Both the position numbers and the translations under genes were made by a program. The notes beneath the pieces were generated by a model that saw nothing but the letters and a program-made list of their open reading frames with translations, made no database searches and was not told where the DNA came from. Below are positions 1-64,000 of a stretch of DNA of 64,000 nucleotides, in pieces (position 1 is the stretch's first letter; each line of letters starts with the position of its first letter). This DNA comes from Octopus vulgaris (lineage: Eukaryota). The stretch is taken from the NCBI GenBank assembly GCA_951406725.2, contig OX597820.1, positions 100,502,001 through 100,566,000 on the forward strand. The letters are read 5' to 3'.

Positions 1-170
1 ACAAAGCAAATTATTACAGTGATGGAGGGGATGCAAACACAGACACACAAACACACACATATATATACATATATAAATAAATATATATATATATATACAT
101 AAAAGTATATATATACATACATATATATGTACATGCTGTATATATATGTATATATATATATACATATATA

Positions 171-356
171 GGGGGAGAATTCACAAAAAACAAAGGACAA
201 AGACAGGTGGTGTAGACAACAAACAAATGTATTAACTAAATGCTCGGGAAATGAAAAAGTCTTTAACATTTCGAGCCTACGCACTTCCACTGAAAGGAAC
301 ATAGAAAGAATCAAGGAGAGAAAATAAAGAATGTGTAGTGGCTAGCGATTTAGCAT
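171..356 (-). mobile_element. Penelope pLTR-like mini-insert in (TA)n with a degenerate minimal hammerhead at 259-297
   Basis: Flanked by TA repeats. Minus strand reads CTTT-CAGTGGA-A-GtGC gtag GCTC-GAAA-TG-T-T-AAAG. Confidence 0.5.
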
Positions 357-384
357 GTATATATATACATATATATATATGTGC

Positions 385-423
<39 letters not shown>

Positions 424-626
424 ATCCAAACATGAACAAAGAGAAAACACGTGAGGATGTGGAACAAGTATAGTGTTATTGGACGCTCAGGAGAGGGAAG
501 AAAGAAGGAGATCTTCCTCAGAGATATAGAAAAAAGAAAAGGTCCAAAGAAAGGAAAAGAAAGAAAATCACCAATGATACTGGCCAATATATATATACAT
601 TTATATATGTGTATACATATATATTC

Positions 627-670
<44 letters not shown>

Positions 671-972
671 GATGTACTTGCATAGCAAGTAATTTGATCT
701 GAGATCGTGTGCTGAAACGAAAACAATTGCAGCAAGTAATTTATATATACATGTATATACTCGCTAAAATCCGCAATATGTTCACTGACAAAAATTCTAG
801 CATGGATTTTTGTCAGTAAAATATATACCAATATATAACTTAAATGTTATATTAAATGGCTTATAAACACCTTCCATCATTGTTATATATATATATATAT
901 CTTTATATATATATATATATATATATATAACAAACATTACATGACATGTATGCAGAGGGAATATATATATAT

Positions 973-1220
973 GCCCCTCTGGTGAATCTCTGACATGTCA
1001 TGTAATGTTATGGATTGGCCCTGCCCCTCTGGCTAATCTGACATGTCACATAATGTTATGGATTGGGTCTACCCCTCTGGCTAATCTGACATGTCATGTA
1101 ATGTTATGAGTTGAATCTACCGCTTTAGCGAATCTGACATGTCATGTAATGTTATGGATTGGGTCTGCCCCTCTGACTAATCTGACATGTCATGTAATGT
1201 TATGGATGGCCCTGCCCTGG
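973..1220. repeat. Minisatellite, 5 x ~48 bp with palindromic TGACATGTCA core; inverted partial unit at 926-959
   Basis: Unit gcccctctggctaatctgacatgtcatgtaatgttatggattgggtct read directly. Confidence 0.9.
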
Positions 1221-1239
1221 CAAATCCCCCCCGACATGT

Positions 1240-2201
1240 TGTGTCTCTTAGGCATTGAACTGATGAGCTTTGTGGAACTTCTGCCCACTTTTCATTCAAC
1301 AATCAAAAGAATTCACCTTTAGCTTTAGGTTTCTGTTGAGTTTTTCGTATAGCTCTATCTCATATACTCCATAGATTTTCAATTGGGTTCATGTCAAGAG
1401 ATTGGCTGGGCCAAGTAAGCTTTTTCATCTCATTTTCAGTCAGCCATTGTTGATTCCTTTTCGCTGTATGGCATGGAGCCCCATCTTCCATGAATAAAAA
1501 CTCATTTTTCGTTATGTTATTATGTGAATACATCGGAAGTAGTCGTTGCTTAAGTATTTCGATGTATTTTGCAGAGTTTATGGTTCCAATACATTCAATC
1601 AGCTTAAAACGACCATTGCTGGTGACAGCTCCCCATACCATTACAGAGATACCGCCATGTTTCACAGTTGGTTGGAGTTGTTTCAAATCAAATTCTTGAT
1701 TGGGAAGCCTCCTGATCCAAACACGTCTACTGTCTGAAAATAATGCAAATCTGGGTTCATCTGAGAAAATCACGCTATCCTAAAATGAACTGGATTTCTC
1801 TGACATCTCCTCATTTCTTTCTTTTCATGATATTAATTGGTTGAAAGAGAGGTTTTCTTCTAGCGGCTTTTCCATAATATCTAAGCTTATGCAGATATGT
1901 AACACATGTTCTTGGACTAACTTCTAGCTGTTTTGCAATATCAGAAACCTTTGAACGGGGTTCGTTTTTCACAATTCTCTTCAAACAGTGACGCTTCCTT
2001 TCCAAGTCCCAGGTCAGCTGGGATGAGAATTTGTTGATTCTTTCCTTGGCTTTGGAATTGCACTATAATTCTATTTACAGTAGCAAAAGGAATTTGAAGA
2101 TTTTCGGCAATTTTTCGCTGGCAAAGACCAGCCTCAGATTGCCCAACAATACGACCTCTTTGAAAATCTGACAGTTCTGCTGAATTTTTTGTGCATGGCA
2201 T
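1240..2201 (-). mobile_element. Tc1-family (DD34E) transposase pseudogene
   Basis: Three frameshifted ORF pieces: [12 protein letters not shown] (HTH); RRKPL; IFSDE...PTVKHGGISVMVWG...EDGAPCH-(34 aa)-NPIENLW. Confidence 0.92.
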
Positions 2202-2259
2202 GGTTACTCTTTGCAAATGTTTAATATAATGGCACCTGGAATGAAAAAGAATAATTACA

Positions 2260-2465
2260 TTGTATGTTTGTCTGTCTGTGTTTGTCCCCCACCATCGATT
2301 AACAACTGATGTTGGTGTGTTTATGTTTTCCATACATTTGCAGTTCGGCAAGGGAGACCGATGGAATGAGTACTAGGCTTACAAAGAATAAGTCCTGGGG
2401 TTGATTTGTTCGACTAAAAGAATGGCTACAGTCAAATGACTGAAACAAGTAAAAGAATAAAAGAA
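2260..2465 (+). mobile_element. 3' half of SINE family A
   Basis: Matches 40150-40388; ends tgactgaaacaagtaaaagaataaaag. Confidence 0.75.
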
Positions 2466-2475
2466 CATATATACA

Positions 2476-2697
2476 CAGGAGGTATTGAAAAGTTCCTGAC
2501 TTTAAGGGTATCATGAAAAGTGTGGTTGGAGTCCCAACCTTCTGAGTTCTTTTACAGGGATTAGAAAAATTGAAGGGTCACTGCAATAAGCATGCAAGTC
2601 TGAGAATGGAATATGCTGAATAAAATCTTAAGTAACTGATCCACCTATATTTTCTTTTACTCAAAGCCAAGAACTTTTCAACCCCACCCACCTCGTA
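2476..2697 (+). mobile_element. Non-autonomous mariner-derived element (MITE)
   Basis: Imperfect TIRs tgaaaagttcctgacttt / aaagccaagaacttttca; remnant of a mariner-like C-terminus (gaatatgctgaataa); ends in TA. Confidence 0.6.
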
Positions 2698-2725
<28 letters not shown>

Positions 2726-2728
<3 letters not shown>

Positions 2729-3255
2729 TGGGTTGTCCGGAAAGTAGTAGCTTACGTTTCGACTTATTTTAGAAACATGGTTGAGTCCATAAAATAGGAT
2801 TTGACTACACCTCCATATAGAGCACAGTTTAAGCTATCTTTTCGTGGAAGATTTATGTTCCTATAACCTGTGTTAATTCTGTAACCCGTTAAAATGGAAT
2901 ATAAGAAAGTTCATTTTTGGCATTTGATGCTTTGGGAACCAGACAAAAATTGCTGCACCCTCCATATTCACCAGATATTGCTCCTTCGAATTTCCACTTA
3001 TTCAGGTCTCTGCAGAATAGTCTTAATGGTAAAAATTTCAATTCCTTGGATGAAGTAAAAAGATACCTTGATGAATTTGTTGCCATGAAACCACCTCATT
3101 TCTGGGAAGAGGGTATTTTCAAGTTAAAGGAAAGATGGAGACGTATTGTGCTACAAAATGGTTCATATTTGGTTGATTAAAAATGTAATGGCAAGTATTT
3201 ATTGACCTTTTTCTTTCCTTTAAAAATCGGCATGAACTTTCTGGACAACCCAATA
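2726..3255 (+). mobile_element. Internally deleted mariner element (mellifera-like)
   Basis: TIRs tattgggttgtccggaaagt / actttctggacaacccaata with TA ends. ORF 2917-3180 contains HPPYSPDIAPSNFHLFRSLQNSL...GIFKLKERW. Confidence 0.92.
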
Positions 3256-3586
3256 TATTTCGTTTTTAGATTTGGTTTGCAAGATTCTTTATGTGAGTTT
3301 GTGTGTTGAAGCATATACTGTTGTGTCTGGGGAGAGTCATTCTCTTTTGGTGCCTTGTGGTTTAACACACTCACCGCTGGAGTTTCCACTTGTTTCTTTT
3401 TAATTTTCTAAAATTTTTGTTGTGTCTTGCAACCTTTACAATAGTTTTGACTTTCAAAACTATTGAAAGGGTTGCGGGAAACAGTAGGAGTTTTGGAGGA
3501 ATAGCGGGGAAATGGGTGGAAGTTTTACTGGTGAGTGTGTTGAGTTGTAGGGTGCCAGAAGAGAGTGACTCTCCCTAGATACAACA

Positions 3587-3587
<1 letters not shown>
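3256..3587. mobile_element. Fold-back Penelope pLTR-like element, same family as 31560-32000
   Basis: ggggagagtcattctc is inverted as gagagtgactctccc; central hairpin at ~3429-3475; (TA)n on the right; degenerate hammerhead-like motif at ~3408-3444 (minus). Confidence 0.6.
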
Positions 3588-3643
<56 letters not shown>

Positions 3644-3761
3644 TATATATATCTATATATATAAAAAATCACAATAAGGGGGAAAAAATTGAATATTAAT
3701 TAATAATACCAATTTAAAACACCAAGTGGCCTAGCGTGATAAAACTGTGATACTTATTACT

Positions 3762-3835
<74 letters not shown>

Positions 3836-5013
3836 AAACAACTTCCGCCACTTTCCAGGGAGAAAAACTAGAAGTAGTTGATAGCTTCCGTTACCTTGCG
3901 GTTGATGGTGCGTTGAAAGTGTAGCTGCTAGAATAAGAACAACCTGGGCAAAGTTCAGAGAGCTCTTACCTCTGCTGGTGACAAAGGGCCTCTCACTCAG
4001 AGTAAAAGGTAGACTGAATGACGCATGTGTACGAAAAGCCATGCTACATGGCAGTGAAACATGGGACATGACTTCTGAGGACATGCGTAAGCTTGCAATG
4101 AATGAAGCCAGTATGCTATGCTGGATGTGTAATGTCAGTGTGCATACACGACAGAGTGTAAGCACCCTGAGAGAAAATTTAATTTAAGAAGCATCAGATG
4201 TGGTGTGCAAGAGAGACGACTGTGCTGGTATGGTCATGTGTTGCGAATGAATGAGGACAGCTGTGTGAAAAAGTGTCACACCCTAGCAGTTGAAGGAACC
4301 TGTAGAAGAGGTAGACCCAGGAAGACCTGGGATGAAGTGATGAAGCATGACCTTTGAACATTAGGCCTCACCGAGGCAATGACTAGTGACCGAGACTTTT
4401 GGAAATATGCTGTGCTTGAGAAGACCCGGCCAGCCTATGCCAGGGGTGTAATCAGCCCACTTATGCATACCTTTCCTTCATTGGACACTAAACTCTGCTT
4501 GTGAAGACCTGTTGAGGCAAGTGAAATCAAAATCGAAATCAAATTCGATAACTGGCATCCTTGCTAGTTGAGTGCTAAGAGCACCATCTGAGCGTGATCA
4601 TTGCCAAAGCGGCTAACTGGCTTTGATGCTGGTGGCACATAAAAAGCACCATTTGAGCATGATTGTTACCAGCGTTGCCTTACTGGCACTTGTGCCGGTG
4701 GCACCTGAAAAGCTTTCAAGTGAGGTCGTTGCCAGTGCCACTGGATTGGCTCCTATGCAGGTGGCACATAAAAAAATACCATTTGAGCGTGGCCATTGCC
4801 AGTACTGCTTGACTGGCCCTTGTGCTGGTGGCAAGTAAAAGCACCCACTACATTCACGGAGTGGTTGGCGTTCGGAAAGGCATCCAGCTGTAGAAACACT
4901 GCCAGATTAAGATTGGAGCCTGGTGCAGCCATCTGGTTCGCCAATCCTCAGTCAAATCGTCCAACCCATGGTAGCATGGAAAGCGGATGTTAAACGATGA
5001 TGATGATGATGAT
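3836..5013 (+). mobile_element. 5'-truncated RTE-clade LINE: ORF end plus long 3'UTR with tandem units and (GAT)n tail
   Basis: Translates to LEVVDSFRYL...WAKFRELLPLL...KAMLHGSETW...RRLCWYGHVLRM...RGRPRKTWDEV. 3' end is gtccaacccatggtagcatggaaagcggatgttaaac(gat)n. Confidence 0.9.
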
Positions 5014-5799
5014 CAGATATATATATATGTATACATATATGTGGATGTATATGCACTTTCAAAGGGGCTCTGTCTCATGTTATAAAACCCAATAAGGGTG
5101 GTTAAATAATATTGTATGGTGAAATTTTGGAAATCGTCTTTATTTAGTATCTAGTAATTATGTTGTTATTTTCATTGAAATCAGAGGTATTTGAAATTTC
5201 ACAGGGGGGTGTTTGCCCCCCTTTAAGCCCCCCTAATCACAATAGAAGGTAAAAGTTTACATGAGAACACACTTTATTTTTATGTATTTTCTATTCCTTT
5301 TCGTCCTATAGATGTACAGACACACAAACGTTGAGCTTATTATGTAGATTAAAAGTAAAATGCATTGTGTATGCTCAACTCCAAGACAATAAATAGTTGA
5401 AACTTCTGATAGGTCAGCAATGGGGATTTTTTATTGGTTATCATTCCATAACTTTAAATACTTGTAACTTTTTTATTATTAATTTTTAGCGGGGAAAAAT
5501 GAATGCCATTTTTGTCATCACCATGCAAAGCTATATCAAACTACATTTTTTGAAAATAATGTGGTGAAAACTTGAAATATTTTAAATGGTTGAAATAAAT
5601 TTATCAAGGTGGTGTCCCAGCATGGCCATAGTCACATGACTAAAACATGAAAAAGAATAAAATCTATAAAATGAGCTAATGGAGATAATTAAATTAAACC
5701 AATGGTATTTATTTGGATTATAAAGTTAAAGGGCGATATTCTGAATGTTATACATAATATATTGTTAATTCCTTGAAATTACCCTCTTTGTAAAAGAAA

Positions 5800-6950
5800 G
5801 AAAACAAACAGCAGAAATTATTAGCAACCCTTGAAGGAAAAAGCGAGACAACTTCAAGAATTTGGGAATTAATCTATCATGTTTGATATTTGCGGGTAAG
5901 AGATGACTTTTGACTAAATCTTTATAATGAGATAGCCGGTAAAAGACACAGGTTAATATTTTGGTATCAAGTGCAGTGACATTGTTTTCAATGAATTTCA
6001 CAAGGACAAAAGACTACAGGTGAGTGACATAGAAGAGCATGTGACCAATACCATTGTGGCAGTGATGTAGAAGAGAGGCGTCAGGTGTTGGAGAAGATAA
6101 TTGTCAATGGCTGCTTCTATCACCTTAAACATGTTGGAATGAGTGTGATTGGTTGATAGTTAACAGGATTAGTGAAGTTGTCATCTGGGGAATGGAACAC
6201 ATTGTAGCCTATTTTTAAAGCTTGAGATGATCCCCTATAGGGAATGGTTAAAGAGTTTGACAAAGATAATGGGAGGCTCTGAAGCATGGTATTTAAGGCA
6301 ATAAGATAGCAGAAACGTTAGCACGCTGGGCGAAATGCGTAGCTGTATTTCGTCTGCTGTTATGTTCTGAGTTCAAATTCCGCCGAGGTCGACTTTGCCT
6401 TTCATCCTTTCGGGGTCAATAAATTAAGTACCAGTTACTCACTGGGGTTGATATAATCAACTTAATCCATTTGTCTGTCCTTGTTTGTCCACTCTGTGTT
6501 TAGCCCTTGTGGGTAGTAAAGAAACAGGTATTTAAGGTTATAAAAGGGATAGTGTAAGGGTTAGTGGCTTTATTGGTTTGAAGTGATCAAAAGTCTGAAA
6601 AGACTTGACAATGTATGCAAACATAGTAGTGAGACTCGTGTAGTAAAAAGAGAAAGTTACGATGGTCTAGTCAAACGTGTATTGTGGACATGGATGCACA
6701 ACATGTAGTATAATTGGAAGTCTTCTCTGTGGGAATGATGATTATGAAACCATCATAGGTGGAAGTGTTCAGAGGACGACAGAGACAGCAGATTAATTCA
6801 AAGAGGTGAAGAAATTTCTTGTTGCTACTACCCAGTGAGAGAAATAAATAACAAAGAGAGTGGATTGTACAAAAGAGCAGATATGGTGTTACCGACATAG
6901 TACAGTAAACCACCACATGTTAGTATGTAGCATTCCCATCCATCATAAGG
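5800..6950 (-). mobile_element. Degenerate CR1/Jockey-group LINE reverse transcriptase, split by a SINE
   Basis: Minus translation NKATNPYTIP..LKYHASE..IFVKLFNHSL...NPVNYQPITLIP..FKVIEAAI..YLLQHL...VTALDTK resembles KA.GPD.IP..LK......LF..SL...NYRPISL..SKV.E...ALD.SKAFD. Confidence 0.7.
6299..6526 (+). mobile_element. tRNA-derived SINE family B (Deu/Nin-like core) with 11-bp TSD
   Basis: Box-B-like gagttcaaattcc; core gactttgcctttcatcctttcggggtcaataaattaagtacc; ggtatttaagg at 6288-6298 and 6527-6537. Confidence 0.85.
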
Positions 6951-7884
6951 AGAGATATAAACACATCGTACCAACCAGAACCATCCTTAACTAATTTTAG
7001 CATAATCAACAACTGAATAAGAGGAGATAAATCTCCACTCAACACACTCACTATTGTCTTTATGAAAGGACTTGTAAGTTTTATCATATATTTTAAGACA
7101 TGTCTTAAGATAAAGTTAAGATGAACACAGCTATTAATGAATTATCTAAAAGTCTTTTGGAACAGAAATCAGCTGGTTGAAGGTATTAAGTCAACTAACT
7201 GGTTGCATCATCTTAATGTTCCAAACATTACTGTGTATGTGAGATAAAGTATAAAATCCCAGAGAGAAGTACACTTTCTGTGGGCCAAGAAAACACTTGC
7301 AAATGATTTATTGGCCTGTAATGCTGAACTCTGAGATGCTGCAAACACAATAACAGTAATCTGTTTACATGATGCTCTTTTAGAATGCTTAGAATTTCTT
7401 TAACTTATACCAACTATGAACTACTTTCAAAAATTAGAATAAAAGTAATTGGTTTTAACAATAACTCCAAAATATACCAGTTAAGAAGCAAAATGTTAGC
7501 TTAAACTGTCTAACTCATGAGGTATTTCATATTGCATTTCTGATTTTATTTATTTTTTTTAATCATAGTTGATTTATTTGAACATCCTTGTTATGCTGTG
7601 TAATGGTGTCAGTGACAAAGTCACAGTTTCAAGTGAAGAACATTTTGACACCATATTGCAAATATAAATGTTTAAGTGAAGTTAACAATCTTTGGCTAAC
7701 ATGTGTCTTCCACACTGCAGTTGTTTTAGCTTCAATGCACAGTCTCAGATCGAATCACTTCCCTAGCAAGTGATTTGAGCTGGGACTGTGCATCTCTGTA
7801 ATCCCAATTATGGCAGAGGGTTAACAGCCTGTAAAGAAATGTTCAATTATCTATTACCAAATGATGAGTCTTAACCACAGTTGA

Positions 7885-8108
7885 TTAACCTTTTAGCATT
7901 CAGATTACTATATCTAATGCAATGTTTTTTTATTCACATTGTTTTGGATTAATCATGCATTATCTCACTGAGATTTTGATAATGTGATAACTTACCTTCT
8001 TGAATGTTATTTTAGGGTAGGTGTGAGAGGCCAGACCCAGTCAGTTTGAACATAGAACAAGTAAAATATTTGGATTGGATATGGCTTGTTTAAATGTTAA
8101 AGGATTAA
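7885..8108. mobile_element. piggyBac-like MITE (TTAA-flanked)
   Basis: TTAAccttttagcatt ... aatgttaaaggaTTAA; homologous to three other copies in the window. Confidence 0.75.
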
Positions 8109-9177
8109 GTTAGGTTTAATTTCACAAAAAGAATATCAAAGAAAGCAATAGGTTTTCACAACACATTTTATTGAAACTTTCATTTCTAATTATATTTTAA
8201 ATACAAAAAAAAAAAGACATTAAAAATTGTTAGTATTATTAGTTGAATTACAAAGCTTTACAAATTTTGAATAAAAATATAACATCTTCAATTATCCTCA
8301 ATGTCTTCTTTTTACTGTGGATTGCAGTAAAGTGAGAGATGAAACCAGTGGACACACTTCAATTTTTTTGTTTCACCAATAAAAAAAAAAAGACGTTCAT
8401 CTTTTATTAGCATTTAGATGCTAATTATAAAATTATCACATTAGTACTTTAAATGAGAATATTAATAATAATAAAATTATATTTATTCATTATCTAGAGT
8501 TTATAATATAAAAGAAATCCATAACTTTAGCTTATATGTTTCAAGCTACTCCAATAGTAGAATCCAAAGTTATCTTTAAAAAGAATTTAAAAGACAATAT
8601 TTGTTTCTCAGTGATTATTTATTTTGATATTATTGATACTAATTTTAATTTCTGTTGGCTAGTCAGAGAGTCAGTTTGTGTATATATGGAGGATATAGTC
8701 AGCATGTTTCTAGTGTTTATGTTGTTAAACCTAGCAGGCTAAAAGCAGAATTTTAACTGAGGCTGTAAAGAGAGTAAAGACTAAAGTCTTAATCACTTTT
8801 TGCTAATCTACTGCCCTAATTATCTCACAATAATCTTCTAATAATCAAACGATTGAATGAAATAAACAAATATTTAAAAAAAATATATATATACTTTCAT
8901 ATTCATATATATATACTTCCATATTTATAAAATTTAATGTAATATTTTGATGTAATAGCTGTTGGTGAAAAGTTAAGTTTTTCTAAAATTGAGCAATGAA
9001 CTTAAAATATTCACCAAAGAAAGAAAAAACAGAGGGAAGTTAAGGGTGAAGTGCAGTTTTATGGTATCAAAACATTATTTAATTATTAAAAAAAATGTAT
9101 AGTTCATATACAACATAATATTTGTAAATTTCCTCAGTTAAATATTTCTGAATATAGTGTATAGGTGAAATTCTCAA

Positions 9178-9393
9178 TTAACCTTTCAGAATTCAGATTA
9201 CTTAGTCAAACGTAATGCTTATTTATTCACATTTGAAATAATCATGCATTCTTGTAGGTTTGAGATTTTGATGATATGATTGTTTATTTTAAAAATGACA
9301 TTACTGGGTAGGTGTGAGAAGCTTGATCTGGCTGGTTTGAACATAAAACAAGTAGGACATTTAGGCCAGATATGACTGATTTAAATGTTAAAG
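9178..9393. mobile_element. piggyBac-like MITE, copy 2
   Basis: Shares aatcatgcatt, gagattttgatga, ggtaggtgtgaga and ttgaacata with 7885-8108. Confidence 0.7.
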
Positions 9394-10765
9394 CTCTTTT
9401 TTGTTGAATTATGTCAGTATATGTTTCCACATTGATTATGAACCCAAATGGAGATGTTAATGCATATCTACATTATATTTAACAAGTTCTTTAAGCCATT
9501 TCACATATCTAGACTCTAACTACAAACATTTAATGTTTTTTGTAAAAAAAAAAGTACTTTCTATAGAAGAGAACTTGTCTTTTTTTTAACATCATTGCAT
9601 GTTTTTTTTTAGTTGTTTACACTATAATATATTATCTAACAACTATTGTTTAACCAACAGACAAACTAGCATAAATGTCACACAGTCTTCTTCCAATGAA
9701 CAACCTATCACAATATATGGTGGAACCCAAAATAAATACATTGTCTGTTTCCTTCACAAAACAAATCACCATCATACTAGTCTATAGAAAACTATTGCTT
9801 ATTAACTAATAGACTCATCCTTTCTCTGATGACTATTTGGGATCAAAACACAAGTTACCGAGAGCATCTAATCACAAAGCAAATTATTACAATTGTTAAT
9901 CTACCCAGATTCTCATCAGTGAAAGGTTTAATTAATTTACTTAGTAAAAACCATGAAGTGTTTTACTCTCAATGCAGGCCAATGGATGCATTATTTGCTC
10001 ATTACCAAATATCTAAAACTGACTTGCATAAGAGAGGTTATACTGCTTTAAGAAAAAGTATGGCAGGTTACAGATGATTTAAAAAAAATTAATATTATAT
10101 ATATTTTTAATTATTGAAATTTCTAATGAAGAATAATAAAAATGGGATAGATGGGAAGCTTTCAATTTTGAGTCTTGATTCTGCATTCACACACACATAT
10201 ATAATACCTTCCTTCTTACTTTAATATTTTTGACATGTAACCCATGACGTTTATCTATTTATTGTAAATAATCACTAATTTGTCGGACAGGCATGACATC
10301 AATCTGAGAAAGGAAGGCAACATAATCAATTGAATAGCTCCCATTATATTGCTGTTGGTTAGTTTAGTAACTCTGGATGGATGAAAAACAAACTCAATCC
10401 CCGTGAGATATGAATTTGGAACCAAAAGAAACAAAACTAAAAAGTTTAAGGCATTTTATCTGGTACTCAACTGTCATGGGCCTTTTTTTTACTACCCTTT
10501 TTGAAGTGAATGTTACAGCTAAATTTACATCATAAGCTGTTGTGTAGTTGTATGTTGTGCAAGTTTAGTCTAAAAGTTTGTCTTTTATAATCATGTATTC
10601 TCAACAGGAAATTAGTGAAGGGAAACATTACTCAATGAAATTCACCTGAAATGTTCAAATGAGAAACTCAGTCATCAATAACAAATGACATTTTAAAACA
10701 TTTCTTTTGCAATTGTTTTTTCATTTGATTTTTGGAAATACTGGGCAGTTTTTTTTTTTGTCTTT

Positions 10766-10978
10766 TTAACCCTTTAATATTCACATTATTCTGTTGAAAG
10801 TAAACCAAATCTATTCACTTAGCTTTGAATTAATCATGCTTTATCTTGTAGCTTTGAGATTTTGATGAGGTAACTATTAATTTTTAGAATGATATTGCAG
10901 TGCTGGTGTGATAGGCTAGATCTGGACAACTTGAACATGAAACAAGTTGAATATTTTGGCCCGATATGGCTGGTTTAA
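10766..10978. mobile_element. piggyBac-like MITE, copy 3
   Basis: Starts TTAACCCTTTA; same internal blocks. Confidence 0.7.
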
Positions 10979-11848
10979 CTCCATTTCTAATGTCAAAATT
11001 TCAACAAGGAGGGGAAGGGGGACAGTGATTATTGAACTGTGCAAAATGAAACAAAGTAACAAAACTGTTGTTTGAACCAAAATCTTAAATGGTTAGGTCA
11101 ATCAATGTAACACTCAGTCACTGCAATTATATTGGAGTCTTTATTGATATGATTTCAGAATCAGAAAAAGTGGGTGCCATTGCAGAGGTGGTTTAGTTCT
11201 AACAAAACCAAATTTATGACCCAGGATCATTTTTTGGCTGTAGTTACTTTACTTACTCCACTGAGCATTTATAAAAAAAATGAAAGACAAAGAACATATA
11301 TTATGATTTCACTTACATATAGTGGTCCAACCCATGCCAGCATGGAAACCAGATGTTAAATGATGATGACAGTGATACTAATAACCTGTTGTTAGAATTC
11401 AACATGCATATGCTTCAGAATAAAGTGTTAGAAAAGTACAGAATATAATATGAAATTAATGGAAAGGCAAGAGAACAGGAATGATATAATGTAGCAGAAA
11501 CAGCTATTGAAGTTGATTATATAATTCCTGTTCCCTAGTCATTCCATGAATTTCATGTGTGTGTGTGTGTGCATACATAAATACACACATATACTTATAT
11601 ATATTCATATGCATACTTACATACACACACATACACATATACATACACACACACACGTGTGTGTGTGTGTATTATGTTTTTATGTATTATACTATAACAA
11701 TACTTATAGTATAATACATAAGAATATCATCATCTTCATCATCATTTAACATAATAAGAAATACATAAGAACAGACACTATGAAACAATATTATTAACAT
11801 AATAGTGTTGCATAACGTACATAATCACATTCTGTTCATCTAGACAAC

Positions 11849-12057
11849 CAGTGGTTCTCAACCATTTTATACCAATGGGTCCTTTTCATTTCTATATTAC
11901 TTGGTCAGAGGGACCCCACAGCCATATGTGTAAAAACTTCTATTATATTTTTATTATTAAATATTATTAGAATTGTATAAAAAATTGTTTAAATATTATG
12001 TGTATTACACATATTTTAACAACAAAATCTTACATAGATTCTGCTTGAGAACCACTG
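11849..12057. mobile_element. hAT-Charlie-type MITE
   Basis: TIRs CAGTGGTTCTCAA / TTGAGAACCACTG. Flanks atctagac (3-nt offset) and atctaaac fit the NTCTARAN Charlie target. Confidence 0.8.
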
Positions 12058-12264
12058 ATCTAAACTATCATCTCTTCTGAAATGTCACTGAAATGCTAAT
12101 GCAATTAATAATTTGTTTTTTTAATAATTTAATTTTTGAAGAGTAACAAAATCAACATATTTTAAGTTTTGGTTTTTGAGAAATTAAAACTAAAACACAT
12201 CTAAACTATTTCTTATTGAATTCTGTATTTGAATTTGATTTAGTGGAGCAAGATATTCTAAAAG

Positions 12265-12600
12265 TATAGTAGTGATAGTAAGAGTAGATTAAAGAAAATT
12301 CAGAGAGCTATTACCTCTGATGGTAACAAAAAGGTTTCTCTTACAGAGTGAAAGACAGATTGTATGATGTCTGAGTATGAACTTCAATGCTTTGAAGCCT
12401 TCTAGACTTGAAGAGTCTAGAAAAAAACAGTTTTAAAAAAACGAAGCTAGCATACTCCATCGGATGTGCAACACCAGTGTGCATGAATAATGAAGTACAA
12501 ATATGTTAAGAGAAAAAAATGGGCATAAGAGGAATCAAGTGTAGTGTACAAGAGAGAAGAATGCATTGGTATGTGAATGTGACATACATGAATGACTGGT
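12265..12600 (+). mobile_element. Older fragment of the same RTE LINE as 3836
   Basis: aaattcagagagctattacctctgatggtaacaaa aligns with aagttcagagagctcttacctctgctggtgacaaa; also caagagagaaga...ttggtatg. Confidence 0.75.
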
Positions 12601-14879
12601 GATATGTGGTACTTGAGAAGAGCTGCTCGTCACTATAAATCTGAGATTCTAGAAGTATAATGTATATATATATATATATATAACTGGGTTTCCTCATCCA
12701 ATTTGTTCCTGTCAAGCTTTCCCCATTAGCCCCTCATCTGCCTATCACTCGTATTGCCATCACTCTCTGAACTATTGTGGTAGTCTTTTGCTGTCATTAA
12801 ATGTGAGAATAATTACATATTTCATCATCCTTTTATGTGTTGCTACTTCTTCCACTCCTTGGCACCACTACTTTTGGTATCTATACGTCATTCTTAACAG
12901 TGTATCTCTCCATTCCCTTTCTGTGCTACCAGTTATCTCACCCTCTCTCCTAAACCACTTTCTCCTGACTCACCCCTAAGTACTTCTGACCACCTATCAC
13001 TATACATCTGTCGAAACGGAAAATAAGGCTGGAGAAGAAATGCCTGTTGCAAAATGTGTTTCGTAAAAGATGGAAGTCAATAGCAAGTATGTTGCGAGTG
13101 AAAGAACCTGTTTAATCGAGACTGTAAAAAAGGAGAAAGCAAAGTCTTCAGTGTGAGTATGTGGTTTGTGGGGTCAACCGCGTCCTCTGCTTCATTTTTT
13201 GTTATTCACTCATTCTCATTTAATTGCATATATTTTAATTGTTTATTCATATGTTTCATCTCATTTGATACCCTGACCCCAACGTTTGTTTTGTCCCCTC
13301 TTTTTCTCAACCTTATGGTGAATAAAGAAATACTCTCCACACGACCTTACAACCTCTACTCGCCCACCTTGTTCGAGCTTCTGGTCCTACTCCTTTATTT
13401 ACCTTCTAATGACCTTGAAGTCACTACCATCTTTCCAACTTTACCTCAATAACTCCCATTTGTCTTCTTATGATGAAAGGTAGACATGTATTACTCCTAC
13501 AATAAGGAACTTACATTAACCTCTCAACATATAACATAAAATTGCACCCCTCTCTACTATACTCTCGTTCAGTTAAATGGTTTCTTTAGACTCGTAAGTT
13601 ACATAATGATGTACTAGAAATGGAGTCATGAAAAGAGCACCATTTCTCTCAGTGAAGTAGCTGACATTTGAAAAGCATATACAAAGTGAACAGTGTGTCC
13701 ATCTGTAAAGAATCACATTTATTCTAAAACAATGCATAATATTCTCAATATCTAATCTTGTCAAGGGTTGTATATATGCATGTGTGTGTGTGTACACTCT
13801 CTCCCTCTTTAGTCTATGCTTCATCACTCATGAACGTTGACTTCAACTCAAGATAAAATTTTCTTCCAGACTGTTTGAGATGACACTATATGTCTCATCT
13901 TTGAGACAGCGCATAGTTCTGTGTTCATGAGCATATGTCATGCAGGCTTGACTATTAAGTTTGAATGGGAGTTATAGAAAAACACACATTTACATATATA
14001 TGTAACTTGTATACAGATATGTATTTGAAGCACACTACCACTACAAATACCAGGCCAACCCTTTGCCACCCACTTAAAAAAAAAAACAAAAAAAAAAACA
14101 GCCCTTTCCATTATCCATTTATCAGCATATGATATTAGTGTACACTCAAAGAAACAGAAAGAATGTGTAATATTGAAGCTCATACCCAAAGCACCGACAG
14201 GTTTCACTGAACATTTTCTCTTTCTGCTTCTTCACCCACTCTGTTTTATCTTTCAGCTCCTCTTTCATCTTAATTTTCCCTCCACTTCATTTTGGCTAGC
14301 TTCTCTTCCTCTTTACATTTCTCTTTCCCTCCACCACTCTTATCTGAACTCTCATTCCTACTGCTTTCTGATTATATATGCATGGTCATGTTGTTTTGTG
14401 TTCCTCATCAGTTGCAGCCAATTGCTCAAACACTGAGGATGTAATGTAAAACTCTTTCCTTCACCCCATCATCTTAACGCCTGGTGAAAGACTTTGTCTA
14501 AATTGATGGAAACTCCACTTTCCAAGGCAATTACTCAATCATTTTCTCCAAATAATACAAGTCTTGCTGATGCAGAACACCACCAGTTTCCTAGGATTCT
14601 GTTTTATCTGATTTATATATATATATATGTATTTATTTATTCATTTATAAGCCATGAAACTACATAAGTGACTCTAGAGCCAAAAGGTTCATGCAAGACA
14701 CTTATCAAATTTTGAGTGCCATACACAAAACTGTAGACCTTTGAGTCACTAATGTACTTTCACAGCTAAGAAATGAGAAAAAATATATATATGTTCAAGT
14801 TTACATTTTTGAGTTCTATTGCTCCTGTTTCTATCATTAAAGACACACATGCAGACATACATATATACACATATACACT

Positions 14880-14939
14880 CACACACACATGTGTATGTAT
14901 GTATGTATATATATATGTATATATGTATATATATATATG

Positions 14940-14970
<31 letters not shown>

Positions 14971-14983
14971 GTATATATATATG

Positions 14984-15049
<66 letters not shown>

Positions 15050-15150
15050 TATATATGTGTATATGTATGCATATATATATGTGTATGTATATATATATAT
15101 ACACTCACACATATACATTACCACCACCACCACCACCACCACTACTACTG
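14880..15150. repeat. Compound (TA)n/(TATG)n/(CAC)n microsatellite
   Basis: Read directly. Confidence 0.95.
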
Positions 15151-16124
15151 TTGTTGTTTAAATGTCTACTTCTCAATGCTTGCATGATTAGACTGGGCTT
15201 CATTGGAGAAGATTTGTCATGGCTGGATGCTTTTCTGCTCTTCCTGCCACCAACCTCATGTTTCCAAGGAAGGTACTATTTCCCTTAGCCTAATCTACTG
15301 AACAATGAACAGCCCAGGTATGTTTTCATAGAAGATTGCATAAAAAAAAAAAAATTATAATTTGTATGAACAATGACACTGTGTTTACTATTGACATTCA
15401 TACATCAATATAAGGAGCATAGCATTTTGCCAAGTGCACACACACACACACACAGAGTACATCTTGTGAGCACAAGTAGATGTATGACTGCTACTGTTGG
15501 ATTTAGAGCTCCATGTAGATTATCCTCATCCAGTCTACTTCTAATATAATGGTGGTGGCTACTACTGTTCTTAGTAGTATTATTGGTTAAGATATATGGA
15601 GCAAATGTAGAAATTACCATTATGGTTAAACATTCAACTGCACAAATCCAAACAGCCACAATGGCAAAATGTAAGTAGGAACAAATGATATAATCTTGTG
15701 TTTATAATAATTTCTCATATACATATACATACATATATGTACATGAAGGGCTTCTTCCAGTTTCTGTCTAACAAATTTCACTCGTAAGTTTTATTGGTCA
15801 ACCTGATGCTATACTAGAGAACACCATCCAATACTGCCCATGCAGTTGATGTGAATTCCAAACTATGTGGTTCCAAAGCCAAGTTAACAACAAACAACCT
15901 TCATACATACATATCACACACACACGTACGTTTAATATATTATAATATATTAAATACAGTCCCTTATTTGGGGCAATTTAATTTAATTCTAGGAAAAAAA
16001 GATGTTCTGGCCCAGCTCAGCCATAATTTGAAGATTATGAAACAATGAGTAATTTTTTTTTTCTTTTTTTGCAAATAAGAGACTGCATATAAAAAGTAGT
16101 AACTCTGAAAATGAACAGTACATT

Positions 16125-16199
<75 letters not shown>

Positions 16200-16254
16200 C
16201 ATATATATATATATATACATACATATATATATATATATATATACATATACATAC

Positions 16255-16286
<32 letters not shown>

Positions 16287-16550
16287 ATATATATATATAC
16301 ATATACATACATATATATATATATATATATACATATACATACATATATATATATATATATATACATATACATACATATATATATATATATATATACATAT
16401 ACATACATATATATATATATATATATACATATACATACATATATATATATATATATACATATACATACATATATATATATATATATACATATACATACAT
16501 ATATATATATATATATACATATACATACATATATATATATATATATACAT

Positions 16551-16583
<33 letters not shown>

Positions 16584-16608
16584 CATTTAAACACACACAC
16601 ACTTATAA

Positions 16609-16641
<33 letters not shown>

Positions 16642-16743
16642 TATATATATATATACATACATATATACATATATAATACATATATATAAACACACACACA
16701 TATATACATACATACACACACATATATATCATATATATATACA

Positions 16744-16783
<40 letters not shown>

Positions 16784-16870
16784 CATGTATATGTATGTAT
16801 ATGTCTCTCTATATATATATTTATATATACATATATATTATACACATGCACACACACACACACATACGAT
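16125..16870. repeat. ~750-bp TA microsatellite with a ~30-bp higher-order unit (at)n-acatatacatac
   Basis: Read directly; source of the YIYI ORFs. Confidence 0.95.
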
Positions 16871-17011
16871 TATATTTACATGAATGTTTAGGCTTGTGTA
16901 AATATACACTTTTGTAGCAGAGACAAATATTTTGAGTGCATGTATCTTAGTTTTTGTACACCCATGCACATAAGCTTGAAGCAAAAGAGGCGTGTTCTCA
17001 ACATGGCTTCA

Positions 17012-17229
17012 TTACACCATGATATCTCTCCTCTCTTCATCATCTAATTGCAGTGTGTTTTCGTAAGCATAGAGCTGGCCCTCCTCCATTGGTTTTTGTT
17101 TGGAAGCTTTTGCTTCTGGTGTATTGGGGACCAACTCAACTGTACTGCTACATCTGCTTAGATTATCCTCATCGCAAACTTGTAGGAAATTGTTAGATAC
17201 TGGCAGTGAATTTTTCGTGTCTCTTGAAT
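17012..17229 (-). CDS. ABCA: Probable terminal coding exon of the same ABCA gene: (D)SRDTKNSLPVSNNFLQVCDEDNLSRCSSTVELVPNTPEAKASKQKPMEEGQLYAYENTLQLDDEERRDIMV*
   Basis: Acceptor ttcttttatttcattatAG at 17230-17231 (minus). Phase-1 start joins the 58461 exon in frame (G+AT = Asp). Non-repetitive peptide ending in tandem stops TAA TGA. Joining is inferred from phase only; intervening exons are not excluded. Confidence 0.6.
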
Positions 17230-17514
17230 CTATAATGAAATAAAAGAATAATGAGACCAATAAAATATAAAATTGTTTATGGGATATAAATGTGTAGAGT
17301 GTATAAAATGTAAAGTCAAAAGAAAAATTAAAACAAAATGAAATGAATTTGGATTTAGAGAAACAAGATACAAATAGATAAGGGAATTGTATGGAGTTAT
17401 CCTATGTTATTGGAATATAGTTTTTTTTCTTTCTTTTACCATCTTCAGGAGCTTTTCTTCTTTTTTTAAGAATTAAACATTACACAAAATTAGAGGCAAT
17501 TTTAATTTTAGCAT

Positions 17515-17667
17515 TTAACCCTTTGGTGTTCAAATTTCTCTATTAAATGTAATACTTTTTCACTTAAATTGTTTTGAATTAATCATGCATTATGTTATAG
17601 CTTTGAGGTTTCAATGATATGATTGTTTATTTTTAGAATGTCACTGTAGGTTAGGTGTGAGAGGCTA
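17515..17667. mobile_element. piggyBac-like MITE, copy 4 (truncated)
   Basis: ttaaccctttgg...ttttgaattaatcatgcattat...taggtgtgagaggct. Confidence 0.65.
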
Positions 17668-18171
17668 AACACAGCAGTATTGAAGGCTGATTTGGTAATC
17701 CTTTTTAATTAATGGTTTATTAAATGAAGGAAGCAGAGCCCATGATGTATAAATAACTATTTGAAAGGTTGACAGTTCATATTTTTTCACTGAAACTGCA
17801 TTGCATCCATAGCCAAGGCACTTGAGTTTCAACTGAACTTATTCATGTAGCTGTGAATAATAAAAAAAGTTCCAGAGGATGGAAATGACTTACAGCATTC
17901 AGTAGCAACAACAACAGCAGTATAAAATTGATCAGAATTTTGTCAGGTTTGCTATACTGAATGCATCAATTTTCCCAATAAACTGAGGTAAGGCAGTTGG
18001 CAAGTAATTACCTCTTTTGTCACTAACAATTTAAACTAACCACCACAGACCGGATTCTGACACAGGACTTTAATTCAGTCTGCATGTAATGTCTACTTAT
18101 CAAATTCCTCAAACACAGCTATTTGATTTAAGTGGACATCTTCACTAAGAAGAGATCCACTATGATCATGA

Positions 18172-18220
<49 letters not shown>

Positions 18221-18223
<3 letters not shown>

Positions 18224-18487
18224 AAATTTAAAGGACTGACCACTAAAAGTGGATGGTCAATATGCTAGATATAGACGTCAAAAATCGCTATTTTCCACGA
18301 AGAATGTGTTCTCACATTCTTTGTGGAAAATAGCGATTTTTGACGTCTATATCTAGCATATTGACCATCCACTTTTAGTGGTCAGTCCTTTAAATTTTGT
18401 AGGTAAAAAATATTTTAATCTTTGGATTTTTTTTAATATGCTAGGCCACTGGTTTTAATTGATTAATATCAATTTCTACCCTTATTC

Positions 18488-18490
<3 letters not shown>
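18221..18490. mobile_element. Fold-back insert in (TA)n: 180-bp palindrome plus ~90-bp single-copy tail
   Basis: Arms 18221-18308 and 18313-18400 (88 bp, one mismatch), 4-nt loop. The tail is related to the reverse complement of 3670-3735. Confidence 0.85.
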
Positions 18491-18541
<51 letters not shown>

Positions 18542-18704
18542 ATCTATATATATGAGTCATTTGCTTAAGATTGGATGCAGAAGCTTTATTCCAATCACAG
18601 GATTTCCATAATCTTATACAGAATAGGTAGAAACACATATGAAGCTAATATCAAGTTAAGAAAAAAGTATATTACTCCAATAATAACTTATATAAAAAAA
18701 ATAA

Positions 18705-19115
18705 ACAACAAAAATATAAACATGTAACAAAAATACAAACATATAACAATATAACAATGACATGCTACAAAATATAGACAGGTAACAGGAAAGTAGGCAT
18801 GTTACAAAATGTAACAGGAGCGTAGGCACATCACAAAATATAAACATGTAATAAAAGTGTAGAAATGTTACAAAATATAGACATGATACGAGAAAGTAGG
18901 CATGTTACAAAATATAGACATATAACAGAAGGATAAGCATGTGAAAAATATAGACATGTAACAATAGAGTAGGTGTGTTACAAAATATAGGAATGTAACA
19001 GAAATGTAAGCATGTTATAAGATATGGACATGTAACAAGAGTATAGGCATGACACAAAATATAGACATATAACAGAAGTGTAAGGAATGTTACAGAATAT
19101 AGATATGTAACAAGA
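18705..19115. repeat. Degenerate minisatellite, ~37-bp unit (acaaaatatagacatgtaacagaaagtaggcatgtt), ~10 copies
   Basis: Read directly. Confidence 0.85.
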
Positions 19116-19259
19116 TAAAATCAATTTTTTTCACATTACTATTTTACTGCTGTGTGATTAAAATGTATTTAAATGTCTACATATATCAAATTGAGTTAAA
19201 CTGTTTAAAAAAGTATGATTTTAGTAGATATTTCCAAGAATAATATATGAAATCAATGA

Positions 19260-19303
<44 letters not shown>

Positions 19304-19689
19304 GTTTTGTAGCTCTAATAATGAAAATATAAGGATTTCATTATTTTCAATACACTAGAAATTCAATCTTGTTACTCTGAGAATTAAGTTTGTTAAATAT
19401 GTTTCTATATTCAAATAATAAATTTACAAATATATCAAATTAGATGAATGATGATTTTAACAACTGAAATACATAATGCCCATGAATTTTTTATGAAAAT
19501 AACTGCGATGACTATGATATTTAATTACACCATTCACAAGTTGACAACGTAGAAAGCAGAAAAATGTGCAAACAGAACAAACATTTGTCTATATTTGAAA
19601 GAAAGTGTGATGAAAGAAATATTTGGAAATTAAATATGATTTTATGTATGCAGACATATTTAAATATATTTTAGCCTAACTGTGGAATG

Positions 19690-19890
19690 CTAGAATTGCA
19701 GGTGCAGTCACAGTATTGCACAAGCTTCAGCATTCGATTCTCAAAAGAGGAGAGGTTGGTAAAAAAGCCAAATTCGCTGTCTTCAATTCAGTATTTTTGT
19801 GTTTATCCTCAACTATGGTCATGAATGAGTATGATCGGAAATACAAATGGCTGAAGCTGAAATGGGATTCCTTTGAAGGATCATAAGAGA
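19690..19890 (+). mobile_element. RTE-clade (Expander/Rex3-like) LINE fragment
   Basis: Translates to VLHKLQHSILKRGEVGKKAKFAVFNS..ILNYGHE...AEMGFL*RII. Confidence 0.6.
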
Positions 19891-20070
19891 ACATGGGTTT
19901 TTTAAGTGAGTTTTGCTGAAATTAAGTTTCTTAGTGGCTTTTTGTTGTTGTTTTTACACATCAAGAAATTGATGAATTTTAAATTATTATACACCACACT
20001 TAGAAATAATTACTTAAATCTGTTATTGAAAAAAAGTATTAAATACTGCTGTAATGTGTGTAGTGTGTGT

Positions 20071-20102
<32 letters not shown>

Positions 20103-21099
20103 TGAATATTAAGAGAATGGCTGAATGGTTGTTTTGATCTATTTTGGCTGCACTAATTTTGATAACTGGTTCACATATTCTGTCACTTCATTGGGTTGTT
20201 TCATGCTCACAGTGGATAAATTTAACCATATAAAGGTGTGTATAGTCAGAGTCTTCAGTTACCCCATAGGTGATAAGACAACAATTAGAATTAAAATAGC
20301 CTTGCTATAGCTGTTGAAGTGTTCTCACATTACCCTTAGGATATAGACCAAAACTCCTTTTACCGTTAGTGTGAAATAAATTTAAATATGCTTTCATATT
20401 TTGATCTGAATTTTATAGTTTGCACATTGTATAGCACTGCTGGAATTTCCCTGGAAGCATTTTAATCTAAGATCTATGGTAATCGATAAAGAAGAAAGAG
20501 TGGAGTTTTCAAGAGTCTTTTGGATTAAAATTGATAGTGTATGCTGTCAGTAAAAATGCACATCTTATTTAATTTTAACTCAGTTTAGAGTTTTATTTTT
20601 TATTTTTTGGTGCAATTTTATTTATGAAAGATTATCAGTATTTCCTTAAGATATATTGAAAAATGTTAGATCATCTGTTCAAAGAGGAAAATAAATTCCT
20701 ATTTTCAATTGAAATTTTATATTGCTTATACTTATAAACAAAGACTCAAATTTTAAACTAATAGAAAAAAACAAAACAAACAATTATTTTAGCCAATTTT
20801 AACTTTTACATATAGTTTCTATAAAAATTGAAATTTGTTTAATATTTAAACTGACAGTATAGTTTCTGAAATGAGGTTCAGCAGCAAAGTATGGCTGTGT
20901 GGTTAAAATGTTCACTTTGTAATCATGTGGCTCTGAGTTCAATCCCTTAGTGCAGTATTTTGAACAAGTGCTATCTACCATAGTCTTGAGATTCTGGGGA
21001 GAAGTGATCAAGCATAATGAGTAGTGCATGACCTGAAAGAAAGGGGTACATAGTATGTGGGATAAGAGGGGGTGATTAGTATGTTAGGTGGGTTTAGGT

Positions 21100-21780
21100 A
21101 GAAGTGGTATAACACTAGCTAGTTCCCAGGAGTTTAAGACATTGTAGCAATAAGCCATGGGAAACTTTTACCAAGAAGCAGGCTGCATGAGACATGGCTC
21201 ATCATCAGGTGGGCTGCACAACTAAAAAGAATTTAAGGTAATTTTTCATTAGGTGTGTCATTCAGAAAATCCAGCAGGCCACAGTTTGCTCATGGCTGCA
21301 ATAGACTTACATAAACAGAGAGACAGTATGTCAGTGGGCCAGAGATCATAGTATGCTGTGGACTCAGTCTTTAATTATCAGATATTTTTCATTTAGATGT
21401 GATCTACAATGTTTATGTCTTGTAGCAGTAGAGGTGTCCCAGATATTGTTGTATACCATTGGTGGGGAGGGGGTCTTACTTGATTGTCAAGAAAGAACAT
21501 CTGGAATTTTGAGTCCTACCACCTGTATTGGCTTTGAGGATAACAATTATTGTCGAAGGCAAGAGAGCAGGAAGAGCATGAAGAAGAAGATAATTTCCCT
21601 GATATGAACCATGATTGTATTATTGTGCTGGTGACAGAGACAAGATTGTCATATCCTCACTCAAGAGGGTTTTGAAATCTGTGTTCATGGAGAATGTGCA
21701 ATTTTCATGTGTGGTGTCTTGGATGCGCATGAATGATGCCTGTGTATGATGGAAGGTTGGGGAGAAGTGAAGAGTAATAT
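21100..21780 (-). mobile_element. Highly decayed Penelope-like RT N-terminal fragment
   Basis: Minus strand IVILKANTGGRT..KDP resembles IVI..ADKGG.TV...DP; weak. Confidence 0.35.
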
Positions 21781-23639
21781 TATCTGCTTAGGAGATAGAA
21801 GAGGCAGCAAAAGTAGTGAGGGTGAAACAACTAGCTGTGGGGAACATCAGAATTGAGAGCATGTGTGAGAGATACTGCAATGGTGCAAGCTTCCACTCAA
21901 GAGATGACAGATAAATGTAGCCTATATTTAGCTAAGAACTTTAAAATGTTCAAATTCTTTAATTTGAATCCTACAATAATTTCCCTTCTGAAAATATATA
22001 TAATTTCCTACTGAAAAGGCATCAATGGATTTTTTAAAACCATGAACTAACACCAAATTAAATATGCATATGTTTATATAATTCTTCAATAACCAATAAA
22101 TAAAAGGAGACAAATGCAATATCTCAATAAGATAATAACAGTCAAGATTTGGAGACACAAAACCTAAGAAATACATTTGTCATAATCAAAAACGAATTTC
22201 CATTACGTTATTTAATGAGTGATATAAGAAATCACCAAAGTGGTTCCCCAAATGAAGATAATGAAACAGTTCAAAATTTGGTTCAAGAAAAGATCCCTCA
22301 CTCTATTTAGTATATAAACCAGGACATGATAAAAGTTGAGGAAATATGAAAAAGTGAGTAAGTTTTGAAATAAACTTTATTGATATAAAGATGACTGCGT
22401 CAAAGCTACAGGGTTTCACAGACAAAAAAATCTACCTAGCAATTTCTAACATTAATGAAATGAAAGGTAAATCCCATAATTCTCCAAGACAGGAAGCTAT
22501 TTTATATCTAAGTTTCCTGATGAAAAATGTTGAGTATAGCAAGCTAATAGTAAACTTGTCAAGTATAGTGTTTCTTCTGCTTATAATGTTGAACTGTATT
22601 TTACATATAGGGTGTATTTATTTGCTTTGTAGATATGCGACAGGTTTTACTGAGAATTCCCTGAGCACAACAACTTAACATAGTATAAGCATGGTTTGAT
22701 TTTCATTGAGGAGCTTATGACATTTACTTTTGTATTGGTTATAAATGTGTACCAATTGTTATTGCTTACTGAAAAATTAAATATAAAATTAGGTGCTAAT
22801 AACTGTACAGATACACATTCTGGCACTCGGTGATTGCTTTAATACTCAACTGTAAGTATGCATATACATACATACAACTGAACTTTAAAACAATCATCAA
22901 GAAATCTCAAGTTATAAATATCTATAAGTTTAATCGCAGTTAAACATTTTGAACTTAGAAAACATCATCTATTTAAAATACAAATTAACAGTAAGGGAAC
23001 AGAAATCCTCCTGGTTAGGTGACACTATACTTGCAGTATACAACACAATGAAATTATGGTCTTAACAATCAGTCATATGAGATGCGTACAATCCGAGTCT
23101 AAATGCAAACACTGGACAATTTGTGAAATATCAAAACATCTTAAACACCTTAATACAGTTACCAATAGTTCTCAGCATGACAAATATCAGGCTTCCCTGC
23201 CAAATCATTAGTGAAAATTATGAGCCTCTTTGCAAATAAATGCAAAAGTATTTTACCTCCATGTGATTCTTTTCTATTTTATTTTTATTCACTTATTTAT
23301 TTTGCCATGGATTTGGACAAGTTTCAAAAGTTGGAAGTAATTTATTTGAAAATAAATTGTACACATAAATAAAGCCTATAATAATGTTAGCAGCCAGATG
23401 TTCATGACTGAAGATGAACAAAATTAGCTTGAAACTGAGTCAGTCACATGATCTTGTCGTTTGCTGGAGGATGATAGGAGTTTGCTCCCCTGTTTGCAAT
23501 ATATACAGTGTGCAGGCTGCACCTATAACCAGCCGGCAGATCTGCCTAGAGTTAAAACAAGAGTAACATTGAACAGTCATATCAATGTGGTGATTAACTT
23601 TGAATGTTATGTTTATTGACGAAATAACTGATATTAAAG

Positions 23640-24880
23640 CAAACATTTGTCAAGGCAAGTCACATGACACCTTTCACTTGTTGGGGACATATGTATTTTG
23701 TTATTCTTGCTAAAGCAGAAAAGTTTTTTCCAACACAAATATGTTGAGATGAACAGAAGCAGAATTTGTAGAGCCTTCTTTCAGCAATTTGAGTGCTGTT
23801 GAGTAGATACAAATTTACTCCAAAAGGTTTGAAATTTTACAAGAGTGAAACGTTTTCAAAATAACATTCCATATCAATAATTTCTTTTCTTAACACTTCC
23901 AAAATTTCTTTAATATTACATAATTGGATTCACTATCCAATTGTAATTTTATCTGGAATCCCAGGAAGTATTTGTACATAAAATTATCACTTTTCTTTAG
24001 ATGTTCAAAGAAGATATTTCTGGTAATGGTTGCAATTTCTGTTGCTTTTAAAAACGTTAGAGAAGTAGGAAATGACTTGTAATTTCTTGATAATAATTCA
24101 GTTTACTAATTTCTCAGTTTCTTTCCATGTGGTAATGTTCTCTTTAAAGGTTCATGATGAAAGCATTAAATTTATTGAAGAAGTAAGAAAAATATGATAA
24201 ATATAACACAAATTTCTTCTCAGTCAGAAATTTGCTAGATTTTTTTTAGTGACAAAAAAATAAAAAATAAATAATATATTTTGTTAAAAGGCTCAATTAT
24301 TTTTTAAAGAATTTTTTCATATGACAACCATCAAACTTCCAAGTCCAGTAGCAAGTTTTTATAAGCAGCTCTTGGCATTGGATGACTGAGAAAATAATCA
24401 GACATTAGTTGGATTGGTTTTAATGACATTCATGATCTTCATAATAACTTTCCTATCAAGTGATCTTCTGAAGAAACAATTATCATTCATTAACAGGTTC
24501 TAGCATAAAAAATAACATGTCTACCATTGCAATAATTTCTGATAATTTTGGACACTTTTTTTAGCTCAGGATTTGCTCTTTTCTTTTTATCTGTGTAAAT
24601 TCTTCTGTACAGAATTCTGTTTTGGAAACTTATCCATTAGATTACCTCTAAGGATAAAAAATTTGTATTCCTAAATAAATGCAATCAGAGAAGATCATTG
24701 CTTACCTAAGTTCAAGTTCAACGTCAAATTAAATATAAACTTTACTGATTAATGTGCTGCAAATTATGACTGCTCTATGGCAGTTATATATGTAGCTCTC
24801 AGTACATAGAATCAGTACATGAGAATATAGAACCATTTATAAACCCAAAATGGAAAAAAGTAGGGTGTGATGATCGGGGG
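23640..24880 (-). mobile_element. hAT Buster/Charlie (ZBED5/SCAND3-like) transposase fossil
   Basis: Minus translations KIMNVIKTNPTN, YKNLLLDLEV*WLS (cf. LLLHTEVRWLS) and KKALQILLLFISTYLC..FSAL (hAT dimerisation domain); many stops and frameshifts. Confidence 0.8.
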
Positions 24881-26284
24881 GGGGGGGGCTGGAACGGAAA
24901 TGCATAGTTTCCATGTAAGCAGATCAAAGAAAACAAACTGTCATGACAAGTTTAATGTATTTGAACTGTCAACAGGTTGTGAGGTCAGCTGATCTTTTAC
25001 ATGACCATCGGGACTAGTTAAGGTTTAGAATCGCATGTGTAATGGCTTGGAGAAAACCTGTGTGAAAGGCAGAAGTGAAATGCAGATTTCTTGTTTGCAA
25101 ATCAAAGGGAACAAGTTATCTTGACAAATTATTTATTTTTATTTTATTTTATTTTATCTAGTTTCAGCTCACTAGCTGTGGCCATGCTGGGGCACCGCTA
25201 TTTTATCTTTAATTTCAATTGTTAAAACCTATAGGTATTTGATTTCTTGGAAGTATGGCTATCTAAATAAATAAATGGATAAAAAGTAAAAATAAAAACG
25301 TGATTTTAAATTTATTAAGCATAGTAATTTTCCTGCCACTTTGTCAAACCTCACAAACCCCATTGGAGGGGACCAATTCCCTCCTCCTTCATAAAAGAAA
25401 GACTGCCTTAACAAACATGCTAAGTAGATTATCGAATGTGAACTGATTCATAAAACTGAATTTTCTGAGTCAACACAGTTTAATGATTGCTCCATAAACA
25501 AAACACCAAATAGCAATACATGATTCACTAATAACTTTAACGACAACAGCAACATAGTCAGATAGAAGCAACCTCTAAATCTAGTGGTAAACTACAAGAC
25601 ACGTACTCTCATGGTCAGCAACAATTCATCTGAAATTTAAAGCTTTGTTGAATGAACAGATGAAAAGATACCTCATTTTATGAATGGAAAGAAGTCAAAG
25701 CAAAGTTGATGGGTGGAATTTAAAATCAGATATTGAGCAACAAGACTAAATACCACAGGACAATTTGTATGACACTCCTGATTTGACCCCCCACCACTTA
25801 CATATTTCACAGTATTAAAAATGCTACAAATCTGCTGAATATCAGACCCTTGAATTTGAATGTCATCTTAAAAATATCAATATATTAAAACTACAAGCAA
25901 TTATTATTTTAGTCACTATATTAGAATATTGGACAACTTTACCAATGTAAGGCACAAGCATGTGTGCACATAAACACATATTAGAATTAAAGAAAGAAAA
26001 GAGGAAAAATGTCACAAAATATTGTTAAAAATAGAACAAAAAGACCCACAGACTGATAATTGTTATCTTTATATTTAACACAACTTTAAACTTCGTAAAC
26101 AGCTTAATTTTTGTTGCTGGAATTCTTTGAATCACGAAAGTAATGATATACTTACTTGAATTATGGGATGACAAGCGGACAAATTTCAAGAAAATTTTCA
26201 TTTTATTTCCAAAATAGAATCATTAACTTGTTTAGTGAAAAATAACTTCAAAACGAAATTACAACTAAGATATACCCAACCACC

Positions 26285-26315
<31 letters not shown>

Positions 26316-27780
26316 CACTGCAACAAGCTCAATAAAGAAGAGACAAATATAAATATTACAGAAAAAAATAAAGAACTAGATAGTATAATAAATACACTAA
26401 AAACAAATAAGAAACACAAACTCATTACAAACATATAACGATTAGAATGTGATTAATAAAGAATAAACAAATTAACAATAGAGAAGATGAGATATATACA
26501 GTCAATAGTTACAATCTGACTGCAGAACAACTGTGACAATGGGGAGAAGGAGGAGATGAAATAGCTTTCACAATAATTGCTTTCTGTCCCCTCTGTTTCA
26601 TTATCTGCTTCATTATGGTATCAATTCTTGCCATCCCCTTCTCATTGTCTAACAGATGCACAGGAGTCTAAATACATGGGTGATTTAACACGAGCATATG
26701 AATGCATCAATTACACAATATAATCAGACTATTAATGTCAACAGCTTTAAATAAATGACATTTAAGTCATGTCATAAATCAACATCCTCATCTAAAATAT
26801 TAACTGTCAGAAATTCAACATCAGCTAAGCACCATGTTAAGAAATATAGAGATAATAAAAGGTAATAAAATATCTTCTGATGACATCCTATTCATGAATA
26901 TTATACAAATACATTTACCATGATTACAATAATAGTTTCAAATTTCCTCAAAAGAATGAAAGACAAGGTTGACTTTGTTGGAATTTGAACTCAGAGCACA
27001 TAGACAGATGAAATGCCACTAATGGTTCTACAAAAACACTGCCTTTACCATGATTACAATAATAATTGTATTTAAATAACAGAACTGATATACAGTTCTC
27101 AAGAAGGAAAAACATAAAAAATGGTCCAGATGGAATCTGGTACATAGTTCTTTGAAAATAAAAATATAAAACTGATTTACTTCTATAAATTTTAGATATT
27201 TACATTTTAATTAATAATTAACCACTCAAGATAATTTTTGCTCATTGAAAACAAAAGAAAAATAACGACTACCCAACAGCATGCAGTTGTTATCTATTTT
27301 TTTAAGGGTTACATGTTTCTGCATTTTTCACATCAAATATAACCCTATTTAAATTTTTTTTTATTATATACTTAAGTTTCCTGCTTTGTCCATAATAGTT
27401 ACATAAACATTTAATTTTTTTCCACTCAAAGTTGTTAGATATATCCTGCCTTGTTCATTTCTTACATAGATGCTTTTCAGCTTAAACATTTTTTTTTTTT
27501 TTCATTATATATTATTTTCATGGTAATTTGGACATCTAAAGAAGCTTATGTTTAACAAAAAGTTTAGTTATAGAGTGAGAAATTATCATTTGCATCATAG
27601 AAACTGTATAGTACAGAGTTTAATGGCATCCTTTTATGTTTAGATTTCAAATTCTACAATTGTCAGTATTGAGGTTGATGAAATAAACATTAGTAGCAAG
27701 TTGGGGGTTGATAAAAATTACAACCGCTCTTCCAGTATCTATGCTTAATCTAGAAATAATAATAATAATAATGATAATAA

Positions 27781-28430
27781 TTTCTACTAAAGGCACAAGG
27801 CCTGAAATTTGGTGGGAGGGGATTGGTTGATTACATCGATCCCAGTGTTTCACTGGTACTTAATTTATTGACCACGAAAGGATGAAAGGCAAAGTTGACC
27901 TTGGTAGAACTTGAACTCAGAATGTAGCAACAGGCAAAATACCACTAAGCATCATCATCGTCATCATCATCATCATCATTATTATTAAGGCAGCGAGTTG
28001 GCAGAATCGTTAGCATGCTGGACAAAATGCTTAGTCATATCTCACCCATCGCTACGTTCTGAGTTCAAATTCTGTTGGGGGTCTACTTTGCTGTTCATCC
28101 TTTTAGGATCAATAAATTAAGTACCAGTTACACACTGCCTATAGTAGAAAGGATAATAATAATAATAATAATGATAATGCTAATAATTATTGTCATCATT
28201 TCTAAGGCAGTAAGCTGGTAGAATTATTAATGTGCTGGGCAAAATGCTTTGTGGCATTTCTTTGGATTCTGAGTACAAATCTGTTTTTAGATTCTGAGTT
28301 CTAATTCTGCTGGGGTCAACTTTGCTTTTCATCCAGGGTTGATAAAAGAAGAATTAGTTGAGCACTGGGGATGATTTAATCGACTTACCCCCTCCCACAT
28401 AATTTCTGGCATTGTGCCAAAACTTGAAAC

Positions 28431-28463
<33 letters not shown>

Positions 28464-28560
28464 TAAATTAGGCATAAGGCCTAGATATTGGGAGAGGGAT
28501 CTGGTAAGTTTTATCAACTTCAGAGGTATGATAATCAATGCCAATAATGGTAGAATTTGA
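27781..28560. mobile_element. Cluster of four SINE-B copies (-,+,+,-) separated by (TAA)n/(CAT)n
   Basis: Repeated ctgagttcaaattc, ctttgc(c/t)tttcatcc and ggccttgtgcc blocks. Confidence 0.8.
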
Positions 28561-29963
28561 AAGCTAAATATAAATGGATGTGATTAAAAACTGTACTATA
28601 TAGATTCTATGATAAAAATAATAACAATTTCTTACACTAATGTAGTCCCCAATATTTTGCAGTGTAGGCTACAGTTGATTGAACCACAGTATTTATTGAT
28701 CTTGGAATGATTAAAAGCAATGTTGATCTCAATGAAGTTTGAAATCAGAGCAGAGGGGGATGAAACTAAATATTGAAAGGCACTTAGCCCTGTACTCTAC
28801 TATTCATGCTACTTCACAAGTATAATTAAAATGTGGTAGTATAGCCATCATTCACAAATGAGCATAACTTGGTAGCATATACCATGTTCTTATTAACTGT
28901 TGTAGGTGCCTATGTGGTCATGAGTAGATACAGACATCCTTTTGGCCTGCCCCCCTCCCTGAATCTAGCAACACATTAAGGATATGCCAGCAGGAGGTAG
29001 AGAGGGCATTTGCTGGTATTCATATGCAGTCGAGTAGACTGAAGCAACAGGGAAATAAAGTGTTTGCTCCAAGACACAATGCACTGCCTGCTCCAAGAAC
29101 TGAACCCACAACTTTCTGATCATAATAATCCCAACACCTTAATCACCAAGCTACTCCCAATCTGTAACTGTAAAATTACTTTAAATATGAAACAAAATTA
29201 TTAATTTCTCAATAGAGCTCTGTTGTTTGTAAAATGTAATGGATGGTCTTCTACTTTGAAAAACAGCAAGAAAAAAAAATCATTTGCAAAATTATGAAAA
29301 AGGTTTACAGTATGGTGATATTAAACAACAGGATGTTCAAAGAGTTTCAAAAAGGAAGGAATAGAAATATTGAAAAACTCACGACTAGGACAATAGTATG
29401 GACATAGGGTTAAGTGAAGGTAGATACTAGCTATCACATGCATCATACCATGCCAAATTAGAGAGGGGGATGGTCTCACCAACAAGCCTTGAGCTGGCTG
29501 TAGGATAAGCAAACTTCAAGTCAATGTATGTATATAATATATACATATATAAATAAATATATATATATATTTCCAAATTTTTTTTTTCAAAGAAGTAACC
29601 ATGTAAACAGTTGACAAAACAAGGAAAACTGGATTATAGATTCAAGACAAAACCATATTAACAATTCATAATTTGATTTTGAAGCTTATAGACTGATATT
29701 TCTTTCAAATAAAGATAAACAAATAAATTTATATTGAAGAAGAACAAACAAAACAATTTTTATAAAACTGAAAAACAATTGGTTAAATACAATACTTGGA
29801 ATGACTTTAGATGGACTACATGTTTGAAAGTATTTAGCAGGAAATATTGACCAGTCGTTAATAAAACAATGAATTAGACACAACATTTCTTTCCTTGAGA
29901 GAAACCAAATAATCTTCATCAACATTATCATTATCACTTTAGTGCTGGCAATAATGAGAATGT

Positions 29964-29997
<34 letters not shown>

Positions 29998-30432
29998 AAT
30001 GATCATGATGACGATGATGACATCTAGTACACTCTGTAAAGTGGTTGTTATTAGGAAGGGGATCCAGCTGTTGAAACCACACCAAGAGAGACATTAGGGC
30101 TTAGCGAAGTCTTTTCACCCATCAATTCTCGATGAACCATCCAATGTCACTCTAACATTTAATATTTATGTCTGCATTTATCTACCTATCTACATCCACA
30201 GACACACACTCATTGCAAAATGGAAGAAATCCTTTTCAGTATTATGGAAAACACCCAAATTTCTCCTACTGCTAAAAATGACATTGCACCTAGTAGGAAA
30301 AAGATTAAAGCTATGTGCTTTAATACTGAGTTATTTTTCAATGCTCCTAACTTCACTTATTTTGGTGCATATAAAACTGAAAAACTCTGTAAATATATGT
30401 AATTTCAAGCTATTTTTCCTTCAAGATTAATT

Positions 30433-31178
30433 GTTATCGCCAAGCTAACATGGCAGTCCAGGAAAATAGGATAAATGCTGCCATTGATTAGCTCCAAGAG
30501 GCCATCGTCTTTAGCTAGCTATGTGACACACAAACCTGTGTCCATTATAACCTTCGAACAGGGGAGGTCAGCCGCTTCCCCTTGCTGGACTGGCATCTAG
30601 AAACTAGTTTTGGGGTATTTGCCCCTTATCAACGGAGAGCAGGCGAACCCAGCAGGCATTGCTGCTGACCATCTATTTGAAGGATTATTTACCTAAATTC
30701 GGTGGAATATATCCACTGGTCTTCAAAAATAGAAATAGTAATATTTCTAAGTCTCTCTAAAGGAGAAGGTTATAATGGACACAGGTTTGTGAGTCACTTA
30801 GCTAGCTAGAGGCAATGGCCTCTTGGAGCTAAGCAATGGCAGCATTTGTCTTATTTTCCTGGAGTGCCATGTTAGCTTGGCAATAACTATTAGAGAGACT
30901 TAGAAATATGAGTGATGCCTGCTGAGTTTGGCTACTCTACATAGATAAGGGGCAAATATCCCAAAACTAGTTTGTAGATGCCAGACCAGCAAGGGGAAGC
31001 GGCTGACCTCCTCTGTTCAAAGGTTATAATGGACAGAGGTTTGTGTGTCACATAGCTAGCTAGAGACGATGGCCCCTTGGAGCTAATCAACAGCAGCATT
31101 CGTCCTATTTTCCTGGACTGCCACGTTAGCTTGGTGATCTGCTGCCATAGTCTCCTTTAGAAAGATTTAGAAATATTA
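30433..31178. mobile_element. Penelope pLTR-like composite: one unit facing two inverted copies, with two hammerhead-like motifs
   Basis: 30433-30660 is inverted at 30914-31138 and partially at 30766-30888. Motifs at 30597-30637 (-) and 30937-30977 (+). Confidence 0.75.
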
Positions 31179-31559
31179 ATATTTTTATTTCCTTCAATAG
31201 TTTTTCGTATAATTAAAAATTTGTCTATGCATCTACACCCAGTAGGAATTTTTTGTGTGACATCTCTTTCTTCACCCTCTCTCTCACCTCTCTGTTGCTT
31301 TCTATTTCTCTGTCCTCCACCACTATTTTTCTTTCTCCTCTCACTACCATACAATCTATGACCATTCCTTTTTTTCACTTGACCACTGATTTGTTCAGTC
31401 ACCTTTCACTCAGTCTCTCACTTCCTTCTATACTTCCAACAAAGGGTTTGCTTTTACACCTTTTATTCAACCTTTCCTTCTGTCCACTTTCTGTTTCCAG
31501 TCCTACAGCATATTTTCCATTGCAATACTTATACATACATCTTGTGTCAGAGCTGCACA

Positions 31560-32000
31560 GCTTTTATTTTGTTTGTATATTGTATATTTTATTTCGTTTT
31601 TATATTTGGATTTTTGGTTTGCAAGAATTCCTTATACGGATTCGATTCTTGTTGAAGCATTTTTTTTTGTGTGTGTCTGGGGAGAGTCATTCTGATTTAA
31701 TGCCTTATTAATTAACACACTCACTGGTTCAATTTCCACTCATTCACTTATTATTTTTTCTAAAATTTTCATTGCTTCTTGCAAGCTCTTCAATAGTGAT
31801 TGACTCTATCTGTTATCAGAGCAGCGATCTTTTTGTTTCAAGAAAGAACTCAGCTCTGATAACAGACAAAATCAACGACTATGAAAGAGCTTGCAAGAAG
31901 CAATGAAAATTTTAGAAAAAAAGAAAAAATGAGTGGAAATTGAACCAGTGAGTGTGTCAATTGATAAGGCATTATAGAGAATGACTCTCCCCAGACACAA
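31560..32000. mobile_element. Fold-back pLTR-like element, ~150-bp arms plus one-sided extension
   Basis: gtgtctggggagagtcattct (31673) is inverted at agaatgactctccccagacac (31998); homologous to 3256-3587. Confidence 0.8.
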
Positions 32001-32298
32001 TAAAATACTGTATTTTTATTTTGTTTATATACTTACATTTATATTCACACACACACTATCTGTGTTGTACCTGTTTGCATCATTGCCCTCAAAGCTTACT
32101 TACTGTTCCCAGTAGCTTTTTGCTATTGACCCCACCAAAAATGAACAATACTATCATTAAAGGCATGAAATTGCAATAATATTTTGGCTGATAACTGATG
32201 AGGAAAGAGCATGTCAATGTTTTGTGTGTGAATCTTTGGTTCATTCCTTTGTTGTGTTTCTGTTTAATTTTTTTGAAACATATATATATATTTTAAGT

Positions 32299-32630
32299 GC
32301 AGGAGTGGCTGTGTGGTAATGAGTTCCAGGTTCACTTCCACAGCATGGCACCTTAGGCAAGTGTCTTCTATCATAGCCAGATGGAAACTGAAAGAATCCC
32401 ATTGTATATGTATATATCTAAGTGTGTCTTTGTGACCCCCACCACCACTTGACAACAGGTGTTGGTATGTTTACGTTCCCATAACCTAGTGGTTCAGCAA
32501 AAGTGACCGATAGAATAAGTACCAGGCTTAAAAAGAAAATAAGTACTGGGGTTGATTAGTTTTACAAAAATTCCTCAAGGCGGTGCTCCAGCATGGCCAC
32601 AGTCTAATGACTGAACCAAGCAAGAGAAAA
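32299..32630 (+). mobile_element. SINE family A
   Basis: Head gcaggagtggctgtgtggtaa; tail cagcatggccacagtctaatgactgaa. Confidence 0.85.
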
Positions 32631-32799
32631 TACACACACACATAAGTATGAATGTATATATACATATGTGTGTGTGTATGTACGTGTGTGTATGTGTATC
32701 TTAAATATATCATTTTTGTATCTCTACATATAATACTAACACATTTTTATAAAAATAAGTAGCAAAAATATTTGCTGCTGCTGCTACTACTATCCCCAC

Positions 32800-32815
32800 C
32801 ACAACCATCACCACC

Positions 32816-32899
<84 letters not shown>
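32800..32899. repeat. (CAC)n/(TAC)n microsatellite
   Basis: Read directly. Confidence 0.95.
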
Positions 32900-32901
<2 letters not shown>

Positions 32902-33335
32902 GTAGCACAATATATTAATAGATTATTACATTATGCATACGTAATAATATTTGAGCTGACAAGAATGCTGTTCTTTTCTTTTTAAAGCAAATCTTATTTC
33001 AAATTTCTTAATGGACATAATATTGTATTCTATATTTTGGGATGTCTATGCTGTTAGCATCTTGGTCTTTGTTTCTAATAAACACTGGGTAAAAAATTAA
33101 CCCTTCTTGCTGAAGATTGGGAAATATCATTAAAATGTCCAATAATTGAAACAAGTAAAAGGATATGCAAATTTTTTTGAAATCAAAGCTTACTCATATA
33201 TCTACACTAAAGACAGAATCCTTTTTTTTAGGTGATACAAGAAGAATAAGTGTTTCATAATTTAAAATTCTATAAAAAAAATACCTGAATCTCAACTGTC
33301 AAAGAAAACAACATATATTCTTGATAGATGGCTAT

Positions 33336-33371
<36 letters not shown>

Positions 33372-33376
<5 letters not shown>

Positions 33377-34202
33377 TAATAAATATTAGGGAATAAATCC
33401 AAACTTACAGGGAAAAATCAGATTTAGGATTGAATCCAATTTTATAGTAAAATATTATATTATATTAAATTAGAGACAAAACCACTATTAGGCAAATCAA
33501 ACATGTCTAATTTAATAGCATAATTTATATTAGATAATTATTCCCATTCATAATTATATTTATAGTACTTATAGTATTTATTTGATACTATATTACTAAG
33601 AATTGAATATTTCTATAAGTATTTTACATAAGATTTTGAAAGTCCGTTTAAGTTAGTTTATTTGTATTTTGAAATTAGCTATTTCATCTTTAAATATGAA
33701 AAATTAAATTTATTAGGTTTTCATTATATACAATTATTTATAGAGATTATTTTAGATCTTGATTATAATATTTATATATATTTTCATTGATAATTTATAT
33801 ATATTAGACATTTTAAATATTTATGTAATTAGATATAGACTAATATTGATATTAGATTATGGGTTTTCTACCTTATAAATTAAAGTTAATATTTCACACT
33901 ATAGTCGATTTCGATATAATCATATTTAATAATAGAGTTTATTATAAGTAAAATTATTATATTATATATATTATTTATATCTTAAAAATATTGATTATAT
34001 TTTAGATATTTAAACCACCTGATGAATGACTGCGACTCAAAAATTTGAAGAAGTTAGCAGGCATGAAACGATCGTAGTGTGATATTAATTATATTTTTTT
34101 AATAATTTTGTTATATACTTAAATAATATAAATTAAATAATCTTATGTATTGGCTCAAGTTTTTCATTGTTTGATTTGCCTAATAGTGGTTTTGTCTCTT
34201 AT

Positions 34203-34209
<7 letters not shown>
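33372..34209 (+). mobile_element. AT-rich Penelope-like non-autonomous element in (TA)n with inverted terminal segment and hammerhead
   Basis: 33462-33503 is inverted at 34168-34209, with extra sequence beyond the left copy. TA tracts on both sides. Hammerhead at 34016-34079. Confidence 0.75.
34016..34079 (+). ncRNA. Type I minimal hammerhead ribozyme, intact core
   Basis: CAC-CTGATGA-[ATGaCTGC...GCAGgCAT]-GAAA-CGATCG-TA-GTG: canonical core, palindromic stem III, GUA cleavage triplet. Confidence 0.75.
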
Positions 34210-34255
<46 letters not shown>

Positions 34256-35169
34256 TAGACCACCCTAATAATGGCAAAGTAGACAAGCAAAGATGAGGAC
34301 TGAATAGGGAAGAAAATGTCATCTTGTAGAGTCAATTATTTGGAACATCAACAGATGTATATGATCAAAATTCATATGATGCATGGATCTTAGCTTAGGG
34401 GTGATATTTAAGTAATTAACTTGGAAATTTATATAGGTGAACTTTGAAAAATTAAATTTACCTAACATAAAATGACTCTGTTGTAACTGATAAAACACAG
34501 TTTTATTCCTAAGTGCTCCAACTTACAAAAAGCACAACAAATGTGAATACTTTCTAAAGTTTACTACAACAGAAACACTACAAACTGCACTAAATATTTA
34601 ACACAAGAGATTAAATATGAAGTGGTATTTCTTCCATAAATTATCTGAAGTTTCACTCAAATGTGTCCCATGATAAAATAAATGTTGTTATTGGAAAATA
34701 GAGAAATTTTCGGTGTTTGATTATTGATCACAAAAGGATCCCTTTAAATGTGAACCAAAAAAAAAAAAAAAAAAAAAATTCAACAGTTTAGAATTTTTTT
34801 TATGTCAAGATATGCCTGCAGTGAGAGTACATAATCAACATTATTTCAAAATAAACATGAGTTGGGTAGTCTGATTCTAACGGACATATCTGGATCAGGG
34901 GAAAAGTCATCATCAGCATGAACATAAAGGGATCAAGCTTTCAGGGCAGAAAATTGAATGATTGTGGAATCATGTGGAATGAACAGCGAGAAACTTCACA
35001 AGCAAATGATTAATAACTGACGTAAATACAGCTCTATGAGATTGGAGATATGTTGGAATTATTATGGGACCCAGAGAGGATAATTACTGAAAACAAATTT
35101 GCAAGAGTAGAGATAATAGAGTAGATAAATATCAGTCAATATATGTATGCATGCATGTGTGTGTATGTA

Positions 35170-35224
<55 letters not shown>

Positions 35225-35273
35225 TAAATGAATACATATATATACATTCATAAATATATATGCACACATATTC

Positions 35274-35310
<37 letters not shown>

Positions 35311-35311
<1 letters not shown>

Positions 35312-35477
35312 TCTTAACTCTTTTACTTGAGCAAATCGACCCCAGGACTTATTCTTTGTAAGCCTAGTACTTATTCTATCAGTCTTTTTTGCTGAGCTGC
35401 TAAGTTACAGGGACATAAACACACCACCATTGGTTGTCAAGCGATGTTGGGGGGTGGGGGACAAACACAAACACATC

Positions 35478-35521
<44 letters not shown>

Positions 35522-35635
35522 GAAGTGGAAATCCACAACACCATCTCTTCGGTTATCTGGCCAGATAACCGAAGAGATGGTGTTGTGGATTTCCACTTCG
35601 GCATCTGAAACTCAGAGTTTTATCTTGACTATTGA

Positions 35636-35680
<45 letters not shown>

Positions 35681-35841
35681 TATGATGGGCTTCTTTCAGT
35701 TCCGTCTACCAAATCCACTTACAAGGCTTTGGTCGGCCCAAGGCTATAGTAGAAGACACTTGCCCAAGGTGGCACGCAATGGGAATGAACCCGGAACCAT
35801 GTGGTTGGTAAGCAAGCTACTTACCACACAGCCACTCCTGT
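35311..35841 (-). mobile_element. SINE family A whose internal (TA)n carries a fold-back insert
   Basis: Reverse complement of the 39900-40388 architecture. Confidence 0.85.
35563..35625 (+). ncRNA. Type I hammerhead-like motif (U4C variant) in the 35520-35636 insert
   Basis: AGATAA-CCGAAGA-[GATG...CATC]-T-GAAA-CTCaGAG-TT-TTATCT. Confidence 0.6.
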
Positions 35842-36255
35842 GAGTATAAAAAACAGACAAAATACCACTAAGCATGAGGTGCTGGCATTGCTGTAAAAAT
35901 CAGAGTTGAAAAATCCTTTTTTTGATGCTGACTTTTACAACAATGCCGGTACCTCATATGCCCTATTCATCATCATCATCATTTAGCGTCCGCTTTCCAT
36001 GCTAGCATGAAATTAATTATAAAATTTTCGATTTGCCATTTATCAGCTTTTGCTTGTTGGCCACTTATGTTATTGTTGTTTTTATTTATTTTACTATTAC
36101 TAATAATAATAATATCTATATAAATATTTTTTGAATATTTATTCATTTATGAAATTTATATACTGACACCAATTTTGAATTTGGTGCAAGCTTTTCAATG
36201 GTTACCAGGCACAATAAAACGAGTAAAGTTTTTAACCCTAGGTATATAGTGAGAC

Positions 36256-36309
36256 CTGCTGATGAGAATGAAGGGAGTTAATCTTAAAATTCAAAATCAA
36301 TTGATTCAG
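36256..36309 (+). ncRNA. Type I hammerhead-like motif with G12A (CpG-type decay)
   Basis: CTG-CTGATGA-[GAAT...ATTC]-aAAA-TCAATTGA-TT-CAG. Confidence 0.55.
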
Positions 36310-36578
36310 TGATATCTATTTCCTCATTCTGCAGTTTTCTGCCAAGATGGTAAGTTAATTACTTTGCTTGTCGCCCAATTTCTGTTGTGCCTATTGTATT
36401 TCCAGTGATTGATGGTTTATTAGAGGATTTTTTGATTCTGACTTTTACAGCAATGCCGACGCCTCGTGTGCCCGAAGATAGATCTGTATACATATGTGTG
36501 TGTGTGTATGTGTGTGTGCGTGCATATATTATATATGTCTCTATATAATACATGAATAGGCACTATATATATATATAT

Positions 36579-36729
36579 AAGGCACCAGAATTTAATATGG
36601 TATTATCCATATAATTCAAAATGGGGTTATTATCACCCCATTTTGAATTATATGGATAATACCATATTAAATTCTGGTGCCTTTAACTTAAGTACCATAT
36701 TCAACTGAATCTAAATTTTTACTGAACTT
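36579..36729. mobile_element. Fold-back insert in (TA)n: perfect 49-bp arms plus ~46-bp tail
   Basis: Arms 36579-36627 and 36635-36683. Confidence 0.85.
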
Positions 36730-37460
36730 ATATATATATATATATATATATTCGCCGTGTCAGGCCGAAAAACGAAATGTTCCCAAGATAAGAAAATCTT
36801 TCTAATCTAATTCATCCCGTAATCTGTACCAGTAATATTCTCATGCAAATTTGTCTGATCTCTAGTGGTTAAGCTGTTTATTATTATTAGTATTAGTATT
36901 ATCCCTTTGACCCTTGTTTATTAGTATTATTATTTTGCCTCGTATTGCATATTCTGTATAATTTATTAGTTATTGTTGACCATCGGTTTTTCCGGCCTCG
37001 TGTCTCGCTAAATACAGAATAGATATTTGAGTTTCTCCATACAGGATTTTTTCAATGGCGGCCGATTTTCGCGGGGTTCCACTATTCCCTTCTCTCTCTC
37101 TCTCTCTCTCCCTCTTTTACGTTGTATGCCCTCCCCCCTCTTCCTTTCCCCCCTTCCATTGCTAAGAGCATTTTTAAGCCAGCCCGTCAAGTTCAACCTC
37201 GCATATTCCCAGTGCACCCGCCCTTGCCCACCCCCACCACCAATAACGGATATCTCTATATTTTTGCTCCATCTATACCGGATGTCGCTTCTCCCACCAC
37301 CATTATAGGTGTCTACTCTTCGAACCCCACTCTTCAATACGCTATTTCACCATGCATTACCCCTCTCGTGATACCCTACGTTCTACTTGTCTAGAACCTG
37401 TCATCGTTTCTCCGAACACCCCTCCCCACTGGTGCTCTCCTATATTTCTGCACCCTCCCC

Positions 37461-37774
37461 CCACATAAAAAGCACCATCCGAACGTGGCCGATGCCAGCA
37501 CCGCCCCGACTGGCTTCTGTGCAGGTGGCACATAAAAAGCACCAACTGACCGTGGCCGATGCCAGACCCCTCTGGCACCTGTGCAGGTGGCACGTAAAAA
37601 GCACCCACTACACTCGCGGAGTGGTTGGCGTTAGGAAGGGCATCCAGCTGTAGAAACACTGCCAGACCAGACTGGAGCCTGGGGCAGCCCCTGGCTCCCC
37701 AGACCCCGGTTGAAACCGTCCAACCCGTGCTAGCGCGGAAAACGGACGTTAAACGATGATGATGATGATGATGA
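37461..37774 (+). mobile_element. 3'UTR-only copy of the RTE element (tandem units, Meta-like domain, (GAT)n)
   Basis: Aligns with 4620-5013; CpG-rich, so probably young. Confidence 0.85.
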
Positions 37775-38460
37775 TAAAGCAAATTATTTGTACATAAATA
37801 CTTGCCACCTAAATATATAAAAAAAGCCCTGCATATGAGAGGCATGGATGCTTACTGAAGCAAAATTTGTACAACCTACAAGGATTTTAAATACTTTGCC
37901 AAACATTTATTGTACGTATGTCATTACTCATGGTCGCTTCCAAAGTATGCTTCCAAAGTTACCCATCATTGACAGGTAATGTTCCAATACATAATACTAT
38001 TTCAAAAATAAATTGAATTTTATTTGGTGAGCAATCTAGGATTGAATGTAGAAGCTATACATTCCATTCATCTATTGCACAAATATTCTAACAGCATGTT
38101 CTCAATCCTGTCAACTTTTCTTTCTCTGTGGGGATCTATTCAACATCTTGCGATAGAGAGTATATGAGCATCTTTCATCCCTCAGAAATGGCAATTTCTC
38201 ACAAAATCCTAATTACTGACTTAGTACTTTCATCTCAAATTACTTGATGCATGTAGACATAAATAATCACTACATGACCTTTCCATTTTAGGGGCAAGGG
38301 CCAAGTAAATTACATCAACTCCAGTACTAGGGTGGTACTTTACTTTATCAGCCTTGAAAGGATTAAAGGCAAAGTTGACCGCAACTGTATCTGAACTTAC
38401 ATGCCTGGCATGTAAGCAATTCTGCTAGCTTGCTGCCCTTAATAATAAATAAATAAATGC

Positions 38461-38705
38461 GCCTCTTTTAAAGCCTAGCCAGGCTCATGGGCCCGGTTTC
38501 CTGGTTTCTATGGCGTATGTGTTTCTCAGCTGGATGGGATGCCAGTTCATCGCAGCGTTACTCATTTTTGCCAGTTGAATGGACTGGAGCAACGTGAAAT
38601 GAAATGTTTTGCTCAAGAACACAACGCATTGCCTGGTCCAGGAATCGAAACCACAATCTTATGATCATGGTGCTGACACCCTAAACCAATAAGCCACGTG
38701 CCTCT
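38461..38705 (-). mobile_element. tRNA-derived SINE family C (CORE-like centre)
   Basis: Reverse complement: tRNA-like head ggtttcgattcc, then tgtgttcttgagcaaaaca...ccagtccattcaactggcaaaaatgagta. Confidence 0.8.
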
Positions 38706-38751
38706 ACTGCTGCTCTTAATGGGCTAATAATAATAATAATAATAATGATCC

Positions 38752-38957
38752 TTTCTACTTTAGGCACAAGGCCTGAAATTTGGGGGAGGAGTAGTCGATT
38801 ATATCGACTCCGGTATTCAACGGGTACTTAATTTGTCGACCCTGAAAGGATGAAAGATAAAGTTGACCATAGCAGAATTTGAACTCAGAATGTAGCAACG
38901 GGTGAAATACCACTAAGCATTTTGTCCAGCATGCTAACAACTCTTCCAGCTTGTCGC
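38752..38957 (-). mobile_element. SINE family B between (TAA)n tracts
   Basis: Same blocks as 6299 and 27987. Confidence 0.85.
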
Positions 38958-38997
<40 letters not shown>

Positions 38998-39145
38998 TAA
39001 TGATAATAATATTATGAATAATAATGATAATAATAATAATAAAAAAATAATAGTAATAATTATGATAATACTAATAATAATAATAATATAAATAATAATA
39101 ATGATAATGATAATAATAATAGTAATAATAATAATAATAATAATA
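38958..39145. repeat. (TAA)n microsatellite
   Basis: Read directly. Confidence 0.95.
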
Positions 39146-39899
39146 AAGGTGTTTAATATTAGCAAAAGACTACCAATACGTAAGGGAGATTAGTAGATTA
39201 ATAAATCAATAGCAAGTATTGGTAATTTTTTTTTTAGAATCTGAAAGGAATGAGAAGCAGTGTCTACAAAAATAATGGTAATGAATTTATTATGGTGGCC
39301 CTGCCATTTCTTCTAAACTATACACACCATTGCCATCACGCTGGTATATATGGAATGGTATATATTGATTGTTGCCTACATCATTTACTTTATTAACTGT
39401 AAATTTATTTATTTATTCATTTTTTACATTAATCAGAGTTAATTAATCAAATGTGTTTCTTAATCATGACTACTCTCGATAGCAGTTCATGAAGCATATT
39501 TTTTTTAATATATATTTCTTTCTCTATCTTTATTCCCATTTTGTTTTTCCATTCCACTCCATCTAACCCATACCACCCCATCTAAACCATACCACCCCAT
39601 CCCAGAATCAAAGTGTTTGAGGTTTCTTCCAATAAATAAATGAATAACTAAGCAAACATATAATGAAATATTTACGTAGTAGTTACTGAAATGTACTAGC
39701 AATTAGAACATAGGCACAAATGTGGATGTGTGGTTAAGAAGCTTGGTTTGTAACCATGTGGTTACAAGTTCAGTCCCACTGCACAGCATCTTGAGCGTGT
39801 ACCTTCTACTATAGTCTCAGGTGGACCAATGCTGTGAACATGAAGTTGGAAGATGGAAACTATGTGGAAGCCCACCATATGTATGTATATATAAATACA

Positions 39900-40056
39900 C
39901 AGGCATGGCTGTGTGGTAAGAAGCTTGCTTTCCAACCACTTGGTTCTGGGTTCAGTCTCTCAGTGTGGCATCTCGAACAACTGTCTTCTACTATAGCCTC
40001 GGGCTGACCAAAGCCTTGTGAGTTGATTTAGTAGATGGAAACTGAAAGAAGCCTGT

Positions 40057-40141
<85 letters not shown>

Positions 40142-40388
40142 GTGTGTGTGTGTTTTTGTCTGTCTTTGTGTCTGTATTTGTCATCTGCCACTGCTTGACA
40201 ACCGGTGTTGGTGTATTTACGTCCCTGTGACTTAGCATTTGGCAAAAGAAATTCATAGAATAAGTACCAGGCTGAAAAAAGAAAATGTAAGTGCTTAGGT
40301 TGATCCATTTGACTGAAAAAAAAAATTCTTCAAGGTAGTCCCCCAGCATGGCCGCAGTCTAATGACTGAAACAAGTAAGAAATAAAAA
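39900..40388 (+). mobile_element. Full-length SINE family A with internal (TA)n(TG)n; extra head copy at 39712-39880
   Basis: tRNA-like head ggctgtgtggtaagaagcttgc...gggttcagtc, internal microsatellite, tail cccagcatggccgcagtctaatgactgaaacaag. Confidence 0.88.
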
Positions 40389-40866
40389 AATATTTATGTG
40401 TGTATATGCCTTTGTGTCTTTATGTTTGAAAATACGAGTAAGTACCACGTGAGTGCTCCATAAACATATCCTTACATCTATGCAACCCAAAAAAAAAAAA
40501 AAAGAAAAGAAAGAGCATGGAAATCTAATGTAACTGCTTTATTGGCCACTTGGCCACTTTAAAATTTCCACATGTTAACCAATTATGTTAATATTTCAGC
40601 TATCCAGTGCCACTTCCCCGTTTTGTGGCCAATTGGTACAGAAGTATAGGTTTCTAAGATTATTCCTTATATAAAAAAATATATATATTAGCTGTAAAAC
40701 TCTTCTCAGCTACAAACTGTCAGCAGATACTTTCTCTCTGGTAAGAATCAATACCAGACTCTTTCTTTGTTTTAGGGAATTAATCTAGAAAACATTTTCA
40801 TGTACTATTCTGTTCTGAATGCTTTATGGTGGTGTAGATATCTCTCCTTATTATTATTAGCCTATT

Positions 40867-41080
40867 AAGGAGGTGAGGTGGCAGAAGAGTTACCATGCCA
40901 CAGAAAATGCTTAGTGGCATTTCTTCCAACTTTATGTTCTGCGTTGAAATATCATCCAGGTCAACTTTGCCTTTCATCCTGTTTGGATCGATAAAATAAA
41001 GTACCAGTCAAATACTAGAGTCAATATAATTGACTAACTCTTCCCCTAAAATTTGCTGGCCTTGTGCCAAAATTTGACAC
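40867..41080 (+). mobile_element. SINE family B
   Basis: ggtcaactttgcctttcatcc...ataaaataaagtaccagt...ggccttgtgccaaaa. Confidence 0.8.
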
Positions 41081-41699
41081 CAATGTTAAGAGCCTATTAC
41101 TTTGCAGTCTTGTTCTCTGATTCTTTTTCTATAACACAAGACTGGTGTGGTGTACAGGATTTCTAAACATTTAATTTCTCTCATTAAATAAAATAAATTA
41201 TTGATAGTACTTCAGTAGTACCATGACTAGAATGGTTTGAAATAATGAATTAATACCATCAGTATTTTTCCCAAAATGCAAAAAATGAGTGATTTCAGAT
41301 TTTTGGCCTGTCATGTTTAGTGATAAAAACTGGGATGTTAAAGGAAGACTGATATTATACTTGGAATCTACACCACTAAAGGTAGACTAAAACAGCCTCC
41401 ATTTTCAAAAAAAGCAAAATTGTGGTAGACCTGTGTAATCATAGGTTTGCTTTCTCCATGTTTTTCAAAACAGCCATGTTATCTCTAATCTATCTAATAA
41501 CACTGACACATATCTGTTGTATTGAAAACTGACTGCAGGAAACTGAATTCCTGAGCTGCATTTATACATCACTTTCAATGGTTTAAAGTCTATAAATACT
41601 ACTCCTGGCTACCTGGAGAATATATTTCTCATGTTTGAAACAGGAACTTGTTTCTTAATGTAAATATTGATAGGTAATACAGGAAGGAGTTTTGAGAAT

Positions 41700-42480
41700 T
41701 AGAGAAGAGAGGCTCTAATTGTGAATGTATGATATTCATATCACCTAAAGGGCATTAAAAATGTAAGTGAAATGGCTATAACAGAGAATTCTGCAGACAG
41801 TAACATTAAAAAAGGAGTAGAATCCAAGTGCAATAAAGTTAAGCTACACATATCAGGAAGATGGACAATACGGTCTTCAATGTAACTGACCAAATGTCAC
41901 TAAAGACCATTGAAGATGCCTTGTTGAAGTAAGTTTCTAAAGCCACAAATAATTCATAGCATATTCAGTGAAGGATATCAAAATGCATAGAGGTCTTGCC
42001 TAGAAAGTGTCCAATGATATGAAATGAGAAATCCTTGATATCCAACTTCTTCAGACAACTCAAGAAGAGAATCTTCTCATCTACCATTGAGACAATCCTC
42101 CTTTACTGATGTGAAAGTTAAACCCTTGCTGGGACCACAGCTAAATCCCTCAATGGTCACTGCACTCAGATACTCTTATATGGTCTTCAGCTGAGTGTAG
42201 AAAGTGATCAATGGCAATCTCACCAGATGACCAACAGGAGTGCAGGAAGATGGCAGGTGAACCTCTCAGATGTTGCTGACAGTGCTCAGTAAACTCAGCT
42301 AAGTGATGACCTAGGAATTGACCGATGGGAGGATGAACTATGATTGTTCTTTTTTTTCAAAACTATGGCTAAATCCTGATGGAGGAAAGTGGCAACAACA
42401 CTGCAGCTGAATTCTGGTCTCAGATGATGGAACAAGATATGTGGTAAACCTGTCACTGTATCTGACACAAGTAAACATTT
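41700..42480 (+). mobile_element. Old RTE/RTEX-type LINE fossil
   Basis: Translates to KCNKVKLHIS, KDIKMHRGLA*K and ILLY*CES*TL...SLNGHCTQIL (cf. ILLYGCESWTL...LDG.YT.LLR). Confidence 0.55.
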
Positions 42481-44018
42481 TACTTGGTAGAGGATGATGT
42501 TCATGATGACGATGAGAAGAGGCTGCCAAGTCTTGAACAAGGCAAAGAATCCCCTTGACTCTTCATTGTCTCCACCTGTTAACCAACCTCTTTACAAAGT
42601 GTTTGGGGGGCATTTTGGGTGCACAATGCTTTTTCTTTGAACTCTGGAAAACAAAAGAAATCATCATTGTTCTACATTGTCTCTGTTCATACAGGACAAT
42701 GATACTAACAGAGTAGGTAGAAGAGAGGTTTCATAAGAAGGGGAAAAGAAGGAAGCATACTGAGAAGAAAACAGAGTGATTGGGGTGACAGGTAGAAGAG
42801 AAGAAAGGGAAAGGTGTGAAGTTGTCCAAAGAGACAGTAATGGTACTGGTACAGTGTATGTAGAGTGTAATGGTATGAAGTAATGGGAGAGAATGAGTGA
42901 TGGGTAGCTGTAAAATGGAATGAAGTTAAAGTGTGATAGAAGCCAATAGTGAGTAACCTGAAGATGTTGAGGCTAGGAATATAGAAGGATAAAGTTAAAA
43001 TTTAAGAAAAGGGGTATGAGTGATGAGTGGTCAATATTGCAAAGGAAAGAAGACTGGTGGATGTTTAAGGGTGAGAGAGTGAAGTTTGTTTGTGTGTGTG
43101 TGTGTGTGTGTAGGGGGTATCAGATGTGATGTAATCTCTTGTCATCTAGGCATAGTGACAAACAGAGGTACAAATAACAGTAGAAAATATAGAGAGCTGG
43201 GGGGTATCTGATGTCAATATATCTGACAGAATCTCGTAATACTTAGGCATCACAATGAATGGGAAGCACTCGATGCTAAGAGAATGACAGTGAGTAGCAA
43301 GAGATGAGAGATGTACAAAATGTTGGAGAGAGAGAGAGAGAGAGAGAGAGGGAGTGTGCATATGTGCATATGTATGATAGAAGCTAAAAGCAGGTAAGAG
43401 AGTGACTTATGTCAATACAGAAGTGACCTGAAAGACAGGTGTAAAAGAGGGGGTATGATATTAATAGAGTAATCTCTTGTTACTCAAGCAACATGATGGA
43501 GTCGGAAAAAAGTAGATTATGGTAGAGATAGAGATTATGTATGGGTAGATATAAATTGGTAGGTGTGTATGTATGTATGTATGTAGGTATGTATCATCGT
43601 CATCATCATCATTACTTAACATCCCTTTTCCATGCTGGCATGGGTTGGACACATCATCATCATCATATATTATATATATATGTATATATATATATTATTG
43701 ATGTCATAAGAATCATTTTATAAACGTTCAACAGAAAGTGAAATAATTCTGTTTTGGAACATTCATTCTCGAGGCACATCACATAAAACTACAGCATGTA
43801 AATATTGGGATGAAAAATGTCATCATAGCATCACTTGCTGGCTTTGAACACTCGATTTACTGTAAAAAACATATGGCTATATGTTTGTGCATGTGTGCTT
43901 ATTCTAACCAGCAAGGTGTCTGCATAGTAGCAACACATTATTTAAGAAATAGCTGCCAAACTTCTCTTAAATCACTTATGTCTCAATTGCTTTAAGCATG
44001 TATATATGTATGTCTGTA

Positions 44019-44066
<48 letters not shown>

Positions 44067-44136
44067 CATGTGTATGTATGTATGTATGTATGTATCAATC
44101 TATCTATCTATCTATCTTATTACTCTCTCTCTCTCC

Positions 44137-44167
<31 letters not shown>

Positions 44168-44242
44168 TAATAATTGTAATAATAATAATAAAATGACAAC
44201 AAAAGAATGAGACCTCGATATTATGTAAATAGAGGAATATAT

Positions 44243-44686
44243 ATCATCATCATCATTTAACGTCCGTTTTCCGCGCTAGCACGGGTTGGACGGTTCGACC
44301 AGGGTCTGGGAAGCCAGGGGCTGCTCCAGGCTCCAGTCTGATCTGGCAGAATTTCTACGGCTGGATGCCCTTCCTAACGCCTACCACTCCACGAGTGTAG
44401 TGGGTGCTTTTTACGTGCCACCTGCACAGGTGCCAGGGGGGGGTGGTCCGGCATCGGCCACGATCGGTCGGAGCTTTTAACGTGCCAGCGGCACGAAAGC
44501 CAGCCAAGGCGGAGCTGGCAACGTTTGGATGGTGCTTTTTATGTGCCACCGGCACAGAAGCCAGTCGGAGCGGCACTGGCATCGGCCACGTTCGGATGGT
44601 GCTTTTTATGTGCCACTGGCACAGGCATCACAACTACTATTTCCATTGATATTTATTTCGACGTTCATGTTCATGTACTTGACTCA
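44243..44686 (-). mobile_element. 3'UTR-only copy of the RTE element, 4 tandem units
   Basis: Reverse complement of 37461-37774 with extra units. Confidence 0.85.
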
Positions 44687-44706
44687 ATATATATATATAT
44701 ATATAT

Positions 44707-44883
44707 ATAGGACAATCAGTAAGTTGTCAGAGTTTCAAATGGCAGAGGTAAGAGCCTCAAGGCATTTTCATTGGTTATTTTGATGATAGTCGATGAAAAT
44801 ACCTTGAAGCTCTTAGTTCCGGCTTTTGAAACTCTGAGTTGTATTATGATAACTTACTGATTGTCCTATACTAAATATTTCTT
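44707..44883 (+). mobile_element. Fold-back insert in (TA)n with a hammerhead-like motif at 44783-44847
   Basis: taggacaatcagtaagtt is inverted as aacttactgattgtccta; motif tCGATGA-[AAA...TTT]-GAAA-CTCtGAG-TT. Confidence 0.65.
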
Positions 44884-44906
44884 TATATATATATATATAT
44901 ATATAT

Positions 44907-45011
44907 ATCACCTGAGGAGATGTATATGCACCTATGATGCATTACAACGGTTTGTACAGCATCTCACCTGCAAAGTACTAGTGCATGATGGGTCGAAATG
45001 ATTGTAGTGAT
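44907..45011 (+). ncRNA. Hammerhead-like motif with long stem II in a TA-flanked insert (44909-45050)
   Basis: ATCAC-CTGAGGA-[GA...TC]-GAAA-TGATTG-TA-GTGAT. TGATTG is CGATCG after two CpG transitions, as at 34069. AATAAA follows at 45016. Confidence 0.55.
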
Positions 45012-45051
45012 TCTGAATAAAGAGTTTAGTGAATTCCATTTTTTTAATATT

Positions 45052-45091
<40 letters not shown>

Positions 45092-45107
45092 GCAGTGTAG
45101 GGTGTAG

Positions 45108-45360
45108 AAGCAGGCAGCTAAGTGGTTCAATTCACTAGTGGGTTGGATTCATGATCATAAAAGTGTGATTTTTATTCTGGGACCAGGAAATATATTGTGT
45201 TCTTGAGTAAAGCACTTCATTTCACATTGCTCCAGTCCATTCAGCTGGTAAAAATGAGTAACCTTGCCACAGACTGGCGTCCTGTCCAGGTGGGGAACAT
45301 ATACACCATGGAAACCATCCCTATGAGTCTATATGACTTGTAACAGATCTTTATCCTTTT
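45108..45360 (+). mobile_element. SINE family C
   Basis: tgtgttcttgagtaaagcacttcatttcacattgctccagtccattcagctgg...gactggcgtcctgtccagg. Confidence 0.78.
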
Positions 45361-45989
45361 TAATTTACACACTCACATATGGGAACTAATAACAAGCTAG
45401 ACTCTACATGAAAGCTAGATGTGTCAGAAATAGCAACCATTTCTTTCTCAAATCACATCTTTGCAGTTCATGTTACTTTGATACAATAGTTGGGCACCAC
45501 TTGATGGCTCTGCTAGCTGTATATAAAATGAAAAAAAAAAAACCCAAAAAACATAATTCTAAATAAACATTACAATTCTGCCAAAAAACGATTACCCACA
45601 ATTTGAAATGAATACATATGCAGCTTTCATTGCCTTGCTAATTTCCTCCCCACCATCACCTCTCCATCTCTCCCTCTTTTCATAGTTTTGTACAAGAAAA
45701 AAATTTAGAGCTCATGTTTATTTAGATGCTGAGACTCAATTCATTTTAATTAAAAAATGAAAACTTAATTTAAGAATTTTAAAAAAACAATTAATGTTGA
45801 TTAACTTGAACAACATTTTTAATTATTAGAGACTGAGAAGACATTTTAAACTACTCTCTTAGGAGTTTCTGTATAATTTCTAAGGAAATAAATTGCATTA
45901 ACTTAGATTTTAAAGAAAAATGGGTAGCATTTAATTCTTGAGTCTAATGCACACCTCTAGTTTCTAGATTTAAAAATCTGGCAAAATAT

Positions 45990-46401
45990 CTTTCATCTTT
46001 CAATTATTTCAGTCATTAGACTGTGGCCATGCTGGGGCACTGCCTTGAAGAAGTTTAAGTCAAATGAATTGACTCAAGTACTTATTTTTTTTTAATGCCT
46101 GGTACTTATTCTATCAGGCTCTTTTGCCAAATCACTAAGTTACATGAACATAAACATACCAACACTGGTTATCAAGCAGAGGTGGGTGGGGGGGACAAGC
46201 ACAGACACAAAGATGACATGTGCACAGACACATACACATACAACAAGATTCTTTCAGTTTCCATCTACCAAATTCACTCTCAAGGCTTTGGTTGGCCCAA
46301 GGCTATAGTAGAAGACACTTGTCCAAGGTGCCTAATAATGGTACTGAAACCAGAACCACGTGGTTGGGAAGCAAGCTTTGTGCCTCACAGACACACCTGC
46401 A
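45990..46401 (-). mobile_element. SINE family A
   Basis: Reverse complement of the family A blocks. Confidence 0.85.
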
Positions 46402-46749
46402 CCTAAATATATACATGTAATCAATAAATACAGAAGTTATGATATGACTGATTCAATGACATCCTCAGTTCATAAACTCATTTAAGTTTAGGGTAAGGAT
46501 CTAACAAATCAATTATTAGTGAAGGACACATAGTGATACTGTTAATAGGGGAGGAGGAAAAAGTTAAATAATCTAGCTTCTGACTCAGCCAAGTGGGACT
46601 ACCAATGATGATGAAATAATATTTGTAGTGATGATGATAATGATGATGAGGAGGAGGAAGCGGAGGATGGTGGTGATGTTGAAACATTTTAAAAATATTT
46701 GTAGATTACAAATAAACTAATTAATTCAAGACGAAAAAAAACAAAACTG

Positions 46750-46889
46750 GTGCAGGTGGGGCTCTGCACGGCACCTTGAGCAAGTGTCTTCTACTATGGC
46801 ATCAGGCTGACCAAAGCCTTGCGAGTGGATTTGCTAGACAGAAACTGAAAGAAGCCCATTGTATAAATGTATATATATGTATGTGTGTG

Positions 46890-46948
<59 letters not shown>

Positions 46949-47410
46949 CTTTGCGTCTGTGCTTGTTCTGCCACCCTTGACAACTGGTGCTGAGGTGTTT
47001 ATGTCCATGAAACTTAGTGGTTCAGTAAAAGAGACTGATAGAATAAGTACCAGGTTTTTGAAAAATAAGTATTGGGGTTAATACATTTGACTAAAGATTC
47101 TTGAAGGTGGTGCCCCAGTGTGAGCTGGCAGAAACATTAGCACGCCGGGTGTGAGCTGGCAGAAACATTAGCACGGCGGTATTTCATCTGTCTTTATGTT
47201 CTGAGTTCAAATTCTGCTGAGGTCAACTTTGCCTTTCATCCTTTTGGGGTCAATAAGTTAAGTACTAGTTGAGTACAGGGGTTGATCTAATCGACTAGCC
47301 CCCTCCACCAAAAGTTTGGGCCTTGTGCCTAGAGTAGAAAAAAAAAAAGAAGTGGTGCCCTAGCTTGGCCTTAGTTAAATGACTGAAACAAGTAAAAGAT
47401 AAAAGAAAAG
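46750..47410 (+). mobile_element. SINE family A interrupted by SINE family B (47119-47351)
   Basis: TSD GTGGTGCCC(c/t)AG at 47107-47118 and 47352-47363; the B head is tandemly duplicated (31 bp). Confidence 0.85.
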
Positions 47411-47514
47411 ATCTCCAGTGATAATTATAAGTCAAGATACTAAATCTCAGAGCTTCTACATGTTCATTTGATCTGTTAAAAATAGCAACAAAATCTCCTT
47501 CAAATCACATTCAT

Positions 47515-47955
47515 TATCATCATCATCATTTAACATCTACTTGTTCATGATTGCATGGTCCAAATATAGTTTATTTGAAGCAGATTTTTCTACAGCCAGA
47601 CTTCATCTGTTTCCAAGCAAAGTAATGTGTCCATGGCCAGACATTCTTGCAGAATATTGGAAATAAATAACACTGCTTGTATGACTGACACTCATTTACA
47701 ACTATCATGCAATGTCAAAACAAGGAGACACAAGTACCTCCTCCCCCCACGCACTACCTTTCTCTCTCCCCCCTCTCTCTCACACACACACGTTTGTATG
47801 ATAGGCTCCTTTCAGTTTCTGTCAACCAAATTCACACAAAAGACTTTGGTTAGCCCAAGATTACAGCGGAAAACACTTGTCCAAAGTGCATGCAGCAGGA
47901 CTGAAACCAGGACCATGTGGTTGGGAAGCAATCTTCTTACCACAGAACCATGCCT
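47515..47955 (-). mobile_element. Chimeric SINE D: family-A head with a different body and RTE-type (GAT)n tail
   Basis: Head 47800-47955 matches family A. Body 47560-47730 matches 15185-15400, 55935-56122 and 56791-56970. Confidence 0.65.
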
Positions 47956-49499
47956 TCTACCACCTTAACCTTTAGCACACTGTAGGTGCATCAAGTTATC
48001 ATACAAGTTTTCTGTCCTGTAGTTGCTGGGCAGTGGCAGGGGGAAACAATTGTAGAGAAAATGCAATGTCCTAGAGGTTAAACAGAAGAAGGACATGTTA
48101 GATTATATAGTTTGATATATTCTCTGCTTGAGGTAGGAAATATGGCATGGTGATGGCTCAGATACTTTTGATCATGGATCAACTTGACCTGGTTTGACTT
48201 GGGTCTAAACAAACAAACATACAATACATGTGAGCACTGGTAGCTATCCAGGGCAAATGTTCTCATTAATGCATCAATCGAATTGGCTAATTTCTTTTAT
48301 TTATTTAGTAAACAAACTATCACGTTGCAAAGCTGTTGGCTACTATTTAAGAAGCTAAAAAAATTAATCTTGTCACTATCATTTGGATTACACGCAATGA
48401 ATCAAAGATTAAATGTGACTTGTTATTTTTTTTCTTTTTTGTGCGTGTTCTATATTAAATCTGCCAGTACACACAATGCAAATAGTTTTAGCTGTATTAA
48501 TGGGTTTATGTGAAAATGACGAAATAAAGAGCAATTTAATTTTCTGTATGACAATGATGAATTTTTTTTTACTATGGTAATAATCAAAATGAGCATGATT
48601 ACAATTATACTCCTTATATTCTTCAGCTACTAACTTTGAGGCACTTTTCAGTACTATAAAATTTTGAAGTTAAATTTTTCCTTAGAGACATATATCCTCC
48701 TCCTCCTCCTCCTCATTATTTCCATTTCTGTTCTCAGAGCTCTCAATTTCACTTGCTCTGGTTAATTCTGTAAGAGCAGAGCTGTACATGTTGTCAAAGA
48801 TCCCACAGGGTCTCTTTTCACGATACTTAACACCCAATCAGATTCCCCGGCATAAAGAATAAATAATTCTTTTAGCGCAACAGACATCAGTAAAAGCAAC
48901 CAAAATAATTACAGCCTACTATGATTTGGAGTAGCATAGTGGAACAGTGGGAGTCAAGAATGAGGAAAAGAGAGACAGTTAAATCTACATTCATCATTAT
49001 TACATTTCTAAGATTACTTGCAGCATATTGTCTCCAACTCTTAAGAATTAAGCCTTTTGGGAGTTAACAGTTAAGTTTCTGCTAGTGGTGATAAATGAAT
49101 TAAATGTCAGATATTCTCCCTGGCCCTAATTTTATTGAGACCAAAAGTTTAGCCTAATCTACATAAAAAGGCATATCAGGGACCTGCTAGTAAGAGAATG
49201 ACAGAGAGAGAGGGAGTTGAGAACTAGAATGAGGAAGGAAGGGGGTGGTCAAATATATTTAGATTATCAAATAAAAAAGGCATAAGGTTGAAAACAAAAA
49301 GAGGCCAAAAACCTTAAGGGTAGTAGTTAAAACTGAGGGTGATGGAGCATATCTCAACTATGAAATTAAGTTAAAAATTCAAAAAGGGAATTTTATAACC
49401 ATATAGAGAAAAAAAGGGATATATAAATTATCTTAAACCCTAAAAATGGGGTACTATAATATATAAGAGAAAGTTCATAAGGCTTTTCCTAAGTATAAT

Positions 49500-51001
49500 A
49501 CTAAGGTGGTCATACTAAAACCATTCAACAATGAATTTATAATTAAATTAAATGTCATCTGAGTAGGAGTACATAGGTTTTTATGGTTGTGCTTTTCTTT
49601 TTTGTCAAAAAACACTCGCACTGTTTATTGGTCTACTGGGGCAGAAACAGTTAAGGTCATGTTTGTCTACATACTCTTTGTCACATGTAAGTCTAAGGAG
49701 GTGGCTCAGTTCCTTTATATTAACATCACGAAACCCATGGTCTCCAAATACCTAATCTACCAGAATGCAGCAATTGTGGATAATACCAAGTGCAATATCT
49801 TAGTAAAATACTTGGTAAGGGTGATGAGAAACATATCCTGAATGTGTGACCCAACAAAATTAGGTAGACACAAACAACACTTAATCTACCCCATGCAGTT
49901 CTCTGGGTACAGCCATCGAGACAAGATCGGAGTGTACAAAGTAGCCATGGCTAAATTCAAGACCATGTTAGAGAATGATGCAAAGAGGATTTGCCTGCTA
50001 TATAGAAGCAAATCATGGAACAGCAGAGAAAAAACTAAGAGGAAGATAGCTAAGGGCAACTTGTGATAGCCAAAAATACCAGAGTGTCATGTTTGTTAAT
50101 ACTACCCCTAAAGGTGAACTAACATGTCATTTTAGAAAAGCCCCACCTTAAACAATTCTATGTATAAATGTAGTGGAAAGGCCAGGTACCTCCATAAAAT
50201 CCTTGATCAGTAGAACATACCCATTTGAGAGAATCACCTTTACCAATAGGAATGGTATAGTGTGTAGAGTAAGCCCAAAGATAAACTGCAAAACGAGGAG
50301 TGCTCTCTGTAGCATAAGCTGTACAGAGGGATGGTGCAGAAGCAGGACAATGACATATTCTAGAGGGACAGCCCATAGCATAGGTGGGAGGATAAGTGAG
50401 CATTAGTGGGAACTCACAGAGGAGAAAAGCTCAAGCTTGTCAGTGCTATACCAACATGCTAAACTTGAGTATGTTGGGTTTGCTGGAGAACATAGATGTT
50501 GGGATCTTACTGATACATAGAACAGACACAATTCTTAGACAGATTACAGAGACGACACACATAATAGGAAATAGACCAAGCCTGAACAGAAAATGTGAAT
50601 GAAGTAATAATTCCACAACTACCACCACCACATTCTGCAACCCAACAACTAAGGACAGAGTAAAAGAAAAATAAATAATGATACAGATACAAACAGTGTA
50701 ATATACAAACCTATATACACACATATGACACACCTAACATACCTAACACATAGACACGCACATGTACAGATGTAAATGCATGCACATATAGGTTTACATA
50801 CTACAGAAAGACAAAATGAGATAGACGGGACAAGACCAGACTGGAGTAGAGACATGAAGGACAGAAAGTCACTGAAGTGGTCACAGAATGTGTAACAAAA
50901 AACTCTGATAAAGCTAAAGTGAAGATCAAATAAATAGTGCGCGTGTTTATTGGCCAAAAAGAAAAAGAAAAGAAAAGACAATGACCATCTCCAAATATGA
51001 C

Positions 51002-51010
<9 letters not shown>
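49500..51010 (+). mobile_element. Penelope-like retroelement fossil (RT end, GIY-YIG endonuclease, 3' region)
   Basis: FLYINIT (cf. FLDI.I); GYSHRDK; INCKTRSALCSISC...GTAHSIGGRISEH (GIY-YIG-like). The end abuts (TA)n with an inverted terminal copy. Confidence 0.6.
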
Positions 51011-51056
<46 letters not shown>

Positions 51057-51339
51057 TCATATTTGGAGATGGTCATTGTCTTTTTCTTTTCATATGTATG
51101 TATATATATAATACGTTAAAACTTTCTCATAGTAATGTCATTAAATGTATTTTATTAGAATGTTTTACTTTATTGACTGTTTTAATTTAGCATTAGATCA
51201 TGTATGAAGATTATGAAATAAAATTTTCAAGATAAAATTGAAATGGTAAAATTTCTTGGAAATGCTTTAACAAGATGGCCCAAAGACATCAAATATTTAT
51301 AAATACCTCACACATTCTATTTTTTATGTTTTATGTAAA

Positions 51340-51350
51340 TGTATGCATAC

Positions 51351-51381
<31 letters not shown>

Positions 51382-51486
51382 TGTATGTATGTATACATGC
51401 ATGTGTGTGTGTATATATGTATATATATATATATATATATAAATGTATATACATATGTATATATGTCCATGTATACAGATATATGC

Positions 51487-51531
<45 letters not shown>

Positions 51532-51557
51532 TATATATGTGTGTGCATGTGTGTATG

Positions 51558-51620
<63 letters not shown>

Positions 51621-51622
51621 AT
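51340..51622. repeat. Compound TA/TATG/CA microsatellite
   Basis: Read directly. Confidence 0.95.
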
Positions 51623-52091
51623 ACTCTCCATAATTATAAAGGTTAGAAGATTAATCTGATTATTTCAGAAATATTTGAAAATATCTGATTTGATTATAGC
51701 AGACATTTTATGGCCAATAGCAAAATGATGATAGAAATAGAATGTAGGACATTCTAAGCTGGATTCTACAGAAATGGATTTCCTCACAACGTTCCAGGCA
51801 TTAACCTTTTTACAAAATATAATGAATGTATCTCTCCCACCATCAAAACTAAATATTTTCACAGTTATAACATGTAATTTGCCTATTGTTAGTTCATGCA
51901 CATTTATTTCTTCCATGCAAAGGCAAAAAAAAGTTTCAACACAGCCTTGTACAAACAATTTAGTTGTCTTATATTCTATGCACAACACAGTGTAAAGAAG
52001 AAAAACTGAAATGCATTAGACATCTTACAAAGCCTTACTGTAGATGAAATAAAAATGTAAACACACTACTTTGGTGATATTGATCTTTATG

Positions 52092-52291
52092 TTTTATCTT
52101 TAACTTGTTTCAGTCTTTAGACTATAACCATGATAGAATACCACCTTGAGGTTATTTAATTGAACAAATTGATCGTGGACTTATTTCTAGGTCTGGTACC
52201 CATTCTATTGGCTTTCTTTTGCCAAACTGCTAAGTTACAGAGATGTAAACAAACCAACACTGATTGTCACACATAGATACAAACATTCATA

Positions 52292-52335
<44 letters not shown>

Positions 52336-52505
52336 CATACACACACACATATGATGGGCTTCTTTCAGTTTCTGTCTTCCACATCCACATACAAGGCTTT
52401 GGTCAACCTGGGGCTATAACAGAAGGCACAAACCTGAGGAGTCACACACTGGGATTGAATTGATGACCACATAGTTGGGAAGCAAGTTTTTTTTTACCAC
52501 ACAAC
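52092..52505 (-). mobile_element. SINE family A
   Basis: Reverse complement of the family A blocks with internal (TA)n. Confidence 0.8.
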
Positions 52506-52899
52506 GAAGTCTATACCAATGTGAGGAAAAATGAGGAAGAGACTTTCTTGGCAATCCATTTTAGTGTCTACTGACAACTTCTCAGAGGAAATATATGTGC
52601 CTGGTTTCTTTCCCCACAATAGGAGAGACCAATTTCTATATAAAGCAGTCCTAAATTTGGTTAGCTCCATAGTGGATAACCCAATTGCATATTTGATCTT
52701 TTCACAGCTTGTTATTAATAAAGCAATACTTATCTTATGCACAACATAGTATAAAGTAGAGGAATTTAAATAAAGTTAAACGTTACAAAACTTGATTTAT
52801 ATACAGAAAGATTTGGTTTGGCCTCACAAGTGAGTTTTATACATCTCATATATTTAAATCATATCTGAATTAGTGACCAGTAATTGTATGCAATGTCTC

Positions 52900-53766
52900 T
52901 GAAGCTCATCAACTCTTAATCCACCCAAGGCTTGTGGTTAAAAAATATACCACCTCGAGAACCCAGTTTCTACAAAAACTGTTCACTGGGAGCTGCACGA
53001 AGCTGGGTTTCATGTGGTGGGCTGTAATCAGAGAACCACTACTTTCAAAAACAAACGTTACTAAGTGTTTAGAGTGGGGCAAAAACCTACAGAATTGGTC
53101 CCTAGAGCAGTGGGAAAATGTTACTTTCTCAGACAAGTCATCCTTTACCTTATTTCCAACCACCAGCTGAGTATACATGTGGAGACAGCCAAAAGAAGCA
53201 TTTGACCCAGACTGCCTTCTTCCAACTGTTAAAAATAGAGGAGGATCTGTGACGATCTGGTGGGGGATGGGGGGGGGGCTAGATCTTGGAAATCTGCCAG
53301 CCCCAATGCTTTCCCTTCATGGCAGAATTAATAGTCAAGACTATTTAAGCATTTTATCTGATCAAATTCATCCTATGGTTGTGGAACTGTTTCCAGAGAG
53401 AAACACAATCTTTCACCAATTCACACAGCTAAAGTTGTTACTGAATGGTATGAGGAACCTTCTAGTGAAGTTGAACATTTTATCTAGTCACCACAGTTCC
53501 CAGATTTTAATATTATTGAACATTTATGGTGCATTTTAGGAAAACAAGTAAAGAGTCGATATCCTTCACCATCATCACTACAAGAACTCGAGACTGTTTT
53601 AGCTGAAGAATGGACAAAAATTCCTTTGGAAAGAATTCAAACTTTGTACGAGTCCATACCTCATAGAATTCAAGCTGTAAATACTGCCAAAGGCAGTCTT
53701 ACCCCATATTAAAATAAATTTGTTTGAAATTTTAAGGTGTTTCCATTATTTTGTCCAACCCCTGTA
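52900..53766 (+). mobile_element. Tc1-family transposase pseudogene with right terminus
   Basis: REPLLSKTNV...WSLEQWENVTFSDKSSF...WRQPKEAFDPDCLLPTVKNRGGSVTIW; ends ccattattttgtccaacccCTG-TA. Confidence 0.9.
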
Positions 53767-55433
53767 TATACACACACATATATATGCACACATACATATA
53801 TACACACAAACACATATTATATATGTATATATTTGCTGTTATATACATTAATATATATACATATATTAATCTCAATTATCCCAAAGTCTGTATTCTTTAT
53901 GTACCAATATCTTCTCAATCATAGTAACATTGTGTTTTTGTTTTTTCTCATTCATTCTTAGTAACCATATTTTTTTTGGTTTCATATACTCTGATAACTT
54001 TGCATAAAGATGTTACTTAATGCATGTTTTATTAAGTTCCGATTCCTTACATCAAAAGTAAACTGTTTCACTCCTTCACTTGTGAAAAATCCTCTTTGTT
54101 CAGTTTGCAGATTAATTTCTCATGCAATCCACATGAAAATTCTAAAATGTAGAATAGAATCTATCTCATTCAATAACTTAGAGAGCAAGTGCAGTGTATC
54201 TAAGCAGAAAGTAAATTGAATCATATATCCAAATTGTTTAGACAGATATGTAGAGGAAATTTTTTCAAACTGCATAGATGAAACAGCTCTGAAACAGGTT
54301 TTGGTGTTACAGTATTATATAAACCACAGAGTATAAGTCTGAAAGGTGTCTAGGTTTTGACACTAAGTTCATTTGGTGCTTGTGATATGACAAATGCATT
54401 TAATTGTGTTTGAAAGTTGGCTAACAGTCGGAAAACTGCCATGGAATCCATTTCTGCTTAAAAGTTGATTTCTAGTGTCCTTTGCATGCACAGGCTCATG
54501 TGCACAAATACACACACACATGTATGAACAACTATACATACACATGTACATGCACACACACACAGATATATATGCATACATATATACATACATACATACA
54601 CACACACATACATAAATACATACATACATACATACATATATACATACATACATACATATATACACACCTGTATATGTATATTTGAAAATTACATTGTTGT
54701 AGCACTATGAGAGACTGTATTGATATATTGTTTTTAGGTGATGAGCTAATACCAACTTGATACTCTATATCTTTCCAATTTAAGAAGCTGAACTTAGCAC
54801 TGCAAGGAAACGAAACTCTTGACAACAGTTTCGATCAGAGCTCAACCTTAATTTAAACATCACCATCACTTATTCCAATAGAAACATATTTCAAACTTAT
54901 TATGAGGCTCACATGTAAAGTCCTAGCACCCCATATATTGTACACACCTGTTCTAAACCTTCCTTTTTGTAACAGATATATGATAAAAGTAACTTTGTTT
55001 ACCAGATTTCTTCTTTATTTTCACCTCTGAATAAACAAGAAATAGACAAACAGGTTTCAAAAAGTCTATATATCTTTTTAAAGAATATCTAAATATATCA
55101 ATGATTCTGATAATAAATAATGGTATTATTTTATTACACTCAAAACTAATTTTATAGTCAAGGAGGTATACTAAAGTGAAGGAAATTTTACGTGCTAGCA
55201 CAATTTATTTTACTTTTAATTAGCTTCATGTCAATTCTTATTGAGTAAACTGATAATCTAAGAAATTACAGCTGTAACAATTTCCATGATTGCATAATAG
55301 CGTATCTATGACTATGTTATGTGATAAGTATTTCCTTATTTCAGATGACAGTATGGAATTTAAGGGTGATTTGGTTGCTATTTCTAGCAGTTAAACTACT
55401 ACAGCAGATTGTGTAAGTTATACCACATCTGTC

Positions 55434-55788
55434 TTCTTTTGTCTTTTACTTGTTTCAGTCACTAAACTGGAGCCATGCTGGAGCACTACCTCGAAAGGTT
55501 GGATGAATTGACCCCCCAGTACTTATTTTTTTAGAGCCTGGTACTTATGCTATCAGTCCCCCTTTTTTTTTTTTTTACCAAACTGATAAGTTATGGGGAA
55601 GTAAACAAACCAAGTCTGGTTGTCAAACACACACACGACAGGCTTCTTTTAGTGTCCATCATTCAAATCAACTCATGAGGCTTTAGTTGGCCTGGCGCTA
55701 CAATAGAAGTCACTTGCCCAAGGTGCCATGTAGTGGGACTGGACCCAGAGCCATGTGGCTGGTAAGCAAATTTCTTACTACACAGCCT
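55434..55788 (-). mobile_element. SINE family A
   Basis: Reverse complement of the family A blocks. Confidence 0.8.
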
Positions 55789-55889
55789 ACATCTAACACA
55801 AGCTATCATTTAAAAATTATATCTATATTGTAAACATTTCTGAAGTCTGCTTTTATTTTCAACATCAACTTATCTACAGAGATCAACAT

Positions 55890-56560
55890 TATCATGTTTG
55901 TCATTGTTTTAACATTCACTTTTAATGCTCGCACGGTTTGGCTGGTGTTCACTGGGGCAGATTTTCTACAGTCAGATGTTGCCAACCTTCACCTGTTTCT
56001 AAATAAGGTAATATTTTCCCCATGGAAAATATGTTTCCATGAATGATGAAAAACAAAATGACACTACTTGTATGAGGGTAACACTTATTTATAACTACTG
56101 TGTGATGTCAAGATAACACACACACACACATACATGATAAACTATTTTCAGTTTCTATCTTCCATGACTACTCACAGGTGGAAGCAAGTGGCTTAGTGGT
56201 CAGAGTGTTGAACTCATGATCGTGAGATTGTGGTTTCGATTTCTGGTTTTCATTGTAGTTTTGATTCGCGAGTAGTGCATTTGTGTTCCTGAGCAAAACA
56301 CTTCATTTTACATTACTCCAGCTCACTCAGCTAGCAAAAATGAGTAATCCTCAACGGCCCAGCATCCCATTCAGGTGGGGAGAATTTATACATCATGAAA
56401 CTGGGAAACTGGCCCTTTACTTTACTTTATGTCTACTCACAAGGCTTCAATCAGCTCAGAGCTATGTAGAAGAAGCCTGGTTTAGGAGTCACACAGTGGA
56501 ATTGAACTCAGTACTATGCAGTTAGGAAGCGAACTCTTAATCATTCAGCTATGCCTGTGC
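55890..56560 (-). mobile_element. SINE D interrupted by SINE C (56178-56425, +)
   Basis: The D head is broken at ctactcaca and resumes at ~56433 (ctactcacaagg). Confidence 0.65.
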
Positions 56561-58460
56561 TTCAATGTTATTGTCTATTTCATAATTCACAGATGAATGA
56601 AAAGCAAAGCTAACTATGACCAAATTCAAGCCCACAATACAGATGTACCAAAGTAGATATTGTAGTATTTAGCACTATTCTCTATAGTTCTGCATTGAAA
56701 CCTGACTAGTGGTAACTTTGTTTAGTTTTGCAATTCTTTGCCTGTCCTGGTATCACATGTGGATACACAAGGCATATTTCCCTGGTACATGGTTTGGCTG
56801 GTGTTCATTGGGGCAGTCAGATGTTGCCAATCTTCATGTATTTCCCAAATAAGGTAATATTTTCCCCATGGAAAATATGTTTCCATGAATGATGGAAAAC
56901 AAAATGACACTACTTGCATGAGGGTGACACTCATTTATAACTACTGTGTGATGTCAAGACAATACACACAGAGTAACTTAGGACTTATGAAGAGAAAGCT
57001 TTATATGACACAGAACATATGAAACAAGGTCTAACTAAAAGGTTAGTAAAAATAAGTGCTGGTATTATATTAAGTCAATTTAGTTGATAATACTTCACCT
57101 TTCTCACAAAAACTGGTTCCTATGTGTAGTTATTTCACTTACATTAATACTGCTTTTCAGAAACATTATGCCCTTCAAAAGCTCTATTTCTTACCCATAT
57201 ATGAAGTTGATTAAAGATACTTATGATAATGAAATCTCAAGTGCTATCACACTGATTAGCATGATAATGAAATCTCAAGTGCTATCTCAAGTGCATGATG
57301 GTCACAGTAATCTGAAGTTAACACTGGTCATGATTTCAACAAGATTTATCAGCTTATAAAAATTAGTTAATTAACAGTTATTAACTCATTAATCAGAAAT
57401 CAACAATAACCAATGAAGAGCTTCTTGCCATTCGGTATTTATTATGTGATTTCAATATCACACTTTCTTCACTTTGATGTAATTTTTATGGAAGTCATTA
57501 TAGTTTTGCTGTTGTCTAATGTTAAAATTTCTCTTTGACTTTTTCATTTCATAATTAGGAATTTTTAAAGCTGAAATATTAAAACAAAAAACATAATTTT
57601 CTCTACAATCTGTATCAGTTAAGTAGCTTTCTTCAATTTCCATCCTTAGAGCTATATAACAATACTGTAAAGCAACAATGATTTCTTTCTAGACTTGAAT
57701 CTCGACATATCTATTCATCAAATTATTTATTATATCTCTTCTCTCAAGGAAGAAAATCCTGTATATTGAGAAATATGAATTGCAAAGGAGAAATCAATAA
57801 AATGTTTAACCACTACATGCAGAGGCATGTTATGATTGGTATTGTTGTGTCTTTTGCTGATGATACAATACACCGTTATAACCATTTATGTGTCAGAAAA
57901 ATAAGTAAAAGGAAAGAGAGAGAGAGAGAGAGTAAAAGAGATAATGTCTTCTTGGTAGGCTGTTGAAATAACTGGTACTAACAAATTAACTTTTGTTTCA
58001 TTAGTGCTGTAGCATTACTGAAACCAGGGGCTGTTAGATCTGGTTGGGTGATATTTTTTGCCAATAACATCTATTCACTCTCATAAGAATTTCATTTGCT
58101 TTAAGACCAAGTAGGGTAAAAAGCCAGGGTAGCTTGAAGATATTTCAAATGAGACATGTCAACCATCACAAACATCAAAGTTTAAATGTTTAGTACTGAA
58201 AATACTAAGTGACCAATATGATATTTAAATCATGAAATGATAACAACAAAAGATATTTTGGGGACAATATTTTGCCAGTATAATAGGTTGTTTTGAATAA
58301 ATCACTTTGGTTGGTTTTGCGACAGCTAAAAGTTGATTGGTTTGAATGGTAGACTGTCAAAGTGCCAAGACCAAATGTGTTAACATATGAAGAGGAGGGA
58401 ATATCTAAATTGATAAAGTGAAATAAAAAAAAAAATCCGAATGAAGAAAAATTTATTTAC

Positions 58461-58566
58461 CTTGCGGTGAGTTGCCATATTTTTCTGCAACAAACTTCAA
58501 ATCTGCATGCATATCAATTTCTGTTTCGATTGTACTTGACTGTGAATTTGCAAAATTTATGAACAC
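58461..58566 (-). CDS. ABCA: Internal exon near the C-terminus of an ABCA-family (ABCA1/2/4/12/13-like) lipid transporter; VFINFANSQSSTIETEIDMHADLKFVAEKYGNSPQ
   Basis: Minus strand reads ttattttattgtAG|GTGTTCATAAATTTTGCA...CCGCAAG|GTaaat. The exon is 106 nt, open, starts in phase 0 and ends in phase 1. It begins with VFINFA, the ABCA C-terminal VFVNFA/VFINFA motif; human ABCA1 also has an intron just before this motif. Absent from the ORF track because it is short. Paralog cannot be assigned. Confidence 0.8.
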
Positions 58567-58835
58567 CTACAATAAAATAACATGAAAATAACATCAAGTT
58601 TAATTAAAATATGAAATTATGTAAATATATAATTGCTTTCACTCAGTAAAAGTAAGTATTGTAGCACTTTTGAAATATCACTGAAATAAAGAATTAAAGA
58701 TACCAGATATGAGCTTGGAGGACAAAAGCTAAACAAATTTTGTTTTTCCAGTTCCAGCTCAGAGCTGCGGCCATGCTGATGCACCGTCGTTAAAAAAATT
58801 TTTTTAAACACAAAAAAGAAAGTGTAAAATCATAG

Positions 58836-59160
58836 ACTTTGCTATACCATATTGATAGTAGAGTGGATACCAAAGAAATTTAGAAAATTAAGAAATATCA
58901 AGACCAAGCCAGAGAGATGAAGAACTTGTGAGGCAGAAATGTGACAATTATTCCTGTGGTGCACTTGGCATAACACCCAAAAAGTTACCTAAGAAATTGA
59001 AGAAAATTGGAATTGAGATATGTACTGTTACTCTGTAGAAAAGTGCCACCCAGTAAACTGCAAGAATCCTAAGGAAGATTCCTGAGATATGAGGAGGTTT
59101 GTTGTCACCAAACCTCAAGATTGCATTTTTTGCTCATTAAATTCACATGTAATATTTTGA
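58836..59160 (+). mobile_element. R4/Dong-clade (RLE) LINE 3' fragment, copy 1
   Basis: DSRVDTKEI*KIKKYQD.AREMK.L...VTIIPV..ALG...TARILRK; followed by (TAA)n. Confidence 0.75.
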
Positions 59161-59254
59161 ATAATAATGATGATGATGATAATAATAATGATAATAATAA
59201 TAATAATAGTAATAATAATAATAATAATAATAATGATAATAATAATAATAATAA

Positions 59255-60130
59255 TTTTCCTGCATGGAAAATACCCTAACTGCCTGTCCAAGCCAGATAT
59301 TGATCAAAATGTAACACACCAATGGCTACAAGGGACAGGTCTGAAAGGGGAAACAGAAGGGTTTGTTATTGCAGTGCAAGATCAGAGCTTACCTATCAGA
59401 AACTACAATGCAAACATCCTTAAAGATGAATCTGACCCCTTGTGCAGAATTTGTGAAAAATTCAAAGAGACAATTGATCATGTTGTTTCTGGCTGCCCAG
59501 TCCTCGCTGAAAAGGAGTACCTCATAGGACATGACAGACGAAGGCAGTACATCCACTGGAATGCTTGTAAATACAACAAAATTAAATCCCATGATAAGTG
59601 GTACAGGCATCATCCAGAGGATGTAGTAAATGGTGAGGGCGTCACCATCCTTTGGAACTTCTCAATACAAACAGACAGAAAAATTGACTCCAATTGACCA
59701 GACATTGTGATCAAGGACTACAACAGAGAAACTTGTCTGTTAATAACTATGTCTGTCCCACAAGATCAAAATGTCTCAAGAAAAGAATATGAAAAGCTTT
59801 CTCACTATAAAGATCTGCAAATTGAAATAATGTGGAAGCTTAATACTATGATAATACCAGTGGTAATTGGCATGTTGGGAATGATAAAGAAGGGAGCTGA
59901 GAAGTATATTAAGCAACTCCTTGGTAACTTCAATCTTCGTGAACTACAAAAGATAACTTTGATGGGTACAGCCCATATACTATGGAAAGCAATTTCCATC
60001 TAAAATGGAATAAATGTGGTGATAATTTTAGCATGCATAGCAAAACAAAAGTGCCTTTGCTACTCTTGGCTTCTGGAAGATGCCTGGTAGAGGCAGCTGA
60101 AAAAAATGTTATAATGAAAAGAAACCATAA
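59255..60130 (+). mobile_element. R4/Dong-clade LINE 3' part, copy 2 (CCHC zinc knuckle + RLE endonuclease)
   Basis: LHGKY..WL..GLKGETEGFVIAVQDQSL..CRICEKFKETIDHVVSGC..ILWNFSIQTDR..PDIV..KEYEKLSHYKDL..IPVVIG.LG..GTAHIL; preceded by (TAA)n. Confidence 0.9.
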
Positions 60131-60163
60131 ATGATGATGATGATAATATTTTAAAGGATTGAC

Positions 60164-60870
60164 CTAACTCTTCATAAATCTAAAATGTTTGGCAAGTTCT
60201 GTTGAACTACTGACATCATATCTGTGCCCATTGAATCTTTTGTTTAATTGTTCTGTTATACATCCAACATAAATAAAGTTGTGTTTGGTGCATTCTGCTG
60301 CATACACCAAATGGGAATCCCTACATGTCCCACCTTCCATGTAAATCATAACATTTCTGTTATGATCCCTGATGAAATTGACTTGACTCATGTTGTTGCA
60401 GAATGATTAGGGCTTACCTCTCTTGCAGCTGTTTTTCAAAGTACAGCATGCAGAAACTCTAGTGTTAGTTTTTTTTTGAGTCAGAAGTAGAGGTTAATAG
60501 CTCTCTCATATTTTAATTCCATCTAAAGGCTACAACAGATGGCTGAGGAAACAAGGATATTTTTCTGCAACATGCTGGTAACTTTCCTGTAACACTTTTG
60601 AAATGCCAGCGAAATTTCAGTACCAGTTAATCACTAAAAGAATTCTGTCACATATTGTACTTTGTTTGCTAAAATTATGCATGAAAATTTGACTTCCTTT
60701 GCTAATCTTAGTTATGCCATTTGCAATTTCCGTTAATCATGATTCACTGTAACTGCATTTGATATAATGGTGTACGAAAGTATTTTTATGTTTCCAGTCA
60801 TCCCCTATATCAGTACAAACCTGCTTTATCTTCAAACGTTGGGATTTCAGATTTGACCAAGTTATATGAT
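60164..60870 (-). mobile_element. Penelope-like fossil: RT thumb/linker plus GIY-YIG endonuclease
   Basis: LKSQRLKIKQVCT (cf. YSQ.LRI.RIC); FPQPSVVAFRWN*NMRELL; TCRDSHLVYAAECTKHNFIYVG..EQLNKRFNGHR. Confidence 0.8.
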
Positions 60871-60954
60871 GTGATATCATTCAACCAATAAAATATCTTT
60901 AACAATCACATTGCATTCGTTGTATTGTCTAATAATAATAATAATAATCACAAT

Positions 60955-61758
60955 AAATCCAAACTAAAACAACAACAGCAACGGACCACGATAAAACGAT
61001 GGCAAGAAAAGCCCCTTCATGGCAAATACTGGACTAAACTAAATGCAAAACAAATAGACAGAGAAAAATCCCAGCAATGGTTGAGAAGCTCAGGACTCAA
61101 AGCAGAGACTGAAGGACTTTTAATTGCAGCACAAGACCAAAGCCTCCCCACTAGAATTTACCAAAAACATGTAATGAAAAGAAATATAACAGGTAACTGC
61201 AGAATATGTGGAGATGGACAAGAAACAATAAATCATATTATGTCTGGCTGCCCAGTCCTGGCTAAGAAGGAATATATTCACAGACAGAACAGCCATATTC
61301 TGGGATATGCCAATACACACAGATAGAGAAATTAAGGCCAGTAGGCCAGATATAGTTGTCAGAGATCATGAAGGAAAAAAATGCTTTCTAATTGATGTAT
61401 CAATACCAGCAGATGACAACGTTTCTCTAAAAGAAATGGAGAAAGTTTCAAAACACAAAGACCTGGAAATAGAGGTAACTCGAAAATGGAATCTTAAAAC
61501 AAAAACAATTCCTATCATGGTAGGTGCATTAGGCATGATAAAAAATATTCAGACAAATACATGACAAAAACACCAGGACTTACAAATATATATAACATAC
61601 AGAAAAATTGCACTACTGGGCACTGCACACATCCTACGCAAAACACTTTCAATACAGTAACCATAAGAGAATCACAGCAAACCACAGCACATACCCAAGG
61701 CACACAGAGCTGCGCTCGGTAGTGAAGTGAAAGCATGTTATAAAAATAAAACTACTGA
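60955..61758 (+). mobile_element. R4/Dong-clade LINE 3' part, copy 3
   Basis: WQEKPLHGKY..WLRSSGLKAETEGLLIAAQDQSL..CRICGDGQETINHIMSGC..RPDIVVRD..CFLIDVSIP; (TAA)n on both sides. Confidence 0.9.
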
Positions 61759-61786
61759 ATAATAATAATGATAATAATAATAATAA

Positions 61787-62147
61787 TCATCATCATCGTT
61801 TAACGTCCGTTTTTCCATGCTAGCATGGGTTGGACAGTTCAACTGGGGTTTGGGAAGCCAGAAGGCTGCACCAGGCCCAGTCTGATCTGGCAGTGTTTCT
61901 ACAGCTGGATGCCCTTCCTAACACCAACCACTCCATGTGGGTGCTTTTTACGTGCCACCTGCACAGGTGCCAGACGAGGCTGGCAAATGGCCACGATCGG
62001 ATGGTGCTTTTTACGTGCCACTGGCACAGAGGCCAGTTGGGGCGGTGCTGGCAACGGTCACGTTTGGATGGTTCTCTTACGTGCCACCGGCACTGGTATC
62101 ACAGCTACAATTTCCATTGATGTTGATCGATTTCGATTTTGATTTTC
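61787..62147 (-). mobile_element. 3'UTR-only copy of the RTE element
   Basis: Reverse complement begins aaatcaaaatcgaaatc, matching ~4523 in the long RTE copy. Confidence 0.85.
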
Positions 62148-62193
62148 AAATAATAATAATAATAATAATAATAATGATAATAATAATAATAAT

Positions 62194-62755
62194 AAGGTGG
62201 TAAGCTGGTAGAATCATTAGCACACTGGACAAAATGCTTAGCAGTATTTCATCTTTTCAAATTCTGCCAGGGTAAGCTTTGCCTTTCATTCTTTTAGGGC
62301 CAATGAAATAAATATAAGTTAAATGTAATCAACTGGGGTCAATGTAATTGACTGGTCCCTTCCCCACAAATTTCAGAAGCATTAGCACATCAGGAAAAAT
62401 GCTTAGTGGCATTTCTTCTGGTTGTATATTCTGAGTTCCAATGGAGACGAGGTCAACTTTACTTTTTATCCCTTCAGTTGAGCACTGGAGTCAATGTAAT
62501 TACATAAACCACCCACAAAAATTACCGGCCTTGTGCATATAGTAGAATAGATTATTATTATTAATATTATTATTACTATAATAAGGTGGTGAGCTTTCAG
62601 AATTATTAGCGTGCTGAGGAAAATGCTTAACAACATTTCATTCATCTTCACATTTTGAATTCAAAATCTACTGAGGTCGACTTTGTCTTTCATCCTTTTG
62701 GGGTTTATAAAATAAGTAACAGCTGAACACTGAAATTGGTTGCCTTGTGCCAAAA
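62194..62755 (+). mobile_element. Three tandem SINE-B copies with (TAA)n/(ATT)n spacers
   Basis: Repeated aaaatgcttag and ggtc(a/g)actttg blocks. Confidence 0.8.
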
Positions 62756-63809
62756 TTATTATTATTATTATTATTACTATTACTATTATAATTAAAGAAG
62801 AAAAAAAACCAACAACAGGGAGAATAATACCAACAATAACAACAACCACTTCTACCACCTGTTCAGTTTTGTTTGAGTAGGAGTACAACATGGAGATTGT
62901 GGAACAAATAATGCATTCAAGCAATATTTCCTATCATGCTTGTTTGATTTAAAGACAGTAGGGGTATTTGTTGAGAAAAAATTTGGTTGTTATACCAAGC
63001 AATTTGAATAACTACAACAGTAACTGGCTTATATAATTGGCTATAACAATATAGATAATGCATAATGCCTTCATACACATGAATCTTCATATAACAGTAT
63101 GATGTATGAAAATGAAAGTTTTCAACTTGAACAAAGTTGTGCTTCTTGATAGAGAGAACAACTCAAAGTATAAATGAAGAATATTATTTTGAAATCTTTC
63201 TACATTGCGAAAATGGTAGATATAAATCAATAGATAAATCTTTAGTTCCATTAAAAGATAAAAGAACAGGCACTTTTGACAGTTTTCTCAATATAGCATG
63301 AGATGATTAAAGTGTAATCAGAAGAGATTGTGTGTAGTTTTTTAAACAGCATTTGTAAGTGTGTGTGTGTGTGTGTGTGTACAGTCTTTTTGTTGTTTTC
63401 ATCAAAAGAGTGAGAATGTTCAAGCCACAGTTAAATTTAGCTGGACATGCTGCTGGACATAAAAAGTATTTCAAACTACAATCCTTTTGAATGTAATTAG
63501 TGTATGTTATTGTTGTAGCTGCAAAATGGTAAAATGGTTAAGCGTTTGCTTCACAACCTTGAGATCCTTGGTTCAATCCCAATGTAATTGTAATCTTAAC
63601 TACACAGTTATATCTTCAGCTACGCAGACACACACACACACACACACATATATATCATCATCATCATCAATATTGTTAAATTTCTATTTTTTATGTTAGT
63701 ATGGAGTAGATAGTTTGACAGGAGGGGATGAGCCAGAGAACCATGCCAAGCTCCAATGTCTGGATGCCCTTCTTAATGCCAACCACTTCACAGAATGTAC
63801 TAAAAAAGG

Positions 63810-64000
63810 TAAAGGTGAAGCTTCCTCCTCAAGTCATACTGACACATAAGGGCTGGTTTTCATGGTGTACAAATTCCGCACCTGGATGGGACGCTGGTGT
63901 GTCGCAGGATTACTCATTTTTGCCAGCTGAGTGGACTGAAGTAATGTGAAATGGAGTGTTTTGCTCAAGAACACAATGCATCACCTGGTCCAAGAATTGA
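63810..64000 (-). mobile_element. SINE family C, cut by window end; RTE-tail fragment at 63655-63800
   Basis: ttactcatttttgccagctgagtggactg...ttttgctcaagaacacaa. Confidence 0.78.

Follow-up and report, generated by a model that had tools for sequence, protein, structure and literature searches.

The window, i.e. the whole 64,000-nt stretch of Octopus vulgaris DNA that was analyzed, contains two fossils of Penelope-like elements (PLEs) and a series of inserts, which are named here by the start positions of the first-pass annotation. Near the left end, a pLTR-like insert without inverted arm lies between TA tracts on the minus strand (171–358) and bears a decayed minimal hammerhead (261–296; U4A, A6U, extra A before stem II, U17), which at 8.2 bits is not significant alone; a second minus-strand insert in its TA tract (421–586) aligns weakly to it and has the 5′ half-core only. 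The plus-strand fold-back at 3256–3587 has arms at approximately 3319–3450 and 3454–3587, a 3-nt loop, a left tail of ~63 nt, and a decayed hammerhead on the minus strand (3408–3444). A tail-only fragment between TA tracts (3663–3763, minus) is related to the tail of insert 18221, a near-perfect fold-back inside (TA)n (18222–18490, plus; 85/86 identical) with a 91-nt tail. At 23402–23451 (plus), a type-I hammerhead with canonical core, palindromic stem III, GUC, and damaged stem II was detected, with no fold-back or TA tract nearby.

A retrozyme-like family with hammerheads at 30596–30638 (minus) and 30936–30978 (plus) occupies 30426–31190 on mixed strands, followed by a fold-back of the high-copy 3256 family (31560–32000, both strands) with a 110-nt tail and U17 hammerheads at 31760–31796 (minus) and 31879–31915 (plus). 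Inserted in (TA)n, 33374–34205 (plus) has unequal arms of ~130 and ~700 bp, with an 88-nt tail and a 42-bp short arm on the minus strand and the ~700-bp arm on the plus strand; its type-I hammerhead (34016–34079, plus) has a canonical core, GUA, and an 8-nt palindromic stem III. Also inside (TA)n, 35520–35636 (plus) is a perfect 41-bp fold-back with a 35-nt tail and a hammerhead (35563–35625) showing U4C, U17, and a 6-bp stem I. At 35868–36473 (plus), a hammerhead-less fold-back of ~95 bp precedes a longer piece of the same family (~460 bp) with a hammerhead at 36256–36309 (G12A, U17). Two further plus-strand fold-backs inside (TA)n are 36580–36728 (50/51 identical, 46-nt tail) and 44710–44884 (17-nt tail), the latter with only the 3′ half of a hammerhead resembling that at 35563; a complete hammerhead was not found in inserts 18221 and 36579. 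The insert at 44907–45046 (plus) begins at stem I of its hammerhead (44907–45011), which has a canonical core, GUA, and a stem III decayed at two CpG positions.

Both GIY-YIG PLE fossils that had been annotated at 49.5 and 60.2 kb are real. The first comprises an inverted pLTR copy at the 5′ junction (49535–49700, minus; score 64, whereas the best of 983 random windows reached 44), a broken, 5′-truncated ORF with RT thumb, Cys linker, and GIY-YIG domain (49731–50557, plus), and a 3′ UTR/pLTR (50558–51090, plus) with a weak hammerhead (50869–50908; 7.5 bits), ending at a (TA)16 tract flanked by a 35-bp inverted repeat. The ORF gave 105 matches to RT + linker + GIY-YIG proteins (best E 1.7e-25), and a Cys linker is visible in homologues. 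The second fossil (60164–60406, minus) lies between two non-LTR 3′ ends and matches PF01541 with E 5e-4, below the curated cut-off; no pLTR or hammerhead is attached to it.

Fold-back structure and TA targets

An inverted copy is present in eight of the ten inserts named in the first-pass annotation and was not found for 171 and 44909. BLAST of the microsatellite-masked window yielded 23 local inverted pairs vs. 0–1 per shuffle (30 shuffles), about seven of which are copies of other dispersed repeats in opposite orientation. The seven measured tails (17–110 nt) are on one side only; two are within about 30–46 nt, and four (63–110 nt) are longer than the published 30–40 nt. A TA tract adjoins at least one side of eight of the ten inserts and both sides of six, against a background of 3.3% of positions, and for 30433 and 31560 the nearest (TA)8 is more than 1.3 kb away. 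Among 13 fold-back loci defined by BLAST alone, seven have (TA)≥8 within 10 bp of an end (p ~2e-8). The earlier statements that most inserts carry an inverted copy plus a one-sided tail and sit in or beside (TA)n mostly hold; inverted 5′-truncated copies with one-sided tails and (TA)n bias are both features of PLE insertions.

Hammerhead motifs

A strict descriptor found one match (34019+) vs. 0.08 per shuffle (12 shuffles), while relaxed descriptors like those of the first-pass annotation gave 4 vs. 1.9 and 17 vs. 7.3 matches and therefore discriminate poorly. With a log-odds model, which was written after the candidates had been seen, five type-I matches of at least 20 bits were obtained vs. 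0.09 per shuffle (121 local dinucleotide shuffles): 34019+ (31.8), 35569+ (26.5), 36259+ (21.8), 23408+ (21.4), and 44912+ (20.3). The conserved core CUGANGA...GAAA...UH with helices I–III is present strictly in 34019 and with deviations in the other four. Scored positions 34019, 35569, 36259, 44912, 30602, 30942, 31793, 292, and 50872 fall within or at the originally annotated motifs 34016, 35563, 36256, 44907, 30597, 30937, 31760, 259, and 50868, respectively. Of about twelve hammerheads proposed originally, four are significant, and 23408+ had been missed; the other eight are decayed (2.6–14.9 bits) and singly not significant, with shuffles giving 6.7 matches of at least 12 bits and 40 of at least 8 bits per window. 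Motifs 30597/30937 and 3408/31760/31879 are supported by family evidence, 50868 by its position, and 259 by layout alone; 44783 is incomplete, consisting of a 3′ half, and does not show the conserved core in full.

As to a palindromic helix III, which would allow dimers, calculated self-duplex energies are −7.4 to −13.2 kcal/mol for 34019, 35569, 36259, and 23408, −4.8 kcal/mol for 30942, and about zero or positive for 44912, 31793, 292, and 50872. In one aligned family (four arms), 87.5% of stem positions are paired vs. 28–56% when slid, with no compensatory pairs. G12A is preceded by C in 36259, 30942, and 50872, the CpG o/e of the window is 0.28, and for motif 30602 GUC is restored in the family majority (4063/4282 depth in contig set X1); we read these features as signs of motif decay.

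If the motifs had arisen by chance in MITE-like DNA elements that are palindromic and AT-rich, this would agree with the many shuffle matches of relaxed descriptors, with the eight motifs lacking significance of their own, and with the finding that no hammerhead family is among the 150 listed of 258 Rfam matches in the window. This reading, already disfavored, is very improbable in view of the five matches of at least 20 bits, the enrichment in fold-backs (which make up 6.8% of the window and contain 5 of the 16 matches of at least 12 bits; p 0.003), the GUC-restoring majority, the link to a PLE ORF, and one-sided tails and head-to-head arms, which are foreign to MITE anatomy.

The ~340-bp head-to-tail family

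In 30426–31190, one unit of ~341 bp on the minus strand is followed by head-to-tail plus-strand units that are partial, internally deleted, and starting. The local hammerheads show U3-A8 and G12A; GUC and a stem I of 6 bp are the majority state of the family. The unit has 43% GC and no ORF, and folds with a z-score of −4.0. The head-to-tail joint 30766→30426 was found in five contigs of X1, two of X2, and one of X10. In a contig comparison that covered 30380–32620, depth over the 30433 and 3256/31560 families is 15,000–600,000 vs. ~56 on flanking contigs, values which are not copy numbers. Head-to-tail, non-coding units of 150–450 bp with less than 50% GC, as in retrozymes, occur in this family and not in the other nine inserts. 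No consecutive units were found that each contain a complete hammerhead, the local plus-strand array having one hammerhead-bearing unit, with G12A. As judged from its sequence, the family is a high-copy, retrozyme-like hammerhead monomer of ~340 bp that is not TA-associated, and no earlier description of it was found in the literature surveyed.

Origin of the inserts

At the sequence level, the fossil at 49.5–51.0 kb ties the hammerhead and fold-back anatomy to an RT + GIY-YIG ORF. In a relative's locus (L001), a 28.5-bit minimal hammerhead lies ~80 nt past the ORF; it has U17 and one additional nucleotide ahead of stem II. Such an ORF followed by a hammerhead-bearing pLTR was found only at 49535–51090 and in L001; for the other hammerheads of the window, including the short inserts, a PLE profile of one clade detected no ORF remnant upstream.

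The inserts are quite probably 3′ ends (pLTR pieces) of several PLE families, which likely used their own GIY-YIG/RT protein to insert them into TA microsatellites, and 3256 was likely copied again from an ADAR-edited hairpin RNA. Observed in support are the inversion of arms, the tails on one side only, the flanking TA tracts, and five hammerhead motifs that are significant; in addition, a 5′-truncated RT-thumb/GIY-YIG ORF with an inverted pLTR at its 5′ junction is followed by a 3′ UTR with a hammerhead-like motif. For the steps from nicking to arms, we infer from published biochemistry that the protein would nick both strands of AT-rich DNA, that reverse transcription of uncleaved RNA would begin at two close internal sites, the stretch separating these becoming the tail, and that it would halt early at variable points, leaving head-to-head arms. 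Hammerheads would be carried along as passengers and then decay; the 30433 family would be an exception, behaving like a non-LTR retrozyme. Variable truncation is indicated by the 36259 family, which also occurs as a hammerhead-less fold-back, by the unequal arms of 33372, and by the tail-only piece at 3663. Fixed start sites are indicated by the 3256 and 31560 copies, whose short arm terminates at the identical place. Against this explanation, a tie to an ORF exists for a single insert, which also has the weakest hammerhead, and four of the seven tails are longer than published. Moreover, in five of nine hammerhead-bearing pieces the start is no more than 65 nt upstream of stem I, and contig depth drops ~100-fold (91,013 to 915) immediately before the 31760 motif on its upstream side; short fixed templates fit these two observations better than random truncation.

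Such templates could come from fixed-length non-autonomous families (retrozyme- or SINE-like pLTR derivatives) with their own short RNAs and PLE protein supplied in trans. The local head-to-tail arrangement, joint, and folding of the 30433 family, the probable movement of 3256 as a whole hairpin RNA, the 5′ junctions clustered near stem I, and the known existence of non-autonomous pLTR-forming PLE derivatives speak for this. For most inserts it is nevertheless unlikely: the others lack the tandem arrangement that defines non-LTR retrozymes, one is joined to an ORF, and truncation varies within a family. Sequence from either side of the cleavage site is also retained in the inserts, whose templates were therefore not hammerhead-released monomers, and the fold-back of 35520 is predicted to bury the ribozyme by 54 kcal/mol.

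As another, still less likely possibility of our own, RT may start internally in the 5′-proximal pLTR of a normal PLE mRNA and run off the transcript 5′ end just upstream of the hammerhead, so that autonomous PLEs shed short hammerhead palindromes as by-products. For PAc, initiation was shown to take place internally, past the hammerhead in the downstream direction, on RNA that had not been cleaved; the pLTR hammerhead of L001 precedes sequence repeated at the contig 5′ end; and stem I is preceded by a junction at a distance of 0–8 nt in 35520, 44909, and 3256, ~40 nt in 31560, and 62 nt in 171, in addition to the depth drop at 31760. However, the inserts were ascertained as short and hammerhead-bearing, four of nine pieces reach 128–1160 nt upstream, others stop downstream of the motif, and stalling or self-priming at the hairpin accounts equally well for the clustering.

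Of the first-pass interpretation, the PLE origin is supported, and the label "non-autonomous, retrozyme-like" was not shown for most inserts. One hammerhead lies in the 3′ UTR of a 5′-truncated, ORF-bearing PLE, and one family occurs both as a ~460-bp piece with a hammerhead and as a 95-bp fold-back lacking one; variable 5′ truncation, already invoked in the literature, fits both cases. The label does appear to fit 30433 (tandem, not near (TA)n) and 3256 (whole fold-back RNA). The proposed "major unannotated repeat class" was overstated, since thousands of motifs per genome have been published for other animals, PLEs are already annotated in octopus, and the motif density came from one window.

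Probable RNA-editing signature of the 3256 fold-back

The arms of 3256–3587 differ by 35 G·T vs. 0 A·C mismatches (p 6e-11), a bias absent from each of the nine other fold-backs in the window. Polarized with the 31560 copy, which is only ~73% identical and makes polarization imperfect, the changes are 25 A>G, 6 C>T, and 4 unresolved, with both arms hit. The edited fraction depends on the 5′ neighbor (U 0.52, A 0.43, C 0.20, G 0.08; 5′-G p 0.027), in agreement with the published ADAR preference; the 3′-neighbor signal is weak (G 0.44, U 0.55). In the unpaired tail, A>G makes up 2 of 13 differences, so that one-strand A>G clusters confined to the duplex and depleted after 5′-G are found here, as expected for a copy of ADAR-edited RNA.

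From this single case, it is likely that 3256–3587 is a retro-copy of an A-to-I hyper-edited plus-strand hairpin RNA, the whole fold-back having moved through RNA as one unit. An existing fold-back was probably transcribed as a single plus-strand RNA, which would have folded into a hairpin of ~135 bp hyper-edited in both arms, and would then have been reverse-transcribed from a TA-primed 3′ end and re-inserted. Alternatively, without new insertion of edited RNA, the bias could reflect selection on an expressed hairpin (small-RNA precursor), in-place conversion by the locus's edited transcript, or a sequencing artefact. The far better fold of the plus strand (−173 vs. −102 kcal/mol) is compatible with this, and the editing reading rests on the assembled sequence of one case; yet selection would keep C>T no less often than A>G and predicts no 5′-neighbor bias, and three near-perfect hairpins of the window are free of such errors. 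We consider these alternatives together unlikely, though in-place conversion may have occurred.

We therefore lean slightly toward a broader view, in which PLE fold-backs are themselves mobile: palindromes would be transcribed, hyper-edited as hairpins by ADAR, and reverse-transcribed into TA microsatellites, so that the germline genome would hold DNA fossils of A-to-I-edited RNA (3256–3587 being one) alongside the high-copy ~340-bp hammerhead retrozyme family. If real, 3256 would directly demonstrate the in vivo passage of a PLE palindrome through dsRNA and its re-insertion as a unit, fix the template polarity, and show that editing does not stop retrotransposition; it would also reveal a route from RNA editing to heritable DNA change in a heavily editing lineage. 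Counting G·T vs. A·C arm mismatches over all fold-backs would be a cheap genome-wide way to separate primary from RNA-relayed insertions and bears on how PLE inverted repeats form. Avian proviruses with A-to-G hypermutation have reportedly been described; in the parts of the literature surveyed, we found no report of an editing signature in genomic DNA of a non-viral retroelement palindrome.

Comparison with known systems

The general insert anatomy is the textbook PLE pattern, to which the window adds a cephalopod example. Minimal hammerheads in pLTRs of metazoan PLEs are of type I with short helix I, palindromic helix III, and a U3-A8 variant; many unrelated families per genome reach thousands of copies, and opposite-strand pairs 100–700 bp apart were attributed to truncated PLEs (Cervera & de la Pena 2014, PMC4209133). 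In the parts of that account consulted here, there is no mention of cephalopods. The window motifs, which are predicted from sequence, share type I, short helix I, palindromic helix III, U3-A8, one more nucleotide between A9 and 10.1, and occurrence in unrelated families, but several have U17 and palindromes of 6–11 nt. For EN+ PLE insertions, 5′ truncation, an adjacent inverted truncated copy, a one-sided tail, an inverted junction that is palindromic, a preference for (TA)n together with a Cys linker, and two internal RT start sites were described (Craig et al. 2021, PMC8557442; Arkhipova et al. 2013, PMC3846280; Frangieh et al. 2024, PMC11167929). Truncation, inverted copy, one-sided tail, junction palindrome, and (TA)n bias with a Cys linker recur here, and two start sites are likely; in contrast to these descriptions, with tails of 30–40 nt, four of seven window tails have 63–110 nt, many inserts are a palindrome alone, and one palindrome was apparently re-mobilized as edited dsRNA.

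With animal non-LTR retrozymes (Cervera & de la Pena 2020, PMC7229834; Li, Clavereau & Pollet 2026, 10.64898/2026.07.22.740005), the 30433 family shares the ~340-bp head-to-tail unit, 43% GC, absence of an ORF, a type-I hammerhead, strong self-pairing, and high copy number. It differs in that the local copies are decayed (G12A) and of the minimal U3-A8 type, with no two consecutive complete units seen, and the other window inserts are not tandem. Finally, the one-strand A>G clusters in a long duplex and the 5′-G avoidance at 3256 resemble ADAR hyper-editing of inverted-repeat RNAs (Bazak et al. 2014, PMC3941102; Albertin et al. 2022, PMC9068888), and the target is a repeat, as in coleoids, which edit repeats widely (PMC9068888). 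Unlike in those RNAs, the signature at 3256 sits in the genomic DNA of a non-viral retroelement palindrome.

Fold-back inserts and their targets

The window has a GC content of 33% and is dense in repeats. After masking of microsatellites, self-BLAST detected 23 local inverted pairs, compared to 0–1 in each of 30 shuffles; about 7 of the 23 are copies of other repeats in opposite orientation. Ten short inserts (171, 3256, 18221, 30433, 31560, 33372, 35520, 36579, 44707, and 44909) had been described in the first-pass annotation as mostly carrying an inverted copy and a one-sided tail, and as mostly located in or beside (TA)n. An inverted copy was found for eight of them, but not for 171 and 44909. 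The arms are arranged head-to-head with one arm longer, leaving tails of 17, 35, 46, ~63, 88, 91, and 110 nt. A TA tract touches at least one side in 8/10 inserts and both sides in 6/10 (background 3.3%). Inserts 30433 and 31560 are each more than 1.3 kb away from any (TA)8. When loci were defined from BLAST alone, fold-back ends were located within 10 bp of (TA)≥8 at 7 of 13 loci (p ~2e-8).

Three further small fold-backs (7735–7793, 11453–11553, and 11674–11727) were present, of which two adjoin (TG)/(CA) and not (TA); no hammerhead was scored in any of the three. At 50968–51090, a 35-bp inverted repeat is centred on (TA)16 and lies tail-to-tail around the target, a geometry opposite to that of the other fold-backs. 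A single TA tract (2696–3835) contains an element with inverted ends (2729–3253), which we take to be mariner-like, a probably edited fold-back, and a tail fragment of a Penelope-like element (PLE). When the transposon at 2729–3253 is taken out, the insert at 3256 has TA flanks on both sides. Also, remnants of Tc1-like DDE transposases (1360–2210, Pfam DDE_3, E 5e-11; 52877–53540) and two minisatellites (972–1217 with a 48-bp unit and 18696–19115 with a 37-bp unit) were found; between-unit differences in the 37-bp array are G/A-biased.

A probable edited fold-back at 3256–3587

The plus strand of 3256–3587 folds into a single hairpin of ~135 bp, with 40 differences between its aligned arms. 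Taken as base pairs within this hairpin, the mismatches comprise 35 G.T, 0 A.C, and 5 others (p 6e-11); this G.T bias was absent from all nine other fold-backs tested. Using the copy at 31560 as outgroup, the changes were polarised as 25 A>G on the plus strand (20 in the right arm, 5 in the left), 6 C>T, and 4 unresolved. In the unpaired tail, A>G accounts for 2 of 13 differences. If each G in a G.T pair is taken to have been an A, 35 of 95 paired A's were changed, with a fraction depending on the 5′ neighbour (U 13/25, A 18/42, C 3/15, G 1/13; 5′-G depletion p 0.027, U/A versus C/G p 0.005), while the 3′-neighbour signal is weak. ADAR favours A.C mismatches, and the zero A.C pairs next to five transversion mismatches would fit this preference. 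A test for A.C-to-G.C 'repair' gave 4 AT>GC versus 3 G>A shared changes and lends this no weight either way. The 5′-neighbour bias agrees with the aversion of ADAR to a 5′ G described in PMC3941102.

Primary insertion via cDNA snap-back would yield identical arms, and separate editing of two sense templates would put A>G on opposite strands. A>G on one strand in both arms is expected only from a single RNA that contained the two. The most likely history therefore leads from a donor fold-back via transcription and editing to reinsertion: the donor would be transcribed by read-through, the transcript would form a hairpin and be hyper-edited, and reverse transcription primed at (TA)n would then insert the edited copy as 3256–3587. 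Alternatively, the last step may have been in-place conversion at this locus rather than a new insertion. Edited avian proviruses are a precedent for edited genomic copies. Donor transcription, editing, and reinsertion are proposed here for one case, read from assembled sequence. Wide editing of repeats in coleoids is reported in PMC9068888, and a literature search at the level of titles and listings found no published report of a genomic copy of an edited fold-back. The edited palindrome is the sole part of the system that a specialist would not foresee, and it is directly testable genome-wide.

Hammerhead motifs

With a strict descriptor, the motif at 34019 (+) was the sole match in the window (1 versus 0.08 per shuffle). 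Relaxed string descriptors gave 4 and 17 matches versus 1.9 and 7.3 in shuffles, so the relaxed scan proposed earlier is expected to return mostly noise. A log-odds model, written after the candidates had been seen, gave five matches at ≥20 bits, all on the plus strand (34019, 35569, 36259, 44912, and 23408), versus 0.09 expected from 121 shuffles. Four of the twelve hammerheads named in the first-pass annotation are among them; the other eight score 2.6–14.9 bits and none is significant alone, but several are still real as decayed family members. The match at 23408, missed before, belongs to a type-I hammerhead at 23402–23451 with GUC and an 11-nt palindrome; its surroundings showed neither a fold-back nor a TA tract nor a detectable ORF.

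In the 30597/30937 family, contigs from three DNA runs indicate that the cleavage position is C and stem I spans 6 bp in most copies. C is the majority base at 30602, e.g. with a depth of 4063/4282 in run X1 (rows 30602 and 30600, among the 40 of 294 rows listed). For 3408, 31760, and 31879, stems were paired in 87.5% of cells versus 28–56% when slid, and no covariation was found in these stems. The motif at 44783 represents the 3′ half only, and a complete motif is absent from 18221 and 36579. G12A is preceded by C in all three G12A motifs compared, which, with a CpG o/e of 0.28 in the window, is consistent with decay of CpG sites. U17 is not necessarily a sign of decay, as it also occurs in L001, the locus of a PLE relative. 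At 35520, the ribozyme fold lies buried in the fold-back structure by a margin of 54 kcal/mol. A search of Rfam at E ≤10 showed no hammerhead among the 150 of 258 matches listed; miRNA-type hairpins were matched.

Candidates at 6279 (+), 56798 (+), and 26595 (−) with 17–18 bits are located within or near other repeats; they were not accepted. A dispersed repeat (55932–56113 and 56788–56959, also 47580–47739) has a hammerhead-like layout with a long stem II and two core deviations (17 and 12 bits); it was not accepted as a ribozyme.

Linkage to Penelope-like elements and truncation

The PLE fossil at 49731–50557 (+) encodes a broken RT thumb, a Cys linker, and GIY-YIG. HMMER detected 105 homologues (best E 1.7e-25), with RT as well as GIY-YIG in the long ones, tblastn gave E 3e-48, and the closest homologue is an Octopus bimaculoides protein with ~42% identity. 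Word-indexed protein searches with both PLE fossils of the window gave no match, and three pieces of the 49.5-kb fossil were not detected by Pfam. At its 5′ junction, this fossil carries an inverted copy of its own 3′ end; the copy scores 64, and none of 983 random windows exceeds 44. The weak motif at 50869 lies within its 3′ UTR, and the element terminates at (TA)16. In L001, the locus of one homologue, a minimal hammerhead of 28.5 bits is located ~80 nt past the ORF; as the metagenome scan led to this one locus, hammerhead presence in its clade rests on n=1. L001 is apparently intact, its hammerhead (3232–3275) has U at the cleavage position, and its contig ends overlap as expected of a tandem. 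Upstream of the other hammerheads, including 23408, 34019, and 36259, a PLE profile of one clade revealed no ORF remnant.

No pseudo-LTR (pLTR) was found for the 60.2-kb fossil, a piece of GIY-YIG. At 59.2 and 60.9 kb, the ORFs are non-LTR ends (zf-RVT) and were rejected as PLE. These 5′-truncated ends (59250–60003 and 60937–61660), presumably Dong/R4-like, flank the GIY-YIG fossil, carry a zinc knuckle and a restriction-like nuclease motif, and each adjoin (AAT)/(GAT) tracts.

Truncation is variable: the 36259 family is also present as a 95-bp fold-back without hammerhead, the arms at 33372 are unequal (~130 and ~700 bp), and 3663–3763 is a tail by itself. Of nine hammerhead-bearing pieces, five start no more than 65 nt upstream of stem I, and contig depth drops from 91,013 to 915 immediately upstream of the 31760 motif; both count against purely random truncation.

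Comparison with known elements

Overall, the system proposed in the first-pass annotation is mostly known PLE biology, and about half of its motifs were overstated. Cervera and de la Peña (2014; PMC4209133) describe minimal hammerheads in thousands per genome and in unrelated families, with an extra nucleotide before stem II, a palindromic helix III, and the U3-A8 variant, as well as opposite-strand pairs spaced by 100–700 bp and judged 'probably related to truncated PLEs'. For PLE inserts, an inverted truncated copy, a 30–40-bp tail, and a (TA)n bias are reported (Craig 2021; PMC8557442), as are palindromes at PLE junctions (Arkhipova 2013; PMC3846280). Frangieh (2024; PMC11167929) showed nicking of AT-rich DNA on two strands, two internal RT starts accounting for the tail, and uncleaved RNA as template. 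Penelope is abundant in octopus annotation (PMC8967140), and 235 hammerheads are annotated in giant squid (PMC6962438). A search at title and listing level found no paper on octopus hammerheads; families from cephalopods may be included in supplementary material to Craig 2021 and to the papers on retrozymes.

The family at 30426–31190 consists of a ~341-bp unit on the minus strand followed by head-to-tail units on the plus strand (one partial, one with an internal deletion, and the beginning of a third). The unit has a GC content of 43% and a folding z of −4.0. Among the runs whose contigs were compared, the end-to-end joint was found in X1 (5 contigs), X2 (2), and X10 (1) and in none of X15, and it occurs in DNA runs too; X10 is guessed to be RNA but also covers the single-copy flank, so it has no bearing on expression or circles. 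Contig depth over the family was 15,000–600,000 versus ~56 on flanking contigs, depth not being equal to copy number. Judged from its sequence, the family appears retrozyme-like rather than a proven retrozyme, complete hammerheads not being seen in two units in a row. It is a probable new addition to a known class, and in size and layout it matches the non-LTR retrozymes described in PMC7229834 and in a preprint by Li (2026).

What the first reader, a model, noticed from the sequence alone, without database searches (positions are those of the whole stretch)
35520..35636. 117-bp element: perfect 82-bp palindrome overlapping a complete hammerhead-like fold, inside a SINE's TA tract
35520-35601 is a loopless perfect palindrome. 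Its right arm plus tail forms the motif (6-bp stem I, CCGAAGA, GATG/CATC stem II, GAAA, CTCaGAG, GUU). The left arm is the exact antisense of the core, so hairpin and ribozyme folds are mutually exclusive. It is close to a minimal ribozyme-only insertion and shares GAAACTCwGAGTT with 44828.
Basis: partly seen in the sequence, partly recalled or inferred. Interest (0 to 1): 0.7.

Follow-up and report, generated by a model that had tools for sequence, protein, structure and literature searches.

The report
Tiny Penelope retrotransposon scar with hammerhead
This 117-base insert in a TA repeat is one of very many related copies and is most likely the ordinary, heavily truncated tail end of a Penelope-like jumping gene, whose hammerhead ribozyme motif is predicted to be locked shut by a mirror-image copy likely made during insertion rather than being a designed switch.

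Summary
35520-35601 is a perfect 82-bp palindrome, the 117 bp sit exactly between two (TA)n tracts inside a SINE, and the right arm plus tail is the strongest type I hammerhead match in the window (0 such matches in 20 resampled windows). It is not a lone ribozyme insertion. Public runs hold thousands of related contigs; relatives continue on both sides, and others carry inversions with different breakpoints. The palindrome's centre is a 6-bp self-complementary word native to the parent sequence. Inverted 5'-truncated copy, 35-bp one-sided tail, (TA)n target and this hammerhead type are the published signature of Penelope-like elements (PLEs), best matched by the Hydra clade: 14 core/stem III bases are identical to Penelope-3_HM. 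The antisense arm does exclude the ribozyme fold, but most likely as a by-product of insertion. This copy also departs from the canonical core (U4C, irregular stem II closure), and the SINE promoter points the other way. None of 7 other SINE copies carries it. No link to an RT/endonuclease ORF could be shown, and cleavage was not tested. Verdict: new member of a known kind, low interest.

The parts
35520..35560 (-). Inverted arm: exact reverse complement of 35561-35601 (inverted, 5'-truncated copy lacking the tail)
   Evidence: 41 of 41 pairs
35558..35563 (.). TGGCCA, self-complementary word at the palindrome centre, native to the parent sequence; likely annealing site
   Evidence: loose ends before 35558 and behind 35563; only 6-bp palindrome in right arm plus tail
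35561..35636 (+). Forward piece: 3' end region of a PLE-type element, 5'-truncated
   Evidence: family, upstream and downstream continuation
35563..35625 (+). Type I hammerhead motif, Hydra-PLE-like; C at position 4, U or unpaired base at 11.1, 1-nt loop III; predicted cut after 35619
35602..35636 (+). 35-bp one-sided tail (holds the 3' half of the hammerhead)
   Evidence: 30-40 bp tail described in PMC8557442 Fig. 2 legend
35484..35519 (.). (TA)n target tract, left
35637..35674 (.). (TA)n target tract, right
35675..35845 (-). Host SINE, head part, with Pol III A-box-like (35834) and B-box-like (35791) motifs on the minus strand
35311..35483 (-). Host SINE, tail part
44710..44883 (+). Older, decayed insert of the same build between TA tracts: arms about 71% alike, same hammerhead type (GAAACTCTGAGTT at 44828), tail of roughly 17-30 bp

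Best explanation
The 117 bp are most likely a heavily 5'-truncated insertion made by the reverse transcriptase/endonuclease of a Hydra-type Penelope-like retrotransposon, which likely cut the SINE's internal (TA)n tract and likely copied only the hammerhead-bearing 3' end of its RNA twice, once in each direction. Shown: the anatomy, the (TA)n site, membership of a very large sequence family, the parent's continuation on both sides, the native TGGCCA at the centre, other copies with different inversion breakpoints, and that the long hairpin excludes the hammerhead fold in folding calculations. Inferred: both target strands were nicked and primed cDNA, one cDNA starting near 35636 and the other near 35601 (35 nt apart, giving the tail); both stopped at TGGCCA, annealed through it and were filled in, which yields a loopless perfect palindrome. 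Inferred: at this locus the ribozyme does nothing. A plus-strand transcript would make the antisense arm first, a minus-strand transcript (the SINE's direction) has no GAAA/stem III behind the palindrome, and the motif would need a dimer. Whether the template was an autonomous element or a non-coding derivative is open.
For: Family: 3612 contigs laid in X1 (76% of run read), 1087 in X2, 61 in X15, 26 reads in X23; summed depth peaks at 2.18 million in X1 against 19-112 for the single contigs listed, which suggests on the order of 10^4 copies, though the tool warns this is no copy number. Parent continues: loose ends before 35558 in all 4 runs, behind 35631-35638 in all 4. Ten listed joints link the inverted arm (35546-35563) to forward positions 35596-35611; overlap at the joints is 6,2,1,5,3,2,0,0,0,0 letters by the tool, against a background mean of 0.79, P about 0.01. 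Variation fits a hammerhead: of 13 variable places, 10 lie in 35583-35605 (distal stem II and loop), one in stem I, and the two in the core move to canonical (35570 C>T, 35606 T>C); 35583 T>G with 35598 T>C makes a G-C pair; position 7 is A, T or C in loose ends. Literature: inverted 5'-truncated copy and 30-40 bp one-sided tail (PMC8557442); inverted pLTR 37 bp shorter than the direct one, palindromes at inverted junctions (PMC3846280); both strands cut and extended, tail = stretch between two RT start sites, hammerhead dispensable for insertion in vitro (PMC11167929); 26 of 27 Hydra families list (TA)n targets, 5 of 26 Hydra hammerhead rows have stem III ACTC-N-GAGT, and Penelope-3_HM is identical to 35606-35619.
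Against: No RT or GIY-YIG ORF was linked to this sequence; contigs could not be retrieved and no own genome is held. It is not the published octopus family: Hydra-1_oBim shares the core and first stem II bases but has another stem III. In the 19 of 26 Hydra rows with a pyrimidine before GAA there is also an extra base on the 5' side; here the 3' base is unmatched or forces a bulge. This copy ends 11 nt after stem I while relatives run further, so its right end is not shown to be a preferred RT start. The ten joints are only those the tool listed, six have 'between: not known', sides are 20-27 letters, and they could be deletions in palindromic copies. No listed contig spans the whole stretch. 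A target-site duplication cannot be read inside (TA)n.
Confidence: 0.85

Rival explanations
1. Same machinery, but the inverted arm arose by self-priming (snap-back of one cDNA or antisense template at TGGCCA), as proposed by Arkhipova et al. 2013, not by annealing of two cDNAs. Compatible with the best explanation's identity claim; it replaces one inferred step.
For: PMC3846280 reads palindromes at inverted junctions as self-priming. Asymmetric joints with short overlaps are also what snap-back would give.
Against: A snap-back centred inside TGGCCA would need a hairpin with a loop of 0-2 bases, whereas two self-complementary ends anneal without a loop (inference). Both strands are extended in vitro.
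Confidence: 0.3
2. The template was a non-autonomous hammerhead RNA (non-LTR retrozyme or SINE-like PLE derivative) mobilised in trans, not the 3' end of a coding element. Also compatible with the best explanation.
For: Very high copy level with core decay in the dominant subfamily (C4 in about 95% and U11.1 in about 65% of depth in X1 and X2); 5' ends of inverted arms cluster at 35558-35575. Retrozymes are reported to derive from PLE pLTRs (bioRxiv 10.64898/2026.07.22.740005, abstract and introduction).
Against: No tandem arrangement in the window; upstream and downstream loose ends do not match each other within the 30 letters shown; a 573-base contig in both X1 and X2 runs about 500 bases upstream, content unseen.
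Confidence: 0.3
3. The palindrome formed after insertion (fold-back repair of a break at the cruciform-prone TA tract), or the unit is a DNA foldback/MITE that captured a hammerhead.
For: Perfect arms; several palindromic inserts in TA tracts in this window.
Against: One arm carries a 35-bp tail the other lacks, arms are not terminal repeats of a fixed unit, breakpoints vary between copies, and the pattern equals the published PLE one.
Confidence: 0.08
4. A functional antisense-gated ribozyme switch or ribozyme-only mobile unit riding in the SINE.
For: Folds are mutually exclusive; the motif is beyond chance.
Against: The hairpin wins by about 70 kcal/mol with no route to switch; 0 of 7 other SINE copies carry it; SINE boxes point antisense; U4C considerably lowers activity in vitro (PMC3088659 passage); single PLE minimal hammerheads showed no cleavage (PMC4209133).
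Confidence: 0.03
5. The inverted arm is an assembly or library artefact.
For: Arms are 100% identical; no listed contig spans the whole stretch.
Against: Contigs of X1 and X2 cross the centre (for example 35537-35627 without gaps), and X1 has single-contig-level depth in both TA flanks (41 left, 31 right). 44710-44866 shows the same build with aged arms.
Confidence: 0.03

Closest known systems
Hydra-clade Penelope-like elements (Craig et al. 2021, PMC8557442), e.g. Penelope-3_HM, Hydra-1_aJap, Hydra-1_oBim, Penelope-13_HM
   Same: (TA)n target; type I hammerhead close to the 3' end with 3-4 bp stem III and tiny loop; 14 nt identical to Penelope-3_HM; Penelope-13_HM also has an inverted 5'-truncated copy with an antisense hammerhead.
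   Different: No ORF seen; different family from Hydra-1_oBim; C at position 4; one unmatched base at the stem II closure; loop II about 22 nt with its own hairpin, against 3-10 nt in the Hydra rows.
Inverted-pLTR/tail insertion structure of EN+ PLEs (Adineta Pen2a, PMC3846280; Anolis Poseidon PAc, PMC11167929)
   Same: Head-to-head inverted copy shorter by about 35 bp, palindromic junction, AT-rich target.
   Different: Here the whole insert is only 117 bp, so the inverted copy falls on the hammerhead core; no TSD readable.
PLE minimal hammerheads (Cervera and de la Pena 2014, PMC4209133)
   Same: Type I, near-palindromic stem III implying dimer action; G10.1-U11.1 occurs in several natural rows of Fig. 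S3; most occur as single motifs from truncated PLEs.
   Different: Lacks the usual unpaired base between A9 and 10.1; has the extra base on the 3' side instead.
Animal non-LTR retrozymes
   Same: Non-coding, type I hammerhead, high copy, PLE-related.
   Different: No tandem units or second sense hammerhead here.

Membership tests
Hydra-clade PLE | Single ORF with RT (RWK, DKT motifs) and C-terminal GIY-YIG lacking CCHH; placement by RT/EN phylogeny | not testable with these tools
   No ORF in the insert; no host genome held; run contigs not retrievable
Hydra-clade PLE | Insertion into (TA)n | tested here: met
   also 44710-44883
Hydra-clade PLE | Canonical type I hammerhead near the 3' end | tested here: inconclusive
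   Type and stem III match and relatives have U4 and C11.1, but this copy has C4 and an irregular stem II closure; the parent's true 3' end was not seen
EN+ PLE insertion structure | 5' truncation | tested here: met
   Relatives continue upstream of 35558 in 4 of 4 runs
EN+ PLE insertion structure | Adjacent inverted 5'-truncated copy | tested here: met
EN+ PLE insertion structure | 30-40 bp tail at one end only | tested here: met
   35 bp
EN+ PLE insertion structure | Target-site duplication (optional in PLEs) | tested here: inconclusive
   Not readable inside (TA)n
Type I hammerhead ribozyme | Three stems around C3-U4-G5-A6-N7-G8-A9, G12-A13-A14-A15.1, U16.1-H17 | tested here: inconclusive
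   All present except U4 (C here) and one unmatched base at 11.1; canonical letters in relatives; no Rfam match
Type I hammerhead ribozyme | Self-cleavage at NUH | not testable with these tools
   No pile-up of ends in 26 RNA reads of relatives under 95% alike except one; too few to tell
Non-LTR retrozyme | Tandem units each with a type I hammerhead | tested here: not met
   Single sense motif at this locus; the parent's organisation elsewhere was not seen
MITE/foldback DNA element | Terminal inverted repeats at both ends, fixed termini, TSD | tested here: not met
   One-sided tail and variable breakpoints

The most novel reading that the evidence does not exclude
The family is an undescribed, roughly ten-thousand-copy non-coding mini-element that amplified with a catalytically degraded hammerhead (U4C, irregular stem II closure), and its many junctions show that PLE inverted arms form by annealing of two independently primed cDNAs rather than by self-priming. 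That would be a genome-scale natural read-out of an unsettled step of PLE insertion and in vivo evidence that hammerhead cleavage is dispensable.
Probability: 0.3. Interest if true: 0.5.

Novelty: new member of a known kind. Interest (0 to 1): 0.2.

Why it matters
As a single locus it matters little: it is TE debris, and a caution that palindrome-plus-ribozyme 'switches' in (TA)n tracts are the expected scar of PLE insertion. The family may be useful. Its short, abundant copies keep both junctions within about 100 bp, so RT start sites and the joining mechanism of PLEs (two cDNAs or self-priming) could be counted directly in an assembly, and the spread of a C4 subfamily bears on whether PLE hammerheads must cleave.

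Tried and rejected
Own genome: none held. Rfam: 0 at gathering; the weak miRNA matches reflect only the long hairpin. Collection scans for relatives with flanks: metagenome contigs 0 in two patterns, viral contigs 0, genome contigs 20 matches to an 18-mer, below the about 69 expected by chance, none extending beyond 29 bases: rejected. RNA run X23: 26 reads, both directions, all running on into unlike sequence, no end pile-up: uninformative for cleavage or for this locus. Pfam scan of 148 of 151 stop-to-stop frames (62 aa or more, low-complexity frames dropped beforehand) found no host gene above cut-off and no PLE ORF next to the insert; the only match above cut-off was a DDE transposase remnant. 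Text search of the Craig supplement for the 13-mer gave 0 because the hammerhead table splits motifs into columns and sequences are line-wrapped or cut; the match was seen by reading the table. Earlier findings: nothing by place, sequence or the long word list. tRNA scan: 0. SINE-passenger idea rejected. Not found in print as this specific family in searches; Repbase and Dfam were not available, so it may already be catalogued there.

Full report
Observation. The stretch 35520-35601 is a perfect, loopless 82-bp palindrome, and 35520-35636 sits exactly between (TA)n tracts 35484-35519 and 35637-35674. It folds at -78.8 kcal/mol, z = -14.9. My type I hammerhead descriptor, run on both strands of the window, reported two candidates, 35569-35619 and a weaker one at 44912-45006. 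Only the first has stem I >= 6, II >= 4 and III >= 4, and 20 of 20 order-2 Markov resamplings gave none. GAAACTCWGAGTT matches exactly at 35607 and 44828. The fold is not fully canonical: C at position 4, one unmatched pyrimidine (35605 or 35606) before GAAA, and a 1-nt loop III. Rfam finds no hammerhead.

Host context. The window looks like repeat-rich animal DNA; I recall the SINE as an octopus type, which no call tested. The flanks are two halves of one SINE with 7 other left-half and 9 or more right-half matches in the window at about 67-86% identity. Pol III box-like motifs lie on the minus strand (35834, 35791, patterns recalled), so SINE transcription would run antisense to the hammerhead. 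Of 7 other copies examined, 0 carry the insert (alignment scores 14-20 against 158). Six have both halves, and 3 of those have a long (TA)n at the same place. The SINE supplied a target, not a vehicle.

Family. One run search listed 24 runs, 20 holding part of 35311-35900; much of that share can be SINE. I laid 4 of them on 35510-35646 at 80% likeness. Laid: 3612 contigs in X1 (about 76% read), 1087 in X2, 61 in X15, and 26 raw RNA reads in X23 (about 6% read). Summed depth peaks at 2.18 million (X1) and 1.31 million (X2) over the GAAA region, against 19-112 for the single contigs listed. That suggests an order of 10^4 copies, although the tool states that the sum is no copy number. Loose ends show that relatives continue upstream of 35558 with T-rich sequence and downstream of 35631-35638 with AT-rich sequence. 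So TGGCCA (35558-35563) belongs to the parent, and it is the only 6-bp palindrome in the right arm plus tail. The 82-bp palindrome is centred on it. Ten listed joints connect the inverted arm at 35546-35563 to forward positions 35596-35611, so other copies have other breakpoints. Their overlaps (tool: 6,2,1,5,3,2,0,0,0,0) exceed a background mean of 0.79, P about 0.01. Caveats: more joints exist than were listed, six have unknown letters between, sides are short, and deletions in palindromic copies could look alike. No listed contig spans the whole stretch; X1 has depth 41 and 31 in the outer left and right TA flanks, which fits but does not prove this locus.

Is it a hammerhead by descent? 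Of 13 variable places, 10 lie in distal stem II and loop, one in stem I, and two in the core, both towards canonical: 35570 C>T (5% of depth in X1, 146 of 225 in X15, 14 of 14 reads in X23) and 35606 T>C (34% X1, 35% X2, 71% X15, 26 of 26 X23). The second suggests G35576 pairs with 35606 as 10.1-11.1 with C35605 bulged, a G-U wobble in this copy. 35583 T>G with 35598 T>C gives one compensatory-type pair. These are contig and read counts, not independent events, and alignment to this query favours similar copies. No indel reached 5% in any run, so the asymmetric closure is a family trait whose effect is untested.

Folding. In the full 117 nt the long hairpin (-78.8) excludes the hammerhead (-9.3 for my drawn target); stem II pair probability is about 1e-25, against 0.92 without the left arm, where stem I still reaches only 0.03. 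The stem III region dimerises at -9.8 kcal/mol. A minus-strand transcript has the same palindrome but no GAAA/stem III behind it.

Comparison with print. Craig et al. 2021 (PMC8557442; passages, section 11, supplement searches, supplement parts 2-3 of 59) describe PLE insertions as 5'-truncated, often with an adjacent inverted 5'-truncated copy and a 30-40 bp tail at one end. Ours has a 41-bp arm twice and a 35-bp tail. In their files 26 of 27 Hydra families target (TA)n; 5 of 26 Hydra hammerhead rows have stem III ACTC-N-GAGT; Penelope-3_HM is identical to 35606-35619; Penelope-13_HM has an inverted copy with an antisense hammerhead; Hydra-1_oBim from Octopus bimaculoides shares the core and first stem II bases but not stem III, so it is another family. 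Arkhipova et al. 2013 (PMC3846280, passages) report an inverted pLTR 37 bp shorter than the direct one and palindromes at inverted junctions, read as self-priming. Frangieh et al. 2024 (PMC11167929, parts 1-2 of 4) show both strands cut and extended, the tail as the stretch between two RT start sites, and a protein-assisted hammerhead not needed for insertion in vitro. Cervera and de la Pena 2014 (PMC4209133, parts 1-2 of 4, supplement parts 1-2 of 3) find most PLE hammerheads as single motifs from truncated elements; the single motif they tested did not cleave. Perreault et al. 2011 (PMC3088659, passages) note that U4C considerably lowers activity in vitro while allowing viroid infectivity. 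The retrozyme preprint (10.64898/2026.07.22.740005) was read in part 1 of 5; its supplements are closed. PMC6962438 and PMC13282606 (passages) only show that PLEs and hammerheads occur in cephalopods.

Mechanism. Shown: anatomy, target, family, native centre word, variable breakpoints, and fold exclusion in calculation. Inferred: a Hydra-type RT/EN nicked both strands of the SINE's (TA)n, primed two short cDNAs on the element's 3' end starting near 35636 and 35601, both ended in TGGCCA, annealed and were filled in. Relatives that align through 35638 suggest a TA overlap with the target at the right junction. Snap-back self-priming is the main alternative for the junction, and a non-coding template the main alternative for the source. 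The perfect arms, beside the 71% arms of the same build at 44710-44866 and about 80% identity among SINE copies, suggest a young insertion, though conversion between arms could also keep them identical.

Against this reading. No ORF is linked, so Hydra membership rests on non-coding features. The stem II closure differs from the Hydra rows. This copy's right end is not shown to be a preferred RT start. Collection scans gave no relatives with flanks, and the RNA data say nothing on cleavage.

Verdict. A real, correctly described feature, and most likely an ordinary PLE insertion scar: new member of a known kind, interest 0.2. The family, not the locus, could serve to test how PLE inverted junctions form.

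Noticed in passing
window 44710-44883: Older insert of the same build in a TA tract: arms about 71% alike, hammerhead of the same type in the right arm, a 12-nt deletion in the left arm. Its stem II closure looks symmetric, so probably a sister family.
   Followed up: partly
window 44908-45058: Insert after a TA tract with a weaker type I hammerhead match (core at 44912, long loop II) and an AATAAA; another likely PLE 3' end directly beside the 44710 insert.
   Followed up: partly
window 18222-18490 and 36580-36728: Two more palindrome-plus-tail inserts between TA tracts (arms about 89 and 51 bp, tails about 90 and 46 bp), no hammerhead by my descriptor; possibly scars of hammerhead-less PLEs such as Naiads.
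   Followed up: partly
window 36259-36310: Decayed hammerhead-like motif: CTGATGA, 4-bp stem II, AAAA in place of GAAA, palindromic TCAATTGA.
   Followed up: no
window 30428-31138 and 31754-31921: Long inverted-repeat structures (arms of 224, 128 and 79 bp, 87-91% complementary).
   Followed up: no
window 60167-60406 (-): GIY-YIG remnant (Pfam E 5e-4, below cut-off) with a PLE-like look, between two LINE-like zf-RVT remnants at 59161-59694 and 60892-61323; no hammerhead beside it.
   Followed up: partly
window 1363-2372 (-): Broken Tc1/mariner-type transposase (DDE_3 above cut-off, HTH matches below).
   Followed up: no
loose ends before 35558: In X1 and X2 the parent reads as a pyrimidine run and CAG just before the centre word, like a 3' splice site a few bases ahead of stem I; the D. 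virilis Penelope intron ends at helix I. The X23 consensus lacks the CAG. Untested.
   Followed up: no
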